From the IMG/VR virus record IMGVR_UViG_3300017774_006254, positions 32,001 to 96,000 of that record: a stretch of 64,000 nt of DNA, one strand, 5' to 3'. Of the stretch, positions 1 to 64,000 are shown piece by piece; positions within the stretch are counted from its first letter, which is position 1; each line of letters starts with the position of its first letter. The DNA comes from a virus. The notes beneath the pieces were generated by a model. That model was not told the origin of the DNA. It saw only the letters and a list, made by a program, of their open reading frames with translations, and ran no database searches. The position numbers and the translations under genes were made by a program.

Positions 1-92
1 AGTACCCCAAACGACATTACGCCCACCTCAGCTCCGTAGAGCCAAGATGGGCGCAGTGTCATGTGTGAGCGGAGAAGGCTCCGCTCATGTCC

Positions 93-905
93 TCAGAGGA
101 CGTCGCGGGAGTGGATGCCGTCGATGAGGTACTTGACGTCCTTCTCGATGTCATCGCGACCCGCCGTCGACAGGCCGGTGCCCGAGGCGCCCGACGCGAC
201 GATCGTTCCGCCAGGACCGTTGCCCCACGCGTCGTTGTTCGGCACGAGGCCGTTCAACTGATCCACAACCGACGCGCCCGAAGCCTGGCCGATCGGCGAT
301 GCGATCGCGATGACGACGAAGCCCTGACGAGGCGGAATGAGGATCGGACGCGCAAGACGCATGAGCGCCGAGCTGGTGGGCACGCCGTTGTTCGCGCGGG
401 GAAGGCGCGAATCAGCGAAGAAACCATCGAGACCACCAGCAAACGGCGTGTACGCCGTGTACGTGGTGAGCTGGGGCTTGTCACCAGCTTGGAACTGCCA
501 GAACAGCTGGTTCTGGGTCTGGTGGTAGAGCTTGTGCACGCGGTTGATGCGGTCTCCGGAGACCGTGCCAACTGCGCCAACCGGCGTCGCGTTGCCCGCG
601 TTGATCGCAGGGAAAGTCTGGTCCGCGCCGGTCGTCGAACGCGGCGACTCGGTATTGAACCTGAAGTACGTCCAAACGCGGACCGCGAGGGTCACGAACG
701 TCTGGTCGGAGGGGAAGAAACCACCGGTCGTCAGGTTGCTGACGGCGATGTCCGCACCCTGCTTGGTGAAGAGCTGCGAGCGGCTCTGCACGGCCCCGAA
801 CACGCCCACGTTCGCCTGACGGAGGTCGCCCTGACCGTCTACGCGAAGGAGGGAATCGTAGAACGGCTGATGGATGCGTTCCCTGGTACCAACAATTTTC
901 GGCAT
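93..905 (-). CDS. Putative jelly-roll major capsid protein
   Basis: ORF from MPKIV (ATG at 905). The pattern QPFYD...QLF...SNL..GGFFP...F...AVRV recalls jelly-roll capsid proteins of tailless viruses. It is beta-rich and lies downstream of the membrane-protein cluster. Confidence 0.5.
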   Translation of the reverse strand: MPKIVGTRERIHQPFYDSLLRVDGQGDLRQANVGVFGAVQSRSQLFTKQGADIAVSNLTTGGFFPSDQTFVTLAVRVWTYFRFNTESPRSTTGADQTFPAINAGNATPVGAVGTVSGDRINRVHKLYHQTQNQLFWQFQAGDKPQLTTYTAYTPFAGGLDGFFADSRLPRANNGVPTSSALMRLARPILIPPRQGFVVIAIASPIGQASGASVVDQLNGLVPNNDAWGNGPGGTIVASGASGTGLSTAGRDDIEKDVKYLIDGIHSRDVL

Positions 906-1067
906 CTTGACTTGCTTTCCAAGTGTGTTGAATGTACTACTCAACACCGGTCCCGCTGATTGAGGATTCCACGGTCCATCCATGGAGCCCACGACCCAAA
1001 ACTTCGCAGTGGTACGGAGCTTTTGCCTTGCGGCTACTGGGTCGCATGATTTGCGCTTGGCTGACTA

Positions 1068-1883
1068 TCAGCCGAGCATTCCGGAGAAGATGTGACGAGC
1101 GAACACGCCGCCCGCGTAGCCCTGATCGCCCGAAGCGAAAGACTTCGAGACGCGGCGGACCTGAGGCCTGGACTGCATGGGAATCGCGCCGTCCGTAGGC
1201 GTGATGGTGGTGACCGCTTCCATGCGGTTCATCGAGCTGTCGACTGCACCTTGGTCACCGGGCTCGCCAAGGTCGCCGATGCCAGAGATGCCGTCGCCAG
1301 AGTCGCCGAGGCCGCTCATCGGCTGATCGACGTACTCACCGATGCCAGCCGCGGCGTACATCGTGCCGAGACCAAGCATTCCCTTGTAAGGCGCGCCCGC
1401 GTGGGAGATGTCGTATCCACGACCCATCCCAGAGAGCATGCCTTCGTTGTAGTAGCCCGCCGTAGCCGTTGGAGCCGCAGTCGCCGGAGCGCTTGCGACA
1501 GCCGGAAGGATGGCAGCTGCTGGTGAGCCGCCGAGCATCGGCATGTTGCGAATGAACGATTCCGATGCAGCAAGCCCCGCTCCGATCACCGCCGCATTGG
1601 CCATTGGGCCGCTGACGAGGGAAGGAAGCGAACGCTGGGCAGCGAAGTAGGCCGGGATGAGAACGGCCGCAGCGGCAACCTTGCCATACCGTGGGTCGGC
1701 AAGCAAGCTGATTTTGCTGGAGGCGATGTTTCCAGCGACACGGGTGGCGACAAAGCCAACCGTGCCACTGAGAACCGGACTTACGACGTCCCGCACGATG
1801 TCAGAGTCCAAGAAATTCTTGAGAATCCGACGGACTCCCCGCTTCGAGCGGGCATTTTTGCGACTGGTACGGCGACGTGCCAT
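1068..1883 (-). CDS. Virion membrane/core protein, paralog of the C-terminal part of 1931..4696
   Basis: Basic N-terminus, 2-3 hydrophobic segments, an EYVDQPMSG motif and the C-terminus GYAGGVFARHIFSGMLG, shared with the neighbouring ORF. Confidence 0.7.
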   Translation of the reverse strand: MARRRTSRKNARSKRGVRRILKNFLDSDIVRDVVSPVLSGTVGFVATRVAGNIASSKISLLADPRYGKVAAAAVLIPAYFAAQRSLPSLVSGPMANAAVIGAGLAASESFIRNMPMLGGSPAAAILPAVASAPATAAPTATAGYYNEGMLSGMGRGYDISHAGAPYKGMLGLGTMYAAAGIGEYVDQPMSGLGDSGDGISGIGDLGEPGDQGAVDSSMNRMEAVTTITPTDGAIPMQSRPQVRRVSKSFASGDQGYAGGVFARHIFSGMLG

Positions 1884-1930
1884 GAGGAACTCCTTGAGAG
1901 ATGTTGCTGCTGAAGCTCAAGAGCCTAGGC

Positions 1931-4696
1931 TCAGAGCATTCCGCCGAAGAGATGACGTGCGAACACGCCGCCTGCGTAGCCCTTGCCCTCTGGCGTGACG
2001 AGCGATGCGTTGATCTCGCGATCAAGCGGCATCTGGCCCGTGACCGGAAGCGCTCCGGAGACTGGCATCTCGATCGACGCCCACGGCGGCTGGCGCTTGG
2101 AGTACATGGCGGCCAGGTCTGCATCCGCTTCGCCCGAGCCCATTTCATCGGACCCGAAGCCAGCTGCGGCCTCCATGACGCCGCCTTCCATGGCGTTCAT
2201 GGCGCCATCAATTCCGGCCATGTTGCCCGGATCGATGCCCTCGGCGTACGAGCCGACGCCCGCTGCCGCGTACATCATGCCCATGCCGCTCATCGGCTGA
2301 TCGACGTACTCGCCGGTGCCTGCTGCGGCATAGAACGCGCCCATGCCGTTCATCGGCTGGCTGACGTACTCGCCGATGCCGTTGACGTACTCACCGAGGT
2401 ACGCAGCAGCGCTTGTTCCCGCCGACACGCGCTGAATGACGCGGTCAGCGAGGGCCAGGCCCATGCCGGTGACGAGTGCGCCACGATGACGCCTCACGAT
2501 GCCCACCTTGGTCGCGAGACCAAGCGTTGCAGCGATGCCGAGGATGTTCGCGGCGATCTTGGTGTTCGAGGCGCCCGAAGCGTCCGAAGCGCCCGAGTCA
2601 AGCATGCCTCGGACCGCGCCGATGTTCGCGACACCGTTCGAGAGCAAGCGTGCTGCGATGAAACCAGCGGTGCCGCCAAGAACTGGCGTTGCGACATCAA
2701 GGATCGCGCCCATGCCGTTGCGACGAACGCCACGACGCGAACCACGACGACGACGTGAGCTGCGACGATTCATGACCACGTACTTCTGATTCCTGCGCAT
2801 CGACGACCTCTTTCTCGACGAACGACGCCTTTTGTTCGCCGTCATCTTCCTGCTTGACTTCCTGGACTTGCGCCGCCCGTACCATGCGGGGGGCTTGCGC
2901 CAACGGCTGTAGCGCCTGCGCTCCGCGTATCCACCAGTGGTGGCGCGTGCGTGCGCGTCCTTCGCAGCTCCGCCGAAGCGGAATTTGCGCACGTACGAGT
3001 GCTGCGAGACGTGCGGCGGAACGAGGACCGGATAGCCCGCGTTGCGGAACTTCCTGCCGGACTTCGGGCCGTACTCGACGAGCTGGTAGTAGCGGCCCTT
3101 GGGCGTGCCGACTCGGCTGGAGCCTGAGCCTCGGTACTTGACCTTCGAGACGGCCAGCATGTTGCGCGTCAAGCGCGAGCCACGACGGCGCGAACCACGG
3201 CGTGATCCGCGACGCGAACCGCGACGCGAACTGCGGCGCCTGTTCATGACCACGTACTTCTGGTTGGCCGTCACACGACGACGCGAACCACGACGACGGC
3301 GTGAGCCTCGACGCGATGAACGACGACCATTGGCCGTGGCGTACATCACATTCTTGCTCATGCGACGGCGCGAGTTCCGGCGAACCGAACCCCGACGCGA
3401 CCTGCGACGACGGCGACCGTTGGCTGTTGCGTACATGGTGTTCTTGCTCATCCTGCGACGTGAGTTGCGACGAACCGCTCGGCGCGAACCTCGGCGCGAC
3501 GAACGACGTGACGATCGGCGCGACGCGCGACGCGACCGGCGACGACCATTGGCCGTCATGCGGCGCTTCCTGCGACCACGGTACGTGGCGCCAACCGCGT
3601 AGCCACGCTTCGAGGAACCACGGGGCTTGCCACGCCTGCTGGTGAGACGACCAGCCGAACGCGGGATCGGGTAGGTGAGAATGCTCGGGCGTCCAGAACG
3701 GCTGAGCGGAAGTCGACCAACCCTCGTGATCGTGGGCATCAGCCCGCGCGTGAGGTACTTGTCGATGTACTCGCGGCCCGTCGTGCGAACACGCTTGCCA
3801 TGAAAGTAGCGCTTCTTGCTGGCGCGCCTGCGGGACGAACGGCGACTGCGCTTGCGCCCATTCGCCTGCATGCGGCTGTTGCGGCGACGGCGCGCTGCTG
3901 CACGCGAAGCCCTCGTCGAGTGGCGCTTGCTTCCGCGAGCGACGGCCACACGGCGACTGCCCCTGCGCGAAGACTTCTTCGAGGTCTTGCGTGACGTCTT
4001 GCGGGCCCTCTTCTTTGGACCAGTGCCAGCCTTGCGCGTGAGCGCGGCCTTGCGACCAGCCCGACGACGCGACGTGCGACGCGCTGATGTCTCGCGAATC
4101 GAAGCTCGGCGACGAGCCTTTCCGCGAGGGGTCTGCCTCGATGCGCGACGGCGACGACCACGCGACGAAATGGACATGCCACCCGCCGAACGCGTCTCAG
4201 TCACAGCCTCATGATCTTGACCACCACGAGCAGCTGCGCCCATTCCTGCGTACATCTCGTCTTCGTCGAACCCGTAGTTGCGACGAAGCCCATTGGACTT
4301 CATTGCCTTCCTCAGGGCGCTGATGTTGTATGCCATTCCACTTCTCCTCTTAGGGTTCCTGAGCATCGAGCCAGGGATCGCTTTGGTTAGGACCGTTCCG
4401 TACTCATCGGTCGCGTAGAGACGAGCTTTGCCTCGGCCCTTTCCGGTCTTGTCCGGATGACGCTCCGCCCAAGACTTCGCACCTTGCAGCGTCCTGTACT
4501 GCGGGCTTTCATGGATCTGCTTCCTACGACCAGAGATCCATTGAAATGGATTTTGCTGCGGAGGACGGCCTGTGTTCACGACAGTCAGCGCATTGACCCC
4601 AGGGTTCGAACGAAGACCACGATTCGGCTCCATGCCAGGCGATCTCTCGTACTGGCGCGCCGACTGCTTGGTGCTTCGTTTGTAGACTAGGGCCAT
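1931..4696 (-). CDS. Arg/Ser-rich protamine-like DNA-condensing core protein with a C-terminal membrane domain
   Basis: 921-aa ORF with roughly 500 aa of RRSSRRGSRR-type low-complexity sequence, then hydrophobic helices and GEYV repeats. There is an internal RBS (GAGGAG) and ATG at 4336. Confidence 0.75.
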   Translation of the reverse strand: MALVYKRSTKQSARQYERSPGMEPNRGLRSNPGVNALTVVNTGRPPQQNPFQWISGRRKQIHESPQYRTLQGAKSWAERHPDKTGKGRGKARLYATDEYGTVLTKAIPGSMLRNPKRRSGMAYNISALRKAMKSNGLRRNYGFDEDEMYAGMGAAARGGQDHEAVTETRSAGGMSISSRGRRRRASRQTPRGKARRRASIRETSARRTSRRRAGRKAALTRKAGTGPKKRARKTSRKTSKKSSRRGSRRVAVARGSKRHSTRASRAAARRRRNSRMQANGRKRSRRSSRRRASKKRYFHGKRVRTTGREYIDKYLTRGLMPTITRVGRLPLSRSGRPSILTYPIPRSAGRLTSRRGKPRGSSKRGYAVGATYRGRRKRRMTANGRRRSRRASRRSSRRSSRRGSRRAVRRNSRRRMSKNTMYATANGRRRRRSRRGSVRRNSRRRMSKNVMYATANGRRSSRRGSRRRRGSRRRVTANQKYVVMNRRRSSRRGSRRGSRRGSRRRGSRLTRNMLAVSKVKYRGSGSSRVGTPKGRYYQLVEYGPKSGRKFRNAGYPVLVPPHVSQHSYVRKFRFGGAAKDAHARATTGGYAERRRYSRWRKPPAWYGRRKSRKSSRKMTANKRRRSSRKRSSMRRNQKYVVMNRRSSRRRRGSRRGVRRNGMGAILDVATPVLGGTAGFIAARLLSNGVANIGAVRGMLDSGASDASGASNTKIAANILGIAATLGLATKVGIVRRHRGALVTGMGLALADRVIQRVSAGTSAAAYLGEYVNGIGEYVSQPMNGMGAFYAAAGTGEYVDQPMSGMGMMYAAAGVGSYAEGIDPGNMAGIDGAMNAMEGGVMEAAAGFGSDEMGSGEADADLAAMYSKRQPPWASIEMPVSGALPVTGQMPLDREINASLVTPEGKGYAGGVFARHLFGGML

Positions 4697-5043
4697 TTGG
4701 ACACACGTTCGCCTCTCGACCCGCCGTAGCAGGGAGGGACACGCCCTAGGTCTTCGATGGTTAAGCTACTGTGTCGGGGTACTCAAGTCCAACTTTTTCG
4801 ATGTCTGACAGTTATTTTGCGAGATCAGCGCTGCGAATGGCGACGTTTTCGCTTCGGCGAACCGTTGACGCACATGACGCATGTATCCACCGCGAAAGAT
4901 CCGCTCAGCACGAAGCAAGCTGTCGCCACACCAGACGCCCTCGAACCAGATATCAGCGGCTTCTTCGGCACGTTCCGCTAGGGCGTCCGACGTGTCTTCG
5001 CGCACCGCGACGCGCAGCTGCACCCGTGGGCCGTTGGCACGCA

Positions 5044-5358
5044 TCAGTCGTCCTCCGGCTCTCGCCGAGGATCTATGGTGGGTTTCTTGAGAATTCTTTC
5101 CAAGCGCTGATGTGACTGCTTGATGGTCGACTGCACGTTCCGAAGAATCGCCGCATCCGTCTGCTGAGCCGGAGGCTTTTCTTTCGTGATCGTTGTCAGT
5201 CCGAGCGCAAGCTCGCAGTCCTGAACGCGCTGTCTTGTCCTAGCCAAGTCTGACTGAAGCTTGGCGACCGCGTTCACAGCGCCTTTGACCAGCTCGTCCG
5301 ACTCTTTGATATGGGCTTGGAGTCGAATAATGAGCTTTTGCGTGGCGTCGTCAGACAT
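5044..5358 (-). CDS. Coiled-coil hypothetical protein
   Basis: Heptad-like sequence, tightly packed in the operon. Confidence 0.55.
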   Translation of the reverse strand: MSDDATQKLIIRLQAHIKESDELVKGAVNAVAKLQSDLARTRQRVQDCELALGLTTITKEKPPAQQTDAAILRNVQSTIKQSHQRLERILKKPTIDPRREPEDD

Positions 5359-5360
5359 GG

Positions 5361-5687
5361 TCAGTCTTGGTGCGCTCCACGCGACAGGAGCTGATCGATT
5401 GACTTCATCACATGCCGCATGTCCGCTTGGACCGTCGCAATGTCCTCGCGCTTGGCCAAAGTGCCAAGCTGAACCTCCATCGAATTGAAGCGCTTGTCCA
5501 CCTGAGCTTCCAACGCAACGACGGTTTTCGACGAGGCGAAAGCGACCTCAAATTCCTTGCGGATTTTCGCGTTCTCTTCGTCCAGCATGGACTTGACGTC
5601 GTTCTTGATCTTCATCCCGAGCGCCCACAGGAAGAACGGGACGATGATGGTTAGGCCTGTTTGGATATGAGTCCACTCGATAGTCAT
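5361..5687 (-). CDS. N-terminal transmembrane plus coiled-coil protein (holin-like or membrane-associated)
   Basis: MTIEWTHIQTGLTIIVPFFLWALG TM segment followed by a coiled coil; start abuts the upstream stop. Confidence 0.5.
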   Translation of the reverse strand: MTIEWTHIQTGLTIIVPFFLWALGMKIKNDVKSMLDEENAKIRKEFEVAFASSKTVVALEAQVDKRFNSMEVQLGTLAKREDIATVQADMRHVMKSIDQLLSRGAHQD

Positions 5688-6355
5688 CATCCGTCGATCC
5701 CGTCCTTGAGAACACACAGTCCGCCGCCAGCCATAACCATCAGGAAACCATCCTTCGGCGAGTAAAGGGCGAGCATGTCTCCCTTCGGCGTGCAGTAGAG
5801 GTAACAGCCGCGAGGGTTGATCTCGTAGACCTCGTTGTCGTCGAAACGCTCGACGAAAACACCGAGGCAGTATCCAAGAAGCGTCAAAGCTCCTGGGGCG
5901 CGGACAGGGAGCTTCTCAGCTTTAGCTGGCGCTGCCCTGCGTTTGCCACCGATGGTGCTCTTTGACGCCTCACGTGCAGGCTCGTACGCAATGACGCCCT
6001 TGCCAAACTCGTACTCCTTGTCGGAGCCGCCACTGCTGTCGTCGTGAACGTGCTTGTAATCTTCGTCGTCGCCGTCTTCATGCCACTTGTCAGTGCGGTA
6101 CATCGTGGATACAACTTGTCCAACGGGTACCACTGACGTGGGCAGGTCGTGATTCAGCTCGACGGTCCTGAGCGGGCGCTTTGCATGAAAGGTCTCGTAT
6201 CGACCCATGGCCCCGTCAAGATCTTTCCCGTGCCGTCCCGAGACTTCATCGGGGTCGATGTCGCGACCAACGTGACTCGTGTCCATCGAAGCGCGGCCAT
6301 TCAGTGTGGACCCGTTGGGCGCAAGGCCCGTGTCTGCTTTGCGTAGGAATCGCAT
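5687..6355 (-). CDS. Hypothetical virion protein
   Basis: ORF from MRFLRK, preceded by a GAAGAAG RBS-like sequence, in the structural operon. Confidence 0.55.
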   Translation of the reverse strand: MRFLRKADTGLAPNGSTLNGRASMDTSHVGRDIDPDEVSGRHGKDLDGAMGRYETFHAKRPLRTVELNHDLPTSVVPVGQVVSTMYRTDKWHEDGDDEDYKHVHDDSSGGSDKEYEFGKGVIAYEPAREASKSTIGGKRRAAPAKAEKLPVRAPGALTLLGYCLGVFVERFDDNEVYEINPRGCYLYCTPKGDMLALYSPKDGFLMVMAGGGLCVLKDGIDG

Positions 6356-6356
6356 A

Positions 6357-6698
6357 TCACTTCTTCTTCCGAAAATGATAGTACAGCGCAACCACGCTTG
6401 CACCAGCTGCGAACATGAGCCAGGGCGATCCTGTCACGCCGCTGATCGCGCCAGCATCGTCGCCCAGGTCCATCATGCTGTTTGGTAAGCGCCGGATTTC
6501 TCCATGCGGCAAATGGTCCCATCCCATGAATGCAGCGCCTCCAGGCAACGGCTTCACATCCGTGTCCGGATTGGCGCCGATAGGGCTGTCTACGATAGGT
6601 TTCGGCGGAAGAGCATCATCGCCGACGGAGACATGAGCCGGAGTCGTGTAGATTCCGTACGCGTTTCTGTCCCAGTTCCATACGGAGTAGAGCGCCAT
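6357..6698 (-). CDS. Small C-terminally anchored membrane protein
   Basis: DLGD motif, then TM segment WLMFAAGASVVALYY and basic tail RKKK. Confidence 0.65.
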   Translation of the reverse strand: MALYSVWNWDRNAYGIYTTPAHVSVGDDALPPKPIVDSPIGANPDTDVKPLPGGAAFMGWDHLPHGEIRRLPNSMMDLGDDAGAISGVTGSPWLMFAAGASVVALYYHFRKKK

Positions 6699-6752
6699 TT
6701 TGACTCGCTGTTGTGCACCAAGGCGCCCACCGTCAAGGTAGCACGGTCTCGC

Positions 6753-7142
6753 TTATCCACGCACTTGGATTCGAAGCATAGCTTTCAGTAGTGCGCGCAG
6801 GCCCGGAACCAAATCGAGCTTCAGCGCGTCTTCGGCATCGGCCCAGCGCATGTCGCTCGATTCCCAGTTGGGTTTGGGAGTGCCAGTCCACGCTGTGCAC
6901 ATGTACGTCGTCAGAGTGCCCCATTTACCTCTGGACTCGGCCACTTTTAAGAGCCCTTTTACTCGCAAATTAGCTTCTTCGAGGGTCTCGCGGATGACTG
7001 CCTGTCGCGGTGTTTCTCCGGGATCGACCTTCCCCATGGGGGTATTCCACCGGTCCGGCATCCATGGGGCTGTCGAGCCTCGACGCAGGAGAAGGATGCG
7101 CCCTTGCTTGTCCACAAGGATGCAAGCTGCGGCGTCCGTCAC
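6753..7142 (-). CDS. Nudix hydrolase
   Basis: Nudix box GKVDPGETPRQAVIRETLEEANL; GTG start overlaps the upstream TGA. Confidence 0.85.
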   Translation of the reverse strand: MTDAAACILVDKQGRILLLRRGSTAPWMPDRWNTPMGKVDPGETPRQAVIRETLEEANLRVKGLLKVAESRGKWGTLTTYMCTAWTGTPKPNWESSDMRWADAEDALKLDLVPGLRALLKAMLRIQVRG

Positions 7143-7423
7143 CTGACCGCTCGTCGTGAGTTCTTCTTCATGTTCGACGCGCCGAAAAAGACAGCGGCTG
7201 CGACGCCCACAAGGCCTGCCCAGCCAAGCACCACTGGCCACCCAATAGCCTGCCGAGGAGGTGGCGTTGGGTCTGAAGCTTGCCCAAGAGCCCGAGCTTG
7301 AGCAATCTCCATTGGGGAGTGGCGACAAGGTGCCGTTGAGATCCGCAACTCGTGGGGTCCCATACAGCGACACCTCGACGTCACGACACCGCACCGGCAT
7401 CTCTCGATGTAGTGGCCCATCAC
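7139..7423 (-). CDS. Small membrane protein with Cys-rich N-terminus
   Basis: CRC..CRC, ALGQ, TM helix, tail MKKNSRRAVR. Confidence 0.6.
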   Translation of the reverse strand: MMGHYIERCRCGVVTSRCRCMGPHELRISTAPCRHSPMEIAQARALGQASDPTPPPRQAIGWPVVLGWAGLVGVAAAVFFGASNMKKNSRRAVR

Positions 7424-7719
7424 TTCCTTCGGAAAGCGAAGAAAGCTCCAACGCCAAGCAGGAGCGCTCCACCGATGAGGTACGGGGTGTACGAGACCTC
7501 AGGCGCCTGTCCGTATGGGAGTCCGGTCGCGGGGTTGATCGCGCCGTACGGCATGCCTGTCGCCGGGTTCATTGGAACCTGGCCTGCGGTTGCGGAAGGA
7601 TCGGCAGCTGGAGGGGTTCGCCCCGCTGCGATGAGCTGCGCCGCAGCGGTACCCACTGCGGTCGTAATTGCCGCGACATCCTCAGCTGTGGTTCCCATCG
7701 ATCTTGCGTACGACATCAT
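7420..7719 (-). CDS. Small membrane protein (MSY family)
   Basis: MSY start, NPATG(M/L)PYG repeated twice, C-terminal TM and FRRK. Confidence 0.65.
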   Translation of the reverse strand: MMSYARSMGTTAEDVAAITTAVGTAAAQLIAAGRTPPAADPSATAGQVPMNPATGMPYGAINPATGLPYGQAPEVSYTPYLIGGALLLGVGAFFAFRRK

Positions 7720-7910
7720 CTACTCCTTCGGTTGCGTTTGACACGACGACGAGCAACTGCGTATGCCGCCCAGCTCAAGGCAACCGCTGCGACTCCAAGT
7801 GCGATTGTACCGCCGATGACAGTGTTCGCCACAGACGTGACGGTCTGCTGAATGGCATGCTCAACAGCTGGCGTGGACTGCCCAAGAGCGCGAATGTGTT
7901 GGTAGCTCAT
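7716..7910 (-). CDS. Small membrane protein (MSY family)
   Basis: MSYQHIRALGQ, TM helix, tail VKRNRRSR; ATGA coupling. Confidence 0.65.
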   Translation of the reverse strand: MSYQHIRALGQSTPAVEHAIQQTVTSVANTVIGGTIALGVAAVALSWAAYAVARRRVKRNRRSR

Positions 7911-8539
7911 TTTCGCCTGTTCCTTCGCACTCGTCCACGAGGGCTGTAAGCAAGAGACCGCGCCGTCCGCTGCGACACGTAAACGGCCGCCCCAACAAGA
8001 CCAATGGCTACCACAGCCGCAGAGCCGATGATGAGAGGCGAGGTGGGAGGTGTCAGACCAACCGTGTCTGGTGGATCTTGCGGAGATGTGCGCGGCGGAG
8101 GATCGGGGACCGGACCGACCGGATACACGTAAACGTCATCCCGAAGGGGAGGCATGATGATCCTGTATCTGCGCAGAATGATTTGTGATCGCGGGCTGAT
8201 CTCCAACGAGGCCCGAAGCAAAGCATCTCGAATGGAGGTCGCATAAGCCACAGCGGGACGCTCACTCGTCGGCCTCCAGCGCGCATACAAAAAACCACCC
8301 GTGACCCACCTGACATCAAGAACAGTCCCCATAGAAGACAGCGTAGACCGAACGATCGCTTTTGCCGTCTCAGCCTGCTCTGGGGTGATGTTCCTGACGA
8401 CCAAGTTTGCGTCGAGAGCTGGGACAAACCCATAAAGCCCAACGCCAAGCCTCGTGACGCCAACAGAGAGACCTTGGACCTCAGTTGTGTTTGCTGTCGG
8501 AATGGAAACCGGAGTTTCGCCAGAAAGTGCGTAGCTCAT
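7907..8539 (-). CDS. Membrane-anchored virion protein (MSY family)
   Basis: MSYALSG start at 8539, C-terminal TM, tail VRRNRRK. Confidence 0.65.
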   Translation of the reverse strand: MSYALSGETPVSIPTANTTEVQGLSVGVTRLGVGLYGFVPALDANLVVRNITPEQAETAKAIVRSTLSSMGTVLDVRWVTGGFLYARWRPTSERPAVAYATSIRDALLRASLEISPRSQIILRRYRIIMPPLRDDVYVYPVGPVPDPPPRTSPQDPPDTVGLTPPTSPLIIGSAAVVAIGLVGAAVYVSQRTARSLAYSPRGRVRRNRRK

Positions 8540-9102
8540 CGAAGCCTCCTGCGGCGGTTGAACGTGAGCTTGGACAGCGTCTTGATTCTCGCGTAGTTGT
8601 TCAACAAGTACCCCGCACTCACAGCGCCTGCGATACCGATGACAGCCCAAGCCATGAGCGTGTAGTTCGCCGAACGAACAAGATTTGGTTGCTCATCCTC
8701 AGAGAGCCGAGCGTACTGCGTAGGACTTGATCCCGTCAGCGCTCTGTATCGATCTTCGAGCAGGTTGTACCTGTTGACGTACTCCTGGGCCGGAGAGATC
8801 GATCCTTGCGCCCACCATGTAGAAGCCGTGTGGTTGAACGCGAGCCACTGATTTCGCAGCTCGTCCCAGTCAGCGAGAAACCGCGTGCCGACAGCGTTGG
8901 CTCGAAGCGCAGCTCGCCGTGGGATGATGTCACGGTCAAGAGACGTGATCTGCCCGTTGATCTGGTTCAACCACGCCCTGACTTCGCCAGGAAGCCAAGC
9001 CAGCCGACTCGGAGTCACCAGTTCGCCAAGAGACGAACGATTCGAGCGCATCGAGCACCCGCAACCGAGCCCATGCACGTGCGGGCGCAGTGCGTAGCTC
9101 AT
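8536..9102 (-). CDS. Membrane-anchored virion protein (MSY family)
   Basis: MSYALRPHVHGLG start at 9102, helical domain, TM, tail LTFNRRRRLR. Confidence 0.65.
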   Translation of the reverse strand: MSYALRPHVHGLGCGCSMRSNRSSLGELVTPSRLAWLPGEVRAWLNQINGQITSLDRDIIPRRAALRANAVGTRFLADWDELRNQWLAFNHTASTWWAQGSISPAQEYVNRYNLLEDRYRALTGSSPTQYARLSEDEQPNLVRSANYTLMAWAVIGIAGAVSAGYLLNNYARIKTLSKLTFNRRRRLR

Positions 9103-9647
9103 GACCGCCTCCGCCTCCTGCGGTTCGCGCGCACCGGTGCTCCTGCAAGCATGAAGTACGCACCCAAGCCAACGAGAGCCGTGCCACCAAGGATCCACGG
9201 AAGGAGGCTCCTTCGACTCACCTCGACCTCAGCAGGCTTCTCCTCCAAAGCTGACTCTGAGGTCGCCGAAGTGTTCCCTTGGGGCCGTGGCGTGACCGTT
9301 GGATCGGCGACCCGCTGGAGAGCCTCAAGACGGGTCGCCAGAGTCTTGGAAACGAGAACACGCGGCGTAACTGCGATGTTCGTTGGGAACGTGGACGGCA
9401 CTGGCAGTCCTGGTCCCGCTTCCGTCAGACCAGCAATCGTTAGGGGGCCTGCACGACCGTCGACCGCGATGGAAGCCTGCCCCCGAGAAGCGCGGAAGGC
9501 GTTGACGGCACGTTGAGCCCAGGTGGCCGTGGTGTCCCAGTACCGAGCGTCAGGTGCGTATGCGCGCCGTTCCCGATCGGGGCCCAAGGCCGTCGATGCG
9601 GTAGGCACGAACGAGTAGTCGATTGCTTGACCCAGATACGACATCAC
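9099..9647 (-). CDS. Membrane protein with peptidoglycan-binding-like motif (MSY family)
   Basis: AQRAVN...IAVDGRAGPLT resembles PG_binding_1 (VDGxxGPxT); TM; tail VRANRRRRRRS. Confidence 0.6.
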   Translation of the reverse strand: MMSYLGQAIDYSFVPTASTALGPDRERRAYAPDARYWDTTATWAQRAVNAFRASRGQASIAVDGRAGPLTIAGLTEAGPGLPVPSTFPTNIAVTPRVLVSKTLATRLEALQRVADPTVTPRPQGNTSATSESALEEKPAEVEVSRRSLLPWILGGTALVGLGAYFMLAGAPVRANRRRRRRS

Positions 9648-9683
9648 ACCCTCTTCTCGCAGCGATCACCTCGCGGCGTTTCT

Positions 9684-10355
9684 TCAGATCTCTTGCCCGT
9701 CGTCACGCAACGCGTCGACGTAATCTTCCCACTGCTTTCCACGTTTTCCAGTGGTAGCTGGGTACAGGCCAACCGTGCCATCGCTGTGCACGATCGCCGA
9801 AAGGCCTTCCTTCTTGCACAGCTTCTCGAAGCCCTTGTCCACCTTGTAGGCGGGCTCGAACTTGATGTTGATCAAAGGAGAGATCTCCTTGAACTTCGCG
9901 CGCTTTGCATCGTCAGCATCGCTGAAGACCTTTGCTCCCGCGACACCGGCCTTTGCGAAGTAGCGAGTCACCTGGTCAGCGAAAGCACTACGACTCGGAC
10001 TCCACCCTCCCGCGCTCTCGCCCTCATCCGGAAGTGCATACGAGGCAGACCCCTCGTCCTCATCATCACGGCTGTTCTTCGTAGGAGCCTTGATGTTTTG
10101 AAGCAAGAAGTACCCGCCGATTCCAGTGCCGACGGCGGTAACCAGCCAGCCCCAAATTGGGAGCGGGCCCATCTTGCGCTGCAAGAACCCCGTCTCCTGG
10201 ATTGGAGCGGGAGCTTGCGCGAGAGACAAGGGGTAAACCGGCATCCCGTTCACGTTCATCATGGGCGCAGGCTGCGCCGCCATGACCGGAGTTGGAGCTG
10301 GAGCCGCTTGCCCGCCGCCGTAGATTTCATCGAGATCGAATTGTTGTTCAGTCAT
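9684..10355 (-). CDS. Single-pass membrane protein
   Basis: TM LPIWGWLVTAVGTGIGGYFLL followed by a soluble domain. Confidence 0.6.
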   Translation of the reverse strand: MTEQQFDLDEIYGGGQAAPAPTPVMAAQPAPMMNVNGMPVYPLSLAQAPAPIQETGFLQRKMGPLPIWGWLVTAVGTGIGGYFLLQNIKAPTKNSRDDEDEGSASYALPDEGESAGGWSPSRSAFADQVTRYFAKAGVAGAKVFSDADDAKRAKFKEISPLINIKFEPAYKVDKGFEKLCKKEGLSAIVHSDGTVGLYPATTGKRGKQWEDYVDALRDDGQEI

Positions 10356-10415
10356 GCCCAGCCTTCAATTGTGAGTTCGAGATCCACCCAAAGATCTCGT
10401 CAGGTTCAGAACAGC

Positions 10416-11492
10416 TCAGTCCCATCCCATGTCGAGGCTTCGGACTTCCCCGGGCTTCGCGATGCGCACGTTCTTTGGCTTCAACGTGACGGTCATCCCG
10501 CCGCCCCTGTGGGTATTCGGCTTGCCCATCTCAGTGGCCAGTCGCGTCGCTTCAGTTTTGCTCGAAGCCAAGGCAGTGTTGTATCCGCCGCCGACCCAGT
10601 TCCACACCCACAGCTTCTTGGTGCTCTTGGGACGCGGGTTCCGAGTGACACGTCGCGAACTGGACTTTCGCTTCCGCTTTGGAATCGAGAAGGTCGTCTC
10701 TTGGGTTTTGATCTTGCAGCCAGGCCCGTGGCCGCGCTTGCCCAAGTCGGGCTTGCCACATGACGGACACGGAAAACTGCCAGCGTTCATGCGCATGCGT
10801 GATCGGCGCCTCGACCCGCGCCGACGCCTATTTGGCGTAACCACCCTCTTCGGCTTCAGGGCGAAGAATGCAAGCGCCCCCACAGCGAGCGTGCCTCCCG
10901 CGAGAACACCCCACATCGGGATGCCTCCAACGGTCTGCGTGAGGAAGGTTGGTTCAGCACTGCCGTCGTAGTACGGCTGCGCTCCAGGCATAGCGCCGGG
11001 AATGGTCGCTGGAGTGGTCGCTGGGGCCGGAAACAAGCTCGTCAGCAAGCCCGTCACCGCCGAGGTCGCAGCTGCCCCCGCATTCGCACCGCTGGAAGCA
11101 CCAGGGCTACTGGATGCGCCAGGAGACGAGGGAGGCGACCCGTACGTCCAGGCGTGCGTGTTTGTGACGCGCGATCCTGAAAGCAGAGCTTGAATCTGCG
11201 CGCCCATGCGAGCGAAGGCCTGATTCACAGCTTCGCCAGTCAGCGCACCCGACGCACGGACGGTCACCCAGAGACTGCCCGCGGGGACGCCACCAGGCGC
11301 AGAAGGGCCGCCCCAACCACTGCCGACGATCGTCCCTGGGAACGAAGCTGCGGCGGTACGCAAGGCCTGAAGCTTCTGCTCAGCCGTGCCGTTGGCTTGA
11401 ACAAGGAATCCGCCGACGAATTGCTGACCTGGCACGTAGCTCGCGCCCGTCGCCAAACCACCAAGACCACTGAACCCTCTTGTGTAACTCAT
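10416..11492 (-). CDS. Membrane virion protein with Arg-rich tail and CxxC motif (MSY family)
   Basis: MSYTRGFSGLGG start at 11492; TM; VTPNRRRRGSRRRSR; CPSCG...HGPGC. Confidence 0.65.
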   Translation of the reverse strand: MSYTRGFSGLGGLATGASYVPGQQFVGGFLVQANGTAEQKLQALRTAAASFPGTIVGSGWGGPSAPGGVPAGSLWVTVRASGALTGEAVNQAFARMGAQIQALLSGSRVTNTHAWTYGSPPSSPGASSSPGASSGANAGAAATSAVTGLLTSLFPAPATTPATIPGAMPGAQPYYDGSAEPTFLTQTVGGIPMWGVLAGGTLAVGALAFFALKPKRVVTPNRRRRGSRRRSRMRMNAGSFPCPSCGKPDLGKRGHGPGCKIKTQETTFSIPKRKRKSSSRRVTRNPRPKSTKKLWVWNWVGGGYNTALASSKTEATRLATEMGKPNTHRGGGMTVTLKPKNVRIAKPGEVRSLDMGWD

Positions 11493-11848
11493 CGCCTGCT
11501 CCTTGGGCGCCTGTTGGCGCGAACTTGCCTCGACGGCTTCAGGGTGTTCCATGCGAACAGCCCAAAGCTGCCAATCGACAACGCGAGTCCAATCAGCGAG
11601 TAACGCTCCATCCGCTGGGCTCGCTGCTCTTCCTTCGACAACTCCGTGACTTGGCCAAGGTGCGACGACTGAAGGTACGGACGACGCGGTCCGAGATGCT
11701 CAGACCGAAGACGAGGCGGCTGCGTGGTGTAGATGAATTGCGACACCGAGCCCCGCTGACGCTGCGGCTGACTGAGGTCCGCAAATACCCACGGGTTCGT
11801 AACTCCCCATGGCTGATAGCCAAGGGCTCTGTTCACTCGGTAGGTCAT
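11489..11848 (-). CDS. Small membrane protein (MTY)
   Basis: MTYRVNRALG, HLGQ, TM, tail VRANRRPRSRR. Confidence 0.6.
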   Translation of the reverse strand: MTYRVNRALGYQPWGVTNPWVFADLSQPQRQRGSVSQFIYTTQPPRLRSEHLGPRRPYLQSSHLGQVTELSKEEQRAQRMERYSLIGLALSIGSFGLFAWNTLKPSRQVRANRRPRSRR

Positions 11849-12117
11849 CACTCCTCCTGACCGCGGCGAATGCTCTTCGCGACGTTCTTCTTGATACGAG
11901 GCATGAGCCAACCCCAGACCGCGTAGCCAATTCCAATTCCCGTGGCAACTCCCAATGGAATCGTGAACGCAGGGCGCTTGTACCAAGCAAGGGCGCTGGT
12001 ATCGACTTGCCCAACGCCGTACAAGGGGACAACGCCTGCTGCCGCTGTGCGGACGCCGGTCATGTTCTGTGCGTAAGCCTCACGAGCTTGAGGCGTGACG
12101 AAGTCCTGTGCGTTCAT
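11848..12117 (-). CDS. Small membrane protein
   Basis: YGVGQ, TM, IKKN plus basic tail. Confidence 0.6.
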   Translation of the reverse strand: MNAQDFVTPQAREAYAQNMTGVRTAAAGVVPLYGVGQVDTSALAWYKRPAFTIPLGVATGIGIGYAVWGWLMPRIKKNVAKSIRRGQEE

Positions 12118-13541
12118 CGAAGTCCAGCCTTCCTCGCAAGCTTCTTGGCGTTGCGCGTGATCGACTTGCGGTTGCTCCAGGCGAAGTAGCCACCAATGCC
12201 GATCGCTGCTCCGATCAGCAAGCGTGTCGGCGTGATGAACGAAGGCGAGGCGGGAGCCACGGGCTCTGCTGTGACCTGGCCCATGCCAGCGACAGCCGCC
12301 GAGCTGAAGAGTGCCCCGAGGTCACCCTTCATTGCATTCTGGTCGCGCACCAGCGGACCAAGATGCGCCGCCGCCGCCGCCTGCATCGGAGCGCGAGTGC
12401 GCCTTACGCTCGTCGACAGACGATCGAGGTTCGGAAGCGATCCTTTTGACCGAGCGACCCCCTGAAGGTCTTTGACCGTTGCGTGCATGATGGCATGCGC
12501 GAGCGTGTCTTCGAGCGCCGACTCGGGCTGCTGCCCAAGGTCCACGAGCCGCTTGGCTGTGCTGCCAGTGCGAGCCGCTGTTCCAGCCCCGAGAGAGTCA
12601 GCTGCCTGAGCGACGAACCTCGACCGCTCCTTGGGAGCCAAAGACCTCGCCTCCGTCATGATGAGACGAGCGGCCTTCCGTCCGAAAGCTTCGACGTGGC
12701 TGCGTGGACCAGACTCGCTCTGACGCATCTCTGGCACAGGCTTGGAGACGAAGGGCGAGTACCCAGGCTTGTACGAGTTGACGTTCGTGGCCAGCGTCAC
12801 GCCGCCAGCCGAAGGCTGAACGACACGCCACTCATTCGCGGTTGTGTCCCACATCTCACTCTGTTGGACGCCAAGATCGTCTTCATCCGCGAGGTAGGCA
12901 GGTAGCGCGTACTGGTTTGCGAAGGAGCCGTCACGCGGACGCCACGTAACCCCTTCTTCCATGTCAAACACGCCGCTTCCGATCGTGCTCTGTGTCGAGT
13001 CGTTGAACTCGTAGCTCTCGCGATCGTACAGCATGTCAGAGGGGATTCCCTCGTTCGATGGCTGCTGGTTGCGGTTGCCATGCCAGGACGCTGGGGGAAC
13101 CTGAACGTCATCGTGGACTTCGAGAACTTCTGGCTCGTTGTGCATATCGTCTCGCGCGAACTTTCTGGGCGGGCTCATGTCAACATCGCCGAGGTTTGAG
13201 TCTCGGAGTGCCATGTCCGTCCGTTGCATCGAATGAGGGCGGTAGCCTACCGCGCTTCCTGGGCCCCAAGGATACGAGCCGTAGGTGGTCGCAGCCGCGT
13301 CCGGACTGTCCACGTCGTCTGCGATCTTGAATCGAGACATGCCTTCGACATCTGGAGCTGGAGCTGCGCCGGGGTTCCTTCCTGGAGTCGACAGTGTGTC
13401 TTCCTGAAGGTCGTCATCGAGGAACGATGAACCTTGCCCATTGGGACCACGGGCGTAGTCCTGCGCGTCAAGGTTCGCGTTGCCTCGCATGGTCGGAATG
13501 GCCATGTCGCCATCATCGTCAAACCCGTAATCGTTACTCAT
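12114..13541 (-). CDS. Membrane-anchored protein with acidic N-terminal half
   Basis: RBS GAGGAG before MSNDY; helical domain related to the two upstream paralogs; AGMGQ, TM, ITRN plus basic tail. Confidence 0.65.
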   Translation of the reverse strand: MSNDYGFDDDGDMAIPTMRGNANLDAQDYARGPNGQGSSFLDDDLQEDTLSTPGRNPGAAPAPDVEGMSRFKIADDVDSPDAAATTYGSYPWGPGSAVGYRPHSMQRTDMALRDSNLGDVDMSPPRKFARDDMHNEPEVLEVHDDVQVPPASWHGNRNQQPSNEGIPSDMLYDRESYEFNDSTQSTIGSGVFDMEEGVTWRPRDGSFANQYALPAYLADEDDLGVQQSEMWDTTANEWRVVQPSAGGVTLATNVNSYKPGYSPFVSKPVPEMRQSESGPRSHVEAFGRKAARLIMTEARSLAPKERSRFVAQAADSLGAGTAARTGSTAKRLVDLGQQPESALEDTLAHAIMHATVKDLQGVARSKGSLPNLDRLSTSVRRTRAPMQAAAAAHLGPLVRDQNAMKGDLGALFSSAAVAGMGQVTAEPVAPASPSFITPTRLLIGAAIGIGGYFAWSNRKSITRNAKKLARKAGLR

Positions 13542-13553
13542 GTCTCTCCTCAC

Positions 13554-14252
13554 TCACTTCAACAGGAAGTATCCGACGCCGAGGGTGGCCACAACTGCGC
13601 TTCCGCCCATCAAATAGAGGCGAATCTGCGCACTGCGCGCGTTGGCCTGGTTGGCTGATGCCTGAGCCGCTGCCGCTGCCTGAGCCATCTGAAGGTTCGC
13701 CTGAGCTTGCGCCGCCGCCGCCGCTGCCTCGCGACTCTCGCGCCCACAGTCAAGCTCTCCTCCAGCAATAGCCGATCCGATGCTTAGTACACCGCCTACG
13801 ATTTGACCGTACACGGGAATGACACTGGCCACGCCACCGACCGTCGACGCGCCGCTCGCAATGCTACATGCGGTAGCTCGGTCATTCGCGGAGAACGCGC
13901 CTAGCGCCTCTGCTCCGTGGATACGTGCCGCATCCATCCGAAGCGACTCGATACCTTCGCCACGCTTGAAGTTCGCGATGGCAAGTCGGATCGCGTCGAA
14001 CAAAGACTGGTCGTTGCCTTTTCCAGACGATACGATCTCCTGGTACATCCGATTGACATGGCGAGCCATGCCAGGAGCGATAGCGTCCAGGCTATTGCTG
14101 ATGAATCTGCGGCGTACATCAACTGGCTTCCGTGCCGCTTTGAGTAGTAGCTGCGAAGCGCGCAGTGATGCGTTCGCAAGTACCGCGTCGTGTTGCGCCG
14201 CGGAACCTACCGTCATGGCCCTTGACGGGCGAGCTGCTAGTGAGTACGTCAT
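13554..14252 (-). CDS. Membrane-anchored virion protein (paralog of 14252..14902)
   Basis: MTY start, FDAIRL motif, Ala-rich helix, C-terminal TM. Confidence 0.65.
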   Translation of the reverse strand: MTYSLAARPSRAMTVGSAAQHDAVLANASLRASQLLLKAARKPVDVRRRFISNSLDAIAPGMARHVNRMYQEIVSSGKGNDQSLFDAIRLAIANFKRGEGIESLRMDAARIHGAEALGAFSANDRATACSIASGASTVGGVASVIPVYGQIVGGVLSIGSAIAGGELDCGRESREAAAAAAQAQANLQMAQAAAAAQASANQANARSAQIRLYLMGGSAVVATLGVGYFLLK

Positions 14253-14902
14253 TACTTCAGAGCGATCTTGGCTGCGACAGCTAGCGCCAAAATCCCAGCG
14301 ATTCCGACGCCCGCATAGAGTACCGTGCGATTCGTCTGCGCGCCCGTGTTTAGCCTTGCCATCTCTAGGGCGGCGGCGGCCTGCTGCGCGGCCACTTCAG
14401 CTTGTAGGCGAAGGGTCGGGAGGTTGCAATTCCCAATCGCCGCTCCAGCATTCGCTCCTCCGACGATGGAGGTGTCTGCTCCAGATCGAAACGCTCCAAC
14501 CCAGCCGCCCGTGCTCGCTGAGAGCGAGGCACCTGTGCAGGCAAACGTGTTCGCATCCGCGGCGAAGTCGCCAAGCCCCGACATGCCACGAGCCGCCTGA
14601 CTTCCAGCCCATTCCTGTAGGCGATTGGCGAGCACGAGCCGAATCGCGTCGAACACCGCTTGATCCGGAGTGCGCGTGCGAGAGATGATGCCGATCTTTG
14701 CGATCGCTTCGTCTCCCATCTTTGGCCACAGGTTGTTCAGGCGGTTGCGAAGCCAAGCCATTCTGGATGAAGCGTCAACCTTGGCCATGTGGAGCATGAC
14801 TTCGCTCGCCATGAGCGAAGCTTTGCTCACGAACGGATCTGTCTGAGCAAGCTGCCCCGAGACGACTTGCCCGAGCCCAGCCATTGCTTGTGCGTAGCTC
14901 AT
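14252..14902 (-). CDS. Membrane-anchored virion protein (MSY family)
   Basis: MSYAQAMAGLGQ start at 14902, FDAIRL, MSGLGD, C-terminal TM. Confidence 0.65.
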   Translation of the reverse strand: MSYAQAMAGLGQVVSGQLAQTDPFVSKASLMASEVMLHMAKVDASSRMAWLRNRLNNLWPKMGDEAIAKIGIISRTRTPDQAVFDAIRLVLANRLQEWAGSQAARGMSGLGDFAADANTFACTGASLSASTGGWVGAFRSGADTSIVGGANAGAAIGNCNLPTLRLQAEVAAQQAAAALEMARLNTGAQTNRTVLYAGVGIAGILALAVAAKIALK

Positions 14903-15234
14903 CGACTTCTCCGACGCGACTTTCGGCCGCTTCTGTTCTTGGTGACACCAGGACGCGCAAAGCCTTGCGTGAACGCAATCACCGGGACAACAACAGGGAG
15001 CATCGCGCCCCCAAGAAACCACGCGAGCGTCCACCCGAGGTCGCCGCGATTCCGCTTGTACCCATGGTACGCAGAAACCGCTGCGCTGATAGTCGAGAGT
15101 CCCCAACCAGCAACCACCATCGCTCCTGTCGGTCGGAACGTGACGGTGATCGGAGACGGAACTGAATCGATCGCCTGTCCGAACGCTGAGAGGCCGATTC
15201 CGGGACCGTCGTAGTAGTTCGTCTTGGTGGTCAT
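14899..15234 (-). CDS. Two-TM membrane protein
   Basis: AYHGYKRN between two TM helices; tail VTKNRSGRKSRRRSR. Confidence 0.65.
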   Translation of the reverse strand: MTTKTNYYDGPGIGLSAFGQAIDSVPSPITVTFRPTGAMVVAGWGLSTISAAVSAYHGYKRNRGDLGWTLAWFLGGAMLPVVVPVIAFTQGFARPGVTKNRSGRKSRRRSR

Positions 15235-15235
15235 A

Positions 15236-15832
15236 TCAGTCAATCTCGAAAATGGTGTATTGCTTGATCCGACGAAGCATATTCCCTGTCCGGCGCCCCG
15301 CAACAGGATCGAGGACCCACCACTGCTTCGTGCGGGGATCTTGAGCACGCGCAAAGACGTGCGTATGAATTTTCGGCTCGCCAGCCAACTGCGGCTTGAA
15401 GCCACAAGTGACAAACTGACCTCGGGCCCCGATTGTCAGACAAGATGTAGCAATCGCGAGAGCGATGTCGTCACAGTCGCAAGCGGCACGCCCCGCAAGG
15501 GCATCAGCCAGAATACGGTCGGGACTGCGAATCAGCTCAACGTGCAGAGGATCGCGCGTGTACCTGGTTGCGTTTCCCCACCAGCGGGAGATCGCGATGC
15601 ACTCGCTCGAATAGTCCTTCGGCCGCACGTTGTTGATGATCTGTTCCGTGTGTCTGCGGAAACTGATACTGCGCTCCCCCTGCAACGCATTCTGCACCAT
15701 CACTCGCGGGTCGACGAGACCCTTTGCGAGGTTGATCATCACGGCAACAGTGTGATCAGTACCTCGGTATGGTTCCGTGGTACCAACTGCGTTGTTGTAG
15801 GTCGGTGAGTATGAGTTTGCTCTGAGCTGCAT
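15236..15832 (-). CDS. Transglutaminase-like cysteine protease (candidate maturation protease)
   Basis: Catalytic-triad motifs ACDCDD, HTHVF and WWVLDP; YTRDP upstream. Confidence 0.8.
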   Translation of the reverse strand: MQLRANSYSPTYNNAVGTTEPYRGTDHTVAVMINLAKGLVDPRVMVQNALQGERSISFRRHTEQIINNVRPKDYSSECIAISRWWGNATRYTRDPLHVELIRSPDRILADALAGRAACDCDDIALAIATSCLTIGARGQFVTCGFKPQLAGEPKIHTHVFARAQDPRTKQWWVLDPVAGRRTGNMLRRIKQYTIFEID

Positions 15833-16054
15833 GCAGATACCTGTGCCCAGGCGCCCACATGAAGTCTCGCACGATCTCTACTCAGCGCGCAAGGAAACGA
15901 CTCGACCTTGCCTTGTCCCTGTCACCTGGCCCTGGACGCTCCATCCGCTCGAAGCGAGCCTCAAGTTCTCGTCCAATTGCCTCGCCTTGTCGCATAAGCT
16001 CTGCCACTTCCGCTCTCGTGAGAGTGCGCGGTTTTGAGACTGGCGAGCCTTGCG

Positions 16055-16393
16055 TCATCTGGTCGACATCTTCTTGCCGTCACGCTTCAGGAATTTCGGA
16101 GTCTCTGTCTTTCGTTCCATGATGGGACGCGCTTGCGCAATCAACTCCGCACGCACCGAGATCGGTCGCTCGCCCTGCCACGTAGTCACAAGGGTGAACT
16201 GGCCGCCTTCCGGTATCTCGATCGACCGCATCAGCTTCGACGGTATCGTGTAGGTACTACCGTCGTGAAAGCGAACGTGCGCCCGCTCCCCTTGGTACTT
16301 GACAACCATTGCTGGTTTTCGTTCCTCACGCGGGGGAGCGGGCGTCGCATAGCTGCCAAGCCCTCGAAGACCCTTGGAAGTCGGGGCAGACAT
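16055..16393 (-). CDS. Hypothetical protein
   Basis: Coupled ORF in the operon; LRGLGSY motif. Confidence 0.5.
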   Translation of the reverse strand: MSAPTSKGLRGLGSYATPAPPREERKPAMVVKYQGERAHVRFHDGSTYTIPSKLMRSIEIPEGGQFTLVTTWQGERPISVRAELIAQARPIMERKTETPKFLKRDGKKMSTR

Positions 16394-16665
16394 TAGGCCT
16401 GCTCGGTCTCCTTCGACTGCACGAAGCCCCAGAGGCGCATCATCTTCATGGGGTCTTGCATGATGGATCGGAATGCCTCCTTGGCCCCAGATGCATTGTC
16501 GCCGACGAGTTCGCCAAGTTCAGCAACGACTGCATCCATCTCCTGCATTTTTTCACGCAGGAGTGAGTCCGGAGCTTCCAAGTTCAAAGCCACGAGAAGC
16601 TCCTCGCCGATGGCGATTGCCCTCATCGCTTTCTCTCCGACGCCCTTCAGCTCTTCTTCGGTCAT
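16393..16665 (-). CDS. Hypothetical protein
   Basis: Coupled helical ORF. Confidence 0.5.
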   Translation of the reverse strand: MTEEELKGVGEKAMRAIAIGEELLVALNLEAPDSLLREKMQEMDAVVAELGELVGDNASGAKEAFRSIMQDPMKMMRLWGFVQSKETEQA

Positions 16666-19088
16666 TGTTGCAATCCTGCGGAAATACGAGCAAAAGCTTC
16701 GAGTACGAACTTCTGTCCAGCGGGCGTTGCGCCTGCCGAATTGGGTGCGGTCTCCATGATACCACGAGCGATATCCTCAGGCTTGTAGACGCTCACGACT
16801 TGGCGCAAGGTCGCCGCGGGCCAGTCTCGCAGAACCGCCTCTGCGAACTCTTCTGGTTCGTCCGCATTGGAGACCGCCTTGTGGACCAGCGTGGAGAGGA
16901 GGGTGAGCCCTTGCCGCTCTTGTGAAGTCATCGTGCGCGCGACTCGGGCTGGCGGCTCTGGTGGCGGCGCAGGTGGCTGATCGAAGATCGTCGGTTCTTG
17001 ACGCCGCTCTGGGCGCCTCTCAGGGCGACGCGGTTCTTCTTCTCCGCCGCCTTCCCACGGTGGCCTGCGCCGCGTTGGAAGCGGTTCGGAGCCGTACTGA
17101 CTGGGCTCCGCGAAGTTCTGCGTTGCCGACACGGTCTTCCGGCGCGGTGGCTGTGCGAGGTCGTCCGCGTCAGGAATTCCTTGGCGTCTCGGCGCTACAA
17201 CTGACTGTCTGCGCGGGGGAAGCATGCGTCCTTGCGGCGGCGCTTGCATCGCCGCTTTCGGAACAAGCCCCAGTCCTCCTTGCGGAGTCTCGATCACAAC
17301 CATCTCTCCGTTCGGAGTGTTGACGATCTGGCCGACGGTGTACTGCGGCGCTTGCTGCGGCGCTTGTTGCTGGGGTGCCATCATGGCGCCGATTACCTGC
17401 ATCAGCTGTGGCAGTCTGTCTGTCACACCTTCGGCAAGTTGCGTCTTCCAGTCGTCGCCCGTTGGAGGAGAGATTCCGCCGCCACTGCTTCCGCCGCTGT
17501 TCGACGGCACGCCGAAAGCGTCCCGAAGCTCGTTCGTCTTGTGGAGCAGGGCGATCGGATCGCTGTTGTCAACCATGCGACTCTTCATGTCGGCGCCTTC
17601 ACTTCGAAGGCGATCGATCTCCTGCTGAAGCCATCCAGCGCGGTTCTCCATGCTCGCGACGACTGTCTGGTGACGGCTCTCCCAGTTCTGGTTTGTCGTG
17701 GAAAGCTGCATTTCCATGCGGTCCTTCCACGCGCGGTCTGACGCCTCGTTCAATTCTCGATGACGCTCTTGGTCGCGGCGACGCTCTTCGCGTTCGTTCT
17801 TGAGCAGGTCTTCGATGCGTTCTTCACGGCGCTTCGCCTCGGTCCTGTCTGCTGCAAGCTCTCGTTGATGGCTCTCACGCATCGAAGAGAGTTCTTGCGC
17901 GTGCGACTGCCGCATCGAGTTGACCAGGTTGTCGTGCTGCTTCGACTGCGTTTCCAGCAGTTGCTGTGTCTGCGCGCGAACAGCTTCGAGATCGGTCTGG
18001 TGCTTTGACAGCACGCTTTCCAGCATGCGCTCGGCGGACTTACCGCTCTCCCCCTTGTCACCGCTGCCTTGCATCAGCGCGAAGATGTTTTTGATTGTTT
18101 CAGAGGGCGATTCGCGCTGACGGTCCATTTCTTCCTGTCTCTCTCGGATGATTTTCATCTCCGCTGCCTGAACGCTCAGCTGTTCCTGGAGATACCGACG
18201 CTCCAGTTCAGAGCGCTCTTTTTCCGCCCTCACCAGATCGTCCGCGCGTTGCCGTTCCATGTCGATCAGGGGGCGCATGTTTGCTGTCGCGATCTCAGCC
18301 ATCTTCGACGCGCGCTCCTCAGAGCGAATGCGTTCCTGACGTTCGTCCTTGGCCAACTCAGTTGCCATTTTCATGGCCACTTCTGTCGACTTCGGATTCT
18401 CGGCTGCGGGATAGTGCATCTGTGGGATGGATGCTGCTGCCGCCGACTCGCGAGCGGCCACGGCTGCTGCGCCGTTCTGAATCGCCCTCGGCTGACGATT
18501 AGAATTCGGGTCTCCAGCCAAAGAGATCGTGATCGAGTCGTAGTGCTTGAGCACTTGCGGCTTGTCTGGGGTCGGGCCCATCACGACGATGCGATACACG
18601 CCGCCGCCGTACTCGGACATCAGGAACTCTTCAGTGAGAACCTGCTGCCACGTGTCGTAGTACCCATCTGCCTTGATCCCGCCAGGAAAAATCTTTGGCC
18701 AATTCCTGTAGAGGTAGAGGCAATACTCGGTTGTCTGCCCGATGTTGTACTTGGACATCAAGTCGCCGAGAGACTTCTCTTTCTCGACAACTTTCATCAC
18801 TTTCTGCGGAGGAAGGATGGCATCCAGAACTTCGGAAGAAACCGTCTCCTTGGGCTCTCTCACCCTCGGCGCACGCCTTGGCTTCGGTGCTTCCTCGGCG
18901 TCGATGTCCTGCACCTTCTCCTCTTCGTCATCCTCTTCCTCCTCGTCGTCGTCCTCTTCGCGAGCGCGTACTCGCGAAGGCGGAAGACTTTGAGGTGCCG
19001 TGACAACACGTCGTGTTCCAGCTCCAGAAGCGCGAGACGCGATGTCTGCAACTTCGTCGTCGATATCAAACATCGTCGACATTTTCAC
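16662..19088 (-). CDS. Large coiled-coil protein (scaffold or tape-measure-like)
   Basis: 808 aa: acidic N-terminus, globular domain (EYGGGVYRI), long E/R/Q-rich coiled coil, Pro-rich C-terminus. Confidence 0.65.
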   Translation of the reverse strand: MKMSTMFDIDDEVADIASRASGAGTRRVVTAPQSLPPSRVRAREEDDDEEEEDDEEEKVQDIDAEEAPKPRRAPRVREPKETVSSEVLDAILPPQKVMKVVEKEKSLGDLMSKYNIGQTTEYCLYLYRNWPKIFPGGIKADGYYDTWQQVLTEEFLMSEYGGGVYRIVVMGPTPDKPQVLKHYDSITISLAGDPNSNRQPRAIQNGAAAVAARESAAAASIPQMHYPAAENPKSTEVAMKMATELAKDERQERIRSEERASKMAEIATANMRPLIDMERQRADDLVRAEKERSELERRYLQEQLSVQAAEMKIIRERQEEMDRQRESPSETIKNIFALMQGSGDKGESGKSAERMLESVLSKHQTDLEAVRAQTQQLLETQSKQHDNLVNSMRQSHAQELSSMRESHQRELAADRTEAKRREERIEDLLKNEREERRRDQERHRELNEASDRAWKDRMEMQLSTTNQNWESRHQTVVASMENRAGWLQQEIDRLRSEGADMKSRMVDNSDPIALLHKTNELRDAFGVPSNSGGSSGGGISPPTGDDWKTQLAEGVTDRLPQLMQVIGAMMAPQQQAPQQAPQYTVGQIVNTPNGEMVVIETPQGGLGLVPKAAMQAPPQGRMLPPRRQSVVAPRRQGIPDADDLAQPPRRKTVSATQNFAEPSQYGSEPLPTRRRPPWEGGGEEEPRRPERRPERRQEPTIFDQPPAPPPEPPARVARTMTSQERQGLTLLSTLVHKAVSNADEPEEFAEAVLRDWPAATLRQVVSVYKPEDIARGIMETAPNSAGATPAGQKFVLEAFARISAGLQQ

Positions 19089-19632
19089 TCACTTCTGACG
19101 AGTCCGCGGCGGCATCGCCTGAGGCAGCTTCCGGCTCCGCATCGCCCTCAGTGGGCTTCTCGTCGTCTCGCGTGCCCATCAGATCTTCTGCAAGATCCTC
19201 GATGCTCTCGCTGCAACGGTTGAAGGCCGCCTGAAGCTCCTCGTCGTCAGGGTACTTCTTCTGAAGAAGAGAGCCTAGCGCGAAGAAGTCTTCCTCAAGC
19301 GCTTCCAGAGCTTCAGCACCGGGGACAATCAGCTCGCCGTTGGCCCCCTCGACAGGAGTGCCGAGCTTCGCCAGTGCGCCGCCGTACACCTGGCGCATGC
19401 TCAAGACCTGCTCTTCGGTGCTCACCGCGAGGGTGTAGATGTCGAAGAGGCCCTGGCCCATGAGCGTGACGATGTCTTGCAGGCGCGGGTAGAGGAACTG
19501 CGCGAGGAACGCCTTGAGCTGCTCCGGCTTGGCGAACTCCTTGTCGCGGACAAGCTTCTGACGATCTTCCTTGAGCTTGCCGATCAGGTTGACGAATTCT
19601 GGAGCGAGGGGGACTTCGTTTTCTTGCGCCAT
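19066..19632 (-). CDS. Hypothetical acidic helical protein
   Basis: ORF from MAQENEV with an RBS-like sequence. Confidence 0.55.
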   Translation of the reverse strand: MAQENEVPLAPEFVNLIGKLKEDRQKLVRDKEFAKPEQLKAFLAQFLYPRLQDIVTLMGQGLFDIYTLAVSTEEQVLSMRQVYGGALAKLGTPVEGANGELIVPGAEALEALEEDFFALGSLLQKKYPDDEELQAAFNRCSESIEDLAEDLMGTRDDEKPTEGDAEPEAASGDAAADSSEVSENVDDV

Positions 19633-19664
19633 TTTGGACTCTTCTTTCTGATGGATCTGGTGGA

Positions 19665-20189
19665 CTAAAAATCGAGCTTTCCGCTCTTTTCTGAGGTTTC
19701 GGCCGCCAGGTCTTTCTGACGCTGGCGGAAGTCTCGAACGATGCGAATCGAGACGAGATCTTGCGGGCTCCGAGCGTTGCACGCGTAGACGTTTCCGCGG
19801 TGCTCCCACTGTTCGGATCCAGTGGCGAGCCAGCGGCAAAACTGCCGAATCTGGCGCATCTCGCCAAAGCCTTTTGCGACGCCATCAGCTGGCAACACGA
19901 GCGTGACCAAGTGCACGCACTCGGGGCGCGTTCCGTCGGATGACTCTGCGCAGATGAAATTGGCGTCCGTAAGGCCGTCTTCTTGTTCTGGAGGGCCATC
20001 TCCACCGACAGCAGGCATGCCGTCCGCTGCCATGCTGACTCCGACGAATCCGGTCTTGTAGTATTTTGACGAGTCGACCTCCATGCGCTGCTGGCCGTGG
20101 TGTCCGACCTCGGTTTCGCTCAGATCTCCTGGCTGATCTCCGCTTTCAGGCGAGTTGGGGTCGAAGATGCCGTTCTCGTTGGGATTCAT
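19665..20189 (-). CDS. Hypothetical Cys-containing protein
   Basis: ORF from MNPNENG, first gene of the leftward operon. Confidence 0.5.
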   Translation of the reverse strand: MNPNENGIFDPNSPESGDQPGDLSETEVGHHGQQRMEVDSSKYYKTGFVGVSMAADGMPAVGGDGPPEQEDGLTDANFICAESSDGTRPECVHLVTLVLPADGVAKGFGEMRQIRQFCRWLATGSEQWEHRGNVYACNARSPQDLVSIRIVRDFRQRQKDLAAETSEKSGKLDF

Positions 20190-20460
20190 CTGGCCGACCT
20201 TAGGGAGTGGGCCTTGACAAGGCAACGCGTTAGTTTTTATCGGCACTGCTCGCCGACTGAAGAGCCTAGAAAACGTGTACAGAACGGCTAGGCGATGCCC
20301 GGGCTTTTGAGGGGAGGGTGCCTGGGCCCCGAGGTTTAGTACCTGGGCGCCCAGGTCGAGCTGCCCCCCGCTGGCTGCGCCAGCTCGGCGGAGAGACGGG
20401 CCGCTCGGGCGGATCGAGGGGCGCGGGCGCGGGGCGCAGCGCACCCGCACGCATACACCG

Positions 20461-20500
20461 CACGCGCGAGGGCGCGCGAGGGCGCGCGAGGGCGCGCGAG
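20461..20500. repeat. Tandem 10-bp repeat (GGCGCGCGAG x3 plus one variant)
   Basis: Read directly: CACGCGCGAG GGCGCGCGAG GGCGCGCGAG GGCGCGCGAG. Confidence 0.85.
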
Positions 20501-20706
20501 CGATGGCGAGCCTAGCCTTCACGCGTCAAGGTCGCGCGAGGGACGCGCGAAGTGTCGGGAAAGGTCGCGCGGCGGCGAAACAGCCCCCAGGGGGGCGCCC
20601 GGAAGGGGCGCCCGAAGGCCTCCGAAGGCCGAAAGCGGCGGCCTATGGGCCAGCGGCGGCCAAAAGTCGGGGGATAGTGCCCCCGAAAATAATCGTTTGG
20701 CATCGC

Positions 20707-20734
20707 TTGACACCGCGTGAGCCGTGGTTAAGAT
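20707..20734 (+). promoter_or_regulatory. Sigma70-like promoter for the rightward early region
   Basis: TTGACA-16nt-TAAGAT. Confidence 0.55.
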
Positions 20735-21523
20735 AGCGATGTGCCCGGGCCATTGCCCGGACGCCTCGCCCGGTTCGCCGGGTGAGTGATAGGGCGCCTC
20801 GCACTGTAGGTGGCGCTTTTGGGCGTGTAATCTCTCCCATAAGAGAGACTAACGCAGCGGATCTACCGCGCAACGTTCGGCGTGTGTCGACGGTGCAACC
20901 TAGGCGGATTGACTCTAACGCGCTTGCCTTCGGGCGAGGTGTTGGGGCGGTACCGGCCGCACTAGGGCGGATTGGATCGCGGCGACCCCTAAGAGCGACG
21001 CCACATCCCAGCGAGCGACGGAAAGTGTCCTAGGCGCTTTTCGTCAAGCTCTACCTATGCCCGGTGAGCCGGGTTCACCCTAGCGGGTGACGCTTAGCGA
21101 GTGCGACGAGCACGCGAGAGGACTCTTGCGCGCTGGTCCTGCTCTCTAATCGAGCGGGAAAGGTTGACCGTATGCGCCTTTGTTCTTTGTGCGGCGAAGA
21201 TCTGGATCACGCGCCGCAAATTTTCATCCACGAGTGCAATCGCTGGGCGTTAGGTGCGCCTCGCCGATTGCGTCCGCCCGCCCCATCGCTAGGGGTTCAC
21301 CGTTACGGGCGTGGCGTGCTCCACGTTCTTTCGCTGGAACGCAGAATTGCGGGCGGTTCCGTGGTGCGGGTTGCCCGTTGCCAGGATAACCCCGCGCAAC
21401 GCTTGGCCGATGGCTCGATCCATCCGGCGCACCGTGCGGGGTTTGCGTGGGATGAACCAGCGCAAAACGTGATCGCGCTAGTCGATCTTTCGGTTCTGCG
21501 CTTTGTGATGAGCCGATAACGGC

Positions 21524-21628
21524 CCGGGCAAGCTCCGCGCTTGCCTTTCGGCGAACGTCTCAGATCTCCCGATCTGGCGTGTTCGCCGGGAGATAACCCG
21601 GCCCAGAAAGGTCAGATAATGACATCCA
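21524..21628 (+). repeat. 105-bp structured leader repeat, copy 1
   Basis: Identical to 22308..22412 except at 3 nt; contains hairpins, an RBS and ATGACATCCA. Confidence 0.9.
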
Positions 21629-22302
21629 TCGAATCCGCCGAAACGCTTGAGCGTCCGCCCACGGTGCGCCGCGCATCGCGCGAAACCGAGGTTCCCACCA
21701 TCGCAGAAGCGCCCGCACCCGTGCGCATGATGGGCGAGCGTGGTTTGCTCCTCACGCGTGAGGACCAAGAGCGCTATATTCTCGCCGGAACGGTCGACGC
21801 GGCGGGGCATGCCCACGGCGGGCGAATAACGGTCGTGTCGCGTGCGACCTCCAAGCGGTTCACCTTTCAGATCAAGCCCCCTTCTTCTGGTCGACGCGGC
21901 GACCGTTGCCAAAAGTGCGTCGGCGGTTACTTACGCGGCGACAGTCGTTATCCGTGCTTCGCTTGTGGCTCGACGGGGATCGTCGGATCTGCACCCCCGG
22001 AGCGCTTTTTCGTCTCGGTTTTGACCGGGTGCGACAATACGCGGGACTACACCTTTATCGGACAGATCGTAACGAGCGGATCGCGCCGCTACGACCACGG
22101 AAAGCGGGCTCATATCAGCCCGGACGCGCCCAGCGGCAAGGCTGCAACGTGGTACTTCTCTCGTGTCATCGGTCGCGGGGATGTGTCATCGGTCGAAGTC
22201 TGGCATGACTCGACGTGCGGGCGCTGCGGGAGAGACCTCACCGACCCCGATTCGATCTCGCGCGGCATCGGCCCCGATTGCTGGGAGAAAATGGGGTTCT
22301 AA
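21619..22302 (+). CDS. Zn-finger protein with DUF6011-like C-terminus
   Basis: CGRCGRDLTDPDSISRGIGPDC plus an internal CxxC...CxxC. Confidence 0.7.
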   Translation: MTSIESAETLERPPTVRRASRETEVPTIAEAPAPVRMMGERGLLLTREDQERYILAGTVDAAGHAHGGRITVVSRATSKRFTFQIKPPSSGRRGDRCQKCVGGYLRGDSRYPCFACGSTGIVGSAPPERFFVSVLTGCDNTRDYTFIGQIVTSGSRRYDHGKRAHISPDAPSGKAATWYFSRVIGRGDVSSVEVWHDSTCGRCGRDLTDPDSISRGIGPDCWEKMGF

Positions 22303-22307
22303 GGCCA

Positions 22308-22412
22308 CCGGGCAAGCTCCGCGCTTGCCTTTCGGCGAACGTCTCAGATCTCCCGATCTGGCGTGTTCGCCGGGAGATAACCCGGCCTAGAAAGGTCAGA
22401 CTATGACATCCA
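22308..22412 (+). repeat. 105-bp structured leader repeat, copy 2
   Basis: Direct repeat of 21524..21628. Confidence 0.9.
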
Positions 22413-22675
22413 AGAAAAAGCGCCCTAGCGGCTCCCTTGTGGACGCATTCGGCGCAGCATTCGGCAAGTACATCGAGGCCAGCAGTACCTCGCACCTTGC
22501 AGCGGCAAAAGCCGCGCACGCTAAGGCGGTCGAAGGCGGGGAAAGCCTCGCAACGCTTCACGATTGGGCGAACAAGATCGGCGATCGCGTGATGCAAGAC
22601 ACGTGGCCAGACGAACGCGCCAATTTCTGGATGCCACCCATGCGAGCGGGAGCGGGAAAGAAGGCTTCGCGATGA
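22403..22675 (+). CDS. Hypothetical early protein
   Basis: Starts within leader repeat copy 2. Confidence 0.55.
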   Translation: MTSKKKRPSGSLVDAFGAAFGKYIEASSTSHLAAAKAAHAKAVEGGESLATLHDWANKIGDRVMQDTWPDERANFWMPPMRAGAGKKASR

Positions 22676-23514
22676 CGGCCCCCGAATTCAAGGCTGGCGA
22701 TAGGGTGCGCAAGTCCTACGGCGCCGCCGTGCCGGGATCGACGGTTTACACCGTGGTCAGCGTTGATACAGTTTTCGACTGGAAATCCGCAAAGCATGTT
22801 CCACGGGTCAACGTCGAGTGCCCCAAAGGGAAGGCTTACGCGCGGTATCCACACACGCTCGTCAAGGTTCCAGACGAAGACAACGGCTCCAGCCAGAAGA
22901 AAGAAGGTTTCGCGATGATTATCCCCGAATTCAAGCACACGACCTCCCCGCGACGACTCGGCCGTGACTACGTCACGGCGTCAATCAAGTGGGAGACCTA
23001 CGGCGGAAACAAGCACCCGCACTTTTCGATCTGCGGGACCGTTTACGGGCCGGAACGGATCAGCGGCGAAACGCCGATCACGATCGACGGAAAAAGCTAC
23101 TGGCCACATTCGGGCGGCCAGGTCAGAGAAGCGATCAGCCTTGCCTTCCCCGCGCTCGTGCCCTTCCTCCGCTGGCACTTGTGCGATCCTGATGGCCCCA
23201 TGCATTACCGTGAAAACGGGCTTTACCAGGCCGAATTTGTGTTCGGCGTATCCAAGTGGGAAGCGCCAAACTACGACACACGGAAGGCGTTCGCGGAAAC
23301 AGTCGTGCTCGGGGCAGTTGAGGGCGATGCATTCCCCGCCGTCATCCTCTCCGACGATGAGCTTTCCCCGGCCGCGCACAAGGCGGAGGTGCATCGGCAG
23401 GTGGGCGCATGGCTCGACGCACGGCGGCCCGCCCTGCTGGCCCAGTTCGCCAGCGATATGCGCAAGGTGATCGATCTCTGCGCGAAAGGGGAGCTTCGCA
23501 ATGCGCAAACTTGA
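22672..23514 (+). CDS. Hypothetical protein, possibly two fused genes (second start at 22915)
   Basis: Duplicated RBS plus start motif, in frame. Confidence 0.55.
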   Translation: MTAPEFKAGDRVRKSYGAAVPGSTVYTVVSVDTVFDWKSAKHVPRVNVECPKGKAYARYPHTLVKVPDEDNGSSQKKEGFAMIIPEFKHTTSPRRLGRDYVTASIKWETYGGNKHPHFSICGTVYGPERISGETPITIDGKSYWPHSGGQVREAISLAFPALVPFLRWHLCDPDGPMHYRENGLYQAEFVFGVSKWEAPNYDTRKAFAETVVLGAVEGDAFPAVILSDDELSPAAHKAEVHRQVGAWLDARRPALLAQFASDMRKVIDLCAKGELRNAQT

Positions 23515-24004
23515 AGCGACCGACGTGGAATTCACGATCTCAGTCGAGCCTGAAGATACGCCCGTGCGCGGTAGCTTCGCCTCCGGCGACGCCGATGCGG
23601 ATCGCGCGCTTGAGGATGATATCCTCGCTCGTCTCGCCTCGGGTGACGTGTGGGCGTGGTGTCACATCACGGTCACCGCAAAATGGGAGAGCCCAGACGG
23701 TACCGTTTACGGGGGGCGGGACACCTTGGGCGCGTGCTCCTACGCGAGCGAAAAGGACTTCATCGCGTGCGATGACTATTACCCCGACATGAGGGGGCGT
23801 GCCCTTGAAGAACTTAACGAGCAGATCCCCGCTACCCCGCTCGACGGCGCTTTGAGGGCGCTCGACTTGACGGAAGCTAGGCAACTTCTGCGCGACATCG
23901 CCATGCGCCTTTCTGGCCGCGCGTACGACTCCGACGCGTGCACGGATGTTGCGCGCCTGCTGGCAGCTGCTGGCCTCCCAGTTGAAAGCGAGCTTACGCC
24001 ATGA
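23501..24004 (+). CDS. Hypothetical phage protein
   Basis: RBS GGGGAG; DVWAWC...DTLGACSY motif. Confidence 0.6.
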   Translation: MRKLEATDVEFTISVEPEDTPVRGSFASGDADADRALEDDILARLASGDVWAWCHITVTAKWESPDGTVYGGRDTLGACSYASEKDFIACDDYYPDMRGRALEELNEQIPATPLDGALRALDLTEARQLLRDIAMRLSGRAYDSDACTDVARLLAAAGLPVESELTP

Positions 24005-24237
24005 ACAAGCCATGGCGCGGCGTTCGTCGCGACGGCCAACGTGAAGCGTTGCGAGTCCGAGCGGCGGCAGTGGTCCAGGCGTTGACCGGATCGGAGCGCT
24101 TTGACGTGGTTCGTTGCGGTACCGCATTCACGACGTATGAGGAGCACGGATCTCGCGCGTGTGAATGGATCCGGGAGATGTGCGCGGCGTGGCTCCGCGA
24201 CAATCGTGACATGCCCCGATCCTGCCCCTGGTAGGGG

Positions 24238-24274
24238 TTGACGCTCCCTCTAATCGTTATTACTTTCGACACAC
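24238..24274 (+). promoter_or_regulatory. Repeated phage promoter TTGAC-N16/17-TACTTT-CNACACAC
   Basis: TTGACG-17nt containing CTAATCGTTAT-TACTTT-CGACACAC. Confidence 0.7.
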
Positions 24275-24294
24275 CCCACCCCAGGAGAACGACC

Positions 24295-24888
24295 ATGTTT
24301 GAAGAGAATCAGAAGTTGATCGACGATGCGAAAGAGCTTGAAACCCTTCGCGCAGATAAGGCAGCACTCATCGCCGAGCTTCAGGCGATTCGCCAAGAGC
24401 GCGAGAACGAGATCAACGACGATGCACTCGAAACCGAGTGCAAAGAGATCGCGCAAAGCGCTTTCGATGAGATCACCGGGCTTCATGAAGACGACGCGCC
24501 CGAAGACCTGCGCGACGAGTTCGATCAGTACATCCACGAGACGATCGACGGCCACGATTGGCTTATTCACCCGAAGAAGACGCACCAACTGTGCGCCAAT
24601 TGCGACGTGTCAGACGGTGAAGCATTCCTCGCTGACGTCGGCGCGGGCGATTCGCCTGATTACGACAAGTTTGCCGTGACGCTCGCCTATGGCGAGATGA
24701 AGGCTCGTGCAATGAGCGCGCTCGACGACTTGATCGAAGAGTGGAACGACGCACACGAGAACGACGAGGATGAAGAAGAGGACGGCGGCAACGAGAGCGA
24801 GGAGCCCGAAGCGACTGACGCGGATCTGACAGACGTGGAGATTGACGAGCGTGCTCAACGGATCAAGGACGGCGAAGAGGACGCGTAG
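24295..24888 (+). CDS. Highly acidic Ocr-like DNA-mimic candidate
   Basis: DQYIHETIDG motif, helical acidic core and poly-D/E tail resembling the T7 gp0.3 pattern. Confidence 0.5.
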   Translation: MFEENQKLIDDAKELETLRADKAALIAELQAIRQERENEINDDALETECKEIAQSAFDEITGLHEDDAPEDLRDEFDQYIHETIDGHDWLIHPKKTHQLCANCDVSDGEAFLADVGAGDSPDYDKFAVTLAYGEMKARAMSALDDLIEEWNDAHENDEDEEEDGGNESEEPEATDADLTDVEIDERAQRIKDGEEDA

Positions 24889-25394
24889 CCCGCTGATGAT
24901 GGCCCCCTGGTTAGGGGCCGAAACTCGCCGCCGCGAGTCCGGGAAACCAAACGAACGAGGGAACATGCTTGATAACGATCTGAAAGCGTCCGAAGAGCCG
25001 CTCGATTACCACTATTCAAATTTGCTGGATCAGATGGCCAAAATGATCGGGTGGGAACGACTGGCAAGAGAAGTCGAGCGCAAGGCTTGCATTGATATGC
25101 GCTTCACGCGCGAGGAATTTCGGGCGAGCTGCAAGGCTGTCGCGGAGCGCTCAAAGCCATGAGCAGGCCGCACGCGAAGTCGCGCCACGAGCGCAGGAAA
25201 CACAACGCCCCGAGGTGCCCAAAGTGCAACGACCAAGGCGCACGCCCCGTGGTTGTCCCCGGCGGCCCGTATCAGTCCAAGCTCGCCCCGTGCCCCTACT
25301 GCCAAGCGGGGAAAGCGATGAAAGCGCACATCGCGAAGCTTTCACCGAAGGAAGCAACGACGGCGCTCGTCACTGGCGTACCAGGAGAAAAGCG

Positions 25395-25805
25395 ATGACG
25401 GGCCTCCTTTGCTTGTGGTGTGACGATCGCCTTCCCGGCCCCCTTGCGGCTCAGGTATGCCTTCGATGCGCGCCGCTCGGAAACATCGTGCACCACTGCT
25501 GCGCGGGACGTAACCACCTTCCGACGTTCTCTTCGCTCTCATGCGCCACGTGCGACGAAAGCGCGACACGGCTCGCGAGGGTGCGAGCAGAGATTGCGCC
25601 CCAGATCGCCGATCTGGAGAAGATGATTAGCGACCATATCCGAGACTGGCACAAGCCGTGGCCGGGAATGAACTTCGCGAAAGCGATCGTAGGCCGCATG
25701 TTCACCGGCGCGCTCGACGATCTCAACCGCAGGTTGCAGGAAGAAGAGCGGTGGGCCACGCGAATCGAGCCTGTTCTCAACTACTACCAAACGGAAACGC
25801 CATGA
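25395..25805 (+). CDS. Cys-rich hypothetical protein
   Basis: Multiple CxxC pairs; ATGA coupling. Confidence 0.5.
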   Translation: MTGLLCLWCDDRLPGPLAAQVCLRCAPLGNIVHHCCAGRNHLPTFSSLSCATCDESATRLARVRAEIAPQIADLEKMISDHIRDWHKPWPGMNFAKAIVGRMFTGALDDLNRRLQEEERWATRIEPVLNYYQTETP

Positions 25806-26272
25806 CAGACCTCGACGCTCTAAGCGACTCCTCGCCAGCGCTGCGCAAGCTACTCGCCGAAGCAAACGCCGCCGCTCACGAAGTTGGGCGCGCGATCGTA
25901 ACGCTGGAGAAGGCCCAAGCCCGCCAGACGAAGGCCAACGCAGCGGTACAAAGCTACATCGAGCACTTGCGGAAGATCCACAAGCCTCAGATCCCTCGCG
26001 CGGGCATCGCTTGTTGCGGCGGCATGGGGGACGGCTCCGACTGCGCGCCCAGTTGCGCCGCGTACTGGACCAAGCAAACAACCTCGCCCTTCAAGGTTGG
26101 CGACCTTGTAACCCTGAACTACGACTCGCCTGACATTGTGAATGCTCGCGTGAAAAGCATACAACCGTCGTTCTTCGACATCACGAAGAGAAGCGTCACC
26201 GTCAAGTGCACACGCACGGGCTCGACGCAGACTTACGCGGAGGATGAACTCGTCGTCGTAGTCGAGCCTTAG
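25802..26272 (+). CDS. Hypothetical protein
   Basis: Coupled start; C-terminal FKVGDLV SH3-like segment. Confidence 0.5.
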   Translation: MTDLDALSDSSPALRKLLAEANAAAHEVGRAIVTLEKAQARQTKANAAVQSYIEHLRKIHKPQIPRAGIACCGGMGDGSDCAPSCAAYWTKQTTSPFKVGDLVTLNYDSPDIVNARVKSIQPSFFDITKRSVTVKCTRTGSTQTYAEDELVVVVEP

Positions 26273-26278
26273 TCACCA

Positions 26279-26351
26279 GTCCCCATAGCTCAGCGGATAG
26301 AGCAGGTGCTTTCTAAGCACTTGGCCGGGGGTTCGAATCCCTCTGGGGACG
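26279..26351 (+). tRNA. tRNA-Arg (TCT)
   Basis: Cloverleaf: acceptor GTCCCCA/TGGGGAC, D arm GCTC/GAGC, anticodon arm GGTGC-TT-TCT-AA-GCACT, T loop TTCGAAT; no encoded CCA. Confidence 0.92.
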
Positions 26352-26724
26352 TACTTACAACGCGAGGATACATGCGAACCAAGCGCAAGCAGAGAGCCCG
26401 GAACCGTCACGCCACAGTGCAGTTGCCCGAGGAGCCAAACGAGTTCCCTGGACTCCGGCCCACCTGGCTTCGCAGGTGACAGCGTGACGAAGACGATTCT
26501 TTTTGAAACCGCGATGTACCATGAAGCGTTGCGACGCATATCAACGGCCTGGGATCTCCCACATGTTGCCGCTCGCATGCGCGAAGTAGAGGACGGCCGC
26601 CCGCTATCGGGGATCGATGCTGCGCAAGTGCTAGCAGAACGCGCGTCATGCAGACTGGAACTGTGCGCATCGCTCGACTACTGGGAGAGCTTCGGCGGGC
26701 AACAACAAAATAACGATTAGGCCA

Positions 26725-26761
26725 TTGACACCGAAGCTCTAATCGTTATCTTTCTACACAC
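26725..26761 (+). promoter_or_regulatory. Repeated phage promoter inside an 11-bp inverted repeat
   Basis: TTGACA-16nt-TATCTT-TCTACACAC; inverted arms ATAACGATTAG (26710) and CTAATCGTTAT (26739). Confidence 0.7.
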
Positions 26762-26793
26762 CAGGGCGCCCCCTACGGCGCCGGAAAGCAAAC

Positions 26794-27165
26794 ATGCCGA
26801 AGAAGAAAGAAAAAGATCCCGTGGTCACGCGCCTGGAAGGCGAGGTGCGCATGCTGTCCGAGTTCGTGAAGGTGCTTGAATCCGGAGCGAATCACGAGAC
26901 ATTCGTACACCATCGCCTGACCGCTCACCTGTATGCGATCAAGAACGGCGATCCTCTCGTTCGCCTCATCGCGTTTGACACTGACGGAAGCGTCATGTCG
27001 CGCGAACTTCGCTGGGCCCCCGAGTTCTTGGAGAACCCGTGCAAGGGCCTTCTCACCATCACAACCATGACAGACGGCAAGACCACGCCGCACGATCCCG
27101 AGCTTTGGGCGGCCTACTTGGAGTGCGCGACGGCATTCGGGCACGGATGCGGGACAGTGTCATGA
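26794..27165 (+). CDS. Hypothetical protein
   Basis: ORF directly after the promoter and GGCGCC hairpin. Confidence 0.55.
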   Translation: MPKKKEKDPVVTRLEGEVRMLSEFVKVLESGANHETFVHHRLTAHLYAIKNGDPLVRLIAFDTDGSVMSRELRWAPEFLENPCKGLLTITTMTDGKTTPHDPELWAAYLECATAFGHGCGTVS

Positions 27166-28030
27166 CACCGTTTGAAAAGGCATTCGATGTAGTTGCGGCC
27201 AAGAAGCAGGGTCAGTTGACTCTCGCCACGGTCTCATGCGCCATCGAACTCATCAGCGAAATGCTGGAGGAGAGAGCCGATGACGACGAGGCACATCGCC
27301 AAGAGGTGGAGCTTCTTCGAGACGAGAACAAGCTCCTTCATGCGCGGCTGGATCTGATCAAGCGATACGCCGACCTCTCAAATGAACAGGGGAGAGTATG
27401 AGCCAGTCCATCGATCCAGAAACGCTCGACGTTCTTCGCAAGCGAGCACGAGAAAAAACGATCTGGGCGGCCTACCAGAACGTGGCGCTCGACTCTTCGA
27501 ACGCTGGCCACATCCAACTTCTCATGGTGGGAGAAGGATGTACCTACAGCACGCCCCCCGCCCAGTACCCTGCCGATACCGCCCACGGGGCCGGGTGGCG
27601 CTACAAGTTGGCAGGCACCGTCAACCTTGAAACAGGAGTCGTCTCGTGACTGACAAGGTCAAAACACGGCCCAGGCCAGTTCACTTCCAGCTGTACCAGA
27701 AGGCGTCCGTGATCGCGTGTTCGAGCACATCGTTGCTCAGCACGCGCGACAAGTCACAAGTCACCTGCAAGCGGTGCAAAAACTCCACGTCCTTCAAAGC
27801 GAACATCGCATGCACCTAGCACCATGGCACCGCTGCGTGCTCATCGTCAAAGAGCTGAAGTCCGAAGCGCAAGCGCGGGCCGAGTACGACCGAGCCGTGA
27901 GAGCGCATATCGCCGCTGGGATCCTCCGAAGCTCAAGTCTCGATCGCGAGGTTCAAGTACGTATCACCCGCCCCAAAGGATGGGGTCACGACGGAAGAGC
28001 ACGCTACGGCGTGTGGACAAGGGAGAAGTC

Positions 28031-28681
28031 ATGTTGACCACCGATGAAGCGAAGAAGGTCGTTCACCCTACAACCGAAGAGTTGACGGCCAAGCTCGTGA
28101 AGTTCTCCGGGAGCGGACAGATCGACGACTTCGAGGACGATTACGGCACGTGGAAGCTGCGCGAGCCGATCCTTTGCGAGGGGCCAGTTTTCCTATTCAT
28201 CCGCACGCTCGACGTGCGGGAGGCGGGACTCGCCCACGGCCACAAGTGGGGCGCTGAAGTAATCGCCGTGAGCCCGTTCCTCGCGACTGACGCGGCTATT
28301 TGCGACGCTCTTCGTTCGTCCGGCGACTACATGTCGGAACGTTGGAGCGATAGCGATGGCGAGGCCAGGATCGCCATGCTCTGCGATGCGCTCATGTCGT
28401 ACGGAGTCCAAGCCGTTCTTTTCAGCAAGACAAGCACCCGCGCGATCGGCCCCTTCCGAGCTTGCTTCAACGAGCTTGCCAAGATGAGCATCGTGTTTGG
28501 CTTCTACGCCGACCAAACGCTGAACGCCATCGGGGACACCGGGTGGGAATTCATGAAGGGGACCTACGGCTTCCAGAAGAAGGAACCCTTCCGAAAGCCC
28601 GCTGGCTTCCAAGCCAAAGTCATCCGGTGGCTGAACACCCACTACCCAAAACGCGTTGCGTTCCACAACGAAGAGAGCTGA
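28031..28681 (+). CDS. Hypothetical protein
   Basis: RBS GGAG before MLTTDE. Confidence 0.55.
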   Translation: MLTTDEAKKVVHPTTEELTAKLVKFSGSGQIDDFEDDYGTWKLREPILCEGPVFLFIRTLDVREAGLAHGHKWGAEVIAVSPFLATDAAICDALRSSGDYMSERWSDSDGEARIAMLCDALMSYGVQAVLFSKTSTRAIGPFRACFNELAKMSIVFGFYADQTLNAIGDTGWEFMKGTYGFQKKEPFRKPAGFQAKVIRWLNTHYPKRVAFHNEES

Positions 28682-28984
28682 CATGAAGCCTGCCGCTGAA
28701 AAATGGGCCGTCGTGAAGCCAGTGCGAGTGTTCGAAGAGATGGTCGTTTCGACTCATCGGACAGAAACGGCCGCGCAGAAGAAGCGCGATGCGCTGAATA
28801 ACGACTCTGCGAAGATCGTGCGCGTCGATTCTGGTTACTACGAATTGATCGATCTTCCATGGGGCTTGTCGATTCGCCCCCGATCGAAGTAGCTACGACC
28901 CGGCGAACACCGTTCGCCGCTTGGTCCAGACGGCTCCACGCGAGACTTCTGGACCAGGCGCAACCCCCTGGACTGGAGAACCCC

Positions 28985-29359
28985 ATGAACCGACTCTTTT
29001 TCGCCCTCGTTGCCATCCTCGCCATCCCTGCGTGCTGTCCCCCAGTCGACTGCCCCAAGCTGGAGCCCGCAGATCTCATCACCGCGACCACCATCGAAGG
29101 CCGCTTCGGCACTTGCGGCGCCATTGCCCCCGATGGACTCGCGTACTGCGGCGCGTACAACCCTGACGCGGATGCCAGCGCGCCCGCTTGCTACGTGGAC
29201 GGGTGGGCGTGCCAGGGCGTGATGATGGCTGACGGCTCGCTCCTCTCGCGACTGGACCTGCATGGTCCGATCAACGGGCGGACGATTACCGCGACCGGCA
29301 TCGGCTACCTGCGCGACGGCACGACTTGCGCTGCGAGTTACACCATCACACTCGACTGA
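28985..29359 (+). CDS. Putative lipoprotein
   Basis: Signal peptide MNRLFFALVAILAIPA-C with a lipobox-like Cys; Cys-rich beta domain. Confidence 0.55.
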   Translation: MNRLFFALVAILAIPACCPPVDCPKLEPADLITATTIEGRFGTCGAIAPDGLAYCGAYNPDADASAPACYVDGWACQGVMMADGSLLSRLDLHGPINGRTITATGIGYLRDGTTCAASYTITLD

Positions 29360-29870
29360 GCGCAAAAGCGACAAGCCAAGCGTGTTTACGTGAAGAAAAC
29401 GAAAGCAAAGCCCTGGAACGAGAAGACGTTCGACCCAACAAGCACATACGAGTTCACGCTGAACGGCATGCTGTTCGTGCGCTCGACCACGCTAAACGTA
29501 GACGAGGTCAACTACTTCACCATCCTCGCGGAAACGTCATGGCGGAAAGGGCACCTCGTCACCCTTTGGTTCCGCAAGAGCGCCAACAGCCAGAGGAGAT
29601 GGACGGCGTACCTTTGGGACGCGAAACCAGGACGCGGCAAAACCCCCGATTTGGCAATCGCGGATGCGATGGTGCTGGCGTATCGCAAGCTTCGCAAGGA
29701 AGAGCTGGAACTGAAACGGGTACGCGACGATCTCGTGCATGCGGGCCTTGCGCTGCGTGAGAACGCGCTATGACCGATCGCAACCGTTACTCTACGATCC
29801 TGCCGAGCCCGCTCATTCGCATCGAGAACGGCCACCCAATTTCTACTTGAGCACCCAGGTCGTTTCGCCC

Positions 29871-29907
29871 TTGACGCTGTCAGACATAATCATTACTTTC
29901 TACACAC
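29871..29907 (+). promoter_or_regulatory. Repeated phage promoter
   Basis: TTGACG-17nt containing TAATCAT-TACTTT-CTACACAC. Confidence 0.7.
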
Positions 29908-29917
29908 GGGAGACGAC

Positions 29918-30319
29918 ATGAACAAGCTTTCGAAAGAGCAAGAGAGGCGGGTATCTGACCTGCGCGCACGGTGGCTCACGGCAAAGGCGGAGCTTCGCGC
30001 TCAAGAAGAACTCGCGAACGAAGAGATCTCGGTGATGGAAGCGGCGCTAGGCGAGAGGATTGACGGTCTGAACGCTTTGGTCGAAGAGGCCAATGCTCTG
30101 CGCGAAGAGATTGCCAGTGCCGCGCAAGAGTCACACGACGCGAAGTCGGAGAAGTGGCAGGAGTCTGATCGCGGATCGAACTTCAGCGACTGGATCTCTT
30201 CGTGGAACGAAGAAGTCGAAGAAGTCGAGCCGATTTTGCTCGACCGCATCGAGCGCGCCATCGATCTCCCGGAAGATCTTCTGTCAGAAGACGAGTACCC
30301 AAGCGAGCCAAGATCCTGA
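29918..30319 (+). CDS. Acidic coiled-coil protein
   Basis: SEKWQESDRG motif; follows promoter and RBS. Confidence 0.6.
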   Translation: MNKLSKEQERRVSDLRARWLTAKAELRAQEELANEEISVMEAALGERIDGLNALVEEANALREEIASAAQESHDAKSEKWQESDRGSNFSDWISSWNEEVEEVEPILLDRIERAIDLPEDLLSEDEYPSEPRS

Positions 30320-30593
30320 ACGGAGAAAAGATGACTTGTCCATCATGCTCGCGCGAGACGTTCCGTGGTTTTGGCCTTTGTGAGTCGTGCGCTGCGCGAA
30401 AAGCAAAGCAGCCAGAGAGACGCTCGCTCTCCCGGTCAGAAATGCGGGCAGAGTGCAGTGACGCAGAATTTAGCGACTTGTGCGCCGCCGTGGCCGACAG
30501 TGGTGGTGCCCTCTACTGGGTTGCCTGACCGCATCCCCCAGATACTACTTACGACACACGAAGGCGCCCCTTACGGCGCCCAGGAGAGAGACA

Positions 30594-32042
30594 ATGACGC
30601 AGGTTTATTCGATGAGCATCATGGGCGTTACTGGCCGCCTCGCCGCCGTAGCGCACAACCATGATGACAAGGCGCTCCGCGTTAGTGGCGTGTCAGACGT
30701 GGTGGCACGAGACCTCCTCGTCCGTGCCAAGGCTGCCCTGCACAGCTATCAGCTTCAGGCAAAGCCGACGGGTGTCGTGACAATCGAGCATCGCGGCGGG
30801 CCCGCAACGCAGTACGACTTGGCGGTGGCCATCGCTTCCGCCGTCCACGGGGCGCCCGTTCCCGACGACACCGTGTTCCTCGGAGAACTCTCGTTCAGCG
30901 GAGAATTGCGCCCGATTCGCGGTCTCATTCCGATGCTCTTGGAGGCCCGGGAGACGGGATTCTTGAAGCGCGCAGTGGTCCCGATGTCGCAACTTCACGA
31001 AGCTTCCATCGTGACCGGCATCGACATCCGTGGCGCTCGCTCACTCGCCGAAGTTATGGCGAATATGCGAACCAACGACTTGCCAAGCGCTCCCGAGTGG
31101 AAGCATCCGCCGTCCATCTTCACGCCTGACCTCGAAGAGATGGTCGTGAACCCGCTCGTCATCCGCGCGATGGAGATATCCGCTGCCAGTGGCCTCGGGT
31201 TGCTCCTCATGGGAACCAATCGGAAGACCACGGCGCTTGCCCGGTGCATGCCTGGGATCTTGCCAGCGCTAACACCCGAGGAAGCGCTCGACATCGCCGC
31301 CATTCAGAGCGCAGCTGGCATTCGAGTTGAGCGTTTCACAAGTCGCATGCGTCCTTTTCGAGCGCCTCATCACACCGTGTCGGCCCCTGGTCTCACTGGC
31401 GGAGGCAAGCCCGTGCACGTTGGAGAAGCGAGCCTTGCAGACGAAGGCGTGCTCTTTCTCGACGAGCTTCCAGAGTTCCGCCGACAAGTGCTTAGCAGCC
31501 TGTCCGATGTGATCGGCAATGGAAGCGCGACGTTCCTCGAAGGCGAGACCAAAGTTCGTCTGCCAGCAACCACGCTGCTCATCGCCGCGATGTCACCGTG
31601 CCCTCGCAGGTGCTTTGCAGTGAACTACCCCCTCATCGACGCTGACGGGAAAATGGGCAGCAAGCCCCCTTGCCGGTGTCCCCTTGACCGCGTGAACGCC
31701 TGGATGTCACGCATCACGCCGATCGTGCAACACCTCCCGCTTTGCGTAGACGTCGACTCGCCCGGAGAGGTGCGATCGCAACCGTCCAGCGTCATCCGTG
31801 AACGAGTGGCCGCCGCGCAAGAGCGATGGCAGGCGCAGGACGAAAGCCCTTCCAAGATGCCGATCTCCGATGATGCACAGCGTGAGCTTGCGGCGCTATT
31901 CGGGCGCAATCAGTCGATAGGGCGACAGATCGCAACCGCCATCGCGCACCTTGCTGGTTGGCCGATCATCGCAGAGAAGCACGTGCGCGAAGCCCGTGAG
32001 TTCTCAACTGCGGTGCAGCACTTCCCGAAGCTTTCGCCATGA
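30594..32042 (+). CDS. ComM/YifB Mg-chelatase-like protein with degenerate ATPase motifs
   Basis: YDLAVA, LGELSFSGELRPIRG, RPFRAPHHTVS, GEASLADEGVLFLDELPEF; Walker A is replaced by MGTNRKTT. Confidence 0.85.
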   Translation: MTQVYSMSIMGVTGRLAAVAHNHDDKALRVSGVSDVVARDLLVRAKAALHSYQLQAKPTGVVTIEHRGGPATQYDLAVAIASAVHGAPVPDDTVFLGELSFSGELRPIRGLIPMLLEARETGFLKRAVVPMSQLHEASIVTGIDIRGARSLAEVMANMRTNDLPSAPEWKHPPSIFTPDLEEMVVNPLVIRAMEISAASGLGLLLMGTNRKTTALARCMPGILPALTPEEALDIAAIQSAAGIRVERFTSRMRPFRAPHHTVSAPGLTGGGKPVHVGEASLADEGVLFLDELPEFRRQVLSSLSDVIGNGSATFLEGETKVRLPATTLLIAAMSPCPRRCFAVNYPLIDADGKMGSKPPCRCPLDRVNAWMSRITPIVQHLPLCVDVDSPGEVRSQPSSVIRERVAAAQERWQAQDESPSKMPISDDAQRELAALFGRNQSIGRQIATAIAHLAGWPIIAEKHVREAREFSTAVQHFPKLSP

Positions 32043-32226
32043 TCATCAAGCTCCGCGAACTCATCGTACTGCACAGTTCGCAACGCAGGCTCTATCTAGG
32101 AATTTCGCTCCCAGCATGGCCCGAATTCACGTTCTGGCGTGACACACGCTCTCGCAAAACCAAGCGCGCCATCGAACGCGCAGATCGCAAAGCCCTGAAA
32201 CGACAACGCCGCGAAAGCGGAGAAGG

Positions 32227-33165
32227 ATGATCCCAATGACCGACGCAACCGAGACTGAAACCCACGAAGAATCCACCTCGAAGAAGAAGCAGCTGATCGA
32301 CGGCAAGCGCTCACCGCTGTTCCTGGTCGACCCTGAGACGCTGACGATCATCGGCGTGGACACCGACGACAAGCAGGGCGAGCACCCGCTGTGGGACGAG
32401 CGCGCGTTCGAGCCGCTTGCAGAGACGATGGTTTTGAACATCATGGCTTTGGGCGTTCAAGAGCCGGTCATCGTCGTGGTCGAAGGCAAGGACAAGGACC
32501 GCAGGTCCATCATCGTCGACGGCCGAAGGCGCTGTCTCCATGCTCGTGAGGCAAATCGTCGCCTCAAGGCACTGGGAGAAGAGACGATTCCCGTCCCGGT
32601 CATCGCGAAGAAGGGCATGAGCGAAGAGGACCAGTCCATGGTCATGGTGAGCCTGAACGAGCAGCGCGCCGAAGACTCCATGATGATCAAGGCTGCGAAG
32701 GCTGCCCGCATGCACTCGCGTGGTGTCTCCGCCGGAAAGCTCGCGATCGCGTTCGGCGTGAACGTCCAGAGCATCGAGCTGTGGATCAAGATCAACAGCT
32801 TGAGCAACGCGACGAAGGAGATGATCGCCGAGAAGAAGATCAGCCCCACGGCCGCCGCCGCTTTCGCGGGGATGAGCGCCGCCGACCAGAAGACTTCCAT
32901 CACGGAGTTGCTTGCCGAGTCCGCCGCGACCGGTGAGAAGCCCACCGTCGAGCGTGCAAAGCAGAAGGTGAAGGCCAAGCGCAACGAGAAGAACGGCACG
33001 ACCGTCGAGGTGACTGGCGTTGCTCCGAAGCTGCGCGTTCTCAAGAAGGTCATCGAGAACGGCGCGGGCGTGCTGAGCGATGACTTCATCCGTGGCTTGC
33101 GCGTCGCGATTGGGGACTTGAGCCCCAGTGCGATCAAGGGCCTTCAAGAGCTGATGCGGAAGTAG
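32227..33165 (+). CDS. ParB-like protein
   Basis: GVQEPVIV...IIVDGRRR ParB N-terminal motif, then an HTH-like region. Confidence 0.75.
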   Translation: MIPMTDATETETHEESTSKKKQLIDGKRSPLFLVDPETLTIIGVDTDDKQGEHPLWDERAFEPLAETMVLNIMALGVQEPVIVVVEGKDKDRRSIIVDGRRRCLHAREANRRLKALGEETIPVPVIAKKGMSEEDQSMVMVSLNEQRAEDSMMIKAAKAARMHSRGVSAGKLAIAFGVNVQSIELWIKINSLSNATKEMIAEKKISPTAAAAFAGMSAADQKTSITELLAESAATGEKPTVERAKQKVKAKRNEKNGTTVEVTGVAPKLRVLKKVIENGAGVLSDDFIRGLRVAIGDLSPSAIKGLQELMRK

Positions 33166-33591
33166 TCATGAACACGAACGAACCCAAGCCCGAGTCCCCC
33201 GAGCTGGACGAACCCACACGACTGCGTCTGGTCGACCACGCGCGAGAGGAGTACGCCAATGACGACCTGGAGATCGACGACAACGCGAAGGTCTCACTGA
33301 ACGACGAGGGCGGCGCCTGGATCGCGGCTTGGGTCTACGTCCGACTCGAAGACTTGCCAGATAACAGCGCAGCGTCAGCAGCGGAGAGCGACACATGACT
33401 ACTTCGAAACCGATCCTGAAGAAGATCGAAGAAGCCCAGAAGGGTGATCGGGTAGAAATCACCTATCGAGGCGAGAAGGTCACCGGCAAAGTCATGCTCG
33501 TGAAGAAGGACGGCACGGTCACGGTGGCCACAGAAAACCACTCTGACCCGGACGTGGGCTGGGTCGACGTTCGTCTGCCAAAGAATACGGG

Positions 33592-33627
33592 TTGACAGTC
33601 ACGTCGTAATCGTTACTTTCTACACAC
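33592..33627 (+). promoter_or_regulatory. Repeated phage promoter
   Basis: TTGACA-16nt containing TAATCGT-TACTTT-CTACACAC. Confidence 0.7.
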
Positions 33628-33662
33628 ACGAGAAGTCGCCTGATACGGCGCAGGAGAATCTG

Positions 33663-34787
33663 ATGAGCAACGAGTCCGCACCACGCGTCCCCAACCGCAA
33701 GCCCGATCACCCCGTCGACATGAAGGAAGATCCGATCGGAACTCTTCCCGATCAGAAAGATGTCTGGAACGACAAGTCATTCGCCTCCCTCGACGATGCG
33801 ATCGATTGCGTGCTCGCTGCCCATGAGAAGGATGGGCCACGCACGGACGTGAAGATCGAAGACGTGAACAAGTGGATTGCGAGCGCGTACTGCGGAAGCT
33901 CTTGCTTCTACCGCCCAGGCGAGGATTTCCTCTTGCTGCGAGGTACCGCGTTCGCTCACTTGTGCGAGCGTGCCAAGGCGCCGCCGAGGTACTTGCAGAG
34001 TATCCCGATGATTCACTCGCTTCCCGCTCTCAACTGGGGCATTCGCAAGCAGACAGAAGGCACGGCTCTCCTCCGGCTCGTCAATGGCGATGAGGTGCGA
34101 GCCATCCTCTCTCATCGCTACGCGATGCTGGATGACGCAGTGGCGCTCCCGCAGCTTCGCGACTGCCTGAAGATGATCGACCTTCTCCCGAAGGTGTCTA
34201 CGCGCGTTGTGGCGACTGGCCTCACGACGCTCGTGCGCCTCTCACTCCCGGAAGATGAAGCGCAGGAGGTGAACGGAGAGATCGTCGACGTCTCGTTCGA
34301 TCTGACCAATGGCGAAGTGGGCAATCGCGCCGTCGCGCTTTCACCGTCGATCTACCTTCGCAGTCGAAATACATCCGCTCGCCGTAAGGGTCTCCGCCTT
34401 CGGCACCTCGGATCCCCCGACCGCATGGAGCTGGAATTCCAGGAAGCGATGCCCGCTATCCTGGAAGAGGCAGAGCTGATGCGAAGTCAGCTCGTTGATA
34501 GCGTCGACAAGATCATCAAGAACATGGCTGCCGAAGCGGAGAGCTTGCGGACGCTTGGTCTCTCGATCGCTGAGGCTCGGGATGTCGTGCGCACGATCGC
34601 CCGCGACTCCAACGTCACTCTCCCGAACGACACGAGCGAGTGGGAGGCCCCGCTGAAGGCGATGACAGGCGTCAACGCTTACGACGTCTTCACCGCCATC
34701 ACACAGCTCGGCGACGAGCGTCCGAACGAGCGCCGGTTGGATCTGGAGGAGTCGGCTGGACGCTACCTGAATCGGGTGTCGCGATGA
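33663..34787 (+). CDS. DUF932-like protein
   Basis: RAILSHRY...LTNGEVG...RHLG pattern typical of phage/plasmid DUF932. Confidence 0.65.
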   Translation: MSNESAPRVPNRKPDHPVDMKEDPIGTLPDQKDVWNDKSFASLDDAIDCVLAAHEKDGPRTDVKIEDVNKWIASAYCGSSCFYRPGEDFLLLRGTAFAHLCERAKAPPRYLQSIPMIHSLPALNWGIRKQTEGTALLRLVNGDEVRAILSHRYAMLDDAVALPQLRDCLKMIDLLPKVSTRVVATGLTTLVRLSLPEDEAQEVNGEIVDVSFDLTNGEVGNRAVALSPSIYLRSRNTSARRKGLRLRHLGSPDRMELEFQEAMPAILEEAELMRSQLVDSVDKIIKNMAAEAESLRTLGLSIAEARDVVRTIARDSNVTLPNDTSEWEAPLKAMTGVNAYDVFTAITQLGDERPNERRLDLEESAGRYLNRVSR

Positions 34788-35293
34788 CCCTCGGCGCAGC
34801 GATCAACTCGATGGTCATCACAGGCATCACGGGCACGGCGAAGGCTGTCACACCGGCCTGGAAGCTCGCGAGGATCAGCGAACGCGGCGAATGGAACCCG
34901 ACCGTCACTGACGGGAAGTTCTTTCTCGATCACACGGAACTCGTCTTCGGCCTGTACGCATTCGACAGCAATTCCCACACGTACTGCGCGGAGATCACCC
35001 CTTCGTACGAACTGCACAGAGTCGGCTCCGACTACACGCTTTCAGAAGCTGGACACGCTCTCTCTGACGAAGACCGAGAGAGGCTCTACACCATCCAGGA
35101 CGAAGCGAACGTCGACGCTGATTGCGTCATCTACATCCATGTTGGAGTCGTAGAGCGCTTGATTGGCGCTCATCCGGAGAACTTCAAAGACGTCGAAGTG
35201 GACCAGGACGCGCTCGGCGCTGATGACCCAACTCTTGCCGCCGTAGACGAGATCCGAGAGCGCGTCTGCACTGGCTCACTCAGCTTCTACTGA
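34784..35293 (+). CDS. Hypothetical protein
   Basis: ATGA-coupled ORF. Confidence 0.5.
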   Translation: MTLGAAINSMVITGITGTAKAVTPAWKLARISERGEWNPTVTDGKFFLDHTELVFGLYAFDSNSHTYCAEITPSYELHRVGSDYTLSEAGHALSDEDRERLYTIQDEANVDADCVIYIHVGVVERLIGAHPENFKDVEVDQDALGADDPTLAAVDEIRERVCTGSLSFY

Positions 35294-35362
35294 TCCTTCA
35301 CGTTTCTGTTCCGCAACCATCAACGAAGGCGCCCCTTACGGCGCCAAGAAAGAGTCCCCTAC

Positions 35363-36502
35363 ATGTCGAACGATCACATCATCGCCGCGCAGATCTGCGT
35401 ACAGGCCCGTTTCGCTCTCTTCCTCTGGGGCGCCCCAGGCATCGGCAAGACGGCCGTACTCGAAGAGCTAGCCCCGATGCTCGACGAGAAGATCTGGACC
35501 GTCCTCCTCTCGATCCGCGAGCCCAGCGATCAGGGCGGCCTGCCGATCATCCGCCCGAACGGCGTCACCATGCACCCGCCCCTGTGGGCTCATGAGTTGA
35601 ACCAAGAGCAGAAGGGGATCGTTTTTTGGGATGAGTTCAACACAGCCCCCGCAACAACCCAGTCGTCAGCCTTGCGCATCATTCACGGCGGCTATGCCGG
35701 TGACATGAAGCTCCCTCGTGAGACAAGCCACGTCGCGGCCGGAAACCCACCCGAGGAATTTCCGGGAGGTTTCAACCTGACAGCTGCCATCGCGAACCGA
35801 TGGGTACACATCCGGTGGCCTCTTCAGCCCGCCATCTGGTGCAGTGGGATGGTCTCTGGCTGGGAGTCGCCCCCCGTCGTGCAGGTGCCCGCAGATTGGC
35901 GACGCAAGGTTCCCGTCAATCGCGGTCTCATTGCCGCCTTCATCTCTCAGCACCCCGAGCTTCTTTTGTCCTACCCAACGTCGCGAGTTGAGCAGGGCAG
36001 GGCATGGCCTAGCCCGCGCACCTGGGAGCGAGTCGCCTTCCTGATCGCGGCCTGCGATGCAGCTGGCTACCACGTGAAGTCCGAAGTCACGCGCCTGCTC
36101 GTTCTCGGATGCGTTGGAGAGGGTGCAACGATCACGTTCTACACCTGGCTCAACGAGCAGGACTTGCGTGACCCCGAGGAGTACCTCGCCGAGCCGTACA
36201 AGACGCCACTGCCTGACCGTCAGGACAAGGTGATGTCGACGCTGATGTCCGTCTGCGCCGCAGCACTCAGCAAGTCCCACGCAGACGCTGAACGCGCAGG
36301 AAGGTGGGTGACCGCATGGAAGGTCATCGGGCGCGTGATGGACTCCGCTCCTGACTTGGCAATCCCCGCAGCACGCATCCTCGCTACGGTGATCACGACA
36401 GATCCCGCGCTCAAGAGCGTCAAAACCAACTTGCCTCCAGAGCTGTCCAAGATCCTCCCGTTCCTGGAGGAAGCCAAGATCGATCACAAGAAGTCGCGAT
36501 GA
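35363..36502 (+). CDS. MoxR-like AAA+ ATPase
   Basis: Walker A GAPGIGKT, Walker B VFWDE, AAGN, AIANRW, PSPRTW. Confidence 0.88.
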   Translation: MSNDHIIAAQICVQARFALFLWGAPGIGKTAVLEELAPMLDEKIWTVLLSIREPSDQGGLPIIRPNGVTMHPPLWAHELNQEQKGIVFWDEFNTAPATTQSSALRIIHGGYAGDMKLPRETSHVAAGNPPEEFPGGFNLTAAIANRWVHIRWPLQPAIWCSGMVSGWESPPVVQVPADWRRKVPVNRGLIAAFISQHPELLLSYPTSRVEQGRAWPSPRTWERVAFLIAACDAAGYHVKSEVTRLLVLGCVGEGATITFYTWLNEQDLRDPEEYLAEPYKTPLPDRQDKVMSTLMSVCAAALSKSHADAERAGRWVTAWKVIGRVMDSAPDLAIPAARILATVITTDPALKSVKTNLPPELSKILPFLEEAKIDHKKSR

Positions 36503-37911
36503 AGAAGAACAAAAACGTCAAAGCGGAGGAACGAGTTCGGGTAGCTCGCGCTAGAGCCTCATTTCTTCGCGGCTACTTCGCGAGCGCGCTCTACGCGCTG
36601 ATTCCAATCGAGTCGGAACTGGTCCCGACGATGGCCGTAGACGTCTACGGGCGACTCTATTACAGCCCCACGTTCGTCCTCAGCGTGACAGTCGACGAGC
36701 TGACAAGCGTGTGTCTTCATGAGGTGGGGCACAAGCTTCGTCGCCATCATGAGCGGGCAGACGCCATCGGGGTAACCGAGGCAACGCACACGATTGCGAA
36801 CTGGTGCCAAGACGCGGAGCTGAACGATGACCACGCTGACGAGGTCAAGAAGTTCAAGGACGTGGCAGCTTTGCCCGGTAGCCCGTTCTACCCTTCAACC
36901 TTCGGGTTCGAAGATGGAAAGATGTGGGAGACCTACTACTTCGAACTGCTCAAACAGGCGCTTCCGTTCAACCCGTCACCTTCGACTGACCCGTCGGCCA
37001 AAGGATCTGGTGAAGGTGACGGCGACGGGTCTGGCGACGGAGACTCCGACAGCGAAAAAGGCTCCGGATCTTCGAAGAGCAAGGGCGAAGACAAGGACGG
37101 CAAGGGCTCCTCTCCCGCCAAGTCCGGAAAGGGCGGCTTCGACGCAAGCGGAAAGCACAACTGCGGCTCCGCAGCTCATGGCGTGAAACAGCCGTGGGAA
37201 CTCGGGGCACCTAACGCCGATGGTTCCAACGAAGGTCTGGAAGATGGCGACTGGCGCAACATCGAGCGCATCGTTGCTTCTGAGATCAAAGCGGAAGCTG
37301 CCAAGGGAAGAGGCACCGTTCCCGGCTCGTGGGTTGACTGGGCGAACGAGCTTCTCAGGCCGGTCCATGTCCCATGGGATCAGGAACTGAGCGTACTAAT
37401 GAAGCACTCTGTGAATACCGTTTCTGGCAGGGTCTTTCACTCCTACGCTCGACCGTCTCGACGACAGAACCCCGAAATCGTCTTCCCTTCGATGCGGAGT
37501 CCAGTCCCGTGCATCGCGTTCATCGGGGACACGTCTGGGAGCATGAGCGGCAGAGCTTTGGGCCTTGTCCGTGGCGTAGTGCAAGACATCTGCTCGGATG
37601 TCCAAGCAGACCTTCGCTTCATCGCGACTGACATGGTGGCTCATGATGCGCAGCGAGTCACCGACGGCCACTCTCTGGAGATGAAAGGACGTGGCGGCAC
37701 AGACATGCGCGTTGGCTTTGCCGCTGCTGAAGAGATTTCGCCTTCGGTAGACATCATCGTGATCGCCACTGATTGCGATACGCCGTGGCCTGAAGTCGAG
37801 CCGATGGTGCCAGTCATCGTGTGCGCCATCGACGCTTCGGAATATGCCATCGCAGCCATCCCTAAGTGGGCAACTGTGATCATTATCGAGGAGGACGCGT
37901 GTCAGTCGTAA
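36499..37911 (+). CDS. Metallopeptidase-like plus vWA domain protein (DUF2201-like), MoxR partner
   Basis: HEVGH zincin motif, G/D/S/K linker, MIDAS DTSGSM, GGTD, TD. Confidence 0.85.
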   Translation: MKKNKNVKAEERVRVARARASFLRGYFASALYALIPIESELVPTMAVDVYGRLYYSPTFVLSVTVDELTSVCLHEVGHKLRRHHERADAIGVTEATHTIANWCQDAELNDDHADEVKKFKDVAALPGSPFYPSTFGFEDGKMWETYYFELLKQALPFNPSPSTDPSAKGSGEGDGDGSGDGDSDSEKGSGSSKSKGEDKDGKGSSPAKSGKGGFDASGKHNCGSAAHGVKQPWELGAPNADGSNEGLEDGDWRNIERIVASEIKAEAAKGRGTVPGSWVDWANELLRPVHVPWDQELSVLMKHSVNTVSGRVFHSYARPSRRQNPEIVFPSMRSPVPCIAFIGDTSGSMSGRALGLVRGVVQDICSDVQADLRFIATDMVAHDAQRVTDGHSLEMKGRGGTDMRVGFAAAEEISPSVDIIVIATDCDTPWPEVEPMVPVIVCAIDASEYAIAAIPKWATVIIIEEDACQS

Positions 37912-39084
37912 GGGCCAAGAAGACCGCCACGCAAGCCGTGGTCGATGAAACCTCTGCGTCCGCCTGGAAGGCGCTCCTGGAGGCCGCGCAAGCGGTTGAC
38001 GCGATGGTCTGGCGCGCAGAAGGCCAGGGGTCCGGCTGCGAAGTCCAGGCAGCCACCATGCGCCAGCACCTCACCAAGGTTACACGCCTCACCCCGGCAT
38101 CGACGGTAGAGAGCGCCCGCTCCGCCGTACCACCCAAGTGGTCCTTCATGGACTACAAAAAGGCCGCGACGGTCTGCGTCGAGCTGCGACTCATCGTGCT
38201 CGAAATGTCGTCGAAGCTTGTTGGTATTTGCCCCGAGATGGACAAGGTTCGGGGAGACGCTCTGCTGAGCGTCGTCGCGAGCACTGAGGCCCTGGGGCCG
38301 TACACAGAGCTGTGCAAGAGAGAGCGTTCTTTCGAACGTCTCGTTGGAGACGAAAGCGATCGCCGAAGATCCTGAATGTGAATGAACCGTCGACAATCGA
38401 CGGAGAAAGCGTGACAAACGTGAAGAAGAACAAAGAGCCGGTACAAGTTGGTCGTTCGTTGGTTACATGCGCCGGAAGCACTGACGGGAAAAAGCACTAC
38501 GTCTGCTACTACGCCGATGGGACCGTGACGTGTGGATGCGGAGAGAGCGCCATCGAGAGCGCTGCCCGCGCCGGAGCACTCGTGCGCCTTGGAGGATCGG
38601 AACCAACAGAGCGAACCTGCGCGTCACTCGCCTGTTTCCTGATGTCCACCCTCCCCGGACTGATCGGTAGCGATGACTGGCAAAATTCAGAAGGGTGGAA
38701 GAGCTACAGCTCTCTCGCGGTGACGCAGGACGTCTACGGCTTCATCCAGAGCCAAGACCCACGAGCGAAAGCTCGCTCTGTCGCAACGAAGGAGATCTTG
38801 AAGTGCAAGAGCTACCGCGATGGGATGACGCGAGACGACTTCGCCGAAGAGCTGCACTTCAGCAACGCCGACCCGTCTGAAGGAACTCAAGTCGCCGCGT
38901 TCTCCTCAGACACATGGTCCATCCCACTGGCCACCGACTGGCTGGAGAGCGTCGCCAAGAAGGGCATGGCTCTGTTCAAGGGCATGTTCGTCGTCGCCAT
39001 GGAGAACGAGTCGCTACTGGCGATCGCTGGCTCCAACGACGAGGGTTTTGTCATTAAGCGGTTTTCGCGCCTGGAAGGTGCGCA

Positions 39085-39618
39085 GTGACCTCCGCTTTGT
39101 ATCGCGCGTTTTTGATCGGCTCGCTTCGTTTGAACGAGCGGGGCCAGATTGCACTAACGCAGGTGCACGTCAGTCACAGGCCTACTCATATGAACTACGC
39201 GAGAGCTAGTGTTCTTCGTGTCAAGAAAGAAGACGTGACAGAGTTCGATCTACTGGAGAGTCCGGAGTTCAACGACTTTGAGGAGGCCAAGCTCTGGATC
39301 GAAGGGGCGTACAAGGGCCGCTTCCCGAAGCTTGCGAGCGCTCTCTCGATTACCGAGAGCAGTGACGTGGCGAGCCAGGCGAAAGCGCAAGCCCCGAGCA
39401 AGCCGAAATGCCGCGAGTGCGGTGGTACCGACCTTGAATGGCAGTGCATGCAGTCGAATCGTGGCGGAGCGGTGAATGGACGCCTGCGACTGAACGAAGT
39501 GAGCACGGTGTTCGTGCTGTCGTGCACTGAGTGCTCAGAAGACGTGCGCAGGGTGAGCGGAGATGACGTGGCGGCGTGGATGACGACTGCGAAGTTGTCG
39601 CCTGAGGTGGCGACGTGA
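39085..39618 (+). CDS. Zn-ribbon-containing hypothetical protein
   Basis: CRECG...CTEC. Confidence 0.5.
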   Translation: MTSALYRAFLIGSLRLNERGQIALTQVHVSHRPTHMNYARASVLRVKKEDVTEFDLLESPEFNDFEEAKLWIEGAYKGRFPKLASALSITESSDVASQAKAQAPSKPKCRECGGTDLEWQCMQSNRGGAVNGRLRLNEVSTVFVLSCTECSEDVRRVSGDDVAAWMTTAKLSPEVAT

Positions 39619-40814
39619 GCCTGATGTCCGTGGATATGACCAACGCGAAAGAGCGCGACGCCCGCCTTCCAGACGGCCGCCTGAGCCACGACGGACATCC
39701 GTTCCGCGCCCCCATTGTCTTCAAGGCGTCATGGAGAAACGCCCAAGGGCACGCGATGACCGGTCGGTTGCGCACCAACCGAGTCCAAAAGCGCTGGTGG
39801 TACGAAGACGGCTACGACGAAAGCCCAAGCTTCTGCGCCAACAGGGCTTCAACTAGTTCGCCACGCATCGCTCAGGGATGGGCAGATGCAATGGCTGTGA
39901 TGAGTCAAACAACAGCACCCCAGATCACCAAAGGTAAGTCATGAAGGTCAAAATCACCGAGTATCGCGGGTTCCTGGCGATCGAAGCTTTGGAACCTGAG
40001 ACGCCGCATCCCGACTGGGCGCCCATTGGTCCCGGCCGCTTTGGTTGCGTGGTCAACAACACGAAGACGAATCTCGGCATCAGCAAAGAAGCGATGCTCG
40101 TGCTCTCCAAGTTGCCCAAGAGCAGAGATTCGATCGGGAACATCATGTGGTTCACCACGAAGTCGCCCTCGGGGGAAGCGGAGGGCGCGGCCTTCGGTTG
40201 GATGGGCGGCGCGCTGTGCATCATCGGGCCTGACGCAGACACAGACCGCTCCACACGGATGCACCAAGGCCAGCACATCGACATCCCCAACGACACCTCC
40301 GCAATCCTGCGTGATGCCATCGATCTGGATCTGGAGAAGAAGCCATGAGCAAGATGATTACACTCCTCGACGGGTTCTCCCCGTCTGACATCCAGAAGAC
40401 CTGCATACTTCTGGCGTGGAGGGCTCGCGCAGAGCTTTCAATCGCCGAACAGAACCCCGACATGATCTTGCCGATCAGAGGGGGTCACGTGTCCAACGCG
40501 ATCTCAGCGCTGAGCGCCGCGATCGACCTCATCGGCCCGCAGAAAAAGATGGACCGTGCGCGCATGCTGCTGGACGTCGCCAAGTACGCCAGCGAAGCCA
40601 GCGAAGCTCACCTCAACGTCGCGGGCAACGCCGCGTTCCTCGTTCCCTCGATGCCCGAAATGGCGAAGAGGGCCGAGCACGCCCTTCTCATCTTCACGAA
40701 GTCGACCGAAGCCGCTCGCAAGGACGCGCATCGCGCGCTGGCCGAGCTGTGCGAGCTGTTCCCCGAGTCGGTCCCTGTCGAAGCACACCCGGAAATCGTC
40801 CAGGAGAACGTCTG

Positions 40815-41705
40815 ATGTACGCCGCGAAAGTTCTAGCCGACTCAATGGCCCCCAACGGTGTCCGCCTCGTGACCATGGAAGTCACGTTCCCCCGCTTCAT
40901 CCTGGCGGAATTCAATACGCATCGAATGTTCTCGCGGAACAGCGCGTCGAGCCGCGCTATCCCACTTGAGCGCCGCATCGCTCAAGTGCGTGCCAACCCG
41001 TTCGTTCCAGAAGCCTTCGGCGCCAACAAGAGCGGGATGCAGGCTGGCGCCGACCTCGGCGGCTGGAAGGCAGTCGTCGCACGCTGGCTCTGGCTTCTGG
41101 CCGCGAAGTTCTGCGTCTTGATCGCTTGGGGCATGAGCCACCTGGGCATTCACAAGCAGCACGCCAACCGCGTCATCGAGCTGTGGGCTTGGCATACCGT
41201 TGTCGTGTCGGCGACGGAGTGGGAGAACTTCTTCCGGCTTCGCACTCACAAGGACGCGCAGCCCGAGATGCAGATCGTGGCGAAGATGATGCGCGACGCG
41301 CACACGAGCAGCGTCTCCCTGCTACTCAAGGAAGGCGACTGGCACCTGCCCTACGTCACGAGCGACGAGAGGTCTTCCCTGTCGGAGAGCCAGGAGGTCG
41401 CGCTCAGCGTGGTGAAGTGCGCAGCTGTTTCTTTCGAACGGCAGAACACAGAGCGAACTCGCGAAGCTGTCACAGCGCGCCACGACGCGATGATCAAGTC
41501 GGCTCACTGGTCGCCGTTCGAACACGTTGCGCAAGTGGGCTCCGAAAGAGACGTGGACAAACTTGGCCTCTTCAAGATGGGCGAGGACGATTTTATCCCC
41601 GAGTTCATCGGCAACTTCCGGGCGCCGTGGGTCCAGTATCGAAAGAGGTTTCCAAACGAAGAGGTCTGGGAGCATCTGGAGTACGTGCCGGGGGCAAGTG
41701 TCTGA
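40815..41705 (+). CDS. thyX: FAD-dependent thymidylate synthase
   Basis: PRFILAEFNTHRMFSRNSASSRAIP, HKQHANR, NFFRLR, HWSPFEH. Confidence 0.88.
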   Translation: MYAAKVLADSMAPNGVRLVTMEVTFPRFILAEFNTHRMFSRNSASSRAIPLERRIAQVRANPFVPEAFGANKSGMQAGADLGGWKAVVARWLWLLAAKFCVLIAWGMSHLGIHKQHANRVIELWAWHTVVVSATEWENFFRLRTHKDAQPEMQIVAKMMRDAHTSSVSLLLKEGDWHLPYVTSDERSSLSESQEVALSVVKCAAVSFERQNTERTREAVTARHDAMIKSAHWSPFEHVAQVGSERDVDKLGLFKMGEDDFIPEFIGNFRAPWVQYRKRFPNEEVWEHLEYVPGASV

Positions 41706-42078
41706 CGTCGAAAGCGAACCGAAGCCGTGCGCCAAGTGTCCTTATCGCAAAGACGCCCCTCTCGAACTCTGGAGCCCAGAAGAGTTCCAGAACGTGCTCG
41801 AACAGGACAAAGCGATGGTTGGGCATGTGTTCGGCTGTCACAAGTACATCAAGAGGAAGCTCGCTGGCGAAGCGACTCCTCTCTGCGCAGGGTGGGTCCT
41901 CGACCAACTCAAGCGCGACCTTCCGTCGATTGCTCTGAGACTTTTGATCGCAAAGAGCGACAACCCTCAGCAGTCGTTTGCCCAGTTGCAGTCGGTTTCA
42001 TCGGACGGCCTTGACATGTACGAAACGATCGAAGACATGTGCGCCGCAAACGGAGTTGAAGATGACCAAGATCCCTGA
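41698..42078 (+). CDS. DUF6283-like Cys-rich protein
   Basis: PCAKCPYRKD...FGCH...CAGW. Confidence 0.6.
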   Translation: MSDVESEPKPCAKCPYRKDAPLELWSPEEFQNVLEQDKAMVGHVFGCHKYIKRKLAGEATPLCAGWVLDQLKRDLPSIALRLLIAKSDNPQQSFAQLQSVSSDGLDMYETIEDMCAANGVEDDQDP

Positions 42079-42706
42079 AATGCCTCCCATCTACACGTTC
42101 ATCGGAACCAAGTTTCGCTTTCTCGACGCGGACCCGAAGGACGTCTCGCTCATCGACATCGCCCAGTCGCTTGCCATGACGTGCCGCTACAACGGCCACA
42201 GCCTCCGCCACACGTCAACGGCAGCTCATTCCGTCCGCGTTGCAGAGCGAGCGCTCCAGGAAACCGGGGTACCCGGTATCGCCTGGCTCGCGCTCATGCA
42301 CGACGCTCCCGAGGCGTACGTCGGAGACATTCCCACGCCACTCAAGCACGCGATGCGCATCGTGTGTGGGGAAAAGAAGAGCCCATTCGACACCATCGAA
42401 GACGCGGTCACCGCTGTCGTCGCGCAGGCGCTTGGACTCGACGAAAAGATCACCGGAAGATACTCGCTCAGGGAAGCCTGGGCCATTGTCAACGGTCTCG
42501 ACTACGAAGACTTCATCGCCGAAGCCAGTGTTGAGTGTCGTCAGCCAAAACGCCTGGTCCCTGAAAAAGCGATCTACCCCACCGGCCACACCGCCAAGCA
42601 AGCGCGAGCGCTGTGGCTACGTACGGCTGCCAAGTACGCCCCCACGACCGAGTTGCTTGTTCGCGTCCGAAGTGCCCAAGCGTACTTCCGAGGAGCGCAT
42701 CAATGA
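42062..42706 (+). CDS. HD-domain phosphohydrolase (YfbR-like 5'-deoxynucleotidase)
   Basis: DIAQSLA..CRYNGH, AHSV, LMHDAPEAYVGDIPTPLK. Confidence 0.85.
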   Translation: MTKIPEMPPIYTFIGTKFRFLDADPKDVSLIDIAQSLAMTCRYNGHSLRHTSTAAHSVRVAERALQETGVPGIAWLALMHDAPEAYVGDIPTPLKHAMRIVCGEKKSPFDTIEDAVTAVVAQALGLDEKITGRYSLREAWAIVNGLDYEDFIAEASVECRQPKRLVPEKAIYPTGHTAKQARALWLRTAAKYAPTTELLVRVRSAQAYFRGAHQ

Positions 42707-44487
42707 CCTTCCGTGTCTACAGGTACGGCTTGCAACCGCCCATCGAGAACGCGGAACTTGTTCGAAGCCAATTTGTCCTGGCTCACAAGTACCAGAACAA
42801 GCTCATCGAGATCGAAATTCAGCAGCGCGCAGAGGTGCGTGCTCTGTCTGCCAGGCACGGCGTCATCCCTGAGCTTGAAGCCAATGCCAAGGCTGCCGTC
42901 GACAGCGTCGACAAGCTCTTGGCAGAAATCAGGGTCCTGAAGTCGGCATCGAGAACGCGGGTCGTGCCGCAGGAACTCAAAGACCAGCTCGCCGCCGCGA
43001 AGGTAATCAAGAAGGAGACGCGAAATGCTCTCCAGGCGGCGCGCTACGAGACGCGCTCCGACACCGCGATCGCAGCCATCAGCAAGGAGATTCAGGAGAA
43101 GTACCTCGCAGCGCGCAAAGCAGCTCGTGCCGCTAACGGTCTCTACTGGGGCTCCTATCTGCTGGTCGAAGACGCAGACGACGCGCGGCGCAAGATGCCG
43201 TTCTACAAGGGCATCGAGCCGAATGACCCCCGCTTCGTGCGCTGGTCGGGTGAAGGTGCTGTCGGAGTGCAGATGCAGAAGGGGCTCCCGGTGGAAAGTA
43301 TCTCCACATCAAGGCACATTCGCATCGACCCCCGTCAGGCTCCTCCAGGAGTTGACCCTGCAAGCAAACGCTCCGCGAAGCGCTCGTACTGCACGCTCCG
43401 AATGCGCGTCGAAACGAATGATGACGCCACCAAGACACCGGTGTGGGCAGCTTGGCCTATGGTGTTCCACCGGCCCCTGCCAGAAGGCGGCGTGATCAAG
43501 CGAGCAGCCGTGCACATGAGGAAGATCGGCCCGCGAGAAGAGTGGTACGTGCTGTTCTCGGTCGATTTCAGCGGGGCTCCCGCGACTCCAGCTACAACAG
43601 AGCGAGTAGCCGTTGACATCGGATGGCGAGTGACTGAGGACGAAGGCATCTGCGTCGCCACTTGCGTCTCAGACAGCGGAGAGATCACGCGACTCGTCTT
43701 GGACAAGAAACTGCTGTCTCAGGCGAAAAAAGCGGAAGAGCTTCAGTCCATCCGAAAGAGGAACTTCAACGAAGCCATCGTAGCGCTCGTGAGCCAAGTT
43801 CACCTGGCAACCAATCCACCGGACGGGAGCGCGCCCACGATGCTGCTGCCAGAGTGGTTCCCTACGAACCTGATGCAGTGGAAGTCGGAGCAACGCTTTG
43901 CGGGCCTGGTGCACCAATGGGCGACCAATCGTTTTGAAGGCGACGAAGAGATCTTCACCGCCGCAGAAGCATGGCGCATCCACGACCGACACCTGTGGGA
44001 CTGGGAATGCAACCAGAGGTCAAAGGCTCTCCGTCACCGACGAGAGGTGTATCGAATCTTCGCGGCTCGACTTTCAAACAAGTACGCGCAGATCGTCCTC
44101 GAAGACTTCGACCTCCGGAAGGTGGCTCAAGTCCCAAGCGTTGAGAATCAAGTCGGCGACAACGAGCAGGCTCGGGCGAACCGACACTCGGTCAGCGTGA
44201 GCGAGCTGCGGCTCTGCCTGGTCAACAAGTTTGTAGACCGTGTATCCATCGTGCCCGCCGAGTTCACAACCAAGAGGTGTGCTCACTGTGGCCATCTGAA
44301 CACCTGGGACCAGGCGAAGTACGTCAGCCACACGTGCGCCAGCTGCGGTACCACTTGGAACCAAGACGAGAATGCGGCGCGCAACATGCTCGCTTACGAG
44401 AGCCCGCCTGTTGAAGCCAAAGCCCCATCCAAGGGTCGATGGATCAAAGCTAAGGAGGCGAAGAGGGAGCGAGAGGCGGCCGAGTAA
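42703..44487 (+). CDS. Cas12m-like (type V-M / TnpB-derived) RNA-guided effector
   Basis: 594 aa; long helical REC region, LYWGSY, RFVRWSGEGAVGVQMQ, RuvC-I AVDIGWR, RuvC-II VLEDFD, Zn ribbon CAHC...CASC, RuvC-III QDENAARN. Confidence 0.8.
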   Translation: MTFRVYRYGLQPPIENAELVRSQFVLAHKYQNKLIEIEIQQRAEVRALSARHGVIPELEANAKAAVDSVDKLLAEIRVLKSASRTRVVPQELKDQLAAAKVIKKETRNALQAARYETRSDTAIAAISKEIQEKYLAARKAARAANGLYWGSYLLVEDADDARRKMPFYKGIEPNDPRFVRWSGEGAVGVQMQKGLPVESISTSRHIRIDPRQAPPGVDPASKRSAKRSYCTLRMRVETNDDATKTPVWAAWPMVFHRPLPEGGVIKRAAVHMRKIGPREEWYVLFSVDFSGAPATPATTERVAVDIGWRVTEDEGICVATCVSDSGEITRLVLDKKLLSQAKKAEELQSIRKRNFNEAIVALVSQVHLATNPPDGSAPTMLLPEWFPTNLMQWKSEQRFAGLVHQWATNRFEGDEEIFTAAEAWRIHDRHLWDWECNQRSKALRHRREVYRIFAARLSNKYAQIVLEDFDLRKVAQVPSVENQVGDNEQARANRHSVSVSELRLCLVNKFVDRVSIVPAEFTTKRCAHCGHLNTWDQAKYVSHTCASCGTTWNQDENAARNMLAYESPPVEAKAPSKGRWIKAKEAKREREAAE

Positions 44488-44529
44488 TGGGCGCACGTGC
44501 ACGAGCATGGGGGACGTCTCCTGCCTGGT

Positions 44530-44685
44530 GGTAGTGCGGCAAGTGCAATCGCGAGCGCGATCACAAGAACTTCGCCAAAGCAGGACAGCCAGTTCCCACC
44601 GGCCGTATCAAAGGAAAAGTCACGAGTCCGCACGTGCAGTACAGTCGTGACCATCCGACGTGATCGCAGCACTTACACACTTCTG
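44530..44685 (+). ncRNA. Putative structured RNA immediately downstream of the Cas12m-like gene
   Basis: Nested complementarity AAGTGC/GCACTT, GCGATCAC/GTGATCGC and GTCACGA/TCGTGAC. Confidence 0.4.
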
Positions 44686-44775
44686 CGCGCACCTTTCATT
44701 CGTTCGGATGTTCCCCGACGAAGCAGTCAAGTCAGGTCTGTTTTCCGAAATGCAACTAGATCGCTGGAGAAAACG

Positions 44776-45021
44776 ATGAACACAACAAGACCATACGTGG
44801 TGAAGTCCGGAGACACACTGTCTCGAATTGCCACGGACCATGGCTTGTCTTGGCGTGCTCTCTACGACTCACAAGAGAACGCCGACTTTCGAGCGAAACG
44901 TCCGGACCCTCAGAAAATCTTCGTTGGCGACGTCATCAACATTCCAGAGAAGAATGTAGCTCTCCGCAGGCTCGGGACGGTTGCCGAGCTGGACCCGTTG
45001 TGGTCGCCGATCAAGGTCTAA
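44776..45021 (+). CDS. LysM-domain protein
   Basis: YVVKSGDTLSRIA...DPQKIFVGDVINIP; RBS GGAG. Confidence 0.85.
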   Translation: MNTTRPYVVKSGDTLSRIATDHGLSWRALYDSQENADFRAKRPDPQKIFVGDVINIPEKNVALRRLGTVAELDPLWSPIKV

Positions 45022-45035
45022 CCGCAGTACACGAA

Positions 45036-45288
45036 CTCGACGCGTCGAGGCATTGGTTGGTGGACAAGTGGCGCTCGCGTCCGAGGCGAGACAGATCCAA
45101 ACCGCTTGGAGTATCCAAGACCCGAGGACAAGCTTTGAAGGCCGCTCGGCGCCCAGCCGAGACCGTAACGGAGTTTCGGCGACAAAGACGAGACGAGATC
45201 ACCGTCCGCAAAAGCAGCTCGACGCTCCAAGTCGAGACCTGGATGCTCGCTGTGCAAGCGCAATGGCATCTCGGCGCCCAGCCGAGAC
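45036..45288 (+). CRISPR. Degenerate CRISPR-like mini-array of hairpin-AC units
   Basis: Seven hairpins of the form CTYG...CRAG-AC; CTCGGCGCCCAGCCGAGAC occurs exactly twice (45145, 45270); intervening sequences are unique. Confidence 0.5.
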
Positions 45289-45339
45289 GAAAGGATCGCA
45301 CACGAATGCGCCTTGACTGGCCAACTGTTACACTTGGCC

Positions 45340-46152
45340 ATGTCTTCACGTCAGCGCAAAACCAGCCGAAATCCCGAGTCCAAAAATCGTCGCGTAACGA
45401 TTAGACCAGGGCTAATCTCTGGGCCTGGATTCAAAGCCACCGCCTACAAGGGATCCGATCCCACCTTCAAAGGTCGTATCGCAGTTCTGCGTGGCTCCGG
45501 GATGACTGAGTTCCCCAACGTGCAGCAGCTCACTCGCATTCTGCGCGAGGAGGGCATTTCACCTTCCGCCGCTGAGCAGGCCTTTGGCTCGAAGAAGATG
45601 AAGAAGAACGGCGGCGCGGGGAAGACCGTTCGCCATGGCTACCTCAAGATCGGCGGCATGGAAGCAGCCGAGTACAAGGGTCCCGAGAAGAAGCTTACTG
45701 GCAAGATTCACATCTCGGCCCCCGGCATCAGCGCTTACAAGACCGTGAGCGAATTCCAGCAGATCGCCCAAAAAATCGGCATCGACATGGAGGACCTTGT
45801 CGCGGCGTTCGGGCACATGTTCGAACTCGAAAAGCCAGAGAAGATCGACGCCAAACTCACGTACGGACCGAAGCGCATGAAGCTTGGCCACGTTGGGCCT
45901 CGCGGCGTGAGCTTGGGGACGAAGCAGGGAAGCCTAGTCTTGCTCGATAGCCAGAGCGGTCAGATTGTCTGGGGCGTCATGGAGGAGTCCAAGGCAATTC
46001 GCAACATGGCGACGAACCGTGAAGTCTCCGTCGCAAGCGTGTTTACCAAAGCGAAGTCACTGAGGATTCCAGCACAAGCAGTCTACGACGCATTCGGGCA
46101 CATGCTGAGTGCCGAGGAGCGTCGAAAGCTTGTTACTTCATTCCATCGCTGA
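45340..46152 (+). CDS. Basic protein with three internal repeats
   Basis: Units end in EQAFG, VAAFGHM and YDAFGHM. Confidence 0.6.
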   Translation: MSSRQRKTSRNPESKNRRVTIRPGLISGPGFKATAYKGSDPTFKGRIAVLRGSGMTEFPNVQQLTRILREEGISPSAAEQAFGSKKMKKNGGAGKTVRHGYLKIGGMEAAEYKGPEKKLTGKIHISAPGISAYKTVSEFQQIAQKIGIDMEDLVAAFGHMFELEKPEKIDAKLTYGPKRMKLGHVGPRGVSLGTKQGSLVLLDSQSGQIVWGVMEESKAIRNMATNREVSVASVFTKAKSLRIPAQAVYDAFGHMLSAEERRKLVTSFHR

Positions 46153-46154
46153 CG

Positions 46155-46204
46155 TCTGTCGAAAGTAGTTGACGGCGAGATCCGCGAGAACTACTTTCGA
46201 CAGA
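46155..46204 (+). promoter_or_regulatory. Promoter inside a 16-bp inverted repeat; probable leaderless transcript
   Basis: TCTGTCGAAAGTAGTT-18nt-AACTACTTTCGACAGA; TTGACG-17nt-TACTTT; ATG at 46204. Confidence 0.7.
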
Positions 46205-46545
46205 TGACTCTGAAATCCCGGCTCAGTGCCCTAGCTGAAAAGTGCGCTGAGTCCATGCATCGGGCTGCCTGGGAAGCTCTGACTCGAACGACGGCTTTCC
46301 GTCAGAAGTTCGACGCGGTAGCCGACTCTCTGTCTCAGATCGAGATTGCGATTTCGAACGTGGAGGAAGGCGTTCTGAATCAGTTTCCGGCGAACGAACA
46401 CCGTGCCGATCTGTTGGAAGCTCTCGCGCTAATTCGCAAGACGCTGAACCTCACAAGGGAGGCCGTTGCTGGTGTTTCCGGTGAGTCGAAAGTTGTTGAC
46501 ACAGAGAGTGCTCCAACCTACAAGGTTTCGAATGAGCCTCAGTAA
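46204..46545 (+). CDS. Hypothetical helical protein
   Basis: ORF starting at the predicted +1. Confidence 0.5.
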   Translation: MTLKSRLSALAEKCAESMHRAAWEALTRTTAFRQKFDAVADSLSQIEIAISNVEEGVLNQFPANEHRADLLEALALIRKTLNLTREAVAGVSGESKVVDTESAPTYKVSNEPQ

Positions 46546-46744
46546 AAAGTTCATCGAATCCGGGCTGTTGAGCACTGGCGCCGTCGCAAAGAGGTGCGGT
46601 GTCGACCGGAGTACACCGTTCGTTTGGATCAAGTCCAAGATGCTCAAATCAACGAAAGTTGATGGCTACATTGGGGTCAAAGAGAGTGACCTCAAGAAGT
46701 TCCTTTCGATCTACAACGTGAACGGAGAAAAGAAGAATGAGTGA
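46532..46744 (+). CDS. Excisionase/MerR-like HTH DNA-binding protein
   Basis: LLSTGAVAKRCGVDRSTPFVWIKS...VKESDLKKFL. Confidence 0.7.
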   Translation: MSLSKKFIESGLLSTGAVAKRCGVDRSTPFVWIKSKMLKSTKVDGYIGVKESDLKKFLSIYNVNGEKKNE

Positions 46745-47990
46745 TTCCGAATTGGTGACTACAACGCCGCTTACGGCGGCTGAGCTTGAGTCGTATGGCG
46801 TCATCATGCCTCTCGCGAGTGCTGCGCAATTGCGTCGAGTCCACGCTGAGAAGCAGGCAATGTACGCGGCGATCCTCGACGAGAACGACTACATCTACGT
46901 GGTCGCGTTTCAGGAGGGAGGCAAGGCAAAGCAGAGCGTCTATGCTCTCAAAGAGCACGCTGAGAAGGCCGCCGACGCATACAAAGTGAAGGTCATGGCG
47001 AGCCCGAAGAAGAGTGGCATCACGAAGCTCGCTGCCGCTCTTGGCATCGAGTGCAGGCGCATTGACGGCGGCGGAGTGCCAAAGGAGCCAGGAGCAAATC
47101 ACTCCTGGGTTCTTTACGAGGCCAAACACGCGAAGACGGGGCGAACTGCCGAGGGCATCGGATGGTGCGACAAGTCCGAGCAGGGCGGGAAGATTGCCAC
47201 GCACGCGATGCTCGGGACGGCGGACACGCGCGGATTCAACCGTGCGGTCTTGCGCCTCTCAGGGTTCGGAAACGTGTCAGCTGAAGAGGTTCTTGGAGGC
47301 GAGGACACCATGGTGCAGTTCTCCGACCCAATCGCAACTTCACAGCAGAAGGCTGCCGCTCTCCCCGCGCCTTCCGATGAAAGTGTCATCATGGCGATGA
47401 GGGGTTGGGCGGAAGAACTCGCTCGGCGCCCTGAAGGGCTTCAGCCAGCCGCACAGCAGTCCACAAGGGCTGCGAGAGAGATGAGGGCCAAGGCAGCCCG
47501 TGGGGCTTACACGGAGGCCCGTGTGATGGGTTCGATGGGATTTGCGTGGGACGGCCCAGCTCAGGACTCACCAGCTCACGAGCTGTTCAACGTTGAACCG
47601 CCCACCATCACCGTCGACGATGTCACGCGCTCCGCCAAGCTCATCGCTGCCACGGAGACCAAGCCTGTGGGCTGGGATCTGAGCGGGATGTCCAACGCTC
47701 ACGAAGAGAACCGCACGGAAGAGAAGCCGATCACGCGCGAACAAGGCGCCGCTGGCGTTCCTGCCGCGAGCGTTCCGCTTGCTGCCACTCATGGCGCGGG
47801 CTCCGACACCATCAGCCAAGCTCAGCAGAAGATCCTGAGCGCCGCATTGCTCGGGCGACTCGGAACACGAGAAGCGTGTCAGGCGTGGCTGATGACACAT
47901 GCAAACGTCGAACGAAGCGCTTTCGTTCGTCAAAACCAGTACGACGCTCTGCTGAAGTTGCTGGAAGAAGGAGACAAGAAGAATGCCTGA
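46737..47990 (+). CDS. Putative ssDNA-annealing/recombination protein
   Basis: TAEGIG...TADTRGFNRAV...SAEE resembles annealase-type motifs; lies before an SSB-like gene. Confidence 0.45.
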   Translation: MSDSELVTTTPLTAAELESYGVIMPLASAAQLRRVHAEKQAMYAAILDENDYIYVVAFQEGGKAKQSVYALKEHAEKAADAYKVKVMASPKKSGITKLAAALGIECRRIDGGGVPKEPGANHSWVLYEAKHAKTGRTAEGIGWCDKSEQGGKIATHAMLGTADTRGFNRAVLRLSGFGNVSAEEVLGGEDTMVQFSDPIATSQQKAAALPAPSDESVIMAMRGWAEELARRPEGLQPAAQQSTRAAREMRAKAARGAYTEARVMGSMGFAWDGPAQDSPAHELFNVEPPTITVDDVTRSAKLIAATETKPVGWDLSGMSNAHEENRTEEKPITREQGAAGVPAASVPLAATHGAGSDTISQAQQKILSAALLGRLGTREACQAWLMTHANVERSAFVRQNQYDALLKLLEEGDKKNA

Positions 47991-48471
47991 AGTGAAAATT
48001 GGTTACGCGAAGATCACCGAGCCCGAAGCGGCCAAGAAGCCGCCGAAGAAGCCGCCCGTCGCCATCGGCACGTACAAGGCCGTGATCGCGGGCGCGCCCC
48101 TGGGCGTGACGAAGGGAACGCCACTCCAGAAGCTGGCTGTCGAGTTTCAGATCATCTGCGCAGCAGAGACCGGAGACATGGCAGAGACCGGTCGTCGCGT
48201 GTACCAGGACTACGTGCTTGAGCCCGACCCGGCAAAGCCCGACTGGGATGACCAGCGGCGCTTCGAGCTGCGCAGCCTGCTTGATGCCTCTGGCATCAAA
48301 TACTCCGAAGGGGCGTTCAACAACGATCATCTCGTCGGATGCACGGTGCTCATCTCGGTTATCCATCGCCTCGGAAAAGAGGTCGACCAGGACACTGGCA
48401 CGTTCCCCAAGTTCGCCAACATCTCCAAAGTCGACACCGCGGAGCCGATCAATCCAGACGAACTGGTCTGA
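47983..48471 (+). CDS. DUF669-like SSB candidate
   Basis: GTYKAVI...EFQI...GRRV beta-rich fold with an acidic end. Confidence 0.55.
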   Translation: MPEVKIGYAKITEPEAAKKPPKKPPVAIGTYKAVIAGAPLGVTKGTPLQKLAVEFQIICAAETGDMAETGRRVYQDYVLEPDPAKPDWDDQRRFELRSLLDASGIKYSEGAFNNDHLVGCTVLISVIHRLGKEVDQDTGTFPKFANISKVDTAEPINPDELV

Positions 48472-48490
48472 CCTGTTCCTCGGCAGCAAG

Positions 48491-48528
48491 ACGGCCCGTG
48501 ACTCATCATCATCGGGCCGTTTTCTTTT
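48491..48528 (+). terminator. Rho-independent terminator
   Basis: Stem ACGGCCCG/CGGGCCGT followed by TTTCTTTT. Confidence 0.7.
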
Positions 48529-48537
48529 GGAGTGTGT

Positions 48538-49383
48538 ATGAGCCCAGTCTTCTTGATCGACATCTCCTCGTACCTGCATCGCGCAATGCACGTGATTCAC
48601 GGAAAGCTTGCCTCTGAAGCCGATCCGTCAGACATCTCGTTCACCGTTCACGCAGCGAACATGCTCGCCAACACCATGTTTCGACTTCACATCGAAAGAA
48701 TGGCCGTGGTGTTCGACTCGACCGAGCCATCAGCTCGGTGCCAAGTCTACCCGCAGTACAAAGCCGACAGGAAGCCTCACACTCCTGTGTTCGCGGCCCA
48801 GATGCCTCGGTTCATGGCAGCCCTGGCTGACGTCGGAGTAAGCGTCTTCGAAGAACCTACCTTCGAAGCCGACGATATCATCGCGACTCTGGTAGGAGAT
48901 GAAAGAGTTCCGTACTCGATCGTGTCACACGACAAAGACCTGCTTGCTCTTGTCGACGATGCGTCAGAGGTGGCCGTCTACAACCCAACATCTGACAAGT
49001 GGCACCGCATGGATGACATCTTCTCCAAACTGGGAGTGTTTCCATGGCAGTTGCATGACTACATGGGACTAGTCGGAGACACGTCAGATGGAATCCCAGG
49101 CGTTCCTGGGATTGGAGCCAAGACCGCTTCAGCTCTCGTGGTGAAGTACGAAACGCTAGAACGTATCTACAGCGCGGAATGTCGCGAGCTTGTAGAAGAT
49201 GATCTGTCCAAGAAGCAGTTCTCTTCGCTTATTGAGAGCGAGGAAGTGGCTTTCTTGTCCAGGAGTCTAGCCAAGCCAATCATCTGCCCCGAGTTGATTA
49301 TGGTTGGGCATGGGCCCCTCTCTGCGCCGAGTCCCGACAGGATACGAACGGCCGTACAAGACTACGAGAGGAGGAATCGCTGA
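48538..49383 (+). CDS. 5'-3' exonuclease (PolA N-terminal / FEN family)
   Basis: LIDISS, VVFD, YKADR, FEADDII, SHDKDL, LVGDTSDGIPGVPGIGAKTA. Confidence 0.92.
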   Translation: MSPVFLIDISSYLHRAMHVIHGKLASEADPSDISFTVHAANMLANTMFRLHIERMAVVFDSTEPSARCQVYPQYKADRKPHTPVFAAQMPRFMAALADVGVSVFEEPTFEADDIIATLVGDERVPYSIVSHDKDLLALVDDASEVAVYNPTSDKWHRMDDIFSKLGVFPWQLHDYMGLVGDTSDGIPGVPGIGAKTASALVVKYETLERIYSAECRELVEDDLSKKQFSSLIESEEVAFLSRSLAKPIICPELIMVGHGPLSAPSPDRIRTAVQDYERRNR

Positions 49384-52300
49384 TGCCTTTGGTGCGGACG
49401 ACCCACAACTTCGAACTTCCGATGACGCCTCGGAGCCCAGACGTTCGTACCTGGACGCCTCAGATGGGCACGCAAGACCTCGTGTACTCGCTTGCTGTTG
49501 GTGCTTGTGCTCCGACAGCCGAGACACAACTTCAGCGGCGCGCTGTCGAGGCCGTGAGCGTTCCATTGGCCAAGTCAGGAGGCGGCTCTGTCGTCACGAT
49601 GAGACCATACCAGAACGAGGCCATCGAAGCCGTTTCAGCGGCCTGGAAGAGTGGTTCGAAGTCGCCATTGATTGTCTTGCCGACGGCTTGCCACCGTGCC
49701 GGACAAGGCGTCCTCATGATGGATGGAACCGTTAGAAACGTAGAAGACGTGCAAGTGGGAGATGTCCTGCTCGGGCCAGACTCCAGGCCTCGAAATGTCC
49801 TCAAGACGCACCGCGGGTTCGGTCAGATGTTTGAAGTCATCCCTGTAAAAGGAAAGCCCTTTGTCGTGAACGGCGAACACGTGCTCACGCTGTACCGAAC
49901 CCCCCAGAAGCCCAACGCTAAGTACCCAAGTCAAAGATCGGCCATCGTTGACGTGACGGTGAATGATGTACTGACCAAGTCAAAGACATGGCGTCACATT
50001 CACAAACTGATCCGAGCGAGCGATGTAGAGTTTTCCGTCAGAGAGGCCCCGGTCATTCCTCCGTACTTCCTCGGCCTTTACATCGCAGACGGCTCCATGG
50101 CACAGCCCAATCAAGTTGCAGTGTCCAAGCCGGACCCGGAGGTAAGAGCTGCCTGCATGGAGCTTGCGGAAAGCTGGGGACTCAACATGCGAACGGACGT
50201 CGGTGGGAGTGGTTGCCCTTCGCATCACCTCTCAGGACTCACGTCTCCAGGAAAGACTCGCGGAGACAACCATATCCTGACGGAACTTCGCAAGCTTGGC
50301 CTCATGAACATTCCCTCCGAGGAACGCTTCATACCAGACAGTTACAAGTTCGGGTCGATTGCGGTGAGAAGAGAGCTTCTGTCCGGCTTCTTAGACGGAG
50401 ACGGACATCTCCATCGAACTGACTACGACGTCATTACGAAATCGAAGCGACTGTCCGATGACATCGTCTTCGTAGCTCGGAGCCTGGGGCTTGCTTCGTA
50501 TTCCGCTCCTTGCGTGAAGGGGTGCCAGAACGGGTTCATCGGGAATTACTTTCGCGTGACCGTATCCGGGGAAACCTCAAAACTGAAACTGAGGATACCG
50601 CGCAAGCAAGCGCCTCTCAGAGCCCAGAAGAAGAATCCTCTCGTTGCTGGATTCAGCGTGAGAAGACTTGAAGAGGAGCCGTTCTTCGGCTTCACACTTG
50701 ACTCAGATCACCGATACCTGCTTGACGACTTCACGATCACGCACAATTCGGGAAAGACGATCATCTCCGCCGAAATCATGGCTCGCACGTACGCGGGCTC
50801 TGGAGAGAAGAGCCTGTTTATTGCGCATCGTGAGGAACTGCTCACTCAAACGGTCGACAAGGTAAGGCTAGTGAGTCCCAACACTCGCGTTGGGTTGGTG
50901 CAGGGGAAGATTGCAGAGTTCGGCCGCGATGTGACCGTCGCCTCGATTCAAACGGTCGGCCACAGTAGCAAGAAGAAGCTGCGTGAACTCATCGACGGCG
51001 GACCGTACAGAACCATGATCATCGATGAGTGTCATCACGCTACGGGCAAACAGTATCGCGATGTCATCTCCGCGTTGATGGAAGCGAACCCCTCGATGCT
51101 GATCATGGGAATGACAGCAACACCCGGCCGGTCCGATGGCCTAGCTCTCGATGCCGTGTTCGACTCGGTGGCATTCGAGAAGGACATCTTCTCGATGATC
51201 CGCGAGGGATGGCTCGTTCCTCCCGTTGGCTTCGCGCAGAAGATCGATGTCGACCTCGACAAGGTTGCAACAGGTAACGGTGACTACGTATTGAGTCAGC
51301 TGTCGAAATTGATGAACACGCCCAAGGTCAACCGCGCAGTTGTCGAAGCGTGGCAGACGCATGGGCTCGACCGGAAATTCATCGCCTTTGCTTGCGACGT
51401 CGCTCACGCAAAAGCCCTAGCGCAAGAGTTCAACGACAGTGGATACCCCGCAGCGGCCGTCGACGGGAAGATGAAGAAGACGGAACGCAAGAGCATACTC
51501 ACTGCATTCCGCGAAGGCGCATTGAAAATCCTCGTGAACTGCAACATCTTGATCGAGGGGTACGACGATCCAAGCGCCGAAGGAGTCCTCTTCGCGCGCC
51601 CGACACAGAGCCAGGGCCTGCACATCCAGTCGCTCGGAAGAGGACTTCGCCTGTTCCCTGGGAAGACAGAGTGCCTGGTGATCGACTGCGTTGGAAACAG
51701 CGCGAAGCACCGCCCAGTGCAGCTCGCTTCCCTCGTCGGCTTTGATCCGCAAAGGAAGTACAAGGGCTTCGCCGGGTTCGGAAACGAGGAAGAGGAAGAA
51801 ACTGAGAAGCCAGCCGAAGTAGGCGTCGACGATGCTCGACTTGGTCAAGCGTCAGAACTTGGATTCGGATTCGCTCCGCTGAAAAGCACGTACCAGTGGA
51901 GAGAAACTTCTTTGGGGTGGATCATCCAGATACCGAAGATCGGCTACTACCTAGTCGCATGGAGCGACAAGACCAAGGTGATGGCCACGATTCGCTTCTA
52001 TGACCAAAGAAAAGGGCGCAAAACAGACAAGCCTCGCGAGGTGACCCGAATGCCGATCGAGTTCGACATGGCCTATGGGCTTGTTGAAGGAGAACTTGAC
52101 CGAATGTTCCGCGCCAAAGACTTGCGACGCGAGGAGAAGAAGGACGAGACAGGCGCAGACCTCGTCTCGTTCGTCCCGCTCGATGATGGTCTGGATGAAG
52201 ACCTGTCCGTCAGAGAAGAGCAGATGCTCAAGGACGCCGAGTGGCGAAACAAGCCCAAAACAGAGAAGCAGCGAGAGTGCCTCGAATCGCTGGGCGTGAA

Positions 52301-52505
52301 GATGAAGACGATGCCCGAGCTTGCTGGAGAAGCCAGCGACCTAATCACCATTATGCGCGTTGAGAAAGAGCTGAAGATGCGCGTGCCCGCGACGCTGAAG
52401 CAGCTGAACTTCCTTCGCTTCCACGGTATCCCGTTCTCCGAAGACATCACCAAGGGCCAGGCCGCCAAACACATCTGGCTTCATCGAAAGGCGACTGAGG
52501 TATGA
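49383..52505 (+). CDS. SF2 (DExH) helicase containing an intein
   Basis: RPYQ, LPTA|intein|SGKT, IIDECHH, MTATP, EGYD, QSLGRGLR. Confidence 0.92.
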   Translation: MPLVRTTHNFELPMTPRSPDVRTWTPQMGTQDLVYSLAVGACAPTAETQLQRRAVEAVSVPLAKSGGGSVVTMRPYQNEAIEAVSAAWKSGSKSPLIVLPTACHRAGQGVLMMDGTVRNVEDVQVGDVLLGPDSRPRNVLKTHRGFGQMFEVIPVKGKPFVVNGEHVLTLYRTPQKPNAKYPSQRSAIVDVTVNDVLTKSKTWRHIHKLIRASDVEFSVREAPVIPPYFLGLYIADGSMAQPNQVAVSKPDPEVRAACMELAESWGLNMRTDVGGSGCPSHHLSGLTSPGKTRGDNHILTELRKLGLMNIPSEERFIPDSYKFGSIAVRRELLSGFLDGDGHLHRTDYDVITKSKRLSDDIVFVARSLGLASYSAPCVKGCQNGFIGNYFRVTVSGETSKLKLRIPRKQAPLRAQKKNPLVAGFSVRRLEEEPFFGFTLDSDHRYLLDDFTITHNSGKTIISAEIMARTYAGSGEKSLFIAHREELLTQTVDKVRLVSPNTRVGLVQGKIAEFGRDVTVASIQTVGHSSKKKLRELIDGGPYRTMIIDECHHATGKQYRDVISALMEANPSMLIMGMTATPGRSDGLALDAVFDSVAFEKDIFSMIREGWLVPPVGFAQKIDVDLDKVATGNGDYVLSQLSKLMNTPKVNRAVVEAWQTHGLDRKFIAFACDVAHAKALAQEFNDSGYPAAAVDGKMKKTERKSILTAFREGALKILVNCNILIEGYDDPSAEGVLFARPTQSQGLHIQSLGRGLRLFPGKTECLVIDCVGNSAKHRPVQLASLVGFDPQRKYKGFAGFGNEEEEETEKPAEVGVDDARLGQASELGFGFAPLKSTYQWRETSLGWIIQIPKIGYYLVAWSDKTKVMATIRFYDQRKGRKTDKPREVTRMPIEFDMAYGLVEGELDRMFRAKDLRREEKKDETGADLVSFVPLDDGLDEDLSVREEQMLKDAEWRNKPKTEKQRECLESLGVKMKTMPELAGEASDLITIMRVEKELKMRVPATLKQLNFLRFHGIPFSEDITKGQAAKHIWLHRKATEV
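49689..50747 (+). mobile_element. Intein with LAGLIDADG homing endonuclease (353 aa)
   Basis: Starts CHRAGQ and ends ITHN before Ser; LAGLIDADG-like motifs FLGLYIADG and LLSGFLDGDG. Confidence 0.92.
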
Positions 52506-53158
52506 GTTACAACGTTTGGTTCACTGAGCCGTACTTGATTTTGGACACGGAGACGACTGGAACGACGAGCAAAGATCGCGTCGTTCAGCTAGGCCTGTCG
52601 CTGTTTGATCAGGGGAAGCTCATCAAGACCCACTCCGCGATGTTCTGGCCTGGAATTGAGATCCCAGAAGAAGCGACGGCCATCCACGGAATCACAACCG
52701 TGCAAGCTTCTTCTTGTCCTCTCTGGGCGTCGAGCATCGTCGACATCATCCGGCTCTCAAGAGGCGCGAACGTTGGCGCGTATCACGCGGACTTTGATAA
52801 GGACATGATTCACAGGGAGATGTCGCGTGTACCGATGGACCTCTCGATGTTCCCTGTATTTCAGCAAGACCACCGTTGGATCGATCCGCTTGTCTGGGTC
52901 AGACACTTGGACAGGTTCGTAAAGGGCCAAGGCCGCCACAAGCTCGCCGCCACATGCGCGCGAAGAGGGATACCCCTGCTCAACGCCCACGAGGCAGTAG
53001 CCGACTCTACGGCCGCCGGATTCCTCCTGTGGGACATGCGTCACGACATCGGGGAGATGACCGTGAGTGAGCTACTTCGGCAGCAAGCACTACTAGCCGA
53101 AGCCCAGGAACGTCAGTTCCAGGCGTGGAAGGCCAGAGAGAGCAGCATCGGGCGATGA
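52502..53158 (+). CDS. DEDDh 3'-5' exonuclease (DnaQ-like)
   Basis: LDTETTG, YHADFD, AHEAVAD. Confidence 0.9.
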   Translation: MSYNVWFTEPYLILDTETTGTTSKDRVVQLGLSLFDQGKLIKTHSAMFWPGIEIPEEATAIHGITTVQASSCPLWASSIVDIIRLSRGANVGAYHADFDKDMIHREMSRVPMDLSMFPVFQQDHRWIDPLVWVRHLDRFVKGQGRHKLAATCARRGIPLLNAHEAVADSTAAGFLLWDMRHDIGEMTVSELLRQQALLAEAQERQFQAWKARESSIGR

Positions 53159-53742
53159 CAGCTCCCGAAGAACCGGTCGCCGAGATAGAAGCCCTGCGAC
53201 GGCTCGGGGCTCGCACTGGAACTTGCCTTCGATGTGAGAAGAAGTTCATCGTTCCAGCGGTTGGAACATTCATCGTAGACCAGCATCGTTCCGAGGGCGG
53301 ACCGCGGAGCAGATACGCTTGCTCGCTTCAGTGTGCCATTGAGGCTCTCGAATTCATGACCGATGGTTACGTGTGGCGAGACGGATTACTGGGCGGGTAC
53401 CCGTACTACGAAAAATGGCCAACCCTGGAGAGCAAGCTCGGCCTGTGCACAGAGACCGTCAAAGCGAACTTGATAGCTGCTGGCTATCAACTCGAAAGCT
53501 GTCACGCGTGCAAAGAGCGCTATGTCCTCACGTCCACAAATTTTGTTGTCATGGGCTGTGACCCGAGCGTCGACTACGACTTCGACTCTGGGATGATGAT
53601 CGCGTTGCCAGTGTGCTCGTACAAGTGCGGGGCCCATGTTCTAGCAACGGGCCCGTTCGGGGAATCAAGCGTCCTGCTGAGAGGCGACAATCCGGTACTC
53701 GACAGGAGGACTATCGATGGACGCAGACAAGATCGATTTTGA
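53155..53742 (+). CDS. Cys-rich protein with two CxxC...CSxxC units
   Basis: CLRC...CSLQC and CHAC...CSYKC. Confidence 0.55.
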   Translation: MTAPEEPVAEIEALRRLGARTGTCLRCEKKFIVPAVGTFIVDQHRSEGGPRSRYACSLQCAIEALEFMTDGYVWRDGLLGGYPYYEKWPTLESKLGLCTETVKANLIAAGYQLESCHACKERYVLTSTNFVVMGCDPSVDYDFDSGMMIALPVCSYKCGAHVLATGPFGESSVLLRGDNPVLDRRTIDGRRQDRF

Positions 53743-54106
53743 CTGGCGATCCTGGCGATCGCGCCATGAGCAGGTGCTTGCCCTCAATCGCCTTGGAGCA
53801 CACATGTTCGTTTGTGACTGGTGTGGCGAGGTGACCGATGCCGACGCCGTGTGGATTCAAGTCTACTGCGACAGTGGCACATTCGTCCCTGGACATCACT
53901 GCTCTCTCGGATGCGCCGTCGAATATGCGAAGTCGGAATCGGACTCCGCATCCATCACCACGTTCATCTCTTCTTCTGGCTTCCGTCTCGGCACTGGATC
54001 CTTCACAAAAATGGGGCACTTCCTGCTCTCACTAAGCGCTAACGGCGATCACATCTGGATCAAGGAGAGGGTTCGCCAACTTCAAGACTTGGGAGAGCTT
54101 GCGTGA
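53717..54106 (+). CDS. Cys-rich CxxC...CSxxC protein
   Basis: CDWC...CSLGC. Confidence 0.55.
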   Translation: MDADKIDFDWRSWRSRHEQVLALNRLGAHMFVCDWCGEVTDADAVWIQVYCDSGTFVPGHHCSLGCAVEYAKSESDSASITTFISSSGFRLGTGSFTKMGHFLLSLSANGDHIWIKERVRQLQDLGELA

Positions 54107-54423
54107 AGCCGGATTGGAAAGACGTACTTCGAAAAATGGCGTCCGTCGCAATTCCGACGTGTGTCGAATGTAGTTCGGAGTATGATGCAGAGGACAGCTT
54201 TCTCGTGTACGAGAAAACGTCCACAACGCAACGCGTTCACGAGGGTTACTGCTCCATGCACTGCGCTATTCACGCCGCACACAAGATCGATGCTCTCTAC
54301 ATGCGTGTCGGCCCTGCTGTCCTTGTCGACGAGCCATGGGCAACCATCTCCGACGGCGACTGGGATGTCTCTGCCGACGGAAAAGAGAGACTGATCGAAG
54401 AGACCTCCGAGGGCCTGAGGTGA
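54103..54423 (+). CDS. Cys-rich CxxC...CSxxC protein
   Basis: CVEC...CSMHC. Confidence 0.55.
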   Translation: MKPDWKDVLRKMASVAIPTCVECSSEYDAEDSFLVYEKTSTTQRVHEGYCSMHCAIHAAHKIDALYMRVGPAVLVDEPWATISDGDWDVSADGKERLIEETSEGLR

Positions 54424-55568
54424 GCTTCTCATTCGAAGAGAAGGTACGGCTTCTGCGCGAGCTGACGCGCTCTTGTGACGATGCGTACGCGCTTCGTACG
54501 CATAAGAACAACGGATGGTCATGGCGTCCGGTGTACGCGCCACTATCCGACAACGCGATCGCGCTCCATCTCAAAGGCCATATCGAAATAGGGAGCTACG
54601 CGCTCGTGCCGAACGGTAACGGACTACTTCCAAACGTCTGGTGGATCGGCGCCGACTTCGATGGGAAAAAGCAGTACACCGAGTGGGAGCGAGACGTGCA
54701 GAGGACAACCGAGTTCCTCATTGAGACAGGCGCACCGCTGAGCGTGAACCTGTCACGAAGCGGCATGGGCGCCCACATTCGAGTGCTGTTCAAGGAGCCC
54801 GTTCCCGCCTGGATGGCGCGACGATGGTTCAACGCGTGGCTAGAAGAAGCGGAAGTTCTCACCTCTGACGACGACCTACACGACGGAACTCCGCAGAGCT
54901 TTGACCGGTTGATACCGCCTCAGGACTTCTTGACGACCATGATCGAAGCCGACGGCAACAGGTCTGTCGGAAACCTACTCGGATCGCCACTGAACAAGAA
55001 GTGCGCAGAAGAGAACAACGGCGGGTCTTTGGTTCTGGACCCGTACAAGGTCGTAGAAGGAGACTTCACGCCCGACGGAATGCACTGGGAACATGTCGAA
55101 ACGGCCCTCAACAACCGAACCTGGGGCGTCGCGGAACTGCAAAGAGCGCTAGACGATGCACCTGGCTCTCCAGCGTCTACTCCACCGTCGTCCAACTACA
55201 AAACACGACTTCCGATTGTCACAGGAGACAGCGGGCAACTCGGCTACACAATGATGTTCTGCGAGTTCATGCGGCACATGCGCGATCCGCGAAATCAGAC
55301 CTATCAGCTATGGGTCGCCCTGGCCTCACAGCTGCACCGTTTTGGTCCCTCCGGAAACGAGGCGTTTCACATGATCAGTAGCGCCTACTCCGGCTACAAA
55401 GCATCGGAGACTGAGCGCAAGTGGAACGAGACGGCGAACATGCGTCCGATTCGCTGCGACACCCTCGTGTCATGGGGATACCGGTGTCCGCACCTCACGA
55501 CGATCCGCTGCGGGGGCGCGAAATGCCCAACTTATTTCGCCGAACATACGTTCGCAGAAATCCTGTGA
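54420..55568 (+). CDS. AEP-superfamily primase with PriCT-like, Cys-rich C-terminus
   Basis: HLKG..IGSY, ADFD, SRSGMGAH, PPQD; C-terminal W..LA...KW...CDT...CP...C...CP. Confidence 0.75.
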   Translation: MSFSFEEKVRLLRELTRSCDDAYALRTHKNNGWSWRPVYAPLSDNAIALHLKGHIEIGSYALVPNGNGLLPNVWWIGADFDGKKQYTEWERDVQRTTEFLIETGAPLSVNLSRSGMGAHIRVLFKEPVPAWMARRWFNAWLEEAEVLTSDDDLHDGTPQSFDRLIPPQDFLTTMIEADGNRSVGNLLGSPLNKKCAEENNGGSLVLDPYKVVEGDFTPDGMHWEHVETALNNRTWGVAELQRALDDAPGSPASTPPSSNYKTRLPIVTGDSGQLGYTMMFCEFMRHMRDPRNQTYQLWVALASQLHRFGPSGNEAFHMISSAYSGYKASETERKWNETANMRPIRCDTLVSWGYRCPHLTTIRCGGAKCPTYFAEHTFAEIL

Positions 55569-55710
55569 CATCCACCATAGGTAGTAGGAGATATCCACCC
55601 GGAGCACTACGACCAAGCGAATCAACACGGCACGAACTTCGCGCCTCAGTACGGCCCTTGACCGAGCCACATGAGCATGGTTCTGTGCCGATTCACCCAT
55701 AGACGCAAAA

Positions 55711-55745
55711 GCGCCCCAACCAGTTTAGCCGACCAGTTGGGGCGC
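55711..55745 (-). terminator. Possible terminator hairpin on the minus strand
   Basis: Inverted repeat GCGCCCCAAC/GTTGGGGCGC preceded by AAAA on the plus strand. Confidence 0.4.
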
Positions 55746-55857
55746 GGAGCTAAGCAGTGACAACTGCTGAACTCTTTAGACAAAAGAGCATCACCTCAAT
55801 GTCCGACAGCGACGTTAGTACGCCTAATAAGCACTGTCCAGTCCGCCGGGTATTTGC

Positions 55858-58800
55858 TTGTCGTTGAACAGCAATGATCCGTACGACAACCCGTACGGAG
55901 ACTTCGATCCCGACCTGACACGGGCGCACGCACACGAAGCCGCTATCGTGGCGCAAGAACGCGCCCTCGAAGTTCGCTCATGGATCGCACTCCACGCTCA
56001 AGGCGATACGAGCAACATCATCGCTCGGTCGGCTCGCAAAAGCGCCAACTTTTCAGCGGAAAAACTAGACAGGACGGCAAGTCTCGCCCTGGCCTCTTTT
56101 GAAGCCGGAGAAGCTGCGACAGCTCCAGAGGAAAAAGCAGTCGCATACGACGCTGCTATCGAGCACTACATCGCCGCGAACAAGATCTACAGCGAAGTCG
56201 CAGAAAACGCTTACCTCGAAGCAGCCGCAGCAAGACCCGACCCCGCTGAACTACCCATCGTAGAACCACCACTGCCAACCACTCAAGACTGGAAGTCCGT
56301 TTCGTCTCAAGTGAACGTGGAAACCATGCGGTGGGCCGCCAGCGTGCGCGGGCAGACGGGGAAGATGTTGATTCTTCGCCCATCTCCAGGAACAGGAAAA
56401 ACGCACTCGATGTGCGACCTGGCGATTAACGAACAACGACTGCGACAGCGCGTCGTATTTGCTGCTCGCACCAAAGACGTCTTGTGCGAGGAGCTAGAAC
56501 CGCGCGTACGAAAAAGCGGGCCGTTCGTCCGACTGCACGTGATCCAAGGTCGCGACGCAACATCCTGCTGGAACTTCGCCAACGTGGAGGCTGTGCAGCA
56601 GCACGGATACGCCCCAGGTCGGACCGTCTGCTTTTCTTGCGACCACCATCCGCGCGTCGCCTTCTCTGTAGGGGCAAACATCTGCCCCTACTATCAAACG
56701 CGTATTCGCGCGCAGAACGATACGAACTCGGCGCGAAGAGGAATGCACGAGTACCCCATCATCCTTACGACCCACTCCGGATTCCTAGCAGCCGTGGACT
56801 CCGGAGGCGGAATGTACGGCCAGTTCTGGCCGTGCGACACCCTGCTGATCGACGAAGATCCAACGGAATCATTCGAGCCAGAAGTCATCGTGAACCAGCG
56901 CCACGCTGCATTCACGTCAGCGAATCCAGTCGACCGACCGGCAGTCGTGATGGCAGCGATGCTGCGTTCGGCTATCGACCTGGCCAGCATAGAACGCAAG
57001 GCTATGCGTGACACCGCCTGGAAGTCGACAGACGGTGTCCAAAGTCCAATCCACAATCGACTCGGAAGCGTCTACGCAGGACAAGCTCTCCATGACCTCC
57101 TGTCCCGCGTTGCCACCGGTGCCTTTGGTCAACAGTACAACGTGCGAAGCGCCATCCAAGTGCTTCGTGACGTCAGCGACAGCCATGCGCAGCCCGCCGT
57201 CGGCGCGCTCTTCGGGGCAACCACAGCGGCGGCTGTGAGCCTCGTAGTGCCCCCACAGGGCCTCGCAAGGACCGGCGAGGCCCTCTTCGAAGAGATCTCG
57301 ATGCGGGCGAATCTGAGACGCTACGTCTACCAACAAGTCCACGGCCGAGAACTGCCAATCGCCACGGCACCTGAAGTCGAAAAAGAATTGTCGGAGCGAG
57401 TCGAGACGCTAGACACCGCGTATCGAGTCCGACTCGAATTTGCCAGAGACGAATGGAGGTTCGTCGTCCAAGGATTTACAGACATGCGAGACCAGACAGC
57501 CAACGTTGTCGTAGGAGACGCATACGCCCACGTTGAACACTATCGCCAGGTGTTCGATAAGCCTGCAACCACGTCAGACCCCAACTACGTAGACCCGGTC
57601 ACGGTATGCTCGTTGGTTGCGAAGTTCCCGGAAGGAAGCCTTGTCTGGCGCCTTCGAACGCAAGCGAACATCACGCACCTGCTCAACGAAGGATGGCAGG
57701 ACCACGCGGCTATCATCGGGGAGGTTGTAAGCCAGTTGGAGGGCAAGAAGGTACTTGTCTACGGGCACCGGTCCCTCAAAGAGCGCATCGAAAAATTGTT
57801 CGACGATCATGCTGGCTTTGGTACCGACGAGTGGGCGTTCGAGCACTGGTGGGGCGGTCGCGGCAAGGATCATTACCGCGACTTCGACGCTGTACTTCTA
57901 GTGTCAGAACCCATTCAGAACATCGACGGCATGCTGCACAAAGTCAACGCACGTGCTGCCCGAGAGACCGCTCGCTTACTTGCCCAGAACAAGAAAGAAG
58001 AGGCTCTAGTCGAGGGGCAGAAGATCACCTTCTCGACGGGCAAAATGAAGGCTTCTTTTGCTCATACGATGAGGCTCCCTGGCACACATTGGCGCGTGCG
58101 CCAGGAGCACGAAAGACAAAATGTCAGTGAATTGGCGCAAGCTTCTCATCGTGTTCGAGGGCTGATTTCACCCAAGCTGATGGTGATCTTGGGTCAAGAA
58201 ATCGAGCTGACTCGGGACACCATCGCAGCTGCTGTCACGACAGTTCCGGCCAGCCAGCCAGATTCTTCGGGCTCAACGAAGGGTCCCAGCAAGGTGACTG
58301 ATCGGATGATGGACGGCTGCCTGACTGCCGCCGAAGCGTTTGCGTACATGGAGCAAATCGAGGAGCACTTTGGCTGCTGGAGTCCAGCGTTTCTCCATGC
58401 TTTTACTGCTGTTGAGGTATCCAGCGTGCTCGGCGCTATTGGGACCCGAAACTACAAAATGGCACCCAGTTCTTCCTCAGGTGTGACAGGTCGTCATAGT
58501 TCAGGGCGACCTATTATAGAAGAGGCTACTAATAGGTCGCCCTGGACTATGTCAGACTGTCACAGTTGCGGGGCCGTTAGACCTCAACGAGATGATGGAG
58601 ACTCAACCCAGGAAGCGAGTGTTTTGCCCCAGGTCAGACCAGGTCAGATTGTGGATGCAGTCGGACACGGTGCCGGACCCAGTGACCGGGGGACCTGCCA
58701 AGTGTGCCACTCACCTCTCCAACGCGAGGTTGTGCCACTCGCATTGATGCAGCGAGTTTGGTTCCCTCCGACACGGTGGAAGAACCTCTACCAGCTCGCT

Positions 58801-59037
58801 CAAAACAACATGAAGAGACTGCACCAGGCCAGCGGCATGGCTCGCCAAGAATTTAAGTTCCAAGGCAAGTACCGTCCTTCATGGGAAGACAAAGCTCACC
58901 AGGGGTACGCATGGTACTCTCGACACAGTGCCCAACGAGGACACGACTCGTTCGTCGAAATCATGGAATGCCAGTACGGTGTTCACACGACCACGGGACT
59001 TGTTACTCCAAACAAGAAACAGTTCGTTCCGTTTTGA
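55858..59037 (+). CDS. Large helicase-like replication protein
   Basis: Walker A PSPGTGKT, Cys cluster CWN...CFSC...CPYY, Walker B LLIDED, QASHRVR. Confidence 0.65.
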   Translation: MSLNSNDPYDNPYGDFDPDLTRAHAHEAAIVAQERALEVRSWIALHAQGDTSNIIARSARKSANFSAEKLDRTASLALASFEAGEAATAPEEKAVAYDAAIEHYIAANKIYSEVAENAYLEAAAARPDPAELPIVEPPLPTTQDWKSVSSQVNVETMRWAASVRGQTGKMLILRPSPGTGKTHSMCDLAINEQRLRQRVVFAARTKDVLCEELEPRVRKSGPFVRLHVIQGRDATSCWNFANVEAVQQHGYAPGRTVCFSCDHHPRVAFSVGANICPYYQTRIRAQNDTNSARRGMHEYPIILTTHSGFLAAVDSGGGMYGQFWPCDTLLIDEDPTESFEPEVIVNQRHAAFTSANPVDRPAVVMAAMLRSAIDLASIERKAMRDTAWKSTDGVQSPIHNRLGSVYAGQALHDLLSRVATGAFGQQYNVRSAIQVLRDVSDSHAQPAVGALFGATTAAAVSLVVPPQGLARTGEALFEEISMRANLRRYVYQQVHGRELPIATAPEVEKELSERVETLDTAYRVRLEFARDEWRFVVQGFTDMRDQTANVVVGDAYAHVEHYRQVFDKPATTSDPNYVDPVTVCSLVAKFPEGSLVWRLRTQANITHLLNEGWQDHAAIIGEVVSQLEGKKVLVYGHRSLKERIEKLFDDHAGFGTDEWAFEHWWGGRGKDHYRDFDAVLLVSEPIQNIDGMLHKVNARAARETARLLAQNKKEEALVEGQKITFSTGKMKASFAHTMRLPGTHWRVRQEHERQNVSELAQASHRVRGLISPKLMVILGQEIELTRDTIAAAVTTVPASQPDSSGSTKGPSKVTDRMMDGCLTAAEAFAYMEQIEEHFGCWSPAFLHAFTAVEVSSVLGAIGTRNYKMAPSSSSGVTGRHSSGRPIIEEATNRSPWTMSDCHSCGAVRPQRDDGDSTQEASVLPQVRPGQIVDAVGHGAGPSDRGTCQVCHSPLQREVVPLALMQRVWFPPTRWKNLYQLAQNNMKRLHQASGMARQEFKFQGKYRPSWEDKAHQGYAWYSRHSAQRGHDSFVEIMECQYGVHTTTGLVTPNKKQFVPF

Positions 59038-59042
59038 GGCCT

Positions 59043-59606
59043 ATGCACATCGTAAAGATCCCAGATGAGCTTTTGAATTGGGGCAAGTCGTCCGTGTCCA
59101 CACGGTTCGCTCGACCATGGGCGACAGAACTTGAACGCTTGAGCGCGCGGCCAATTTCTGACGAGCGAGGGTTTCGCGAGTTGATGTCCAACTTCGAAGC
59201 CCTTTGTGTCGAAGCCGTCAGAGCGAACAGACCCGAATTGCTTGACGGTGTAGATCTTCTGTCGGCCGAGTACATCGGCCTCAAGTACAAGTTCGAGTTT
59301 CTCGGCAAGCAAATTGGCGTCGGACATGGCGAGAGGTACTCATGGACCGAACTTCGAGGAATACTGGAGACAGACGATCCGGAGTCGGCGCTGATGGCCG
59401 TTGATCGAGCAAAAACGTTACTGGAGCAGGCTTTTCCGCACGCACGACTACAAGTGCATGACGCGCAAGAGGTCCAGGTTTCCTGTTCGGCTTGCCAGAC
59501 CACAACCTCACGAGTCATGCTGGACACCGCCCAGTCCAGTCTTTGTGGCCCATGTTGGGTAACGCTTACGGACGCAAAGCCCCTGACCTTCAAACGCAAG
59601 CGGTAA
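59043..59606 (+). CDS. Hypothetical protein with C-terminal Zn finger
   Basis: CSAC...CGPC. Confidence 0.5.
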   Translation: MHIVKIPDELLNWGKSSVSTRFARPWATELERLSARPISDERGFRELMSNFEALCVEAVRANRPELLDGVDLLSAEYIGLKYKFEFLGKQIGVGHGERYSWTELRGILETDDPESALMAVDRAKTLLEQAFPHARLQVHDAQEVQVSCSACQTTTSRVMLDTAQSSLCGPCWVTLTDAKPLTFKRKR

Positions 59607-59610
59607 ATCC

Positions 59611-60318
59611 ATGAGTCGAGGCGCTGAGTTTGGTGATGTAAAGCCGCTGAGGACACAAGGTGGTCCACTTGGCGTCACGCCTTTTACGATTTTGCCAGCG
59701 GCTTCGTTTGGGTCCGGTGATGCCATCAACACCGCGTTCATCCAACAGGTTTGCCCGCTGAACAGCTTCCGACTTGGCCAGCAAGTCTTTTTTTGGCTTG
59801 GAGTCGTTCCGGGACCGGGCGGAATTTCGCCATGGGCAAGCCGCGTGCGTCTGAAGTTGTGGTGGCTTCGTCCAAACAAGCAGTACCGAGCGCCTGGCGT
59901 GAATGGGTGGCTGCCTATCGACAAAGCTACGTTCGGAGATGGTCCGGCTCCGACGTCAGACTTCACAGATAACCGTTACTGCTGGATTCCGAGTCCTAAG
60001 CGACTTGACGTGACTCCGTACGGTACTGCGCCTCCGGCGGTTCCTCCGCTTCCGAATAGCGACTCGGCCCTTCTGGATGACTGCCTTGTGCTCGACCTGC
60101 CCGACCCTGGCAATCCGGCGTATCAGGCTAAGTTCGTGTCGCCCCAGGTGGTTTCGCGCTGGACATCGTTTTTCTACCCAGCGATGGGCTACTCTTTGGG
60201 CATGACGTGGGACGCGACGGGCGGCGGGCAGGGCACAGTGCCAGCGACGCTAAGCATCAGCCTTAACTGGGCAGTCGGCACTCTGGGAGGTTCTAACTAC
60301 CAGGAGTCGGTCGGCTGA
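59611..60318 (+). CDS. Putative virion (vertex) protein
   Basis: Pro/Trp/Gly-rich beta protein heading a coupled structural-like operon. Confidence 0.4.
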   Translation: MSRGAEFGDVKPLRTQGGPLGVTPFTILPAASFGSGDAINTAFIQQVCPLNSFRLGQQVFFWLGVVPGPGGISPWASRVRLKLWWLRPNKQYRAPGVNGWLPIDKATFGDGPAPTSDFTDNRYCWIPSPKRLDVTPYGTAPPAVPPLPNSDSALLDDCLVLDLPDPGNPAYQAKFVSPQVVSRWTSFFYPAMGYSLGMTWDATGGGQGTVPATLSISLNWAVGTLGGSNYQESVG

Positions 60319-61574
60319 TGGGTAGCCGCGGCATACCGAGGATCTCTTCTTCTGGAGGTGGCGGAGGTCCGCCTCCAGGCGACAGTCAAGACCGCTTTGC
60401 TCCGAAGTACATGGTGGGAAACGAACTGGCGGGAGACACTGCTCCGGCCTATTCGGCGGGCGGCTTTGTTTACATCTTGGATCCTGGCGATGGCACTGGC
60501 ATTGAAGCGGCCCTGGCGCTTGCCGCTATCAACCCAGGTGACATCAGCGTGCGCCCCGGAGTCTACGATTTTGCCGCCGGAGCCGCCGTGATGCCATTGT
60601 CGGTTCCGGATGGAGTGCGGATCACAGGTTCGGGTCCTGGCACCTGCGAACTCCGCAGCCGTACCAGTGGGGATCAGGGTATTTTCGAGCTTGGTACCCA
60701 AGTGGGCATCGAGGACATTGCTTTTGTAGTGCAGAGCGCTGGTGAGGCGATCTATCTCGGGTCGCAAGCTGTCATCACAAACTTGGGCGATGGTGGCGGT
60801 TACGTCGCTCGCTGTACGTTCTCGCTTTCACTGGCAGCCGCGTCGGTGCTTCGTGCGTGCGTGCTTGATGGTGGTCCGGGGTCTTTTGCAGTGCGGCAAT
60901 GCTCTGGTACTGGTCCGAGCGTCGGAGGCTTGGATCCAGATCTGTGGATCTCGTTCGTCGTTGCCGCAAAGACTGGAAGCGGTCGCCTTACGATGCCTGG
61001 AAACGCGGTCGTTGGCTTCGACGTCGGCCTTCTGTGTGACGACGTAGCAGGCGTCGACGATGTGCTCGTGCAAGACCTTTCTGCAACGGCCTTTGCGCTG
61101 TATGCGGTGTACCAGCGCGGCTATGGTTTTCTGGGTCTGTCCGACTGCTTCTTCTTGCTCGAAGATGTGACCGCAGGCGTGGTTGTGTTTGGCGCTGCGA
61201 TTGTTGGTCCTGGTTCTACCCCGGGCTCGCATATCATCGATTCGACGATAGCTTCGTCTGCGGGCACGCAGACCGCACCCGCTGTACTCATTCGATCTGG
61301 CGCTGGTGGTGGTTACACCCGAGTGCAGAACAATCTGATTACGTGGGATCGTGTGGGCGCCGTGGTGTCGGTCGGAACGGCATCGGGGTCGTGCAACTAC
61401 AACCTGATTCAGAACAATCAGATCTTCAACGTGAACGCAGATCCCGTGGCTGCCGGTGTGGAGATCTTCAACAACGGCTGCATCTCCAATATCGTCTCGA
61501 CGAACGTAATCGTTGCGTCGATTCCTGTGGTGAACAACTCTACCTCGACGCAGATTATGGGTAACACGCCATGA
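60318..61574 (+). CDS. Beta-helix (pectin-lyase-like) spike protein
   Basis: IEAAL...ISVRPGVY...ITGSG start motif, G/V/N-rich repeats, NLIQNNQI. Confidence 0.65.
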   Translation: MGSRGIPRISSSGGGGGPPPGDSQDRFAPKYMVGNELAGDTAPAYSAGGFVYILDPGDGTGIEAALALAAINPGDISVRPGVYDFAAGAAVMPLSVPDGVRITGSGPGTCELRSRTSGDQGIFELGTQVGIEDIAFVVQSAGEAIYLGSQAVITNLGDGGGYVARCTFSLSLAAASVLRACVLDGGPGSFAVRQCSGTGPSVGGLDPDLWISFVVAAKTGSGRLTMPGNAVVGFDVGLLCDDVAGVDDVLVQDLSATAFALYAVYQRGYGFLGLSDCFFLLEDVTAGVVVFGAAIVGPGSTPGSHIIDSTIASSAGTQTAPAVLIRSGAGGGYTRVQNNLITWDRVGAVVSVGTASGSCNYNLIQNNQIFNVNADPVAAGVEIFNNGCISNIVSTNVIVASIPVVNNSTSTQIMGNTP

Positions 61575-62107
61575 GCACGGTTACCCCTGCCATCCAGCCC
61601 CGCAATGGGCACCCTCGAAACTGGGGCAATTACCCATCAGCGGCTGTGCTTCCAAATGCTGCTGGGTGGCCTGGTGGCCCATTACCCGGAGGCGTCAATC
61701 CCACGACTGCGGCAACGCCTTTGGAGCTTGGCGACACGGCCATCGTAGTGGGAGTTGGCCCCTATTGGTGCTTCTCCGCAGGCACTCCTGGGCTTCTGGA
61801 TGCTGTTTGGCTGCCGGTTGGGAGTAGTTCCCCGATTTCGGTAGTGCAGTTGCCGTTCACAACACTGCCCTCCGAGAAACCGGTCTGGTCCAAGACGTTC
61901 TCCGTGGTCGACGCTCGGGTGACACCAGCCAGCGTGATTGTGGTATCCCAGTCCGGGAACACGGCAACGGGACGCGTGGGCAATGATCTCGAATGGGATC
62001 AAATACTCCTTGGAGCGGTCGCAGGAACAGGCTCATTCGAGGTCACAGCATACGCAGTTCCAGGGCCCATCGTGGGCAATCGCGTCATCATCTACCAAAT
62101 TTTCTGA
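61571..62107 (+). CDS. Putative spike-associated protein
   Basis: Coupled ORF; DARVTPASVIVVS...GSF.V beta domain. Confidence 0.5.
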   Translation: MSTVTPAIQPRNGHPRNWGNYPSAAVLPNAAGWPGGPLPGGVNPTTAATPLELGDTAIVVGVGPYWCFSAGTPGLLDAVWLPVGSSSPISVVQLPFTTLPSEKPVWSKTFSVVDARVTPASVIVVSQSGNTATGRVGNDLEWDQILLGAVAGTGSFEVTAYAVPGPIVGNRVIIYQIF

Positions 62108-62113
62108 GGCACC

Positions 62114-63583
62114 ATGGCAGTCATTGATACAGGCTCCGATACCGCTGGCAAGGCAAACGTAGACTCCGCGTTCAACCTTCGGGTTAACACTCCGGGGTAC
62201 TCCAGCACAGGTGTGCCCGTGGGAGGAGGTCCGGAGAACGGCCCTGCGATGTTCAGCGAAAATGATGCGGGGACCGCAACGGGCACTCGCAGCGTCATCT
62301 CTCCTGAGACTGACGACGATTTCCGACTTCGCGTCGTCTCCGACATGATTTTCGACACGGAGATCTTCAACTACGCCGCCCAAAACACTGGCAAACACAC
62401 GCTTCTCAACACAACGCTTACAGCATCCTTCGGAGCGACAGGTCTTCTGACGAACGCCGCGGGCACAGGTGGCGTTAACACCGGCCTGACATTCGGCACC
62501 TACGCAACATTTCCGCTGCTCGGCGCCGCGGTTTTGTACTTTGAATTCATGCTGTCGCTCACGCAGCAGCCACCGACGAACACTGTGGTGAATTTTGGCG
62601 CATTCACCCGAGGCGCCGCGACGGGCTATGTCCCGACGGATGGGGCTTACTTCCAGCTGGAAAATGGCCTGTGGCAGGGCGTGCTGATGATCAATGGCGT
62701 GCCTACGTACGTACCCTTGGCCGCCGCCGCCATGGCGTACACCGAAGGCAACGTACGCCAGTACATCGTGTCGATCCACCCGAGACATGTTGAGTTCTGG
62801 GTCAACAACATCCTCGTGGGCGCTGCCGTTGTTCCGGTTGCGCAAGGAATCCCGTTCCTTTCGTCTGCGCAACCTCTTTCCTTGAGCCACAGCATCATTG
62901 GTGGCAACGCCAGCATTGTGGACTTCCGTGTTCTTCTGAAGAATTACACGGTTTCCATGGGCGGGTTCCAAGTTGCTGACGACTTCGGCGCAATCGGAAA
63001 CCGAATGTATGGCTCCTACCAGGGCCTCAGCGGTGGCACGATGGGGTCTCTTGCGCAGATGCCGAACGGGCTTGGAGTGGCGCCGACGGTAGCGTTGCCA
63101 ACCAACAGCAGCGCAGCGGCGCAGCAGGTGGGTCTCGGAGGTCAGGTATGGGAAACCGATACGCTGGCCGTGCTGACAGACGGCATCATTTGCTCGTTCC
63201 AGGTACCTGCTGCTTCCACCTCGGTGGCAGGAAGAAGGCTTCGTGTCACGGGCGTGAAGATCGATAGCTTTGTACAGGTCACGCTCACAGGAGGCGGATA
63301 CAACGCGGTGTGGTCGTTGGCGTTCGGACATACTGCGGTCTCCCTTGCCACTGGCGAAGCAGCGGCTACCAAAGCGCCTCGGCGATTGCCCTTGGGTTCG
63401 AATGCTGTGGCGGCGAACGCAGCAGCGCTCACACAACTTGCGACTATTTTTCTCGACATGAGCGCCTCTCCCGTCTACGTGAATCCAGGAGAATTTATCC
63501 AGGCGGTCAAGAAAAAGGTGGGCACCGCTCCGTCCGCAGGTGTTATCGCCCATACCATCGCCATCATCGCGTCGTGGGAGTGA
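62114..63583 (+). CDS. Putative receptor-binding/virion protein with lectin-like domain
   Basis: G/A/T-rich beta protein; DGAYFQ...VEFWVNN lectin-like pattern. Confidence 0.5.
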   Translation: MAVIDTGSDTAGKANVDSAFNLRVNTPGYSSTGVPVGGGPENGPAMFSENDAGTATGTRSVISPETDDDFRLRVVSDMIFDTEIFNYAAQNTGKHTLLNTTLTASFGATGLLTNAAGTGGVNTGLTFGTYATFPLLGAAVLYFEFMLSLTQQPPTNTVVNFGAFTRGAATGYVPTDGAYFQLENGLWQGVLMINGVPTYVPLAAAAMAYTEGNVRQYIVSIHPRHVEFWVNNILVGAAVVPVAQGIPFLSSAQPLSLSHSIIGGNASIVDFRVLLKNYTVSMGGFQVADDFGAIGNRMYGSYQGLSGGTMGSLAQMPNGLGVAPTVALPTNSSAAAQQVGLGGQVWETDTLAVLTDGIICSFQVPAASTSVAGRRLRVTGVKIDSFVQVTLTGGGYNAVWSLAFGHTAVSLATGEAAATKAPRRLPLGSNAVAANAAALTQLATIFLDMSASPVYVNPGEFIQAVKKKVGTAPSAGVIAHTIAIIASWE

Positions 63584-63827
63584 CATGACCAAGGATGCAG
63601 CGCTGGCTCAGAGGGTTGAGGACGCGGTCACGGCTCAGTACGCACTTCCAGGCTGGGAACTCTGCAATGAAATGCAGTTTGCAGCGGACACTCAAGAGAT
63701 TCTGCAAAATGACGAGCGCTGGTTGTCGGAGCGCAAGCGCCGAGAAGCGCTTCGAAAAGCGCTTAGCGGTTTGCAGTAACACTTGAATTAAACTTGCGTG
63801 CGTCGAAAGTATGAGTAGGGTCGGGGC

Positions 63828-64000
63828 ATGAAAAAAGCCCTACTACTAGGCGTTCTGACTGTTGCGTTTGCGATCGGAGCGGGGATTGCCCACGGAGATG
63901 ATGCTCTGGTGGCTGACGAACCGCCCCTTACACCCGAACAGCACGATCTCTACCTCGCTGTCTCTCGGGTGTGTGCGAACGAGGCGTTTGGACATCCAGC
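63828..64000 (+). CDS. Secreted protein, partial (possible cell-wall hydrolase)
   Basis: Signal peptide MKKALLLGVLTVAFAIGAGIAHG, then LAVSRVCANEA; cut off by the window end. Confidence 0.35.
   Translation, partial: MKKALLLGVLTVAFAIGAGIAHGDDALVADEPPLTPEQHDLYLAVSRVCANEAFGHP

Follow-up and report, generated by a model that had tools for sequence, protein, structure and literature searches.

A candidate virion morphogenesis operon in a 161.5-kb genome, read as that of a tailless internal-membrane virus of bacteria

Among tailless, membrane-containing viruses of bacteria and archaea, all those characterised have genomes in the range of about 10–31 kb, and the prevailing assumption is that large prokaryotic virus genomes require the terminase-portal motor of tailed phages. 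We asked what kind of particle might be built by a locus that encodes a candidate jelly-roll capsid protein and many small membrane proteins within a far larger genome. The window, by which we mean the whole 64,000-nucleotide stretch analysed, corresponds to positions 32001-96000 of IMGVR_UViG_3300017774_006254, a complete IMG/VR record of 161,502 bp from an uncultured virus. A sequence-only reading of the window had proposed a large tailless membrane-containing virus on an element of more than 64 kb; the size is borne out by the full record, which is closed by a 123-bp terminal repeat. Relatives of this genome are widespread in metagenomes, have sizes of 111–298 kb, and have been binned with Planctomycetota and other bacteria in metagenome-assembled genomes (MAGs). 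A literature search for a described group of such viruses found none.

Our main reading, to which we assign a probability of roughly 0.55, is that positions 1-20522 of the window, with a further 13.8 kb on the left, make up the operon for virion morphogenesis in a tailless bacterial dsDNA virus of 161.5 kb that fits into none of the described families. With the same confidence, we place this virus in an undescribed lineage of large tailless internal-membrane viruses whose design is nearest to that of the Portogloboviridae. Since the case is built on computation and its structural scores are modest (Z below 8), we regard this reading as supported rather than proven.

The minus-strand module and its candidate shell protein

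The module, all on one strand, spans genome positions 18183-52522 and runs about 13.8 kb past the window's left edge; its 55 ORFs were taken into a comparison of codon usage (GC3). Three genes form its core: the 270-aa gene, the gene for the 314-aa protein P0199 and a transglutaminase-like gene. Each is single-copy and syntenic in all 10 relatives searched (three of which have terminal repeats), and these are the genes best kept in the distant relatives G008 and G010. The operon is closed by two proteins of 477 and 490 aa, neither of them conserved in G008 or G010. A conserved 479-aa protein of the module has no assignment either. The features discussed here are as follows, in window coordinates.

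Just left of the window: P0199, 314 aa (genome 28332-29342, minus strand), adjoining the capsid candidate in distant relatives and followed by a conserved 208-aa gene
93..905, minus strand: P0001, the 270-aa jelly-roll capsid candidate
1068..1883, minus strand: 271-aa protein whose short N-terminus is basic and whose C-terminus is conserved, with a hydrophobic domain
1931..4696, minus strand: protamine-like protein of 921 aa, an Arg/Ser-rich 491-aa core joined to a hydrophobic membrane-type domain
5687..6403, minus strand: conserved core protein of 238 aa, fold without assignment (tblastn matches in L013, L014, L017 and G010; no family match)
6357..6698, minus strand: tail-anchored membrane protein of 113 aa, hydrophobic in a C-terminal segment and basic at the very end (homologues in L013, L014 and L017)
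6753..7472, minus strand: NUDIX hydrolase within the module (phrog_1198, E 1e-17; PF00293 on the Logan gene call)
7420..15414, minus strand: cluster of about a dozen membrane proteins, mostly carrying a single transmembrane segment at the C-terminus, then a tail rich in Lys/Arg
15236..15832, minus strand: P0319, a transglutaminase-fold Cys-His-Asp enzyme of 198 aa
16662..19088, minus strand: candidate scaffold or size-determining protein of 808 aa, acidic at its N-terminus and rich in Glu/Arg/Gln over a long central stretch
19066..20522, minus strand: first two genes of the module, beside a strand-switch region (from the ORF list and strand layout; no family matches)
59611..63583, plus strand: four beta-rich, Lys/Glu-poor proteins of 235, 418, 178 and 489 aa

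The ORF at 93..905 is a real gene, as an independent gene call on a Logan contig gave the same 270-aa protein. Its family comprises 257 protein clusters, the top 120 of which are at least 69% identical, and its GC3 of 0.78 is the highest among the 55 ORFs of the module, indicating the strongest codon bias in the operon. An initial fold built on a shallow alignment (pLDDT 59; generic sandwich matches) was superseded by an AF2 model from a diverse alignment, A7 (pLDDT 75, pTM 0.75). This model is an eight-stranded beta-sandwich with one long helix and one roll, and it is not HK97-like; we conclude with moderate confidence that the protein is predicted to fold as a single rather than a double jelly roll. 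Its best match by two programs was 6oj0_A of SPV1 (Foldseek probability 0.97, E 1e-2; VIA-align Z 7.8 over 134 aa of 178 residues, rmsd 3.7), with which it has no sequence similarity. Further VIA-align scores were 6.4 for P23-77 (1.4 below SPV1), 6.0 for STIV, 6.0 for HHIV-2, 5.6 for HCIV-1 and 5.5 for SH1, with non-viral jelly rolls (PHM) at 5.3–5.8; all of these Z values lie below 8, a level that the VIA-align tool notes as common among unrelated beta-sandwiches. The weaker matches include jelly-roll cement proteins of tailed phages (7dou_4, Z 5.0; 7eel_H, 4.9; 8h89_J, 4.3) as well as PRD1 P3 and P5. The proposal that 93..905 encodes a jelly-roll capsid protein has thus been followed by folding and structure search, and it stands as a jelly-roll-type sandwich whose best matches, at modest scores, are capsid proteins of internal-membrane viruses.

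Neither sequence nor profile comparison tied the 270-aa family to a capsid family already known. Searches of PDB sequences with profiles of this family and of the P0199 family returned noise alone, Pfam searches at E<=1 on each A7 member gave nothing consistent, and tblastn of P0001 against GenBank phages gave no match. Based on its conservation, codon bias and fold neighbours, we infer that the 270-aa protein acts in the shell. For P0199, the N-terminal stretch has weak Pfam matches to coiled-coil-type families (E<=1, members of alignment A5), and an HK97-type delta domain is another way to read it; past residue 60 the protein looks beta-rich, with no obvious long spine helix. The two families showed no relation by hhalign (A7 against A5), hmmsearch of the genome found no paralogue of either, and a complex prediction of P0001 with P0199 scored 0.00, which is evidence neither way.

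Candidate core, membrane and processing proteins

The 921-aa protein contains 180 Arg and 50 Lys, and its residues 170-660 are 38% Arg+Lys with six acidic residues in all. It has no match in Pfam or PHROG, and large Arg-rich ORFs occupy the matching position in L013, L014 and L017. Its composition and hydrophobic domain make it a candidate core protein that would condense DNA and tether it to a membrane. The 271-aa protein is a short paralogue of its C-terminal part (BLASTP against residues 667-921, E 5e-19) and is kept in L011, L012, L014 and L015.

A hydropathy scan with counts of tail residues found a hydrophobic segment in 13 minus-strand proteins within 6357-15414, and in 11 of the 13 this is a C-terminal anchor with a short Lys/Arg tail, which agrees with the many small transmembrane proteins that had been described from the sequence. 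The larger proteins of the cluster that were scanned have no match in Pfam or PHROG. The same architecture occurs in the relatives L013, L014 and L017, and we regard the cluster at 7420..15414 as candidate internal-membrane proteins.

P0319 lies upstream of the capsid gene on the same strand in all 10 relatives. PF01841 is matched by 13 of 32 members of its family (best E 1.9e-5), the window's own copy taken alone falling below threshold, and Cys120, His158 and Asp175 are invariant across the 32 sequences. This Cys-His-Asp order, together with the family profile match, places P0319 in the transglutaminase-like superfamily. The earlier description of a transglutaminase-like protease at 15236-15832 is therefore upheld as to family, and the enzyme is a candidate maturation protease or cross-linker. 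Matches of the P0319 family to designed Kelch repeats in the profile search of PDB sequences were spurious. The 808-aa protein, which has no match in Pfam or PHROG, is kept in G010 at 23% identity over 471 aa; its central stretch, read by eye, may be a coiled coil, and the protein is a candidate scaffold or size-determining factor.

Hallmark genes and competing readings

PHROGs scans of about 200 ORFs genome-wide found no terminase, portal, capsid or tail family, and tape-measure, sheath, tube and baseplate families were found neither in these ORFs nor in the 11 genomes. Six-frame searches with the Pfam families Terminase_6N, TerL_ATPase, Phage_portal (PF04860) and Phage_capsid (PF05065) gave nothing at E<=1 in the genome itself and nothing at E<=0.01 in the 10 relatives (111–298 kb). 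These absences depend on HMM sensitivity, and fold prediction covered the 270-aa protein alone of the module. Several PHROG matches were considered and rejected. The one 'terminase' match falls in an SF2 helicase, and the 'portal' matches are confined to NUDIX domains. The 'tape measure' and 'minor head' matches both fall in a single 301-aa M23-type peptidase ORF; because their alignments span some 90 positions of profiles that are very long, and because the same searches also score in 10 of 14 control cellular genomes, they reflect a shared enzyme domain. A 1594-aa protein was likewise considered and is not tape-measure-like.

The sequence-only reading had named the flanks as the place to look for an FtsK/A32-type packaging ATPase, and none was found. 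FtsK (PF01580) and Pox_A32 (PF04665) searches of the 11 genomes gave sub-threshold noise only. In a six-frame Walker-A scan, the genome's hits were limited to one helicase each of the SNF2, UvrD-like and SF2 types, a MoxR ATPase and a 1059-aa protein beside the primase that has no conserved counterpart in G008 or G010; in those two relatives the P-loop proteins were MoxR/AAA+, DnaB and DnaC-like only. Scans of these three complete genomes left no packaging-ATPase candidate. The statement of the sequence-only reading that terminase, portal and tail genes are missing from the window extends to the rest of the genome and to the 10 relatives. The two observations it had named as contrary to a large tailless membrane-containing virus were both sought: HK97 capsid, portal and terminase genes were detected neither in the flanks nor in the whole 161.5-kb genome, and 93..905 models as a jelly-roll-type fold. 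The proposal of such a virus is accordingly supported.

Beyond the module, the genome encodes ThyX, a dNMP phosphatase, a FEN-type 5'-3' exonuclease, an AEP primase, SF2 helicases and ParB, confirming the replication and nucleotide-metabolism kit reported before. It also carries several endolysin/muramidase genes (one inside the module), an integrase, a MoxR-vWA pair and many methyltransferases.

These results bear on three other readings. The virus could be of the kind we propose but with its parts in other roles, P0199 or another protein outside the fold prediction serving as hexon, maybe as a compact double jelly roll, with the 270-aa protein as penton or minor shell component and a packaging ATPase too divergent to see. 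P0199 occurs as universally as the 270-aa gene, lies directly beside it in distant relatives, and has a beta-rich part whose length, about 250 aa, is like that of the PM2 coat protein (269 aa). The penton of PRD1-type viruses is a single jelly-roll protein, as the 270-aa protein would be, and the Atlas clusters nearest P0001 that bear Pfam domains carry those of the PM2 P2 and PRD1 P3 capsid proteins, a lead that we did not retain, at a score of just 0.76 and with no HMM backing. We nevertheless consider this exchange of roles unlikely: all P-loop ORFs of the three scanned genomes are assigned save the 1059-aa protein, not conserved in G008 and G010, the Capsid_NCLDV and Pox_A32 searches yielded nothing above threshold (as did PM2-type P2_N, which is uninformative because its control matched nowhere), and the 270-aa gene exceeds P0199 in both conservation and codon bias.

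A slimmer chance attaches to a very divergent tailed phage with unrecognisable hallmarks, in which P0199, with its N-terminal coiled coil as delta domain, would be the HK97-type capsid protein, and the 270-aa protein would decorate or cement the head. Tailed-phage heads also carry jelly-roll cement and decoration proteins, in line with the weaker fold matches above; most IMG/VR-derived clusters carry the label Uroviricota, tailed phages typically have such a genome size and replication kit, and the 477- and 490-aa proteins that end the operon are without assignment. Against this, those two proteins are not conserved in G008 or G010, as a terminase and portal would be expected to be, and P0199 past residue 60 shows no obvious long spine helix. 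Neither the 1594-aa protein nor the enzyme domain behind the 'tape measure' and 'minor head' matches supplies a tail gene, and the large terminase subunit, normally the easiest hallmark to detect, went undetected with the other head and tail families. Less probable again is that the record is no virus but a plasmid-like mobile element of large size that virus-calling software has misfiled, its module building a membrane-associated structure other than a capsid. ParB, integrase, the MoxR-vWA pair and many methyltransferases are also common on plasmids, the terminal repeat shows circular assembly and no more, and cellular beta-sandwiches also reach Z 5–8 against capsids. The P-loop proteins, however, include no conjugation-type ATPases or other candidates, the peptidoglycan hydrolases (one within the module) and phage-type nucleotide kit speak for a virus, the top structural neighbours are capsid proteins of membrane-containing viruses rather than generic sandwiches, and the 270-aa gene shows extreme conservation and codon bias, as capsid genes typically do.

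Known relatives in design, a possible route of assembly and the far-end genes

SPV1 combines a shell of single jelly-roll proteins with an inner membrane bearing subcapsomer proteins, and also has a nucleoprotein core and mini-CRISPR arrays; the Portogloboviridae have circular dsDNA of about 20 kb and a hyperthermophilic archaeal host (PMC8459092). Besides the fold match, the likeness to the tailless internal-membrane virus that we propose would lie in an inner membrane that holds many small membrane proteins and is covered by a single jelly-roll shell, and in a basic protein that condenses DNA into a nucleoprotein core, the candidate here being the 921-aa protein. No packaging ATPase was found in the present genome, and SPV1 is not known to encode one. 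In size and host the genome stands outside the Portogloboviridae, with 161,502 bp against 20 kb, and with muramidase/endolysin genes of bacterial type and relatives in bacterial MAG bins against a host among hyperthermophilic archaea. It also encodes its own replication kit, and its candidate core protein is a 921-aa Arg/Ser polyprotein-like molecule whereas that of SPV1, VP1, is small.

Proteins of the Helvetiavirae/Singelaviria (P23-77, SH1, HHIV-2, HCIV-1) rank second to eleventh among the fold matches (Z 5.5–6.4), and there too the shell genes are adjacent and conserved; the Helvetiavirae comprise Sphaerolipoviridae, Simuloviridae and Matsushitaviridae. These viruses, with genomes of 16–31 kb, have two related single jelly-roll capsid proteins of their own and an FtsK/HerA-type ATPase; here the adjacent pair is without mutual profile similarity, one single jelly roll was modelled, and the FtsK/HerA (A32-type) ATPase that marks Helvetiavirae and Bamfordvirae was not found in the 11 genomes or the Walker-A scans of three. 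Tectiviridae and Corticoviridae (PRD1, PM2) are likewise tailless and bacterial, with an internal membrane holding many small virus-coded membrane proteins, and PRD1 carries virion-associated muramidases. They differ in their genomes of 10–15 kb, in a capsid protein that is a double jelly roll and in an ATPase of the A32/FtsK type; neither such a protein nor such an ATPase was found here. In adenoviruses, Arg-rich core proteins (protein VII) condense dsDNA inside a jelly-roll shell and a virion cysteine protease, adenain, matures them. The Arg-rich core and protease of our module resemble these by functional analogy only, with no homology shown; adenain has its own fold rather than the transglutaminase fold of P0319, and adenoviruses lack a membrane and have a packaging ATPase.

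In the assembly that we envisage, the 270-aa protein, modelled as a single jelly roll, would form the outer icosahedral shell, and the adjacent P0199 may join it. About a dozen proteins, tail-anchored by sequence, would fill an internal lipid membrane, their Lys/Arg tails turned toward the DNA, and the 921-aa protein and its short paralogue would neutralise and condense the genome and tether it to this membrane via their hydrophobic domain. The transglutaminase-fold enzyme might process or cross-link these components. Since no terminase, FtsK/HerA or A32-type ATPase was found, the virus probably encloses its genome in the form of a condensed nucleoprotein core, as SPV1 does, rather than pumping it into a preformed shell. 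A bolder proposition, to which we give slightly less than an even chance, is that the genomes of 111–298 kb represent a new high-rank lineage of bacterial viruses combining an SPV1-like single jelly-roll shell, an internal membrane, no packaging motor and a giant protamine-like, membrane-tethered condensing protein; genomes in such a lineage may exceed those of all known tailless prokaryotic viruses by a factor of 5–10. If true, a motorless jelly-roll membrane clade of 110–300 kb would overturn the size limit of tailless viruses, bacteria would gain a counterpart of SPV1-type nucleoprotein-core assembly, and virus-mining pipelines would be defaulting a whole lineage to tailed phages. The module offers testable parts in the shell protein, the protamine-like core protein, the basic-tailed membrane proteins and the transglutaminase-fold enzyme.

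The four proteins at 59611..63583 had been read as beta-helix spikes (59.6-63.6 kb), which was not confirmed. They have no Pfam, PHROG or PDB-sequence match, and G008 and G010 yielded no counterparts. All that fits that description is a composition rich in beta and poor in Lys/Glu, along with some N-x-x-I/V repeats. They may be host-recognition proteins and are putative members of the virion. A gene for an M23-type peptidase follows them just beyond the window's end.

Genome layout and a candidate capsid protein

The IMG/VR record is a single contig of 161,502 bp, of which the window covers bases 32001-96000; the element thus does extend beyond 64 kb, as the sequence-only reading held. The first 123 bases of the record are repeated at its end, which indicates an assembly that is either circular or has terminal redundancy. 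The genome has ~60% G+C and one tRNA gene, tRNA-Arg(TCT). Left of window position 20522 the genes lie on the minus strand and continue beyond the window; from ~20.5 kb to the window's right end they lie on the plus strand. An identical Logan contig carries gene calls that back the minus-strand operon and the 270-aa protein encoded by 93-905. At 62033-63592(-), against 62114-63583(+), and at 8806-10763(+), long antisense shadow ORFs of 519, 416 and 236 aa lie over real genes; codon-position G+C and arginine content told real from shadow strands in this 60% G+C genome.

The 93-905(-) product had been proposed as a jelly-roll capsid protein. Searches of Pfam, PHROGs and PDB sequences gave no match for it. 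Its family comprises 257 clusters, the best 120 all at least 69% identical, and remoter members of 180-265 aa share 27-47% identity. A poor first model based on close homologues only (pLDDT 59) was superseded by one built on a diverse 45-sequence alignment (pLDDT 75, pTM 0.75), which has eight strands and one long helix. Foldseek returned the capsid chain of Sulfolobus polyhedral virus 1 (SPV1, 6oj0_A) as best PDB match (probability 0.97, E 1e-2). SPV1 was also the top match in VIA-align against 48,161 representatives (Z 7.0, 137 aa), where only 13 chains reached Z≥5, several of them capsid proteins from viruses with a membrane (STIV, HCIV-1, P23-77 VP17, HHIV-2). A second VIA-align comparison gave Z 7.8 for SPV1 (134 aa, rmsd 3.7), 6.4 for P23-77, 6.0 for both STIV and HHIV-2, 5.6 for HCIV-1, 5.5 for SH1, and 5.3-5.8 for the non-viral PHM. 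Given these matches to capsid proteins and the absence of HK97-fold proteins among the structural matches, the protein as modeled is a single jelly-roll-type sandwich, and the fold check supports the jelly-roll proposal, with modest Z values of up to 7.8. As these values fall under the tool's own level for a homology claim, we describe the modeled link to SPV1 as a resemblance and claim no family membership. GC3 of the capsid candidate, 0.78, is the operon maximum, other operon genes having 0.55-0.73.

A conserved core beside membrane and arginine-rich proteins

Features outside the minus-strand operon's window portion
Genome 28332-29342, outside the window: P0199, 314 aa, adjoining the capsid candidate
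Window 54336-59037, +: AEP primase (PF22548 and PriCT_2), then a 1059-aa P-loop protein
Genome 96506-97411 (locus L053), just to the right of the window, +: 301-aa ORF encoding a lytic domain of peptidase type, after the beta-rich gene cluster; sole source of the misleading 'tape measure' and 'minor head' PHROG matches
Genome 138373-143157 (locus L008:12373-17157), -: 1594-aa protein with no family match, composed of numerous short beta-looking repeats in which a G-D-I/T-V motif recurs

We compared all ORFs by tblastn with eight MAG loci and with the full sequences of two relatives, G008 and G010. Both of these distant relatives have the capsid candidate (31-35% identity), P0199 and a 198-aa gene at 15236-15832; the 238-aa (5687-6403) and 808-aa (16662-19088) genes are common to G010 only. 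In profile searches 10/10 relatives had a single copy of each of the three core genes, all three on a common strand and with their order preserved. One of these, L028 (record G003), is nearly twice the genome's size (297,749 bp, CheckV completeness 90%) and has all three. Replication genes are mostly unshared with the relatives compared, and retention of the core alongside this turnover is the pattern expected of a lineage-defining virion module.

P0199 consists of an N-terminal stretch with coiled-coil-type Pfam matches followed by a beta-looking domain of ~250 aa; a profile comparison found no similarity between it and the capsid candidate. The 198-aa protein had been read as transglutaminase-like, and its family agrees: 13/32 members match PF01841 and the Cys-His-Asp triad is invariant, the window's own copy alone falling below the Pfam threshold.

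The many small membrane proteins noted from sequence are borne out by thirteen proteins with a hydrophobic segment at 6357-15414. Eleven of these segments are C-terminal anchors followed by 1-24 Arg/Lys-rich residues, a pattern also found in relatives. Among the membrane-protein genes, at least seven (7907-15106(-)) seem to share an M-S/T-Y N-terminus, and several basic tails have Asn just ahead of the Arg run; the two features may represent a shared targeting or processing signal. A 921-aa protein contains 180 Arg and 50 Lys; between residues 170 and 660, Arg+Lys make up 38% and six residues are acidic, and after this stretch comes a hydrophobic domain. The adjoining 271-aa gene is a paralogue of its C-terminal part (E 5e-19) with a short basic N-terminus. 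Equivalent large Arg-rich ORFs lie ahead of the capsid gene in relatives.

The proposed beta-helix spikes at the window's far end are four proteins (59611-63583) that are beta-rich and low in Lys and Glu, one with N-x-x-I/V repeats. They have no family or solved-sequence match, and neither G008 nor G010 has them; they could be variable host-recognition proteins.

Tailed-phage and packaging genes

A PHROGs scan of ~200 ORFs over the whole-genome layout, direct or as pseudo-alignments, matched ParB, SNF2/SF2/UvrD helicases, methyltransferases, an integrase, exonucleases, a MoxR ATPase with its vWA partner, two NUDIX enzymes, ThyX, dNMP phosphatases, glycosyltransferases and several endolysins. 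A 624-aa protein at 42613-44487(+) matches transposase (TnpB-type) PHROGs. The scan gave no match to any terminase, portal, capsid, sheath, tube, baseplate or genuine tape-measure family, in keeping with the earlier statement that the window lacks terminase, portal and tail genes. A 'terminase' label falls on an SF2 helicase and 'portal' labels on NUDIX domains. 'Minor head' and 'tape measure' matches both lie on the 301-aa ORF; since the profiles are very long and the matches span ~90 of their positions, and since these searches also ring in 10/14 control cellular genomes, we attribute them to a shared peptidase-type domain. The flanks had been set beforehand as a test: Terminase_6N, TerL_ATPase, Phage_portal and Phage_capsid were absent at E≤1 from a six-frame Pfam search of the genome and at E≤0.01 from 10 IMG/VR relatives (111-298 kb, terminal repeats in 3/10).

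The FtsK/A32-type packaging ATPase also sought there did not emerge, FtsK_SpoIIIE and Pox_A32 giving sub-threshold fragments only. A six-frame Walker-A scan yielded only SNF2, MoxR, UvrD-like and SF2 proteins and the 1059-aa protein beside the AEP primase. The latter, the genome's only unassigned P-loop protein, has no family match or conservation in distant relatives and is probably a replicative helicase. The P-loop proteins of G008 and G010, both complete or nearly so, were MoxR/AAA+, DnaB and DnaC-type only. Together these results show neither known dsDNA-virus packaging motor in the lineage. The MoxR-type AAA+ ATPase (phrog_1297, E 3e-47) and its 470-aa partner (phrog_1314) lie at 35363-37911(+), and the pair also occurs in G008.

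Virion type and host

These features fit an icosahedral virus that lacks a tail, has an internal membrane and has its genome in a condensed nucleoprotein core. Roles within such a virion may be distributed differently, with P0199 as the hexon. The element may instead be a very divergent tailed phage, in which the jelly roll would serve as a cement protein and P0199, bearing a delta domain, would be an HK97 protein; however, the 1594-aa protein, considered as its tape measure, was rejected as not tape-measure-like. It may also be a non-viral, plasmid-like element.

For a tailless virus, to our knowledge SPV1 is also without a packaging ATPase. In Portogloboviridae, the family of SPV1, virions have an inner membrane and a basic core protein, and the genomes carry mini-CRISPR arrays (PMC8459092). 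The predicted shell fold, inner membrane and basic core protein here would resemble theirs, whereas Portogloboviridae have a 20 kb genome, against 161,502 bp here, and an archaeal host. Relatives occur in eight MAG bins, four of them Planctomycetota or Lentisphaerota, and the genome encodes peptidoglycan hydrolases, which points weakly to a bacterial host. We found no description of such a virus group in the literature searched. The two NUDIX hydrolase genes lie at window 6753-7472(-), inside the morphogenesis operon, and at L009:10072-10974(-), another locus.

Follow-up and report, generated by a model that had tools for sequence, protein, structure and literature searches.

An h-x-x-N signal that appears to mark poly-arginine junctions in structural-module proteins of uncultured bacterial viruses: a possible maturation site

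The adenovirus protease (AVP), a cysteine enzyme with DNA as cofactor or stimulant, recognizes the consensus (M/I/L)XGX-G or (M/I/L)XGG-X in pVI, pVII, pX/mu and other substrates, and cuts the basic 11-residue peptide pVIc, which contains an RRR run, from the C-terminus of pVI (PMC4246237). The prohead proteases of T4 (gp21; L/I-x-E) and the giant phage SPN3US (A-x-E) remove targeting propeptides at short motifs (PMC7411985). LapG, a site-specific processing protease, cuts at di-alanine (Ala-Ala) (PMC10990149). Cleavage at Asn is also documented: the coat proteins of nodaviruses, tetraviruses and picornaviruses (VP0) undergo cleavage at Asn on maturation, YscU cuts at N-PTH, and Asn-Pro and Asn-Ala are among the bonds cut by asparagine peptide lyases (PMC3207474). 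Here, we describe a motif of an uncultured 161-kb bacterial virus, h-x-x-N (h, hydrophobic), which marks the exact junction of poly-arginine segments with the working part of structural-module proteins. The window analyzed is a 64,000-nt stretch of this genome (IMGVR_UViG_3300017774_006254:32001-96000), and positions are counted from its first letter.

The original prediction quoted ten strings of this form, ahead of Arg-rich tails, as a virus-wide sorting or cleavage signal in otherwise unrelated proteins. We find 10/10 of these strings, each in a different minus-strand gene and each C-terminal to a hydrophobic segment of its ORF (Table 1). The carriers are indeed unrelated: once tails are removed, pairwise BLAST of the ten proteins gives zero similarity and no sign of paralogy. 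The motif, defined as [VILM]-x-x-N with 3 or more R/K among the next 6 residues, is far above chance: 15 called proteins have it within their final 30 residues, versus 1.8 expected (1000 within-tail shuffles: mean 1.8, maximum 6). The non-coding frames of this DNA, although also rich in Arg, contain 4 motifs versus 6.3 expected, and hence no excess. Asn is specifically favored. In six-frame ORFs with a hydrophobic helix upstream, drawn from six genomes or loci of the lineage, N immediately precedes the C-terminal basic run in 38 cases; no other residue does so more than 5 times, and Gly is nearly absent there. The overall share of N among tail residues is just 1.4%. The logo of 72 tails reads V27/M11/L8/P7 at -3, A/T/S/R/K at -2 and A/P/K/S/R at -1, then N, then R. 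Between helix and motif there are 0-29 residues, in most tails 5-14, and in these low-complexity tails neither Asp nor Glu is conserved at any position up to 10 residues from the Asn. Two features argue that the motif acts at the protein level: Arg is encoded by a mixture of all six codons, and the stop codon comes anywhere from 3 to 28 residues after N.

At the extreme ends of the tails, part of the Arg content is linked to nucleotide-level constraints. Ribosome-binding sites of the AGGAGG type lie within the tail-end codons, 6-10 nt before the ATG of the next gene, and the stop codon of tail genes overlaps that ATG as ATGA. The AGG share is 17% in tails versus 11% in gene bodies.

Comparison of genomes indicates that h-x-x-N is a short linear signal common to a lineage of uncultured 150-300-kb bacterial viruses; among GenBank phage records, no relatives of this virus were found. 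In related IMG/VR viruses (152-298 kb), the Asn is retained while the remainder of each tail diverges. Orthologs in G002 and G004 keep h-x-x-N plus the basic run, with the other tail residues rewritten, and protein families that are tailless have no tail in any of the three genomes (this virus, G002 and G004). In the 475-aa family (39 homologs, 45-69% identity), conservation of the second tail Asn is 90% or more, against a mean column identity of 50%. For protein 14899-15414, N is present in 7/7 orthologous tails seen, with V/I at -3 in 6/7. A distant relative, G005, has both a homolog of the enzyme encoded at 15236-15832 and junction sites of the same form; its membrane proteins are of the same kinds and carry basic tails, but without Asn and without N-poly-Arg tails. 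The excess over expectation, the protein-level action, the retention in orthologs and the occurrence in related viruses together bear out the idea of a virus-wide signal.

The motif had been ascribed to about a dozen membrane proteins within 1068-15832. It is there, but it is also found beyond this range and on other kinds of protein: soluble proteins, the ends of N-terminal Arg leaders, and the interior of a 921-aa protein. In the leaders the Arg run precedes h-x-x-N, whereas in the C-terminal tails it follows N. N is the commonest boundary residue of the leaders (8 cases, at a background of 2%). In protein 1068-1883, ILKN-F lies 13 residues upstream of a conserved hydrophobic domain. The Arg blocks of the 921-aa protein terminate in VRRN, MTAN, VTAN, VVMN or LTRN, and the last of its 14 sites, VRRN-G, lies the same 13 residues ahead of such a domain. 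At this fixed spacing, h-x-x-N is found in five proteins from four viruses, with G, F, L, V or P as the next residue. Protein 10416-11552 continues beyond its internal tag into a further Cys-containing C-terminal part of ~120 aa.

Table 1. Tag sites and context genes in the window.
Feature	Position	Strand	Remarks
C-terminal tag MKKN-SRRAVR	7142-7171	(-)	94-aa ORF 7139-7423; behind hydrophobic helix
C-terminal tag VKRN-RRSR	7719-7742	(-)	64-aa protein 7716-7910
C-terminal tag VRRN-RRK	7910-7930	(-)	Protein 7907-8650; N tail of different sequence in G004 ortholog
C-terminal tag LTFN-RRRRLR	8539-8568	(-)	Protein 8536-9198; G004 ortholog end, LASN-RRH...
C-terminal tag VRAN-RRRRRRS	9102-9134	(-)	Protein 9099-9647
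Internal tag: helix, VTPN, Arg run, MRMN	10785-10841	(-)	Protein 10416-11552
Third site VTRN-P	10638-10649	(-)	Protein 10416-11552
C-terminal tag VRAN-RRPRSRR	11492-11524	(-)	Protein 11489-11986; N kept, tail unrelated in G002 and G004 orthologs
C-terminal tag IKKN-VAKSIRR...	11851-11895	(-)	Protein 11848-12117; weaker basic run; G002 ortholog, MKSN-GKKKK
Two-site tail (AWSN-RK, ITRN-AKK)	12117-12182	(-)	475/479-aa protein 12114-13553
C-terminal tag VTKN-RSGRKSRRRSR	14902-14946	(-)	Protein 14899-15414
Arg-rich N-terminal leader ending ILKN-F	1815-1883	(-)	271-aa protein 1068-1883
Arg/Ser-rich part with 14 h-x-x-N sites	2717-3871	(-)	921-aa protein 1931-4696
Transglutaminase-fold Cys-His-Asp enzyme	15236-15832	(-)	Candidate motif reader, proposed from position only
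Candidate major capsid protein	93-905	(-)	Context; most conserved protein of module

Asn-directed processing and docking had both been offered as functions for the signal. The signal is real, and its placement favors cleavage over docking in three ways. First, h-x-x-N is always N-terminal to the junction, whether poly-Arg comes before or after. Second, the residue after N is free (R/G/A/S/P/F/L/V). Third, where a second Asn interrupts an otherwise pure Arg run, V/M/I/L lies exactly 3 residues before it in 13/18 cases. Such placement would match the non-prime side of a cleavage site, bounding removable terminal peptides or modules. At the level of sequence, which alone cannot decide between the two functions, we see what a maturation-protease code would entail: recurrence above chance in many unrelated morphogenesis-module proteins, retention at orthologous positions despite flanking drift, and a position at the boundary of removable peptides or modules with non-prime specificity.

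We therefore favor, at a little short of an even chance, a site of maturation or trimming at which poly-arginine peptides are released. The motif would constitute P4-P1, with the cut directly after Asn. The arginine segments would act first as DNA-binding or assembly handles; once freed, they would remain with the packaged DNA as short polycationic peptides, comparable to the trimming of pVI, pVII and pX by the adenovirus protease. The motif may be read by the transglutaminase-fold cysteine enzyme of the same gene block. Cleavage, the responsible enzyme, virion location and DNA binding are all steps that we infer. Half of the leader junctions are Asn-Pro, a bond poorly cut by many endopeptidases, and this counts against cleavage. 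In a more ambitious version, which we think possible but unlikely, a lineage of large, apparently tailless viruses would have an Asn-specific junction code: the transglutaminase-fold enzyme, or Asn cyclization, would cut after h-x-x-N in ~20 proteins plus a 921-aa Arg/Ser polyprotein, and dozens of poly-arginine peptides would condense the 161-kb genome.

The product of 15236-15832 had been named as a candidate protease and partner of the motif. It is a conserved enzyme: homologs share 57-85% identity, its gene lies among tag-bearing genes, and C120, H158 and D175, a Cys-His-Asp set, are invariant in 38 homologs. Its AF2 model (pLDDT 78) has a transglutaminase core fold, with Foldseek probability 1.00 for the top matches and VIA Z of 13.3 to the putative protease 3kd4, 11.3 to TG3, 10.7 to 3isr, 9.4 to PNGase and 8.8 to LapG. 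The PF01841 profile matches 10/38 homologs (best E 1.9e-5), the protein itself falling below a match. This fold also covers PNGase, cross-linking transglutaminases, phage pseudomurein endoisopeptidases, amidases and lysins, so the enzyme may instead be a lysin or amidase; we know of no member that cuts after Asn. Gene position is what ties it to the motif, of which it could be the reader. Its own MQLRAN start, previously taken as a further instance, is present but probably due to chance, since N is replaced by H/A/S/T in most homologs. The N-poly-Arg tails are not needed for its task, because G005 has the enzyme and no such tails.

The virion setting also bears on function. Many small membrane proteins, identified by hydropathy only, are encoded in the structural gene block, which fits a tailless phage with an internal membrane, and the tagged proteins may belong to such a virion. 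The candidate capsid protein is modeled with low confidence (pLDDT 58). Its only Foldseek matches, to picornavirus and polyomavirus capsids, have E above 0.09; VIA finds generic beta-sandwiches at Z of 5.9 or less, including calicivirus, SPV1 and P23-77 VP16, and in the Atlas its nearness to PM2 P2 and PRD1 P3 domains is at chance level. No packaging ATPase was identified: the TerL_ATPase profile has no match, and FtsK_SpoIIIE matches only below cut-off, inside an SNF2 protein. A PHROG 'terminase' match proved to be the intein of a helicase.

It is also possible, though rather unlikely, that the tails stay attached as a docking tag, tethering DNA, or an acidic capsid or scaffold surface, to membrane proteins, with the hydrophobic residue and Asn as a fixed cap or specific contact. 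A membrane helix followed at once by 5-12 residues of poly-Arg does look like a DNA tether, and ~20 different proteins carry such runs. With at least 5 Arg/Lys in a short disordered terminal peptide, the tails have the form of an arginine-rich nucleic-acid-binding motif, and such motifs in HIV Rev and in nodavirus and bromovirus coat proteins hold a functionally important Asn. Docking, however, predicts that the motif comes before Arg, an order reversed in the leaders and the 921-aa protein, and the sequence after N is arbitrary. Moreover, by the positive-inside rule, cytoplasmic Arg tails would face the capsid, not DNA, if budding is PRD1-like.

Covalent chemistry at the Asn has a small chance of being correct. 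Here, the enzyme would transamidate or cross-link the side chain, either forming a Lys-Asn isopeptide bond like that of HK97 capsids or transferring it to a lipid amine, or the Asn would cyclize and break its own bond, the chemistry of asparagine peptide lyases. A strict Asn with a free next residue, including Pro, suits cyclization, and the neighboring enzyme shares its fold with transglutaminases and PNGase, whose substrates are amide side chains. Against this, all known asparagine lyases need a folded domain in cis and an acidic partner (PMC3207474), and the tails offer only low-complexity sequence with no conserved acidic residue nearby. Known transglutaminases use Gln, not Asn.

We consider it improbable that the tag is a membrane-topology signal only, a positive-inside cluster behind a tail anchor with Asn as helix C-cap. 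Transmembrane helices are universally followed by basic residues, Asn is favored as a helix cap, and in most tails the motif does sit 5-14 residues past the helix. Yet a capping preference cannot give 38 versus at most 5 with Gly nearly absent, it leaves the fixed hydrophobic residue at -3 unexplained, and the motif is also found on helix-free proteins, leaders and the 921-aa protein; nor does topology require Asn, because G005 membrane proteins have basic tails without it. Finally, a nucleotide or compositional artifact (GC-rich codon bias, repeats or downstream ribosome-binding sites), to which the AGGAGG-like sites, the ATGA overlaps and the somewhat commoner AGG would point, is largely refuted and scarcely credible, given Arg-rich non-coding frames without motif excess, Asn specificity, use of all six Arg codons, a variable distance from Asn to the next start, tails where no gene follows closely, and conservation at the amino-acid level.

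How does the tag compare with described systems? Like LPXTG, PEP-CTERM and GlyGly-CTERM, it joins a short motif to a hydrophobic helix and a cluster of basic residues at the C-terminus, and it too is carried by many unrelated proteins. It is not a tripartite sorting signal of the sortase or exosortase type, since those signals place the motif ahead of the helix and the tag has it 0-29 residues behind; no sortase or exosortase was seen. Like protamine-like viral tails and arginine-rich motifs, these are short terminal Arg runs expected to neutralize nucleic acid, but the fixed junction motif and the coupling to a membrane helix set them apart, and the conserved h-x-x-N ahead of the Arg run is a new element. 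As in the asparagine peptide lyases (MEROPS N1, N2, N5, N7, N8; YscU/FlhB N6), cleavage would directly follow Asn during particle maturation. Those proteins, unlike ours, cleave themselves at a single site, inside a folded domain with an acidic residue as partner; the signal here is portable and linear, on disordered low-complexity tails of ~20 proteins, and poly-Arg tags of 3-28 residues lacking a conserved acidic partner fall outside the lyase definition (PMC3207474).

The enzyme at 15236-15832 has the core fold and invariant Cys-His-Asp of BTLCP/LapG and PF01841 enzymes, but LapG works in the periplasm, needs calcium and cuts di-alanine, whereas the tags are h-x-x-N. In T4 and SPN3US, short terminal propeptides likewise direct unrelated proteins into the growing particle and are afterwards removed at a common motif of three or four residues. 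These phages are tailed and have HK97-type heads, and their proteases are serine enzymes with P1 Glu; here the tags are poly-Arg and no terminase ATPase family match was found. With adenovirus, the virus shares a four-residue consensus, a hydrophobic P4, a fixed small polar P1 or P2 and many unrelated particle proteins as carriers, and some adenovirus cleavage products are short, strongly basic peptides retained with the DNA. The differences are that P1 would be Asn, not Gly, that the candidate enzyme has the transglutaminase fold, not that of adenain, that the host is bacterial, that most tags lie behind membrane helices, and that cleavage is here a proposal from sequence. If true, bacterial viruses would have their own equivalent of adenovirus core maturation, based on a protease specificity that is new.

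All ten strings quoted in the original prediction are present, each behind a hydrophobic segment and each in its own minus-strand ORF within 7139-15414. The carriers were said to be unrelated, and BLAST among them, with tails removed, indeed shows no similarity. The shared motif, hydrophobic-x-x-Asn (h-x-x-N), is also enriched over background. Genes were called genome-wide, and the last 30 residues of each product were scanned for [VILM]-x-x-N with three or more Arg/Lys among the six residues after it. This pattern is carried by 15 proteins, whereas 1000 shuffles of each tail give 1.8 on average and never more than 6. In non-coding frames of this DNA, despite their still higher Arg content, 4 such cases occur versus 6.3 expected. 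As a stricter control, we collected all six-frame ORFs having an upstream hydrophobic helix and a C-terminal basic run from six genomes or loci of the lineage. Here, the residue directly before the basic run is Asn in 38 ORFs and any other given residue in at most 5, while Asn accounts for only 1.4% of tail residues. A logo of 72 tails reads V, M or L (or P) at -3, small or basic residues at -2 and -1, then Asn and Arg. The tails draw on all six Arg codons in mixed proportions, and Asn lies anywhere from 3 to 28 residues before the stop codon, which implies a protein-level signal and rules out a DNA repeat. A hydrophobic residue three positions before any Asn is only weakly favored proteome-wide (0.26-0.27 versus 0.225), indicating that the signal is a feature of basic junctions rather than of Asn generally. 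An N-glycosylation sequon was considered and rejected, as the +2 residue is mostly Arg rather than Ser/Thr.

The original prediction assigned the motif to membrane proteins. Its range and these carriers are borne out; confinement to them is not, since soluble proteins and N-terminal leaders bear the motif as well. Motif-ended tails are found on an M23 peptidase and several proteins just past the window end, and on two soluble proteins upstream. Arg-rich N-terminal leaders closed by the motif occur, for example, on a 966-aa protein, a SprT-like protein and a 271-aa protein, and Asn is the commonest residue at leader boundaries (8 cases, against a background frequency of 2%). The Arg/Ser-rich part of a 921-aa protein holds 14 h-x-x-N sites. 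Five proteins from four viruses have h-x-x-N at a constant distance of 13 residues ahead of a conserved hydrophobic domain, and the residue after Asn is then G, F, L, V or P. Where a second Asn falls inside an otherwise pure Arg run, V, M, I or L stands exactly three residues earlier in 13 of 18 cases. These observations indicate that the hydrophobic residue and Asn form one unit, which always lies N-terminal of the junction, with poly-Arg on either side and the residue after Asn free.

Features discussed in the text (positions in the window, bases 32001-96000 of the record, unless marked as genome)
Feature	Position	Strand	Remark
Candidate major capsid protein, 270 aa	93-905	-	
271-aa protein	1068-1883		Arg-rich leader
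921-aa Arg/Ser protein	1931-4696	-	
NUDIX hydrolase	6753-7142	-	Amid structural-looking block
475-aa protein	12114-13541		
Paralog 1	13554-14252	-	
Paralog 2	14252-15106	-	
Transglutaminase-fold enzyme, 198 aa	15236-15832	-	
Helicase with intein	49383-52505	+	
FtsK_SpoIIIE match	genome 11960-12175	-	
M23 peptidase	L010:1006-1911 = genome 96506-97411	+	506 bases past window end; C-terminal helix and M-Q-P-N-RRR tail; ortholog in the related virus G002 has a poly-Arg tail without Asn
SprT-like metalloprotease domain protein	L013:5255-6298 = genome 154755-155798	-	18-residue Arg-rich leader ending V-A-R-N, then Pro

The pattern extends to relatives of this virus. In loci of 18.5-21.4 kb from five IMG/VR relatives (139-298 kb), the coding strand carries 6-10 Asn tails per locus and the opposite strand 0-1. 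Orthologs in two related viruses, G002 and G004, keep h-x-x-N plus a basic run with the tail sequence rewritten, and families tailless in this genome are tailless in both of them as well. The 475-aa protein has more than 130 homologous clusters at 90% identity, on contigs of up to 259 kb; in 39 homologs sharing 45-69% identity, conservation of the tail Asn reaches at least 90%, whereas the adjacent residues vary. At least 90% of the homologs carry another Asn, in T-P-R-N or a similar context, immediately ahead of the membrane helix, in the column of residue 440, so that Asn sites flank the helix on both sides; the protein of this genome has T-R in its place. In the 298-kb relative G003 (locus L003), the position three before Asn is often occupied by Pro, Ala or Ser (as in P-T-P-N and A-T-A-N) in place of Val or Met, which may be a lineage-specific shift of the motif. 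A locus search with the protein at 9684-10355 alone returned no related locus. Among the IMG/VR matches listed for the DNA pattern V-x-x-N-R5, 4 of 80 have a helix upstream and a nearby stop, a figure that says little about the spread of the motif.

A more distant relative, G005, is represented by a 71.6-kb IMG/VR fragment (L170:1-20000, L168:4000-10800). Its candidate capsid protein is 59% identical and it encodes a homolog of the transglutaminase-fold enzyme (E 1e-84). In G005, the membrane proteins have short C-terminal Lys/Arg tails that lack Asn, and the polycationic proteins are rich in Lys and Ala; h-x-x-N is retained at three junctions following basic segments. The N-poly-Arg tail seems to have been acquired within the lineage, and the G005 pattern fits an older junction site that spread to tails later. 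It also shows that the enzyme does not need the tails.

What might the motif do? The motif sits on one side of the junction only, its P1-like residue is strict and its P4-like residue hydrophobic, and the P1'-like position is free; together these features make up the signature of an endopeptidase site. Our leading, still tentative, reading is that the Arg segments would serve as handles for assembly or DNA, would be removed by a cut after Asn, and would leave short polycations behind with the DNA. The candidate reader of the motif, by position, is the 198-aa enzyme, in whose family (57-85% identity) Cys120, His158 and Asp175 are invariant. Pfam Transglut_core is matched by 10 of 38 homologs, and the model (pLDDT 78) resembles transglutaminase-type cysteine proteases (VIA Z 13.3 for 3kd4, 10.7 for 3isr and 8.8 for LapG). 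Repeated PDB profile matches to designed Kelch 'SAKe' proteins were set aside as spurious artefacts. We hold cleavage at under an even chance for several reasons. The cut itself is a sequence-level prediction. Half of the leader junctions read Asn-Pro, a bond avoided by many endopeptidases. LapG cleaves at Ala-Ala (PMC10990149), and the fold is shared by PNGase, cross-linking transglutaminases and phage pseudomurein endoisopeptidases. The start of the enzyme, MQLRAN, was proposed as a motif instance and is rejected as such, being unconserved among homologs. Finally, G005 has the enzyme without Asn tails.

It is also conceivable, though less likely than cleavage, that the tails are uncleaved docking tags for DNA or capsid; this would account for poly-Arg but does not fit the one-sided placement of h-x-x-N. 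Covalent chemistry at Asn, either transamidation or cyclisation like that of asparagine peptide lyases, would agree with the Asn-Pro junctions and the enzyme fold; since known lyases work in cis inside folded domains (PMC3207474), we consider it improbable. Still less probable is a plain membrane-topology signal, which leaves unexplained both the Asn specificity and the motif on helix-less proteins. A nucleotide artefact is largely excluded. AGGAGG-like sites in the final tail codons and the ATGA overlap with the next gene's ATG are a real constraint, yet ribosome-binding sites, like a DNA repeat, explain some terminal AGG codons only, and not Asn.

The carriers lie in a single minus-strand gene block (93-19088) that ends in the candidate capsid gene. 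Within 7139-15414, ATGA stop/start overlaps couple consecutive genes (gene ends 7139, 7716, 7907, 8536, 9099, 11489, 11848, 12114, 14899); the next gene frequently starts ATG-AGC-TAC (Met-Ser-Tyr), in several cases with GCAC after it, and an AGGAGG-like ribosome-binding site falls within the final Arg codons of the preceding tail. Two paralogous proteins (32% identity) have a C-terminal membrane helix without a basic tail, as do their G002 and G004 orthologs. The record (161,502 bp, 59% GC) has a 123-bp overlap between its two ends and is therefore complete, either circular or terminally redundant.

We infer the terms 'virion', 'tailless' and 'internal membrane' from gene content. The candidate major capsid protein is very conserved, sharing 69-86% identity with its counterparts in relatives, where the remaining proteins share 43-68%. 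Its low-confidence AlphaFold model (pLDDT 58) has only weak, generic neighbors among beta-sandwiches and viral jelly rolls (Foldseek E >0.09; VIA Z <=5.9), and a PDB profile search gave chance matches only. Neither this protein, the 921-aa protein nor most motif carriers match Pfam or PHROGs. No terminase ATPase match, nor any clear packaging ATPase, was found in the genome; FtsK_SpoIIIE is matched only below cut-off (E 4.7e-4, 16 bits), within a 953-aa SNF2-domain protein, and a PHROG 'terminase large subunit' match was rejected as a Hint/LAGLIDADG intein inserted in a helicase.

The candidate capsid protein has more than 250 clusters at 90% identity in metagenomes, where the lineage is common. 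A search of 50,697 GenBank phage records found no relative of either this protein or the 475-aa protein, so any handle on the lineage's particle biology is useful. The motif can already serve as a simple, specific marker predicting particle proteins of uncultured 150-300-kb viruses, and may indicate their mature ends. We found no earlier description of a junction motif based on Asn and placed next to poly-Arg tags; it is best regarded as a novel variation within an established group, the targeting and maturation motifs of virions. In T4 and SPN3US, for example, targeting propeptides are removed at L/I-x-E or A-x-E (PMC7411985). If h-x-x-N is a cutting site, it would give an enzyme of transglutaminase fold a new protease specificity, with Asn in the P1 position. 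The closest precedent would then be the adenovirus protease AVP, which is activated by DNA, processes many particle proteins at (M/I/L)XGX-G sites and frees an 11-residue basic peptide from the pVI C-terminus (PMC4246237). Bacterial viruses too would, like adenovirus, release polycationic DNA-condensing peptides by protease.

Follow-up and report, generated by a model that had tools for sequence, protein, structure and literature searches.

A short Gly-[Leu/Met]-Gly signal on structural proteins of an uncultured bacterial virus, and a transglutaminase-fold enzyme that may read it

The window analyzed here, a 64,000-nucleotide stretch of the 161-kb genome of an uncultured bacterial virus, carries on its minus strand a block of structural genes (1068–16665) whose products repeatedly contain similar short strings, such as MSGLGD. 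Do these strings constitute a genuine signal, and what might read it? An earlier note had likened them to adenovirus protease sites and proposed them as processing sites for an encoded transglutaminase-like protease. All of the strings it listed lie on the minus strand, and one of them, given as LLGLGT, actually reads MLGLGT (1362–1379).

We scored the pattern [MLFIV]xG[LMIV]G in the 4976 amino acids of the block proteins and detected 18 matches, compared with 2.29 ± 1.54 in whole-protein shuffles (0 of 2000 reached 18). The stricter form in which the pattern was first noticed, [MLF]xG[LMI]G, was found 10 times versus 0.87 in shuffles (0 of 2000). Three matches (LLGVGA, LVGLGA, and VTGMGL) sit in hydrophobic segments, Gly-rich membrane helices in which they are probably compositional, and eight belong to two repeat-bearing paralogs, as could be expected if chance, or Gly-rich composition combined with paralogy, had produced the pattern. 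LRGLGL falls upstream of the true MTY start. With the two paralogous core proteins left out, there were 10 matches versus 1.57 in whole-protein shuffles (0 of 2000). Shuffling inside blocks of 10–30 residues, which preserves local Gly and hydrophobic richness, yielded 3.0–3.9 matches versus the observed 18 (0 of 2000), or 2.0–3.0 with the paralogs left out, when at most one of 2000 shuffles attained the observed count. The control patterns GG-Phi, A-Phi-A, and G-Phi-A were not enriched in the block proteins. The earlier note had named Gly-rich composition alone as an explanation of the motif frequency that would count against its reading; the two kinds of shuffles and the control patterns rule it out as the cause of the motif. 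The remaining 43,149 amino acids of the genome contained nine matches versus 13.0 ± 3.7 expected, that is, the chance level, and avoidance of the motif by non-structural proteins was not significant. The enrichment is confined to the structural block. The codons beneath the motif vary (20 different 9-mers among 30 G-Phi-G instances), and therefore the signal acts at the protein level; the same variation excludes a DNA-level repeat as the source.

Three settings contain the motif: the ends of leaders, linkers 10–40 residues ahead of a C-terminal membrane anchor, and the tandem repeats of the two paralogous core proteins. Leaders are about 4–30 residues long, start with Met-Ser/Thr-Tyr (M[ST]Y), and end with the motif. 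In 86 related metagenomic loci, fished with the candidate enzyme described below, M[ST]Y-start proteins formed 68 unrelated families by their mature parts. A G-Phi-G leader was present in 34 of these families and a looser Phi-G-polar leader in 45. Among 195 distinct M[ST]Y-start ORFs from the 86 loci, the density of G-Phi-G was 30 per 1000 residues at positions 1–10 and 21.5 at positions 11–20, versus 3–6 elsewhere. Among 272 tail-anchored ORFs, it was 5–8.5 per 1000 at 10–39 residues before the anchor, versus about 1.4–4 elsewhere. These peaks match the placement described in the earlier note, near the N-terminus or just before the membrane anchor. Between the M[ST]Y start and G-Phi-G lies a spacer of 0 to about 25 residues, a variability that fits a propeptide in which both ends matter. 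As a control, M[ST]Y ORFs were counted on both strands: there were 219 on the coding strand versus four on the opposite one.

Because the motif was defined after its instances had been seen, conservation in orthologs is the stronger evidence. Just upstream of the enzyme gene, a 112-aa protein (gene 16055–16393) carries LRGLGS (16352–16369) at residues 9–14, and about 40 of 49 orthologs preserve [LVMI][RK]G[LI]G[SGN]Y with variable flanks. A 216-aa tail-anchored protein (14252–14902) has MAGLGQ (14867–14884) at the end of its MSY leader, where most of 40 orthologs have [LM]G[LM]G. Its internal site, MSGLGD at residues 107–112 (14567–14584), is GLG or a near variant in 39 of the 40, within indel-rich flanks. 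MSY leaders also contain FSGLGG (11457–11474) in a 358-aa protein (10416–11492), VHGLGC (9061–9078) in a 188-aa protein (8536–9102), and IRALGQ (7878–7895) in a 64-aa protein (7716–7910). For the first of these, an ortholog has MMGLGD and all six family members possess a G-Phi-G leader; for the second, LHGMGC was found in an ortholog and GGLGQ or ESLGA in others. The 181-aa protein (9099–9644) has a minimal leader, MSYLGQ (9627–9644), and its orthologs start with MSYAGLGQ or MSYRAGMG.

Sites preceding membrane anchors include VAGMGQ (12276–12293), about 20 residues before the anchor of a 479-aa protein (12114–13553), with G[LM]G[QEDA..] in all 33 orthologs covering the site. In an 89-aa protein (11848–12117), LYGVGQ (12007–12024) lies about 18 residues before the anchor, and 10 of 10 orthologs have PLYG(x0-3)[LM]G[QE]. 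SSHLGQ (11651–11668) lies about 17 residues before the anchor of a 119-aa protein (11489–11848), which also bears NRALGY (11816–11833) N-terminally; LG[QEDAT..] or LSGLG was preserved in 30 orthologs. The 921-aa Arg-rich core protein (1931–4696) has a repeat region (2249–2386) of the form GEYVxQP[ML]xG[ML]G / YAAAGxG that contains VNGIGE, MNGMGA, and MSGMGM, and the repeat was present in six of six genomes in 2–5 copies. Its 271-aa paralog (1068–1883) contains LSGMGR, MLGLGT, MSGLGD, and ISGIGD (1272–1436). Here, APYxGM[LF]G[LM]G was found in four of six genomes, and the remaining sites were less conserved.

Across the 86 loci, the G-[LM]-G core was preserved while its flanks diverged, and G-Phi-G is under purifying selection in at least five unrelated families whose flanking sequence is divergent and rich in indels. 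Enrichment and ortholog conservation bear out that the motif is a real short linear signal of virion proteins, kept by selection. Chance, or composition with paralogy, is refuted by the shuffles, the control patterns, this conservation, and the opposite-strand counts, and its probability is close to nil. Judged from sequence, the motif is a signal that occurs clade-wide on the membrane and core proteins of the virion. Its conserved core is G-[LM]-G, or [LM]-G alone with a polar residue after it. Two positions upstream of G-[Leu/Met]-G there is often a hydrophobic or aromatic residue. Position −4 is Leu, Tyr, Met, Phe, or Val in 66 of 98 leaders and Ala in the 479-aa family, and a hydrophobic residue there is no more than a preference. 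An upstream Tyr was rejected as part of the internal signal (0.016 versus 0.022 background); His was enriched instead (0.026 versus 0.008 background). The residue after the core is often Gln, Ala, Asp, or another small polar residue, and it swaps among Q, E, D, A, S, T, N, and G in orthologs, an exchangeability that resembles a protease subsite. A second conserved signal, hydrophobic-x-x-Asn (xxN), was observed before Arg tails on the tagged proteins.

The candidate for reading the motif is a 198-aa enzyme (15236–15832, minus strand), the best-conserved gene of the block, with at least 151 homologs at 57–85% identity. D119-C120-D121, H156/H158, and D175 were invariant in 25 homologs, giving the triad order Cys-His-Asp. 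In some relatives, an intein interrupts the protein precisely at the catalytic Cys, which points to an essential active site. The AF2 model (pLDDT 80.7) matched 3kd4 and 3isr with probability 1.0 in Foldseek. Structural matches comprised transglutaminase-like proteases and transglutaminase cores (Z 8.8–13.2), and the top match in VIA was 3kd4 (Z 13.2, 149 residues, 2.9 Å). At the sequence level, PF01841 did not match the window's own enzyme in Pfam; it matched 11 of 25 close homologs (best 1.9e-5), and remote relatives reached 4e-14. A search of PDB sequences with the enzyme-family profile returned only spurious summed matches to designed Kelch repeats. By its model, the enzyme has the transglutaminase-core fold, and its Cys-His-Asp triad is invariant. 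The "transglutaminase-like" half of the earlier claim stands on fold and triad; the "protease" half is not separable by fold, as this fold alone fits a protease, cross-linker, amidase, or isopeptidase alike.

Animal TG3, FXIII, and TG2 cores scored Z 11–12 in VIA, close to the 13.2 of 3kd4, a putative protease. Such scores would suit an enzyme with genuine transglutaminase or glutaminase activity, for which the Gln of G-L-G-Q would serve as acyl donor. It would cross-link tails to capsid or membrane proteins, or convert Gln to Glu by deamidation. Directly after the motif, Gln occurs more often than any other residue (26 of 98, 6–7 times over-represented; 20 of 33 and 9 of 10 in two families), and its alternation with Glu between orthologs would fit deamidation. 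However, orthologous sites also replace Gln by Ala, Asp, Ser, Asn, Gly, Thr, or Val, and Gln is missing from G[LI]G[NSG]Y, the site with the best conservation. The invariant part is G-Phi-G and the Gln is variable, and we consider transamidation quite improbable.

We tentatively favor proteolytic maturation, in which the 198-aa enzyme would cut at G-[Leu/Met]-G; we infer the cutting, the bond, and the enzyme responsible, and rate the whole at slightly under an even chance. The enzyme, whose gene heads the cluster of tagged genes, would read a small-hydrophobic-small pattern and cut there during or after assembly. At leader ends, the motif closes a short, hypervariable M[ST]Y leader; in linkers, it marks exposed stretches that precede the C-terminal anchor or separate modules of the Arg-rich core proteins. 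Cuts would remove leaders and detach ectodomains or core modules from anchors. This reading is favored because the enrichment is block-specific, the motif is modular with a conserved core, the enzyme is the best-conserved gene of the block, and no other plausible maturation protease was detected. Counted against it are the excess of Gln after the motif, which also suits a transglutaminase substrate; the lack of significant motif avoidance in non-substrate proteins; and a 232-aa family in which some orthologs have lost the motif and retain the M[ST]Y start.

The conservation and modularity would fit equally an uncut address or docking tag. An assembly factor, the capsid shell, or the enzyme-like protein would bind the leader and linker motifs and recruit their bearers to the viral membrane or particle, and the motifs would stay on the mature proteins. 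The conserved M[ST]Y start shows that the leader holds more information than a cut site, and non-substrates do not avoid the motif. A single epitope is, however, hard to square with a spacer of 0–25 residues, the internal copies within linkers and in tandem repeats are equally awkward, and Gly-hydrophobic-Gly offers little binding surface. We regard such a tag as rather unlikely.

Cutting at the motif could also be the work of another protease, either from the host or an unrecognized viral one (HEXXH, SprT-like, or DUF2201 metallopeptidase), with the transglutaminase-fold enzyme acting elsewhere, e.g., at the hydrophobic-x-x-Asn before Arg tails. The same proteins do bear both G-Phi-G and xxN, two separate conserved signals for one obvious enzyme, and metallopeptidase-like genes are present in the genome. 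Those genes, however, lie outside the structural block, none adjoins tagged genes, and they are of kinds usually seen in lysis, DNA repair, or MoxR-vWA systems. Across the 161-kb genome, no match was found to PF00770 or PF02902 (adenain, Ulp1; E ≤ 1), PF03412 (C39 peptidase), PF06035 (Peptidase_C93, LapG), or the prohead serine protease families PF03420 and PF04586. One remote relative had a sub-threshold PF06035 match (18 bits). Peptidase-like finds by Pfam on ORFs were limited to M23, SprT-like, DUF2201_N, and Lon_C-like domains, and these searches together with the six family searches detected no further plausible maturation protease in the genome. Pfam and PHROGs yielded nothing besides a NUDIX domain in the block proteins. 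NCBIfam sorting-signal models gave only a borderline LPXTG_anchor match, attributable to a membrane helix with a basic tail. We consider a different protease improbable.

Proteolytic maturation at the motif would have parallels in known systems. In phage T4, the prohead protease gp21, a serine protease (S77) with the site Leu/Ile-x-Glu, removes capsid targeting sequences from internal proteins. The likeness lies in a short N-terminal leader common to unrelated packaged proteins with a simple cleavage consensus at its end; here, 34–45 of 68 M[ST]Y families share a leader with G-Phi-G or Phi-G. In contrast, PF03420 and PF04586 are absent here and the tagged proteins are tail-anchored membrane proteins. 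Double-glycine leaders are likewise short and N-terminal, with a Gly-rich pair at the end, and are removed by the papain-like C39 peptidase. The present genome, however, has neither PF03412 nor an ABC exporter, and its leader grammar is an M[ST]Y start and a G-Phi-G end. LapG, a transglutaminase-like cysteine protease, cuts the LapA adhesin at Ala-Ala, a small-residue pair near the N-terminus of a surface/membrane-retained protein (PMC10990149). The enzyme shares superfold and triad with LapG/BTLCP (Z 8.8–8.9); it differs in the Gly-Phi-Gly pattern, the many substrates, the virion setting, and the lack of a PF06035 match.

Adenain (AVP, peptidase C5) has the consensus (M/I/L)XGX-G or (M/I/L)XGG-X and acts on several virion precursors at sites near their termini, including Arg-rich DNA-condensing core proteins and a membrane-active protein (PMC7998265). 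The proposed resemblance holds insofar as the pattern, hydrophobic-x-Gly-x-Gly, overlaps (M/I/L)XGX-G and both viruses encode a cysteine enzyme. It does not extend to the enzyme, which here runs C120 → H156/158 → D175 in a transglutaminase fold, whereas clan CE has His-Glu/Asp-Cys. The middle residue here is Leu/Met (Ile/Val/Phe), the host is bacterial, and the −4 hydrophobic residue is optional: the 10 strict matches stand beside a conserved Ala at −4 and minimal Phi-G-Gln sites. Whatever likeness exists is therefore convergent.

The virus is a novel bacterial virus, apparently tailless. More than 250 homologs of its capsid candidate (93–920) were found in metagenomes, and a phage collection contained no relative. 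The AF2 model of this candidate was poor (pLDDT 53), with weak beta-sandwich/jelly-roll-like matches (Z at most 6.2), and an Atlas search with it returned nothing usable. A literature search found no description of the clade or the tag. It is possible, at a moderate distance below an even chance, that an independent adenovirus-like maturation program operates in a widespread clade of large (about 140–300 kb) bacterial viruses, in which a transglutaminase-fold cysteine protease would trim M[ST]Y...G-Leu/Met-G leaders from dozens of tail-anchored membrane proteins and cleave Arg-rich core polyproteins at the same signal. If true, this would be a new virion maturation protease family with a new, readable substrate code. 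A cut site would provide a sequence rule predicting the virion proteome and mature protein ends across the uncultured clade, the transglutaminase fold would join the known viral maturation proteases, and a Gly-x-Gly code would have been invented independently in bacterial viruses and adenoviruses. Even if uncut, the motif would be a compact, portable tag marking proteins for a membrane-containing particle.

Proteins encoded in a minus-strand structural block of the window (93–19839) carry a recurrent Gly-hydrophobic-Gly signal, mainly G-[LM]-G and hereafter G-Φ-G. The earlier note had described it as (M/L/F)xG(L/M/I)G, and all of its strings were found, save LLGLGT, which reads MLGLGT. The pattern [MLFIV]xG[LMIV]G occurred 18 times in block proteins versus 2.3 times in whole-protein shuffles and 3.0–3.9 times when residues were shuffled within 10–30 positions; 0/2000 shuffles reached the observed count. 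With the 921-aa core protein (1931–4696) and its 271-aa paralog (1068–1883) removed, there were 10 matches versus 1.6–3.0 in shuffles. Control patterns with the same residues in other orders were not enriched in block proteins, the remaining 43 kaa of the genome held nine motif matches versus 13 expected, and the codons beneath the motif differed between instances. Gly-rich composition alone, which the earlier note had named as a possible explanation, therefore does not account for the motif frequency. Four strings were excluded from the signal: LLGVGA, LVGLGA, and VTGMGL lie in hydrophobic segments, and LRGLGL precedes the actual start.

The virus record (161,502 bp) has direct terminal repeats, and the window covers its bases 32001–96000. 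The genes of the structural block are tightly packed, with frequent ATGA overlaps, and all those listed here are on the minus strand: a coiled-coil-like 808-aa protein, a 112-aa protein (16055–16393), a 198-aa candidate processing enzyme (15236–15832), about 15 small proteins, most of which have a membrane helix at the C-terminus plus an Arg-rich tail, a NUDIX protein, the Arg/Ser-rich 921-aa core protein with its paralog, and a beta-rich, highly conserved capsid candidate (93–992). The latter had >250 homologs with identities of about 70% and above; its model gave no confident fold (pLDDT 53) and only weak jelly-roll or beta-sandwich matches (Z at most 6.2). Pfam and PHROGs recognized almost no families among the block proteins, and Pfam revealed no terminase, portal, or tail families in the genome. 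A bacterial host is suggested by muramidase, LysM, and M23 domains encoded outside the block. The plus-strand replication part of the window encodes a TnpB/Cas12f-like protein with a TNB domain and a SNF2/ResIII helicase split by a Hint and homing-endonuclease intein (42613–44487 and 49383–52505). At 35363–37911, the gene for a MoxR-like AAA+ ATPase precedes that for a DUF2201 protein, which combines a putative metallopeptidase with a VWA-like domain.

Many copies of the signal end a short N-terminal leader opening with Met-Ser/Thr-Tyr (M[ST]Y). Across 86 loci, the coding strand had 219 ORFs that were ≥45 aa long and opened with ATG-M[ST]Y, versus four on the opposite strand. A Shine–Dalgarno-like sequence preceded 129 of 195 M[ST]Y ORFs, and 98 of the 195 distinct ORFs had G[LMIVF]G within 40 residues, with G-Φ-G density at residues 1–20 five- to ten-fold above that at later positions. 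Grouping by mature parts gave 68 families, 34 with a G-Φ-G leader and 45 with a looser Φ-G-polar leader. M[ST]Y was separated from the motif by zero (MSYLGQ) to about 25 residues, a stretch that was frequently Arg-rich; two positions upstream of the motif, Leu, Tyr, Met, Phe, or Val occurred in 66 of 98 leaders. A weaker second cluster, from about three families, lay 10–39 residues upstream of the C-terminal anchor. Tagged genes were also found beyond the window.

At 7420–15234 and in related loci, 170/195 M[ST]Y starts had an ATGA context; AGC-TAC was the dominant codon pair (97/195), and TCN Ser codons were used in 22/195. Ser/Thr at position 2 may partly reflect stop–start overlap, alongside protein-level selection. 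The C-termini of tagged proteins at 7420–15234 mostly comprised a membrane helix, hydrophobic-x-x-Asn, and an Arg-rich tail (..RRN-RRK, ..TFN-RRRR, ..RAN-RRRR), and x-x-Asn was likewise repeated ahead of Arg blocks in the 921-aa protein. Judged from sequence, hydrophobic-x-x-Asn is a second signal in the same proteins, distinct from G-Φ-G.

Relatives were retrieved with the capsid candidate, a 479-aa protein (12114–13553), and the enzyme as probes, yielding eight IMG/VR contigs (62–298 kb) and 79 metagenome loci with syntenic blocks. In ortholog alignments, flanks drifted and acquired indels and G-Φ-G was retained: the 112-aa family kept [LVMI][RK]G[LI]G[SGN]Y in about 40/49 sequences, the 479-aa family G[LM]G[QEDA..] in 33/33, the 89-aa family (11848–12117) PLYG..[LM]G[QE] in 10/10, and the 216-aa family (14252–14902) an internal GLG in 39/40. 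Core-protein orthologs (6/6) had two to five copies of a GEYVxQP[ML]xG[ML]G unit. An extended conserved module, [VI]D[IV]SH[AY]GAPYxGM[LF]GLG, was present in the 271-aa paralog (1302–1436) and also immediately after the M[ST]Y start in otherwise unlike proteins of relatives (G002, L042). The best-conserved motif copy, G[LI]G[NSG]Y, occupies residues 9–15 of the 112-aa protein, which is soluble, beta-rich, and encoded directly upstream of the enzyme gene. The two co-occur in 59 loci, and the most distant relatives have x-x-V-[ST]-Y at the motif site. Possible roles for the 112-aa protein include those of partner, regulator, or model substrate.

The enzyme had >150 homologs (57–85% identity) with invariant D-C-D, H-T-H, and L-D-P, and a profile search returned 2061 cluster representatives at E ≤ 0.001. 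PF01841 was matched by 11/25 homologs and several remote relatives. Its AF2 model (pLDDT 80.7) matched transglutaminase-like putative proteases, TglA, PNGase/Rad4, LapG, PeiP, TgpA, and animal transglutaminase cores (Foldseek probability 1.0; VIA Z 13.2 to 8.8). In three close relatives (P0241, P0242, P0243), the catalytic Cys of D-C-D (Cys120 in the window's enzyme) is immediately preceded by an intein; one of these is a mini-intein, two carry a LAGLIDADG-like endonuclease, and all begin with Cys and end with Ser-Asn, making the catalytic Cys the +1 residue. No adenain, Ulp1, C39, BTLCP, or prohead-protease families were found in the genome, whose only other peptidase-like domains were M23, SprT-like, DUF2201_N, and a Lon_C-like piece of a ChlI/ComM protein; cutting of G-Φ-G sites by another protease appears improbable.

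At the level of sequence, these analyses establish that virion proteins carry G-Φ-G as a modular signal under selection at the protein level, with a conserved cysteine enzyme encoded beside them. It is quite conceivable that this transglutaminase-fold enzyme would read G-Φ-G in virion proteins and cut there. Cysteine proteases that read such small-residue motifs include adenain (PMC7998265) and the transglutaminase-fold LapG (PMC10990149). G-Φ-G serving as an uncut binding tag seems rather unlikely, since the motif ends variable leaders, occupies linkers and repeats, has a small-hydrophobic-small pattern, and is followed by an exchangeable residue, all of which favor a cut site. That following residue was Gln in 26/98 leaders, Ala in 21, and Asp in 10. 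The Gln excess, with an enzyme fold compatible with cross-linking or deamidation too, would suit a transamidation substrate, but Gln is replaceable and the best-conserved site lacks it, and we regard this reading as improbable.

Cleavage at G-Φ-G would resemble adenovirus maturation and the T4 capsid-targeting leaders in its way of working. Nevertheless, the G-Φ-G system is a member of neither, because their defining proteases are absent here and the enzyme is of another fold. It is best placed, as a new form, among virion-protein leader and processing signals.

Follow-up and report, generated by a model that had tools for sequence, protein, structure and literature searches.

A conserved, extremely basic protein with recurrent hydrophobic-x-x-Asn motifs is a candidate core protein of a large uncultivated bacterial virus

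The window examined here is a 64,000-nucleotide stretch of the 161-kb genome of an uncultivated bacterial virus. Near one end, on the minus strand, an ORF called P0001 remains open for 921 codons between positions 1931 and 4696, which agrees with an earlier sequence-only reading of this DNA. The predicted protein has 180 Arg, 96 Ser, and 50 Lys residues and no Cys. As calculated from composition only, it has a mass of 102.3 kDa, a pI of 12.0, and a net charge of +188. On composition, P0001 is thus a polycation in the manner of adenovirus VII and pre-mu (180 Arg plus 50 Lys, +188). Its first ~660 residues carry a charge of +196 and are mostly disordered. The gene, its subregions, and two neighboring genes are arranged as follows.

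1931–4696, minus strand: whole gene P0001, coding for 921 aa (102 kDa, pI 12, +188), with 33 homologues
4292–4696, minus strand: N-terminal conserved domain, residues 1–135, from alignment and from AF2 (pLDDT 60–71 at residues 60–115)
3809–4186, minus strand: basic linker 1, residues 171–296, Arg/Lys/Ser/Ala-rich and disordered, from composition, alignment, and AF2
3662–3808, minus strand: conserved mid-domain 1, residues 297–345, YFHGKRVRxTGREYIDKY..PLSRSGRPS..YPIP, from alignment and AF2
3161–3661, minus strand: Arg/Ser repeat tract, residues 346–512, with 10 hydrophobic-x-x-Asn motifs, a 30-aa duplication, and 12-nt periodicity
2897–3160, minus strand: conserved mid-domain 2, residues 513–600, MLAVSK..QLVEYGPKS..GYPVxVPxHVS..YVRKFRFGGAAKDAH..GY, from alignment
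2717–2896, minus strand: basic tract 3, residues 601–660, with family-wide MTAN, MRRN, (QKY)VVMN, and VRRN
2417–2716, minus strand: hydrophobic Gly/Ala-rich helices, residues 661–760, PVLGGTAGFIAAR.., NILGIAATLGL.., GMGLALADR.., kept in both clades
1934–2416, minus strand: acidic Gly/Met/Tyr-rich tail, residues 761–921, with repeats that include a 60-nt DNA repeat
1068–1883, minus strand: P0002, a paralogue of 271 aa with an Arg-rich N-terminal tag ending in ILKN, followed by P0001-type helices, GEYV repeats, and C-terminal end
93–905, minus strand: P0003, with 66–86% identity the best-conserved gene of the module, coding for 270 aa from MPKIVG; the big basic gene lies upstream of it in every case

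Mirror open frames are present on the opposite strand over P0001, for example at 1901–2758 and 3099–3602. Such frames would be in keeping with the view that P0001 itself is open only by chance, in DNA that is GC-rich and repetitive. However, the frame is open over 515–950 codons in more than 40 homologues, all indels are whole codons, and folded islands and invariant residues are conserved. Moreover, its coding score of 130.7, obtained with a codon-usage gene caller, is among the highest in the genome. A chance frame is therefore refuted for practical purposes, and P0001 is a real, conserved gene in a structural gene cluster.

The 33 close homologues range from 515 to 950 aa and share one domain plan. 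The order of the big basic gene, a P0002-like gene, and P0003 is kept in five relatives. In a more distant clade, in which P0003 has 31–36% identity, a protein of 600–900 aa with 23–28% Arg plus Lys and the same plan is located directly upstream of P0003. The members of this clade are viruses of 110–170 kb, several of which are binned with Planctomycetota/PVC MAGs. A search for homologues of the C-terminal domain, which the sequence-only reading had suggested, recovered only 55 clusters among 1.84 billion representatives that match the C-module of P0001. Judged by its sequence, P0002 is a stand-alone copy of this module. P0003 is predicted, weakly, to be beta-rich and jelly-roll-like. Its AF2 model has a mean pLDDT of 49.4, and the best VIA-align match has a Z score of 4.4 with an rmsd of 3.9 over 117 residues. 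None of the VIA-align matches is significant, and single jelly-roll capsid proteins dominate the list. Foldseek yielded no match for P0003 at E values up to 0.001.

This gene context bears on the possibility that P0001 is a polycation that acts outside the virion, either by compacting and shutting down the host nucleoid or by organizing a replication or assembly compartment. The composition of P0001 is expected to give strong nonspecific binding to polyanions, which would suit such a role. However, the gene is part of a co-directional cluster beside the most conserved, beta-rich structural-type gene, with synteny in two clades, and many small membrane proteins of the cluster share the P0001 tag. 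We therefore regard a non-virion function as quite improbable.

The N-terminal domain has the family consensus MALVYKRS..GMEPN..NPFQW..ARLYxxDEYG..GMAYNIxALRRAMRxN, and a small alpha/beta fold is predicted with low confidence for residues 1–135. Mid-domain 2 is predicted to form beta-hairpins and one helix. In the linkers, charge is kept but sequence is not, and these regions are Arg/Ser-rich or Lys/Ala-rich depending on the homologue. For example, Lys/Ala repeats of the AKPKK type take the place of linker 1 in some homologues. The tail carries GEYVxQPM(S/N)G(L/M)G, MYAAAG, and MEAAAG repeats and a conserved end, TPEGKGYAGGxFARHLFxGM. Residues 661–760 are a possible membrane anchor. Their hydrophobic segments reach a Kyte-Doolittle maximum of only 1.5–1.6 over 19 residues, which is borderline and does not sustain the earlier description of the protein as membrane-tethered.

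Database searches place P0001 in no named family. No Pfam family matches it at E values up to 1, and P0001, P0002, and P0003 have no match in Pfam (E up to 1), in PHROGs (E up to 0.1), or by tblastn in 50,697 phage records. ESM Atlas searches with P0003 and with the C-module returned unnamed viral clusters only. The AF2 model of whole P0001, made from a 34-sequence alignment, has a mean pLDDT of 46.5, and in VIA-align and Foldseek/BFVD it gave only generic helical hairpins or noise. Because the model is poor and its matches are at noise level, we draw no conclusion about the fold. A KVKYRG element in mid-domain 2 presumably resembles Sso7d/Cren7, but the idea that residues 513–600 are a DNA binder of this type was dropped when searches of PDB sequences and Pfam profiles were empty up to an E value of 10. 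A twin-arginine (Tat) reading of VRRILKN and VRRNGMG before the helices was likewise rejected by inspection, since the spacing is unlike RRxFLK and P0001 carries the element internally. At the genome level, six-frame searches gave no match to Terminase_6N (PF03237) or the HK97 capsid (PF05065), of which divergent forms are possible. A six-frame family search gave no A32 ATPase, and no large terminase or HK97-fold capsid protein appeared among ~60 larger ORFs scanned against Pfam.

The basic regions of P0001 are punctuated by a short motif in which a hydrophobic residue lies three positions before an Asn. All motifs listed in the sequence-only reading are present: MQANG (residues 276–280), MTANG (380–384), VRRNS (408–412 and 438–442), MSKN (416–419 and 446–449), ATANG (423–427 and 453–457), VTANQ (475–479), VVMNR (482–486 and 640–644), LTRNM (509–513), MTANK (618–622), MRRNQ (633–637), and VRRNG (657–661). 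Both internal duplications described there are real at the DNA level. A 68-nt repeat (78% identity, spaced by 90 nt) corresponds to the unit VRRNSRRRMSKNxMYATANGRR, and a 33-nt repeat (85% identity) corresponds to NQKYVVMNRR. SRR(R/G/S) tandem repeats with a 12-nt DNA periodicity occupy residues 346–512. The estimate of about 20 motifs holds for the Arg/Ser-rich subclade but not across the family, whose other members carry 0–18 when counted with the same mask. About 5–7 sites at domain borders are kept family-wide.

Within residues 171–661, 13 of 17 Asn residues have M, V, L, I, or F at position –3, compared to 1.9 ± 1.3 in shuffled sequences, and none of 20,000 shuffles reached 13. This count is slightly inflated by the internal duplications, and the coupling is also present across 44 homologues. 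For Asn residues in basic contexts, the position –3 is hydrophobic in 75% and 68% of cases in the two clades versus 11% in the background, and hydrophobic enrichment around the Asn occurs at this position only. Likewise, an Asn is found at +3 of one-third of the hydrophobic residues in basic contexts, against an Asn background of 4%. The constraint is limited to residues that precede the Asn. The Asn residues at domain borders (135, 512, 636, 643, and 660) are invariant or nearly so, and in the family alignment no conserved site has Gln or Asp in place of Asn. These data support the conclusion that hydrophobic-x-x-Asn is a genuine, deeply conserved linear motif at module borders.

Two simpler origins for the motif were considered and rejected. 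A genome-wide bias is not its source, because the coupling is confined to Arg-rich contexts; across the whole proteome, the residue at –3 of Asn is hydrophobic at a frequency of 0.287 versus an overall hydrophobic frequency of 0.256. A design for spontaneous Asn-Gly deamidation or cleavage was discarded since Gly is the next residue in only 8.5% of motifs, or 1.3 times background. Pro directly follows the Asn in 6% of motifs, which is 2.6 times background and includes the well conserved SNPGV, NPFQW, and RRNP(R/K)W. Endopeptidases are mostly unable to cut before Pro. The neutral heptapeptides QKYVVMN and TMYATAN, each located between two Asn residues, are conserved and look more like binding elements than spacers.

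The motif also marks the junction between Arg-rich tags and the bodies of other proteins. Eight proteins in the genome end with the motif followed by poly-Arg, versus one per shifted register, and ~25 tagged termini are found in four relatives. The polarity of the junction motif is the same at N- and C-terminal tags. The window includes the following group.

7716–9647, minus strand: four small membrane-type proteins with the C-termini VKRN|RRSR, VRRN|RRK, LTFN|RRRRLR, and VRAN|RRRRRRS

Short paralogues carry one or more units of Arg-rich sequence and motif immediately before a conserved helix. Several of these begin with a bare MRRN and thus have no tag for removal.

P0001 also contains a pair of internal in-frame translation starts. 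The first corresponds to a second ribosome-binding site and ATG noted previously at 4336, where a Shine-Dalgarno-like sequence indeed precedes Met121.

4334–4351, minus strand: internal in-frame start Met121, AAGAGGAGAAGTGGA followed by ATG at 4336
2798–2817, minus strand: internal in-frame start Met633 (MRRNQ...), AGAAAGAGGTCGTCG followed by ATG

At the Met121 site, two Arg codons of the rare AGG/AGA type are kept in six of seven orthologues, and the annotated start of the homologue P0026 is the Met121 equivalent. GGAGGA is found at the Met633 position in seven of eight relatives, and a product made from Met633 would resemble the paralogue P0002. This newly found, conserved pair of sites may thus yield nested products without proteolysis.

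The same module includes one conserved gene whose product might act on proteins that carry the motif.

15236–15832, minus strand: P0037, a transglutaminase-fold protein of 198 aa with invariant Cys120, His158, and Asp175, the candidate processing enzyme

P0037 was found in all five relatives tested. Six orthologues, with identities as low as 42%, all keep its Cys120 (DCD), His158 (HVF), and Asp175 (DPVAG), and these residues share the Cys...His...Asp order and core spacing of the transglutaminase-like superfamily (PF01841). Three of the six orthologues match Pfam Transglut_core (PF01841) with a best E value of 2.1e-7, and the copy in the window falls below the Pfam threshold. P0037 is the only conserved candidate for processing motif-bearing proteins, but a role in cell-wall hydrolysis or cross-linking is equally possible. 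We know of no papain- or transglutaminase-fold enzyme that cuts after Asn. P0037 has an N-terminal LRAN of its own, but self-processing at this site was rejected because the Asn is not conserved (LRAH and LRRS in orthologues). An Arg-tagged SprT-like zincin, encoded at genome positions 154755–155798, was set aside as a universal partner because it was detected in only one of five relatives. A six-frame search of the whole genome for adenain (Peptidase_C5, PF00770) gave nothing at E values up to 0.1. Six-frame genome searches for the prohead proteases S77 (PF03420) and S78 (PF04586) also gave no match; the S77 control gave no match in any control genome, and sequence searches can miss distant homologues. 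The viral Cys protease mentioned previously for adenoviruses and ASFV may have a counterpart in the conserved Cys-His-Asp protein of this module; these searches found no adenain-, T4-, or HK97-like maturation protease.

The fold of P0037 raises the possibility that this enzyme modifies the Asn side chain, either forming Asn-Lys isopeptide cross-links that lock the core or deamidating Asn to Asp, which would lower the charge and loosen the DNA at entry. The transglutaminase fold acts on side-chain amides, as seen with transglutaminases and protein glutaminases that use Gln, and with PNGase, which acts on glycosyl-Asn. That the sole conserved candidate enzyme has a transglutaminase core, that conserved Asn residues are never Gln or Asp, and that a following Pro is no obstacle to side-chain chemistry all agree with this proposal. 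However, known transglutaminases use Gln rather than Asn, the Arg/Ser-rich subclade has little Lys (50 Lys versus 180 Arg), and the placement of the motif at junctions is left without explanation. Side-chain chemistry is therefore a poor prospect in our estimation.

In the model that we favor, an unclassified lineage of large prokaryotic viruses (110–170 kb) has P0001 as its main basic core protein. It is probable that P0001 neutralizes DNA and is anchored by its hydrophobic C-module, which also occurs as a stand-alone paralogue. From its composition, we infer that the disordered arm of ~660 residues would bind and neutralize packaged dsDNA without sequence specificity, and that the last 261 residues would fix the nucleoprotein to an inner membrane or shell. 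The motif may be recognized by an enzyme of virion maturation, perhaps P0037, that parts Arg-rich, DNA-bound pieces from protein bodies, although the assignment of the motif as a cleavage site is tentative and falls somewhat short of an even chance. In the Arg/Ser-rich subclade, such cuts would release peptides of 15–28 residues with charges of +9 to +15, two small basic domains, and the C-module. Small peptides are not a general product because the Lys/Ala-rich homologues have long linkers without motifs. Met121 and Met633 would probably add nested shorter products. Taken as a whole, with a basic core protein, a border motif cut by a maturation enzyme, and nested starts, this is our best explanation, and we offer it with slightly less than even confidence.

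The earlier description of P0001 as a polyprotein gains from the motifs at module borders and the conserved hydrophobic C-terminal helices, and loses from Pro after Asn, bare MRRN starts, and internal translation starts. These last observations suit a model in which P0001 is an uncleaved tether or scaffold, either intact or as nested products from Met1, Met121, and Met633, and the motif is a multi-copy docking site. The docking partner could be a shell protein, a membrane protein, or the packaging machinery, and copies of the motif elsewhere would recruit other proteins to the same DNA-protein condensate. Conservation of the internal Shine-Dalgarno and ATG sites and of the Asn-flanked hydrophobic heptapeptides is consistent with this model, as is the lack of a recognized maturation protease family in the genome searches. 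However, the motif is located exactly at tag/body junctions with the same polarity at both termini, and a docking motif needs no such placement. The restriction of the constraint to residues N-terminal of the Asn also argues against docking. On balance, we consider an uncleaved tether unlikely, but deserving of serious attention.

According to the general view, the DNA that bacterial viruses package under pressure is essentially naked, whereas genomes condensed by proteins and cores matured by proteases are hallmarks of eukaryotic viruses such as adenoviruses, baculoviruses, ascoviruses, and ASFV. In the adenovirus system (pVII, pre-mu (pX), and pVI with AVP), the proteins are Arg-rich like P0001, and a dsDNA genome is neutralized in a non-tailed particle. 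The precursors are bound to DNA, along which the protease that cuts them slides (PMC4246237). Cutting occurs at a short motif with a hydrophobic P4 residue, comparable to the hydrophobic residue at –3 in P0001, and small basic mu peptides stay on the DNA while several unrelated virion proteins lose terminal peptides. However, P0001 has no sequence similarity to these proteins, its genome has no detected adenain, and its host is prokaryotic. Adenovirus sites have the form (M/I/L)XGX-G or (M/I/L)XGG-X, whereas the basic tracts of P0001 carry hydrophobic-x-x-Asn and no Gly motifs. Moreover, the segments of P0001 are joined to each other and to a hydrophobic C-module in a single protein of 102 kDa, and their cleavage is hypothetical.

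Large condensing proteins rich in Arg and Ser are known from ascoviruses and baculoviruses. Ascovirus P64 (64 kDa, pI 12.2) has Arg/Ser-rich tandem repeats and condenses a dsDNA genome of 100–200 kb, and baculovirus P6.9 is an Arg/Ser-rich, protamine-like protein of 6.9 kDa (PMC6163548). The composition and presumed role of these proteins match those of P0001 residues 346–512, with the virion location of P0001 being presumed. However, both come from insect viruses, and P64 carries N-terminal two-cysteine adaptors (pfam08793), whereas P0001 has no Cys and no Pfam match. In addition, P64 lacks a hydrophobic C-module, the Asn motif, and known processing. Primary products of the protamine or P6.9 type are smaller than ~15 kDa, whereas P0001 is 102 kDa and would give small peptides only if its motifs are cut.

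In large phage heads, the prohead-protease motif of T4, phiKZ, and SPN3US bounds propeptides and internal or ejection proteins. The SPN3US protease gp245 cuts after A-X-E with Val at P4, with several sites per propeptide (PMC10052503). This motif is short, recurrent, and read on its N-terminal side, which resembles the one-sided constraint on hydrophobic-x-x-Asn. However, P1 is Glu in those phages rather than Asn, and their propeptides are not polycations. Their enzymes are serine proteases of the S77 or herpesvirus-assemblin type, for which the S77/S78 searches of this genome were empty, and the phages are tailed with HK97-fold capsids, for which the searches of this genome likewise gave no match. 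ASFV, a membrane-containing dsDNA virus, makes the core-shell polyproteins pp220 and pp62, which are cut by the cysteine protease pS273R. These differ from P0001 in their Gly-Gly-X cleavage motif, SUMO-type protease of clan CE, and folded shell products, and they have no sequence similarity to it.

The combination of a conserved +188 protein, a module without recognizable tailed-phage hallmarks, and a common junction motif points to a different organization of a 160-kb genome in a prokaryotic virus. A broader and more speculative scheme, which we think unlikely in full, would have a lineage of large bacterial viruses, perhaps with Planctomycetota/PVC hosts, package dsDNA in a chromatin-like form, with an Arg-rich tag plus motif loading the giant polycation and a dozen or more other proteins onto the genome, and an Asn-directed transglutaminase/papain-fold enzyme severing the tags. 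In that case, adenovirus core maturation would have an independently evolved counterpart in prokaryotic viruses, based on a protease specificity undescribed for this fold. With its nested internal starts, a single gene could also give rise to several products by a second route. The peptides expected from cleavage, like the candidate enzyme P0037, are specified to the residue, and related metagenomic viruses could be screened for cargo proteins by means of the hydrophobic-x-x-Asn motif.

The open reading frame of P0001, the 921-residue Arg-rich protein encoded on the minus strand at 1931-4696, was confirmed. The Asn motifs reported in the sequence-only reading all occur where that reading placed them, and the two internal duplications can be seen in the DNA as repeats of 68 nt (78% identity, 90 nt spacing) and 33 nt (85%). 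The Arg/Ser tract has a 12-nt periodicity in DNA. The protein contains 180 Arg, 96 Ser, 50 Lys and 0 Cys, with a calculated mass of 102.3 kDa, a pI of 12.0 and a net charge of +188, which is divided between residues 1-660 (+196) and the C-module, residues 661-921 (-8).

The C-terminal 261 residues of P0001, used as query in a word-indexed search, matched 33 proteins (515-950 residues) from metagenome contigs of up to 171 kb and one NCBI MAG. The gene is real and conserved. It is also rare: when 1.84 billion cluster representatives were scanned exhaustively with HMMER, only 55 matched at E <=0.001, and these divide into a long form (570-941 aa) and a short form (206-344 aa). The aligned homologues share a single domain plan.

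Domain plan of P0001 from the alignment of homologues
Residues 1-135: N-domain
After the N-domain: basic linker, variable in length and composition (Arg/Ser-rich or Lys/Ala-rich AKPKK type among homologues)
Residues 297-345: small conserved domain
Between the 297-345 and 513-600 domains: Arg-rich repeats
Residues 513-600: second conserved domain
Next: short basic tract in which Asn636, Asn643 and Asn660 are invariant
Residues 661-760: hydrophobic Gly/Ala-rich helices
C-terminus: acidic tail rich in Gly, Met and Tyr, with GEYVxQPMxGxG repeats and an end that is conserved

An AlphaFold2 model built from 34 sequences has a mean pLDDT of 46.5, and only small conserved islands and the helices exceed 55-70, which leaves about 70% of the chain predicted as disordered.

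The ATG at 4336, noted earlier as a second start, corresponds to Met121 and is preceded by AAGAGGAGAAGTGGA. This SD-like sequence consists of AGG and AGA, rare codons for Arg (15% of P0001 Arg codons), and 6 of 7 orthologues retain it. The annotated start of the homologue P0026 is the Met121 position. A second internal site precedes Met633 (MRRN...); 7 of 8 relatives have GGAGGA there, and this virus has AAGAGG. Its predicted product of 289 residues would have the architecture of P0002, the adjoining paralogue of the C-module, and of many short forms beginning with MRRN. In one lineage the N-domain is an ORF of its own (150-170 aa) beside a 750-aa ORF carrying the remainder (L025:2348-5116, L036:2183-5117), an arrangement that corresponds to gene fission inside the basic linker. 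Given the internal starts and this separate N-domain, the modules of P0001 are separable by at least two routes besides proteolysis.

The IMG/VR virus record (161,502 bp, direct terminal repeats), of which the window covers bases 32001-96000, is rated complete by CheckV, and P0001 lies within a long co-directional gene cluster. P0002 (1068-1883), which repeats the C-terminal module, is followed by P0003 (93-905), the most conserved gene of the cluster (66-86% identity). The order of basic gene, P0002-like gene and P0003 is kept in five relatives. The P0003 structure was predicted poorly (pLDDT 49.4), and the model most resembles single jelly-roll capsid proteins, but only at Z <=4.4. Neither a terminase nor an HK97 capsid, an A32 ATPase or a known maturation protease turned up when about 60 larger ORFs were scanned with Pfam and family searches were run in six frames.

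Other genes observed in the virus genome
Genome 28332-29342 (L007:8332-9342), minus strand: 336-aa protein, the cluster's second most conserved gene (59-78% identity in four relatives), without a Pfam match; a possible second shell protein
Genome 11789-14650 (L006), minus strand: 953-aa SNF2-type helicase with a faint FtsK/SpoIIIE-like stretch (residues 826-895, E 0.04), the sole hint of a packaging-type ATPase noticed
Window 49383-52505, plus strand: superfamily-2 helicase (ResIII and Helicase_C) split by an intein that carries Hint and LAGLIDADG homing-endonuclease domains
Window 6753-7472 (minus strand) and genome 151574-152476: two NUDIX hydrolases, one inside the morphogenesis cluster; relatives have a NUDIX gene at the equivalent position

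A P0003 profile search recovered 18 further viral contigs (many 110-171 kb) and 8 MAG contigs, four of them binned as Phycisphaeraceae, Planctomycetota, Pirellulales or Lentisphaeraceae. MAG bins of relatives (L033-L040) carry these PVC-type names but also Deltaproteobacteria, Acidobacteriota and Pseudomonadota. A PVC host for the virus lineage is possible, judged by MAG binning alone, which is a hint and not proof. In a distant clade, P0003 is 31-36% identical and a protein of 600-900 residues with 23-28% Arg+Lys lies directly upstream of it, following the same plan as P0001.

Features of the distant-clade basic protein
N-domain: RPNPMGVTTLxxVNGRGAY
After the N-domain: basic linker
Immediately ahead of the hydrophobic helices: RRM(R/K)(R/K)N
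Repeats: GMGEYF and AAAGMG

In residues 171-661 of P0001, 13 of 17 Asn have M/V/L/I/F at -3, compared with 1.9 +/- 1.3 in shuffled sequences, and none of 20,000 shuffles reached 13. Among 34 close homologues, 75% of 347 Asn in basic context have M/V/L/I/F/Y at this position (background 11%); the distant clade, sampled with 10 proteins, gives 68% of 63 such Asn. The enrichment is confined to position -3. Conversely, one third of hydrophobic residues in basic context have Asn at +3 (Asn background 4%). The whole proteome lacks this coupling (0.287 versus 0.256). The pattern is a context-specific short linear motif and not compositional bias. Motif counts range from 0 to 18 per homologue, and the Asn at module borders (135, 512, 636, 643 and 660) are invariant or nearly so.

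The motif also occurs outside P0001. Eight proteins of this genome end in the motif followed by poly-Arg, compared with one for every shifted register; four of the eight are small proteins of membrane type, at 7716-9647. N-terminal Arg-rich tags closed by the motif are found in P0002, a SprT-like protein and two or three weaker cases, and four relatives have about 25 termini with Arg-rich, motif-bounded tags. Short C-module paralogues carry 1-6 units of Arg-rich sequence and motif directly before the conserved helix LFGADxMRDVVxPVxGGTAGF. Thus, the tag/body junction is a constant position of the motif, with the same polarity. The SprT-like zinc protease domain (genome 154755-155798, L010:18755-19798, minus strand; Pfam E 1e-11) lies outside the window, and its tag ends in VARN. 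Since proteases of the SprT/Spartan type depend on DNA, this one may be a packaged enzyme; a protein search found it in only one of five relatives.

P0001 is probably a DNA-binding core or tether protein. Because the polycation is so large and its linker keeps charge without keeping sequence, it is best read as a nonspecific, genome-neutralising DNA binder. Each copy has about 190-230 positive charges to set against 323,000 phosphates, so substantial neutralisation would take several hundred copies. Its probable function resembles that of adenovirus core proteins, ascovirus P64 and baculovirus P6.9 (PMC4246237, PMC6163548). However, P0001 matches none of these in sequence and is a member of none; it lacks the cysteine adaptor of P64, and this virus genome has no adenain and a different motif from adenovirus. 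P0001 would represent a genome-condensing type of viral core protein, with a possible maturation step, that is not established in this host domain.

The proposal of a membrane-tethered polyprotein cut into protamine-like peptides stands in part. The junction placement, the constraint only N-terminal to Asn and the many copies per tract suggest a maturation-protease site, and we give cleavage at the motif somewhat less than an even chance. Phage SPN3US gp245 cuts at A-X-E with Val at P4, several times per propeptide (PMC10052503), and adenovirus precursors are DNA-bound while the protease slides along DNA (PMC4246237). Cutting after Asn at all P0001 motifs would yield peptides of 15-28 residues (+9 to +15) and a pair of small basic domains, 104 and 109 residues long. 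A basic piece of 139 residues would also result, along with a 261-residue C-module equal to mature P0002.

Other features do not fit a simple polyprotein. Pro directly follows 6% of motif Asn (2.6 times background), conserved sites included; several short paralogues start with bare MRRN; the long linkers of Lys/Ala-rich homologues lack motifs; and the putative C-terminal anchor is only moderately hydrophobic. In addition, conservation extends to two neutral heptapeptides, QKYVVMN and TMYATAN, that lie between two Asn. For these reasons we retain a docking motif that is not cleaved as a rival to cleavage. Modification of the Asn side chain by the transglutaminase-fold protein P0037 (15236-15832) is retained likewise. 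P0037 is found in all five relatives, distant clade included, with invariant Cys120, His158 and Asp175, and Pfam Transglut_core matches 3 of 6 orthologues (best E 2e-7). It is a candidate processing enzyme on this basis, but could instead act as a cross-linker or hydrolyse the cell wall; the LRAN of P0037 itself is not conserved.

About 12 small membrane-type proteins start with Met-Ser-Tyr, and x-G-(L/M)-G often comes next, as in MSYSGLGQ, MSYTRGFSGLG and MSYALRPHVHGLG.

Locations of the Met-Ser-Tyr proteins
Window 7420-11552, minus strand
Genome 21089-21706, 104516-105229 and 108279-110695

MSY occurs 16 times in the proteome versus 2.1 expected, and relatives share these N-termini (MSYAGLG, MSYHGLG). 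The (Y/M)-x-G-(L/M)-G element is also present in the P0001 C-module (QPMSGMG, QPMNGMG).
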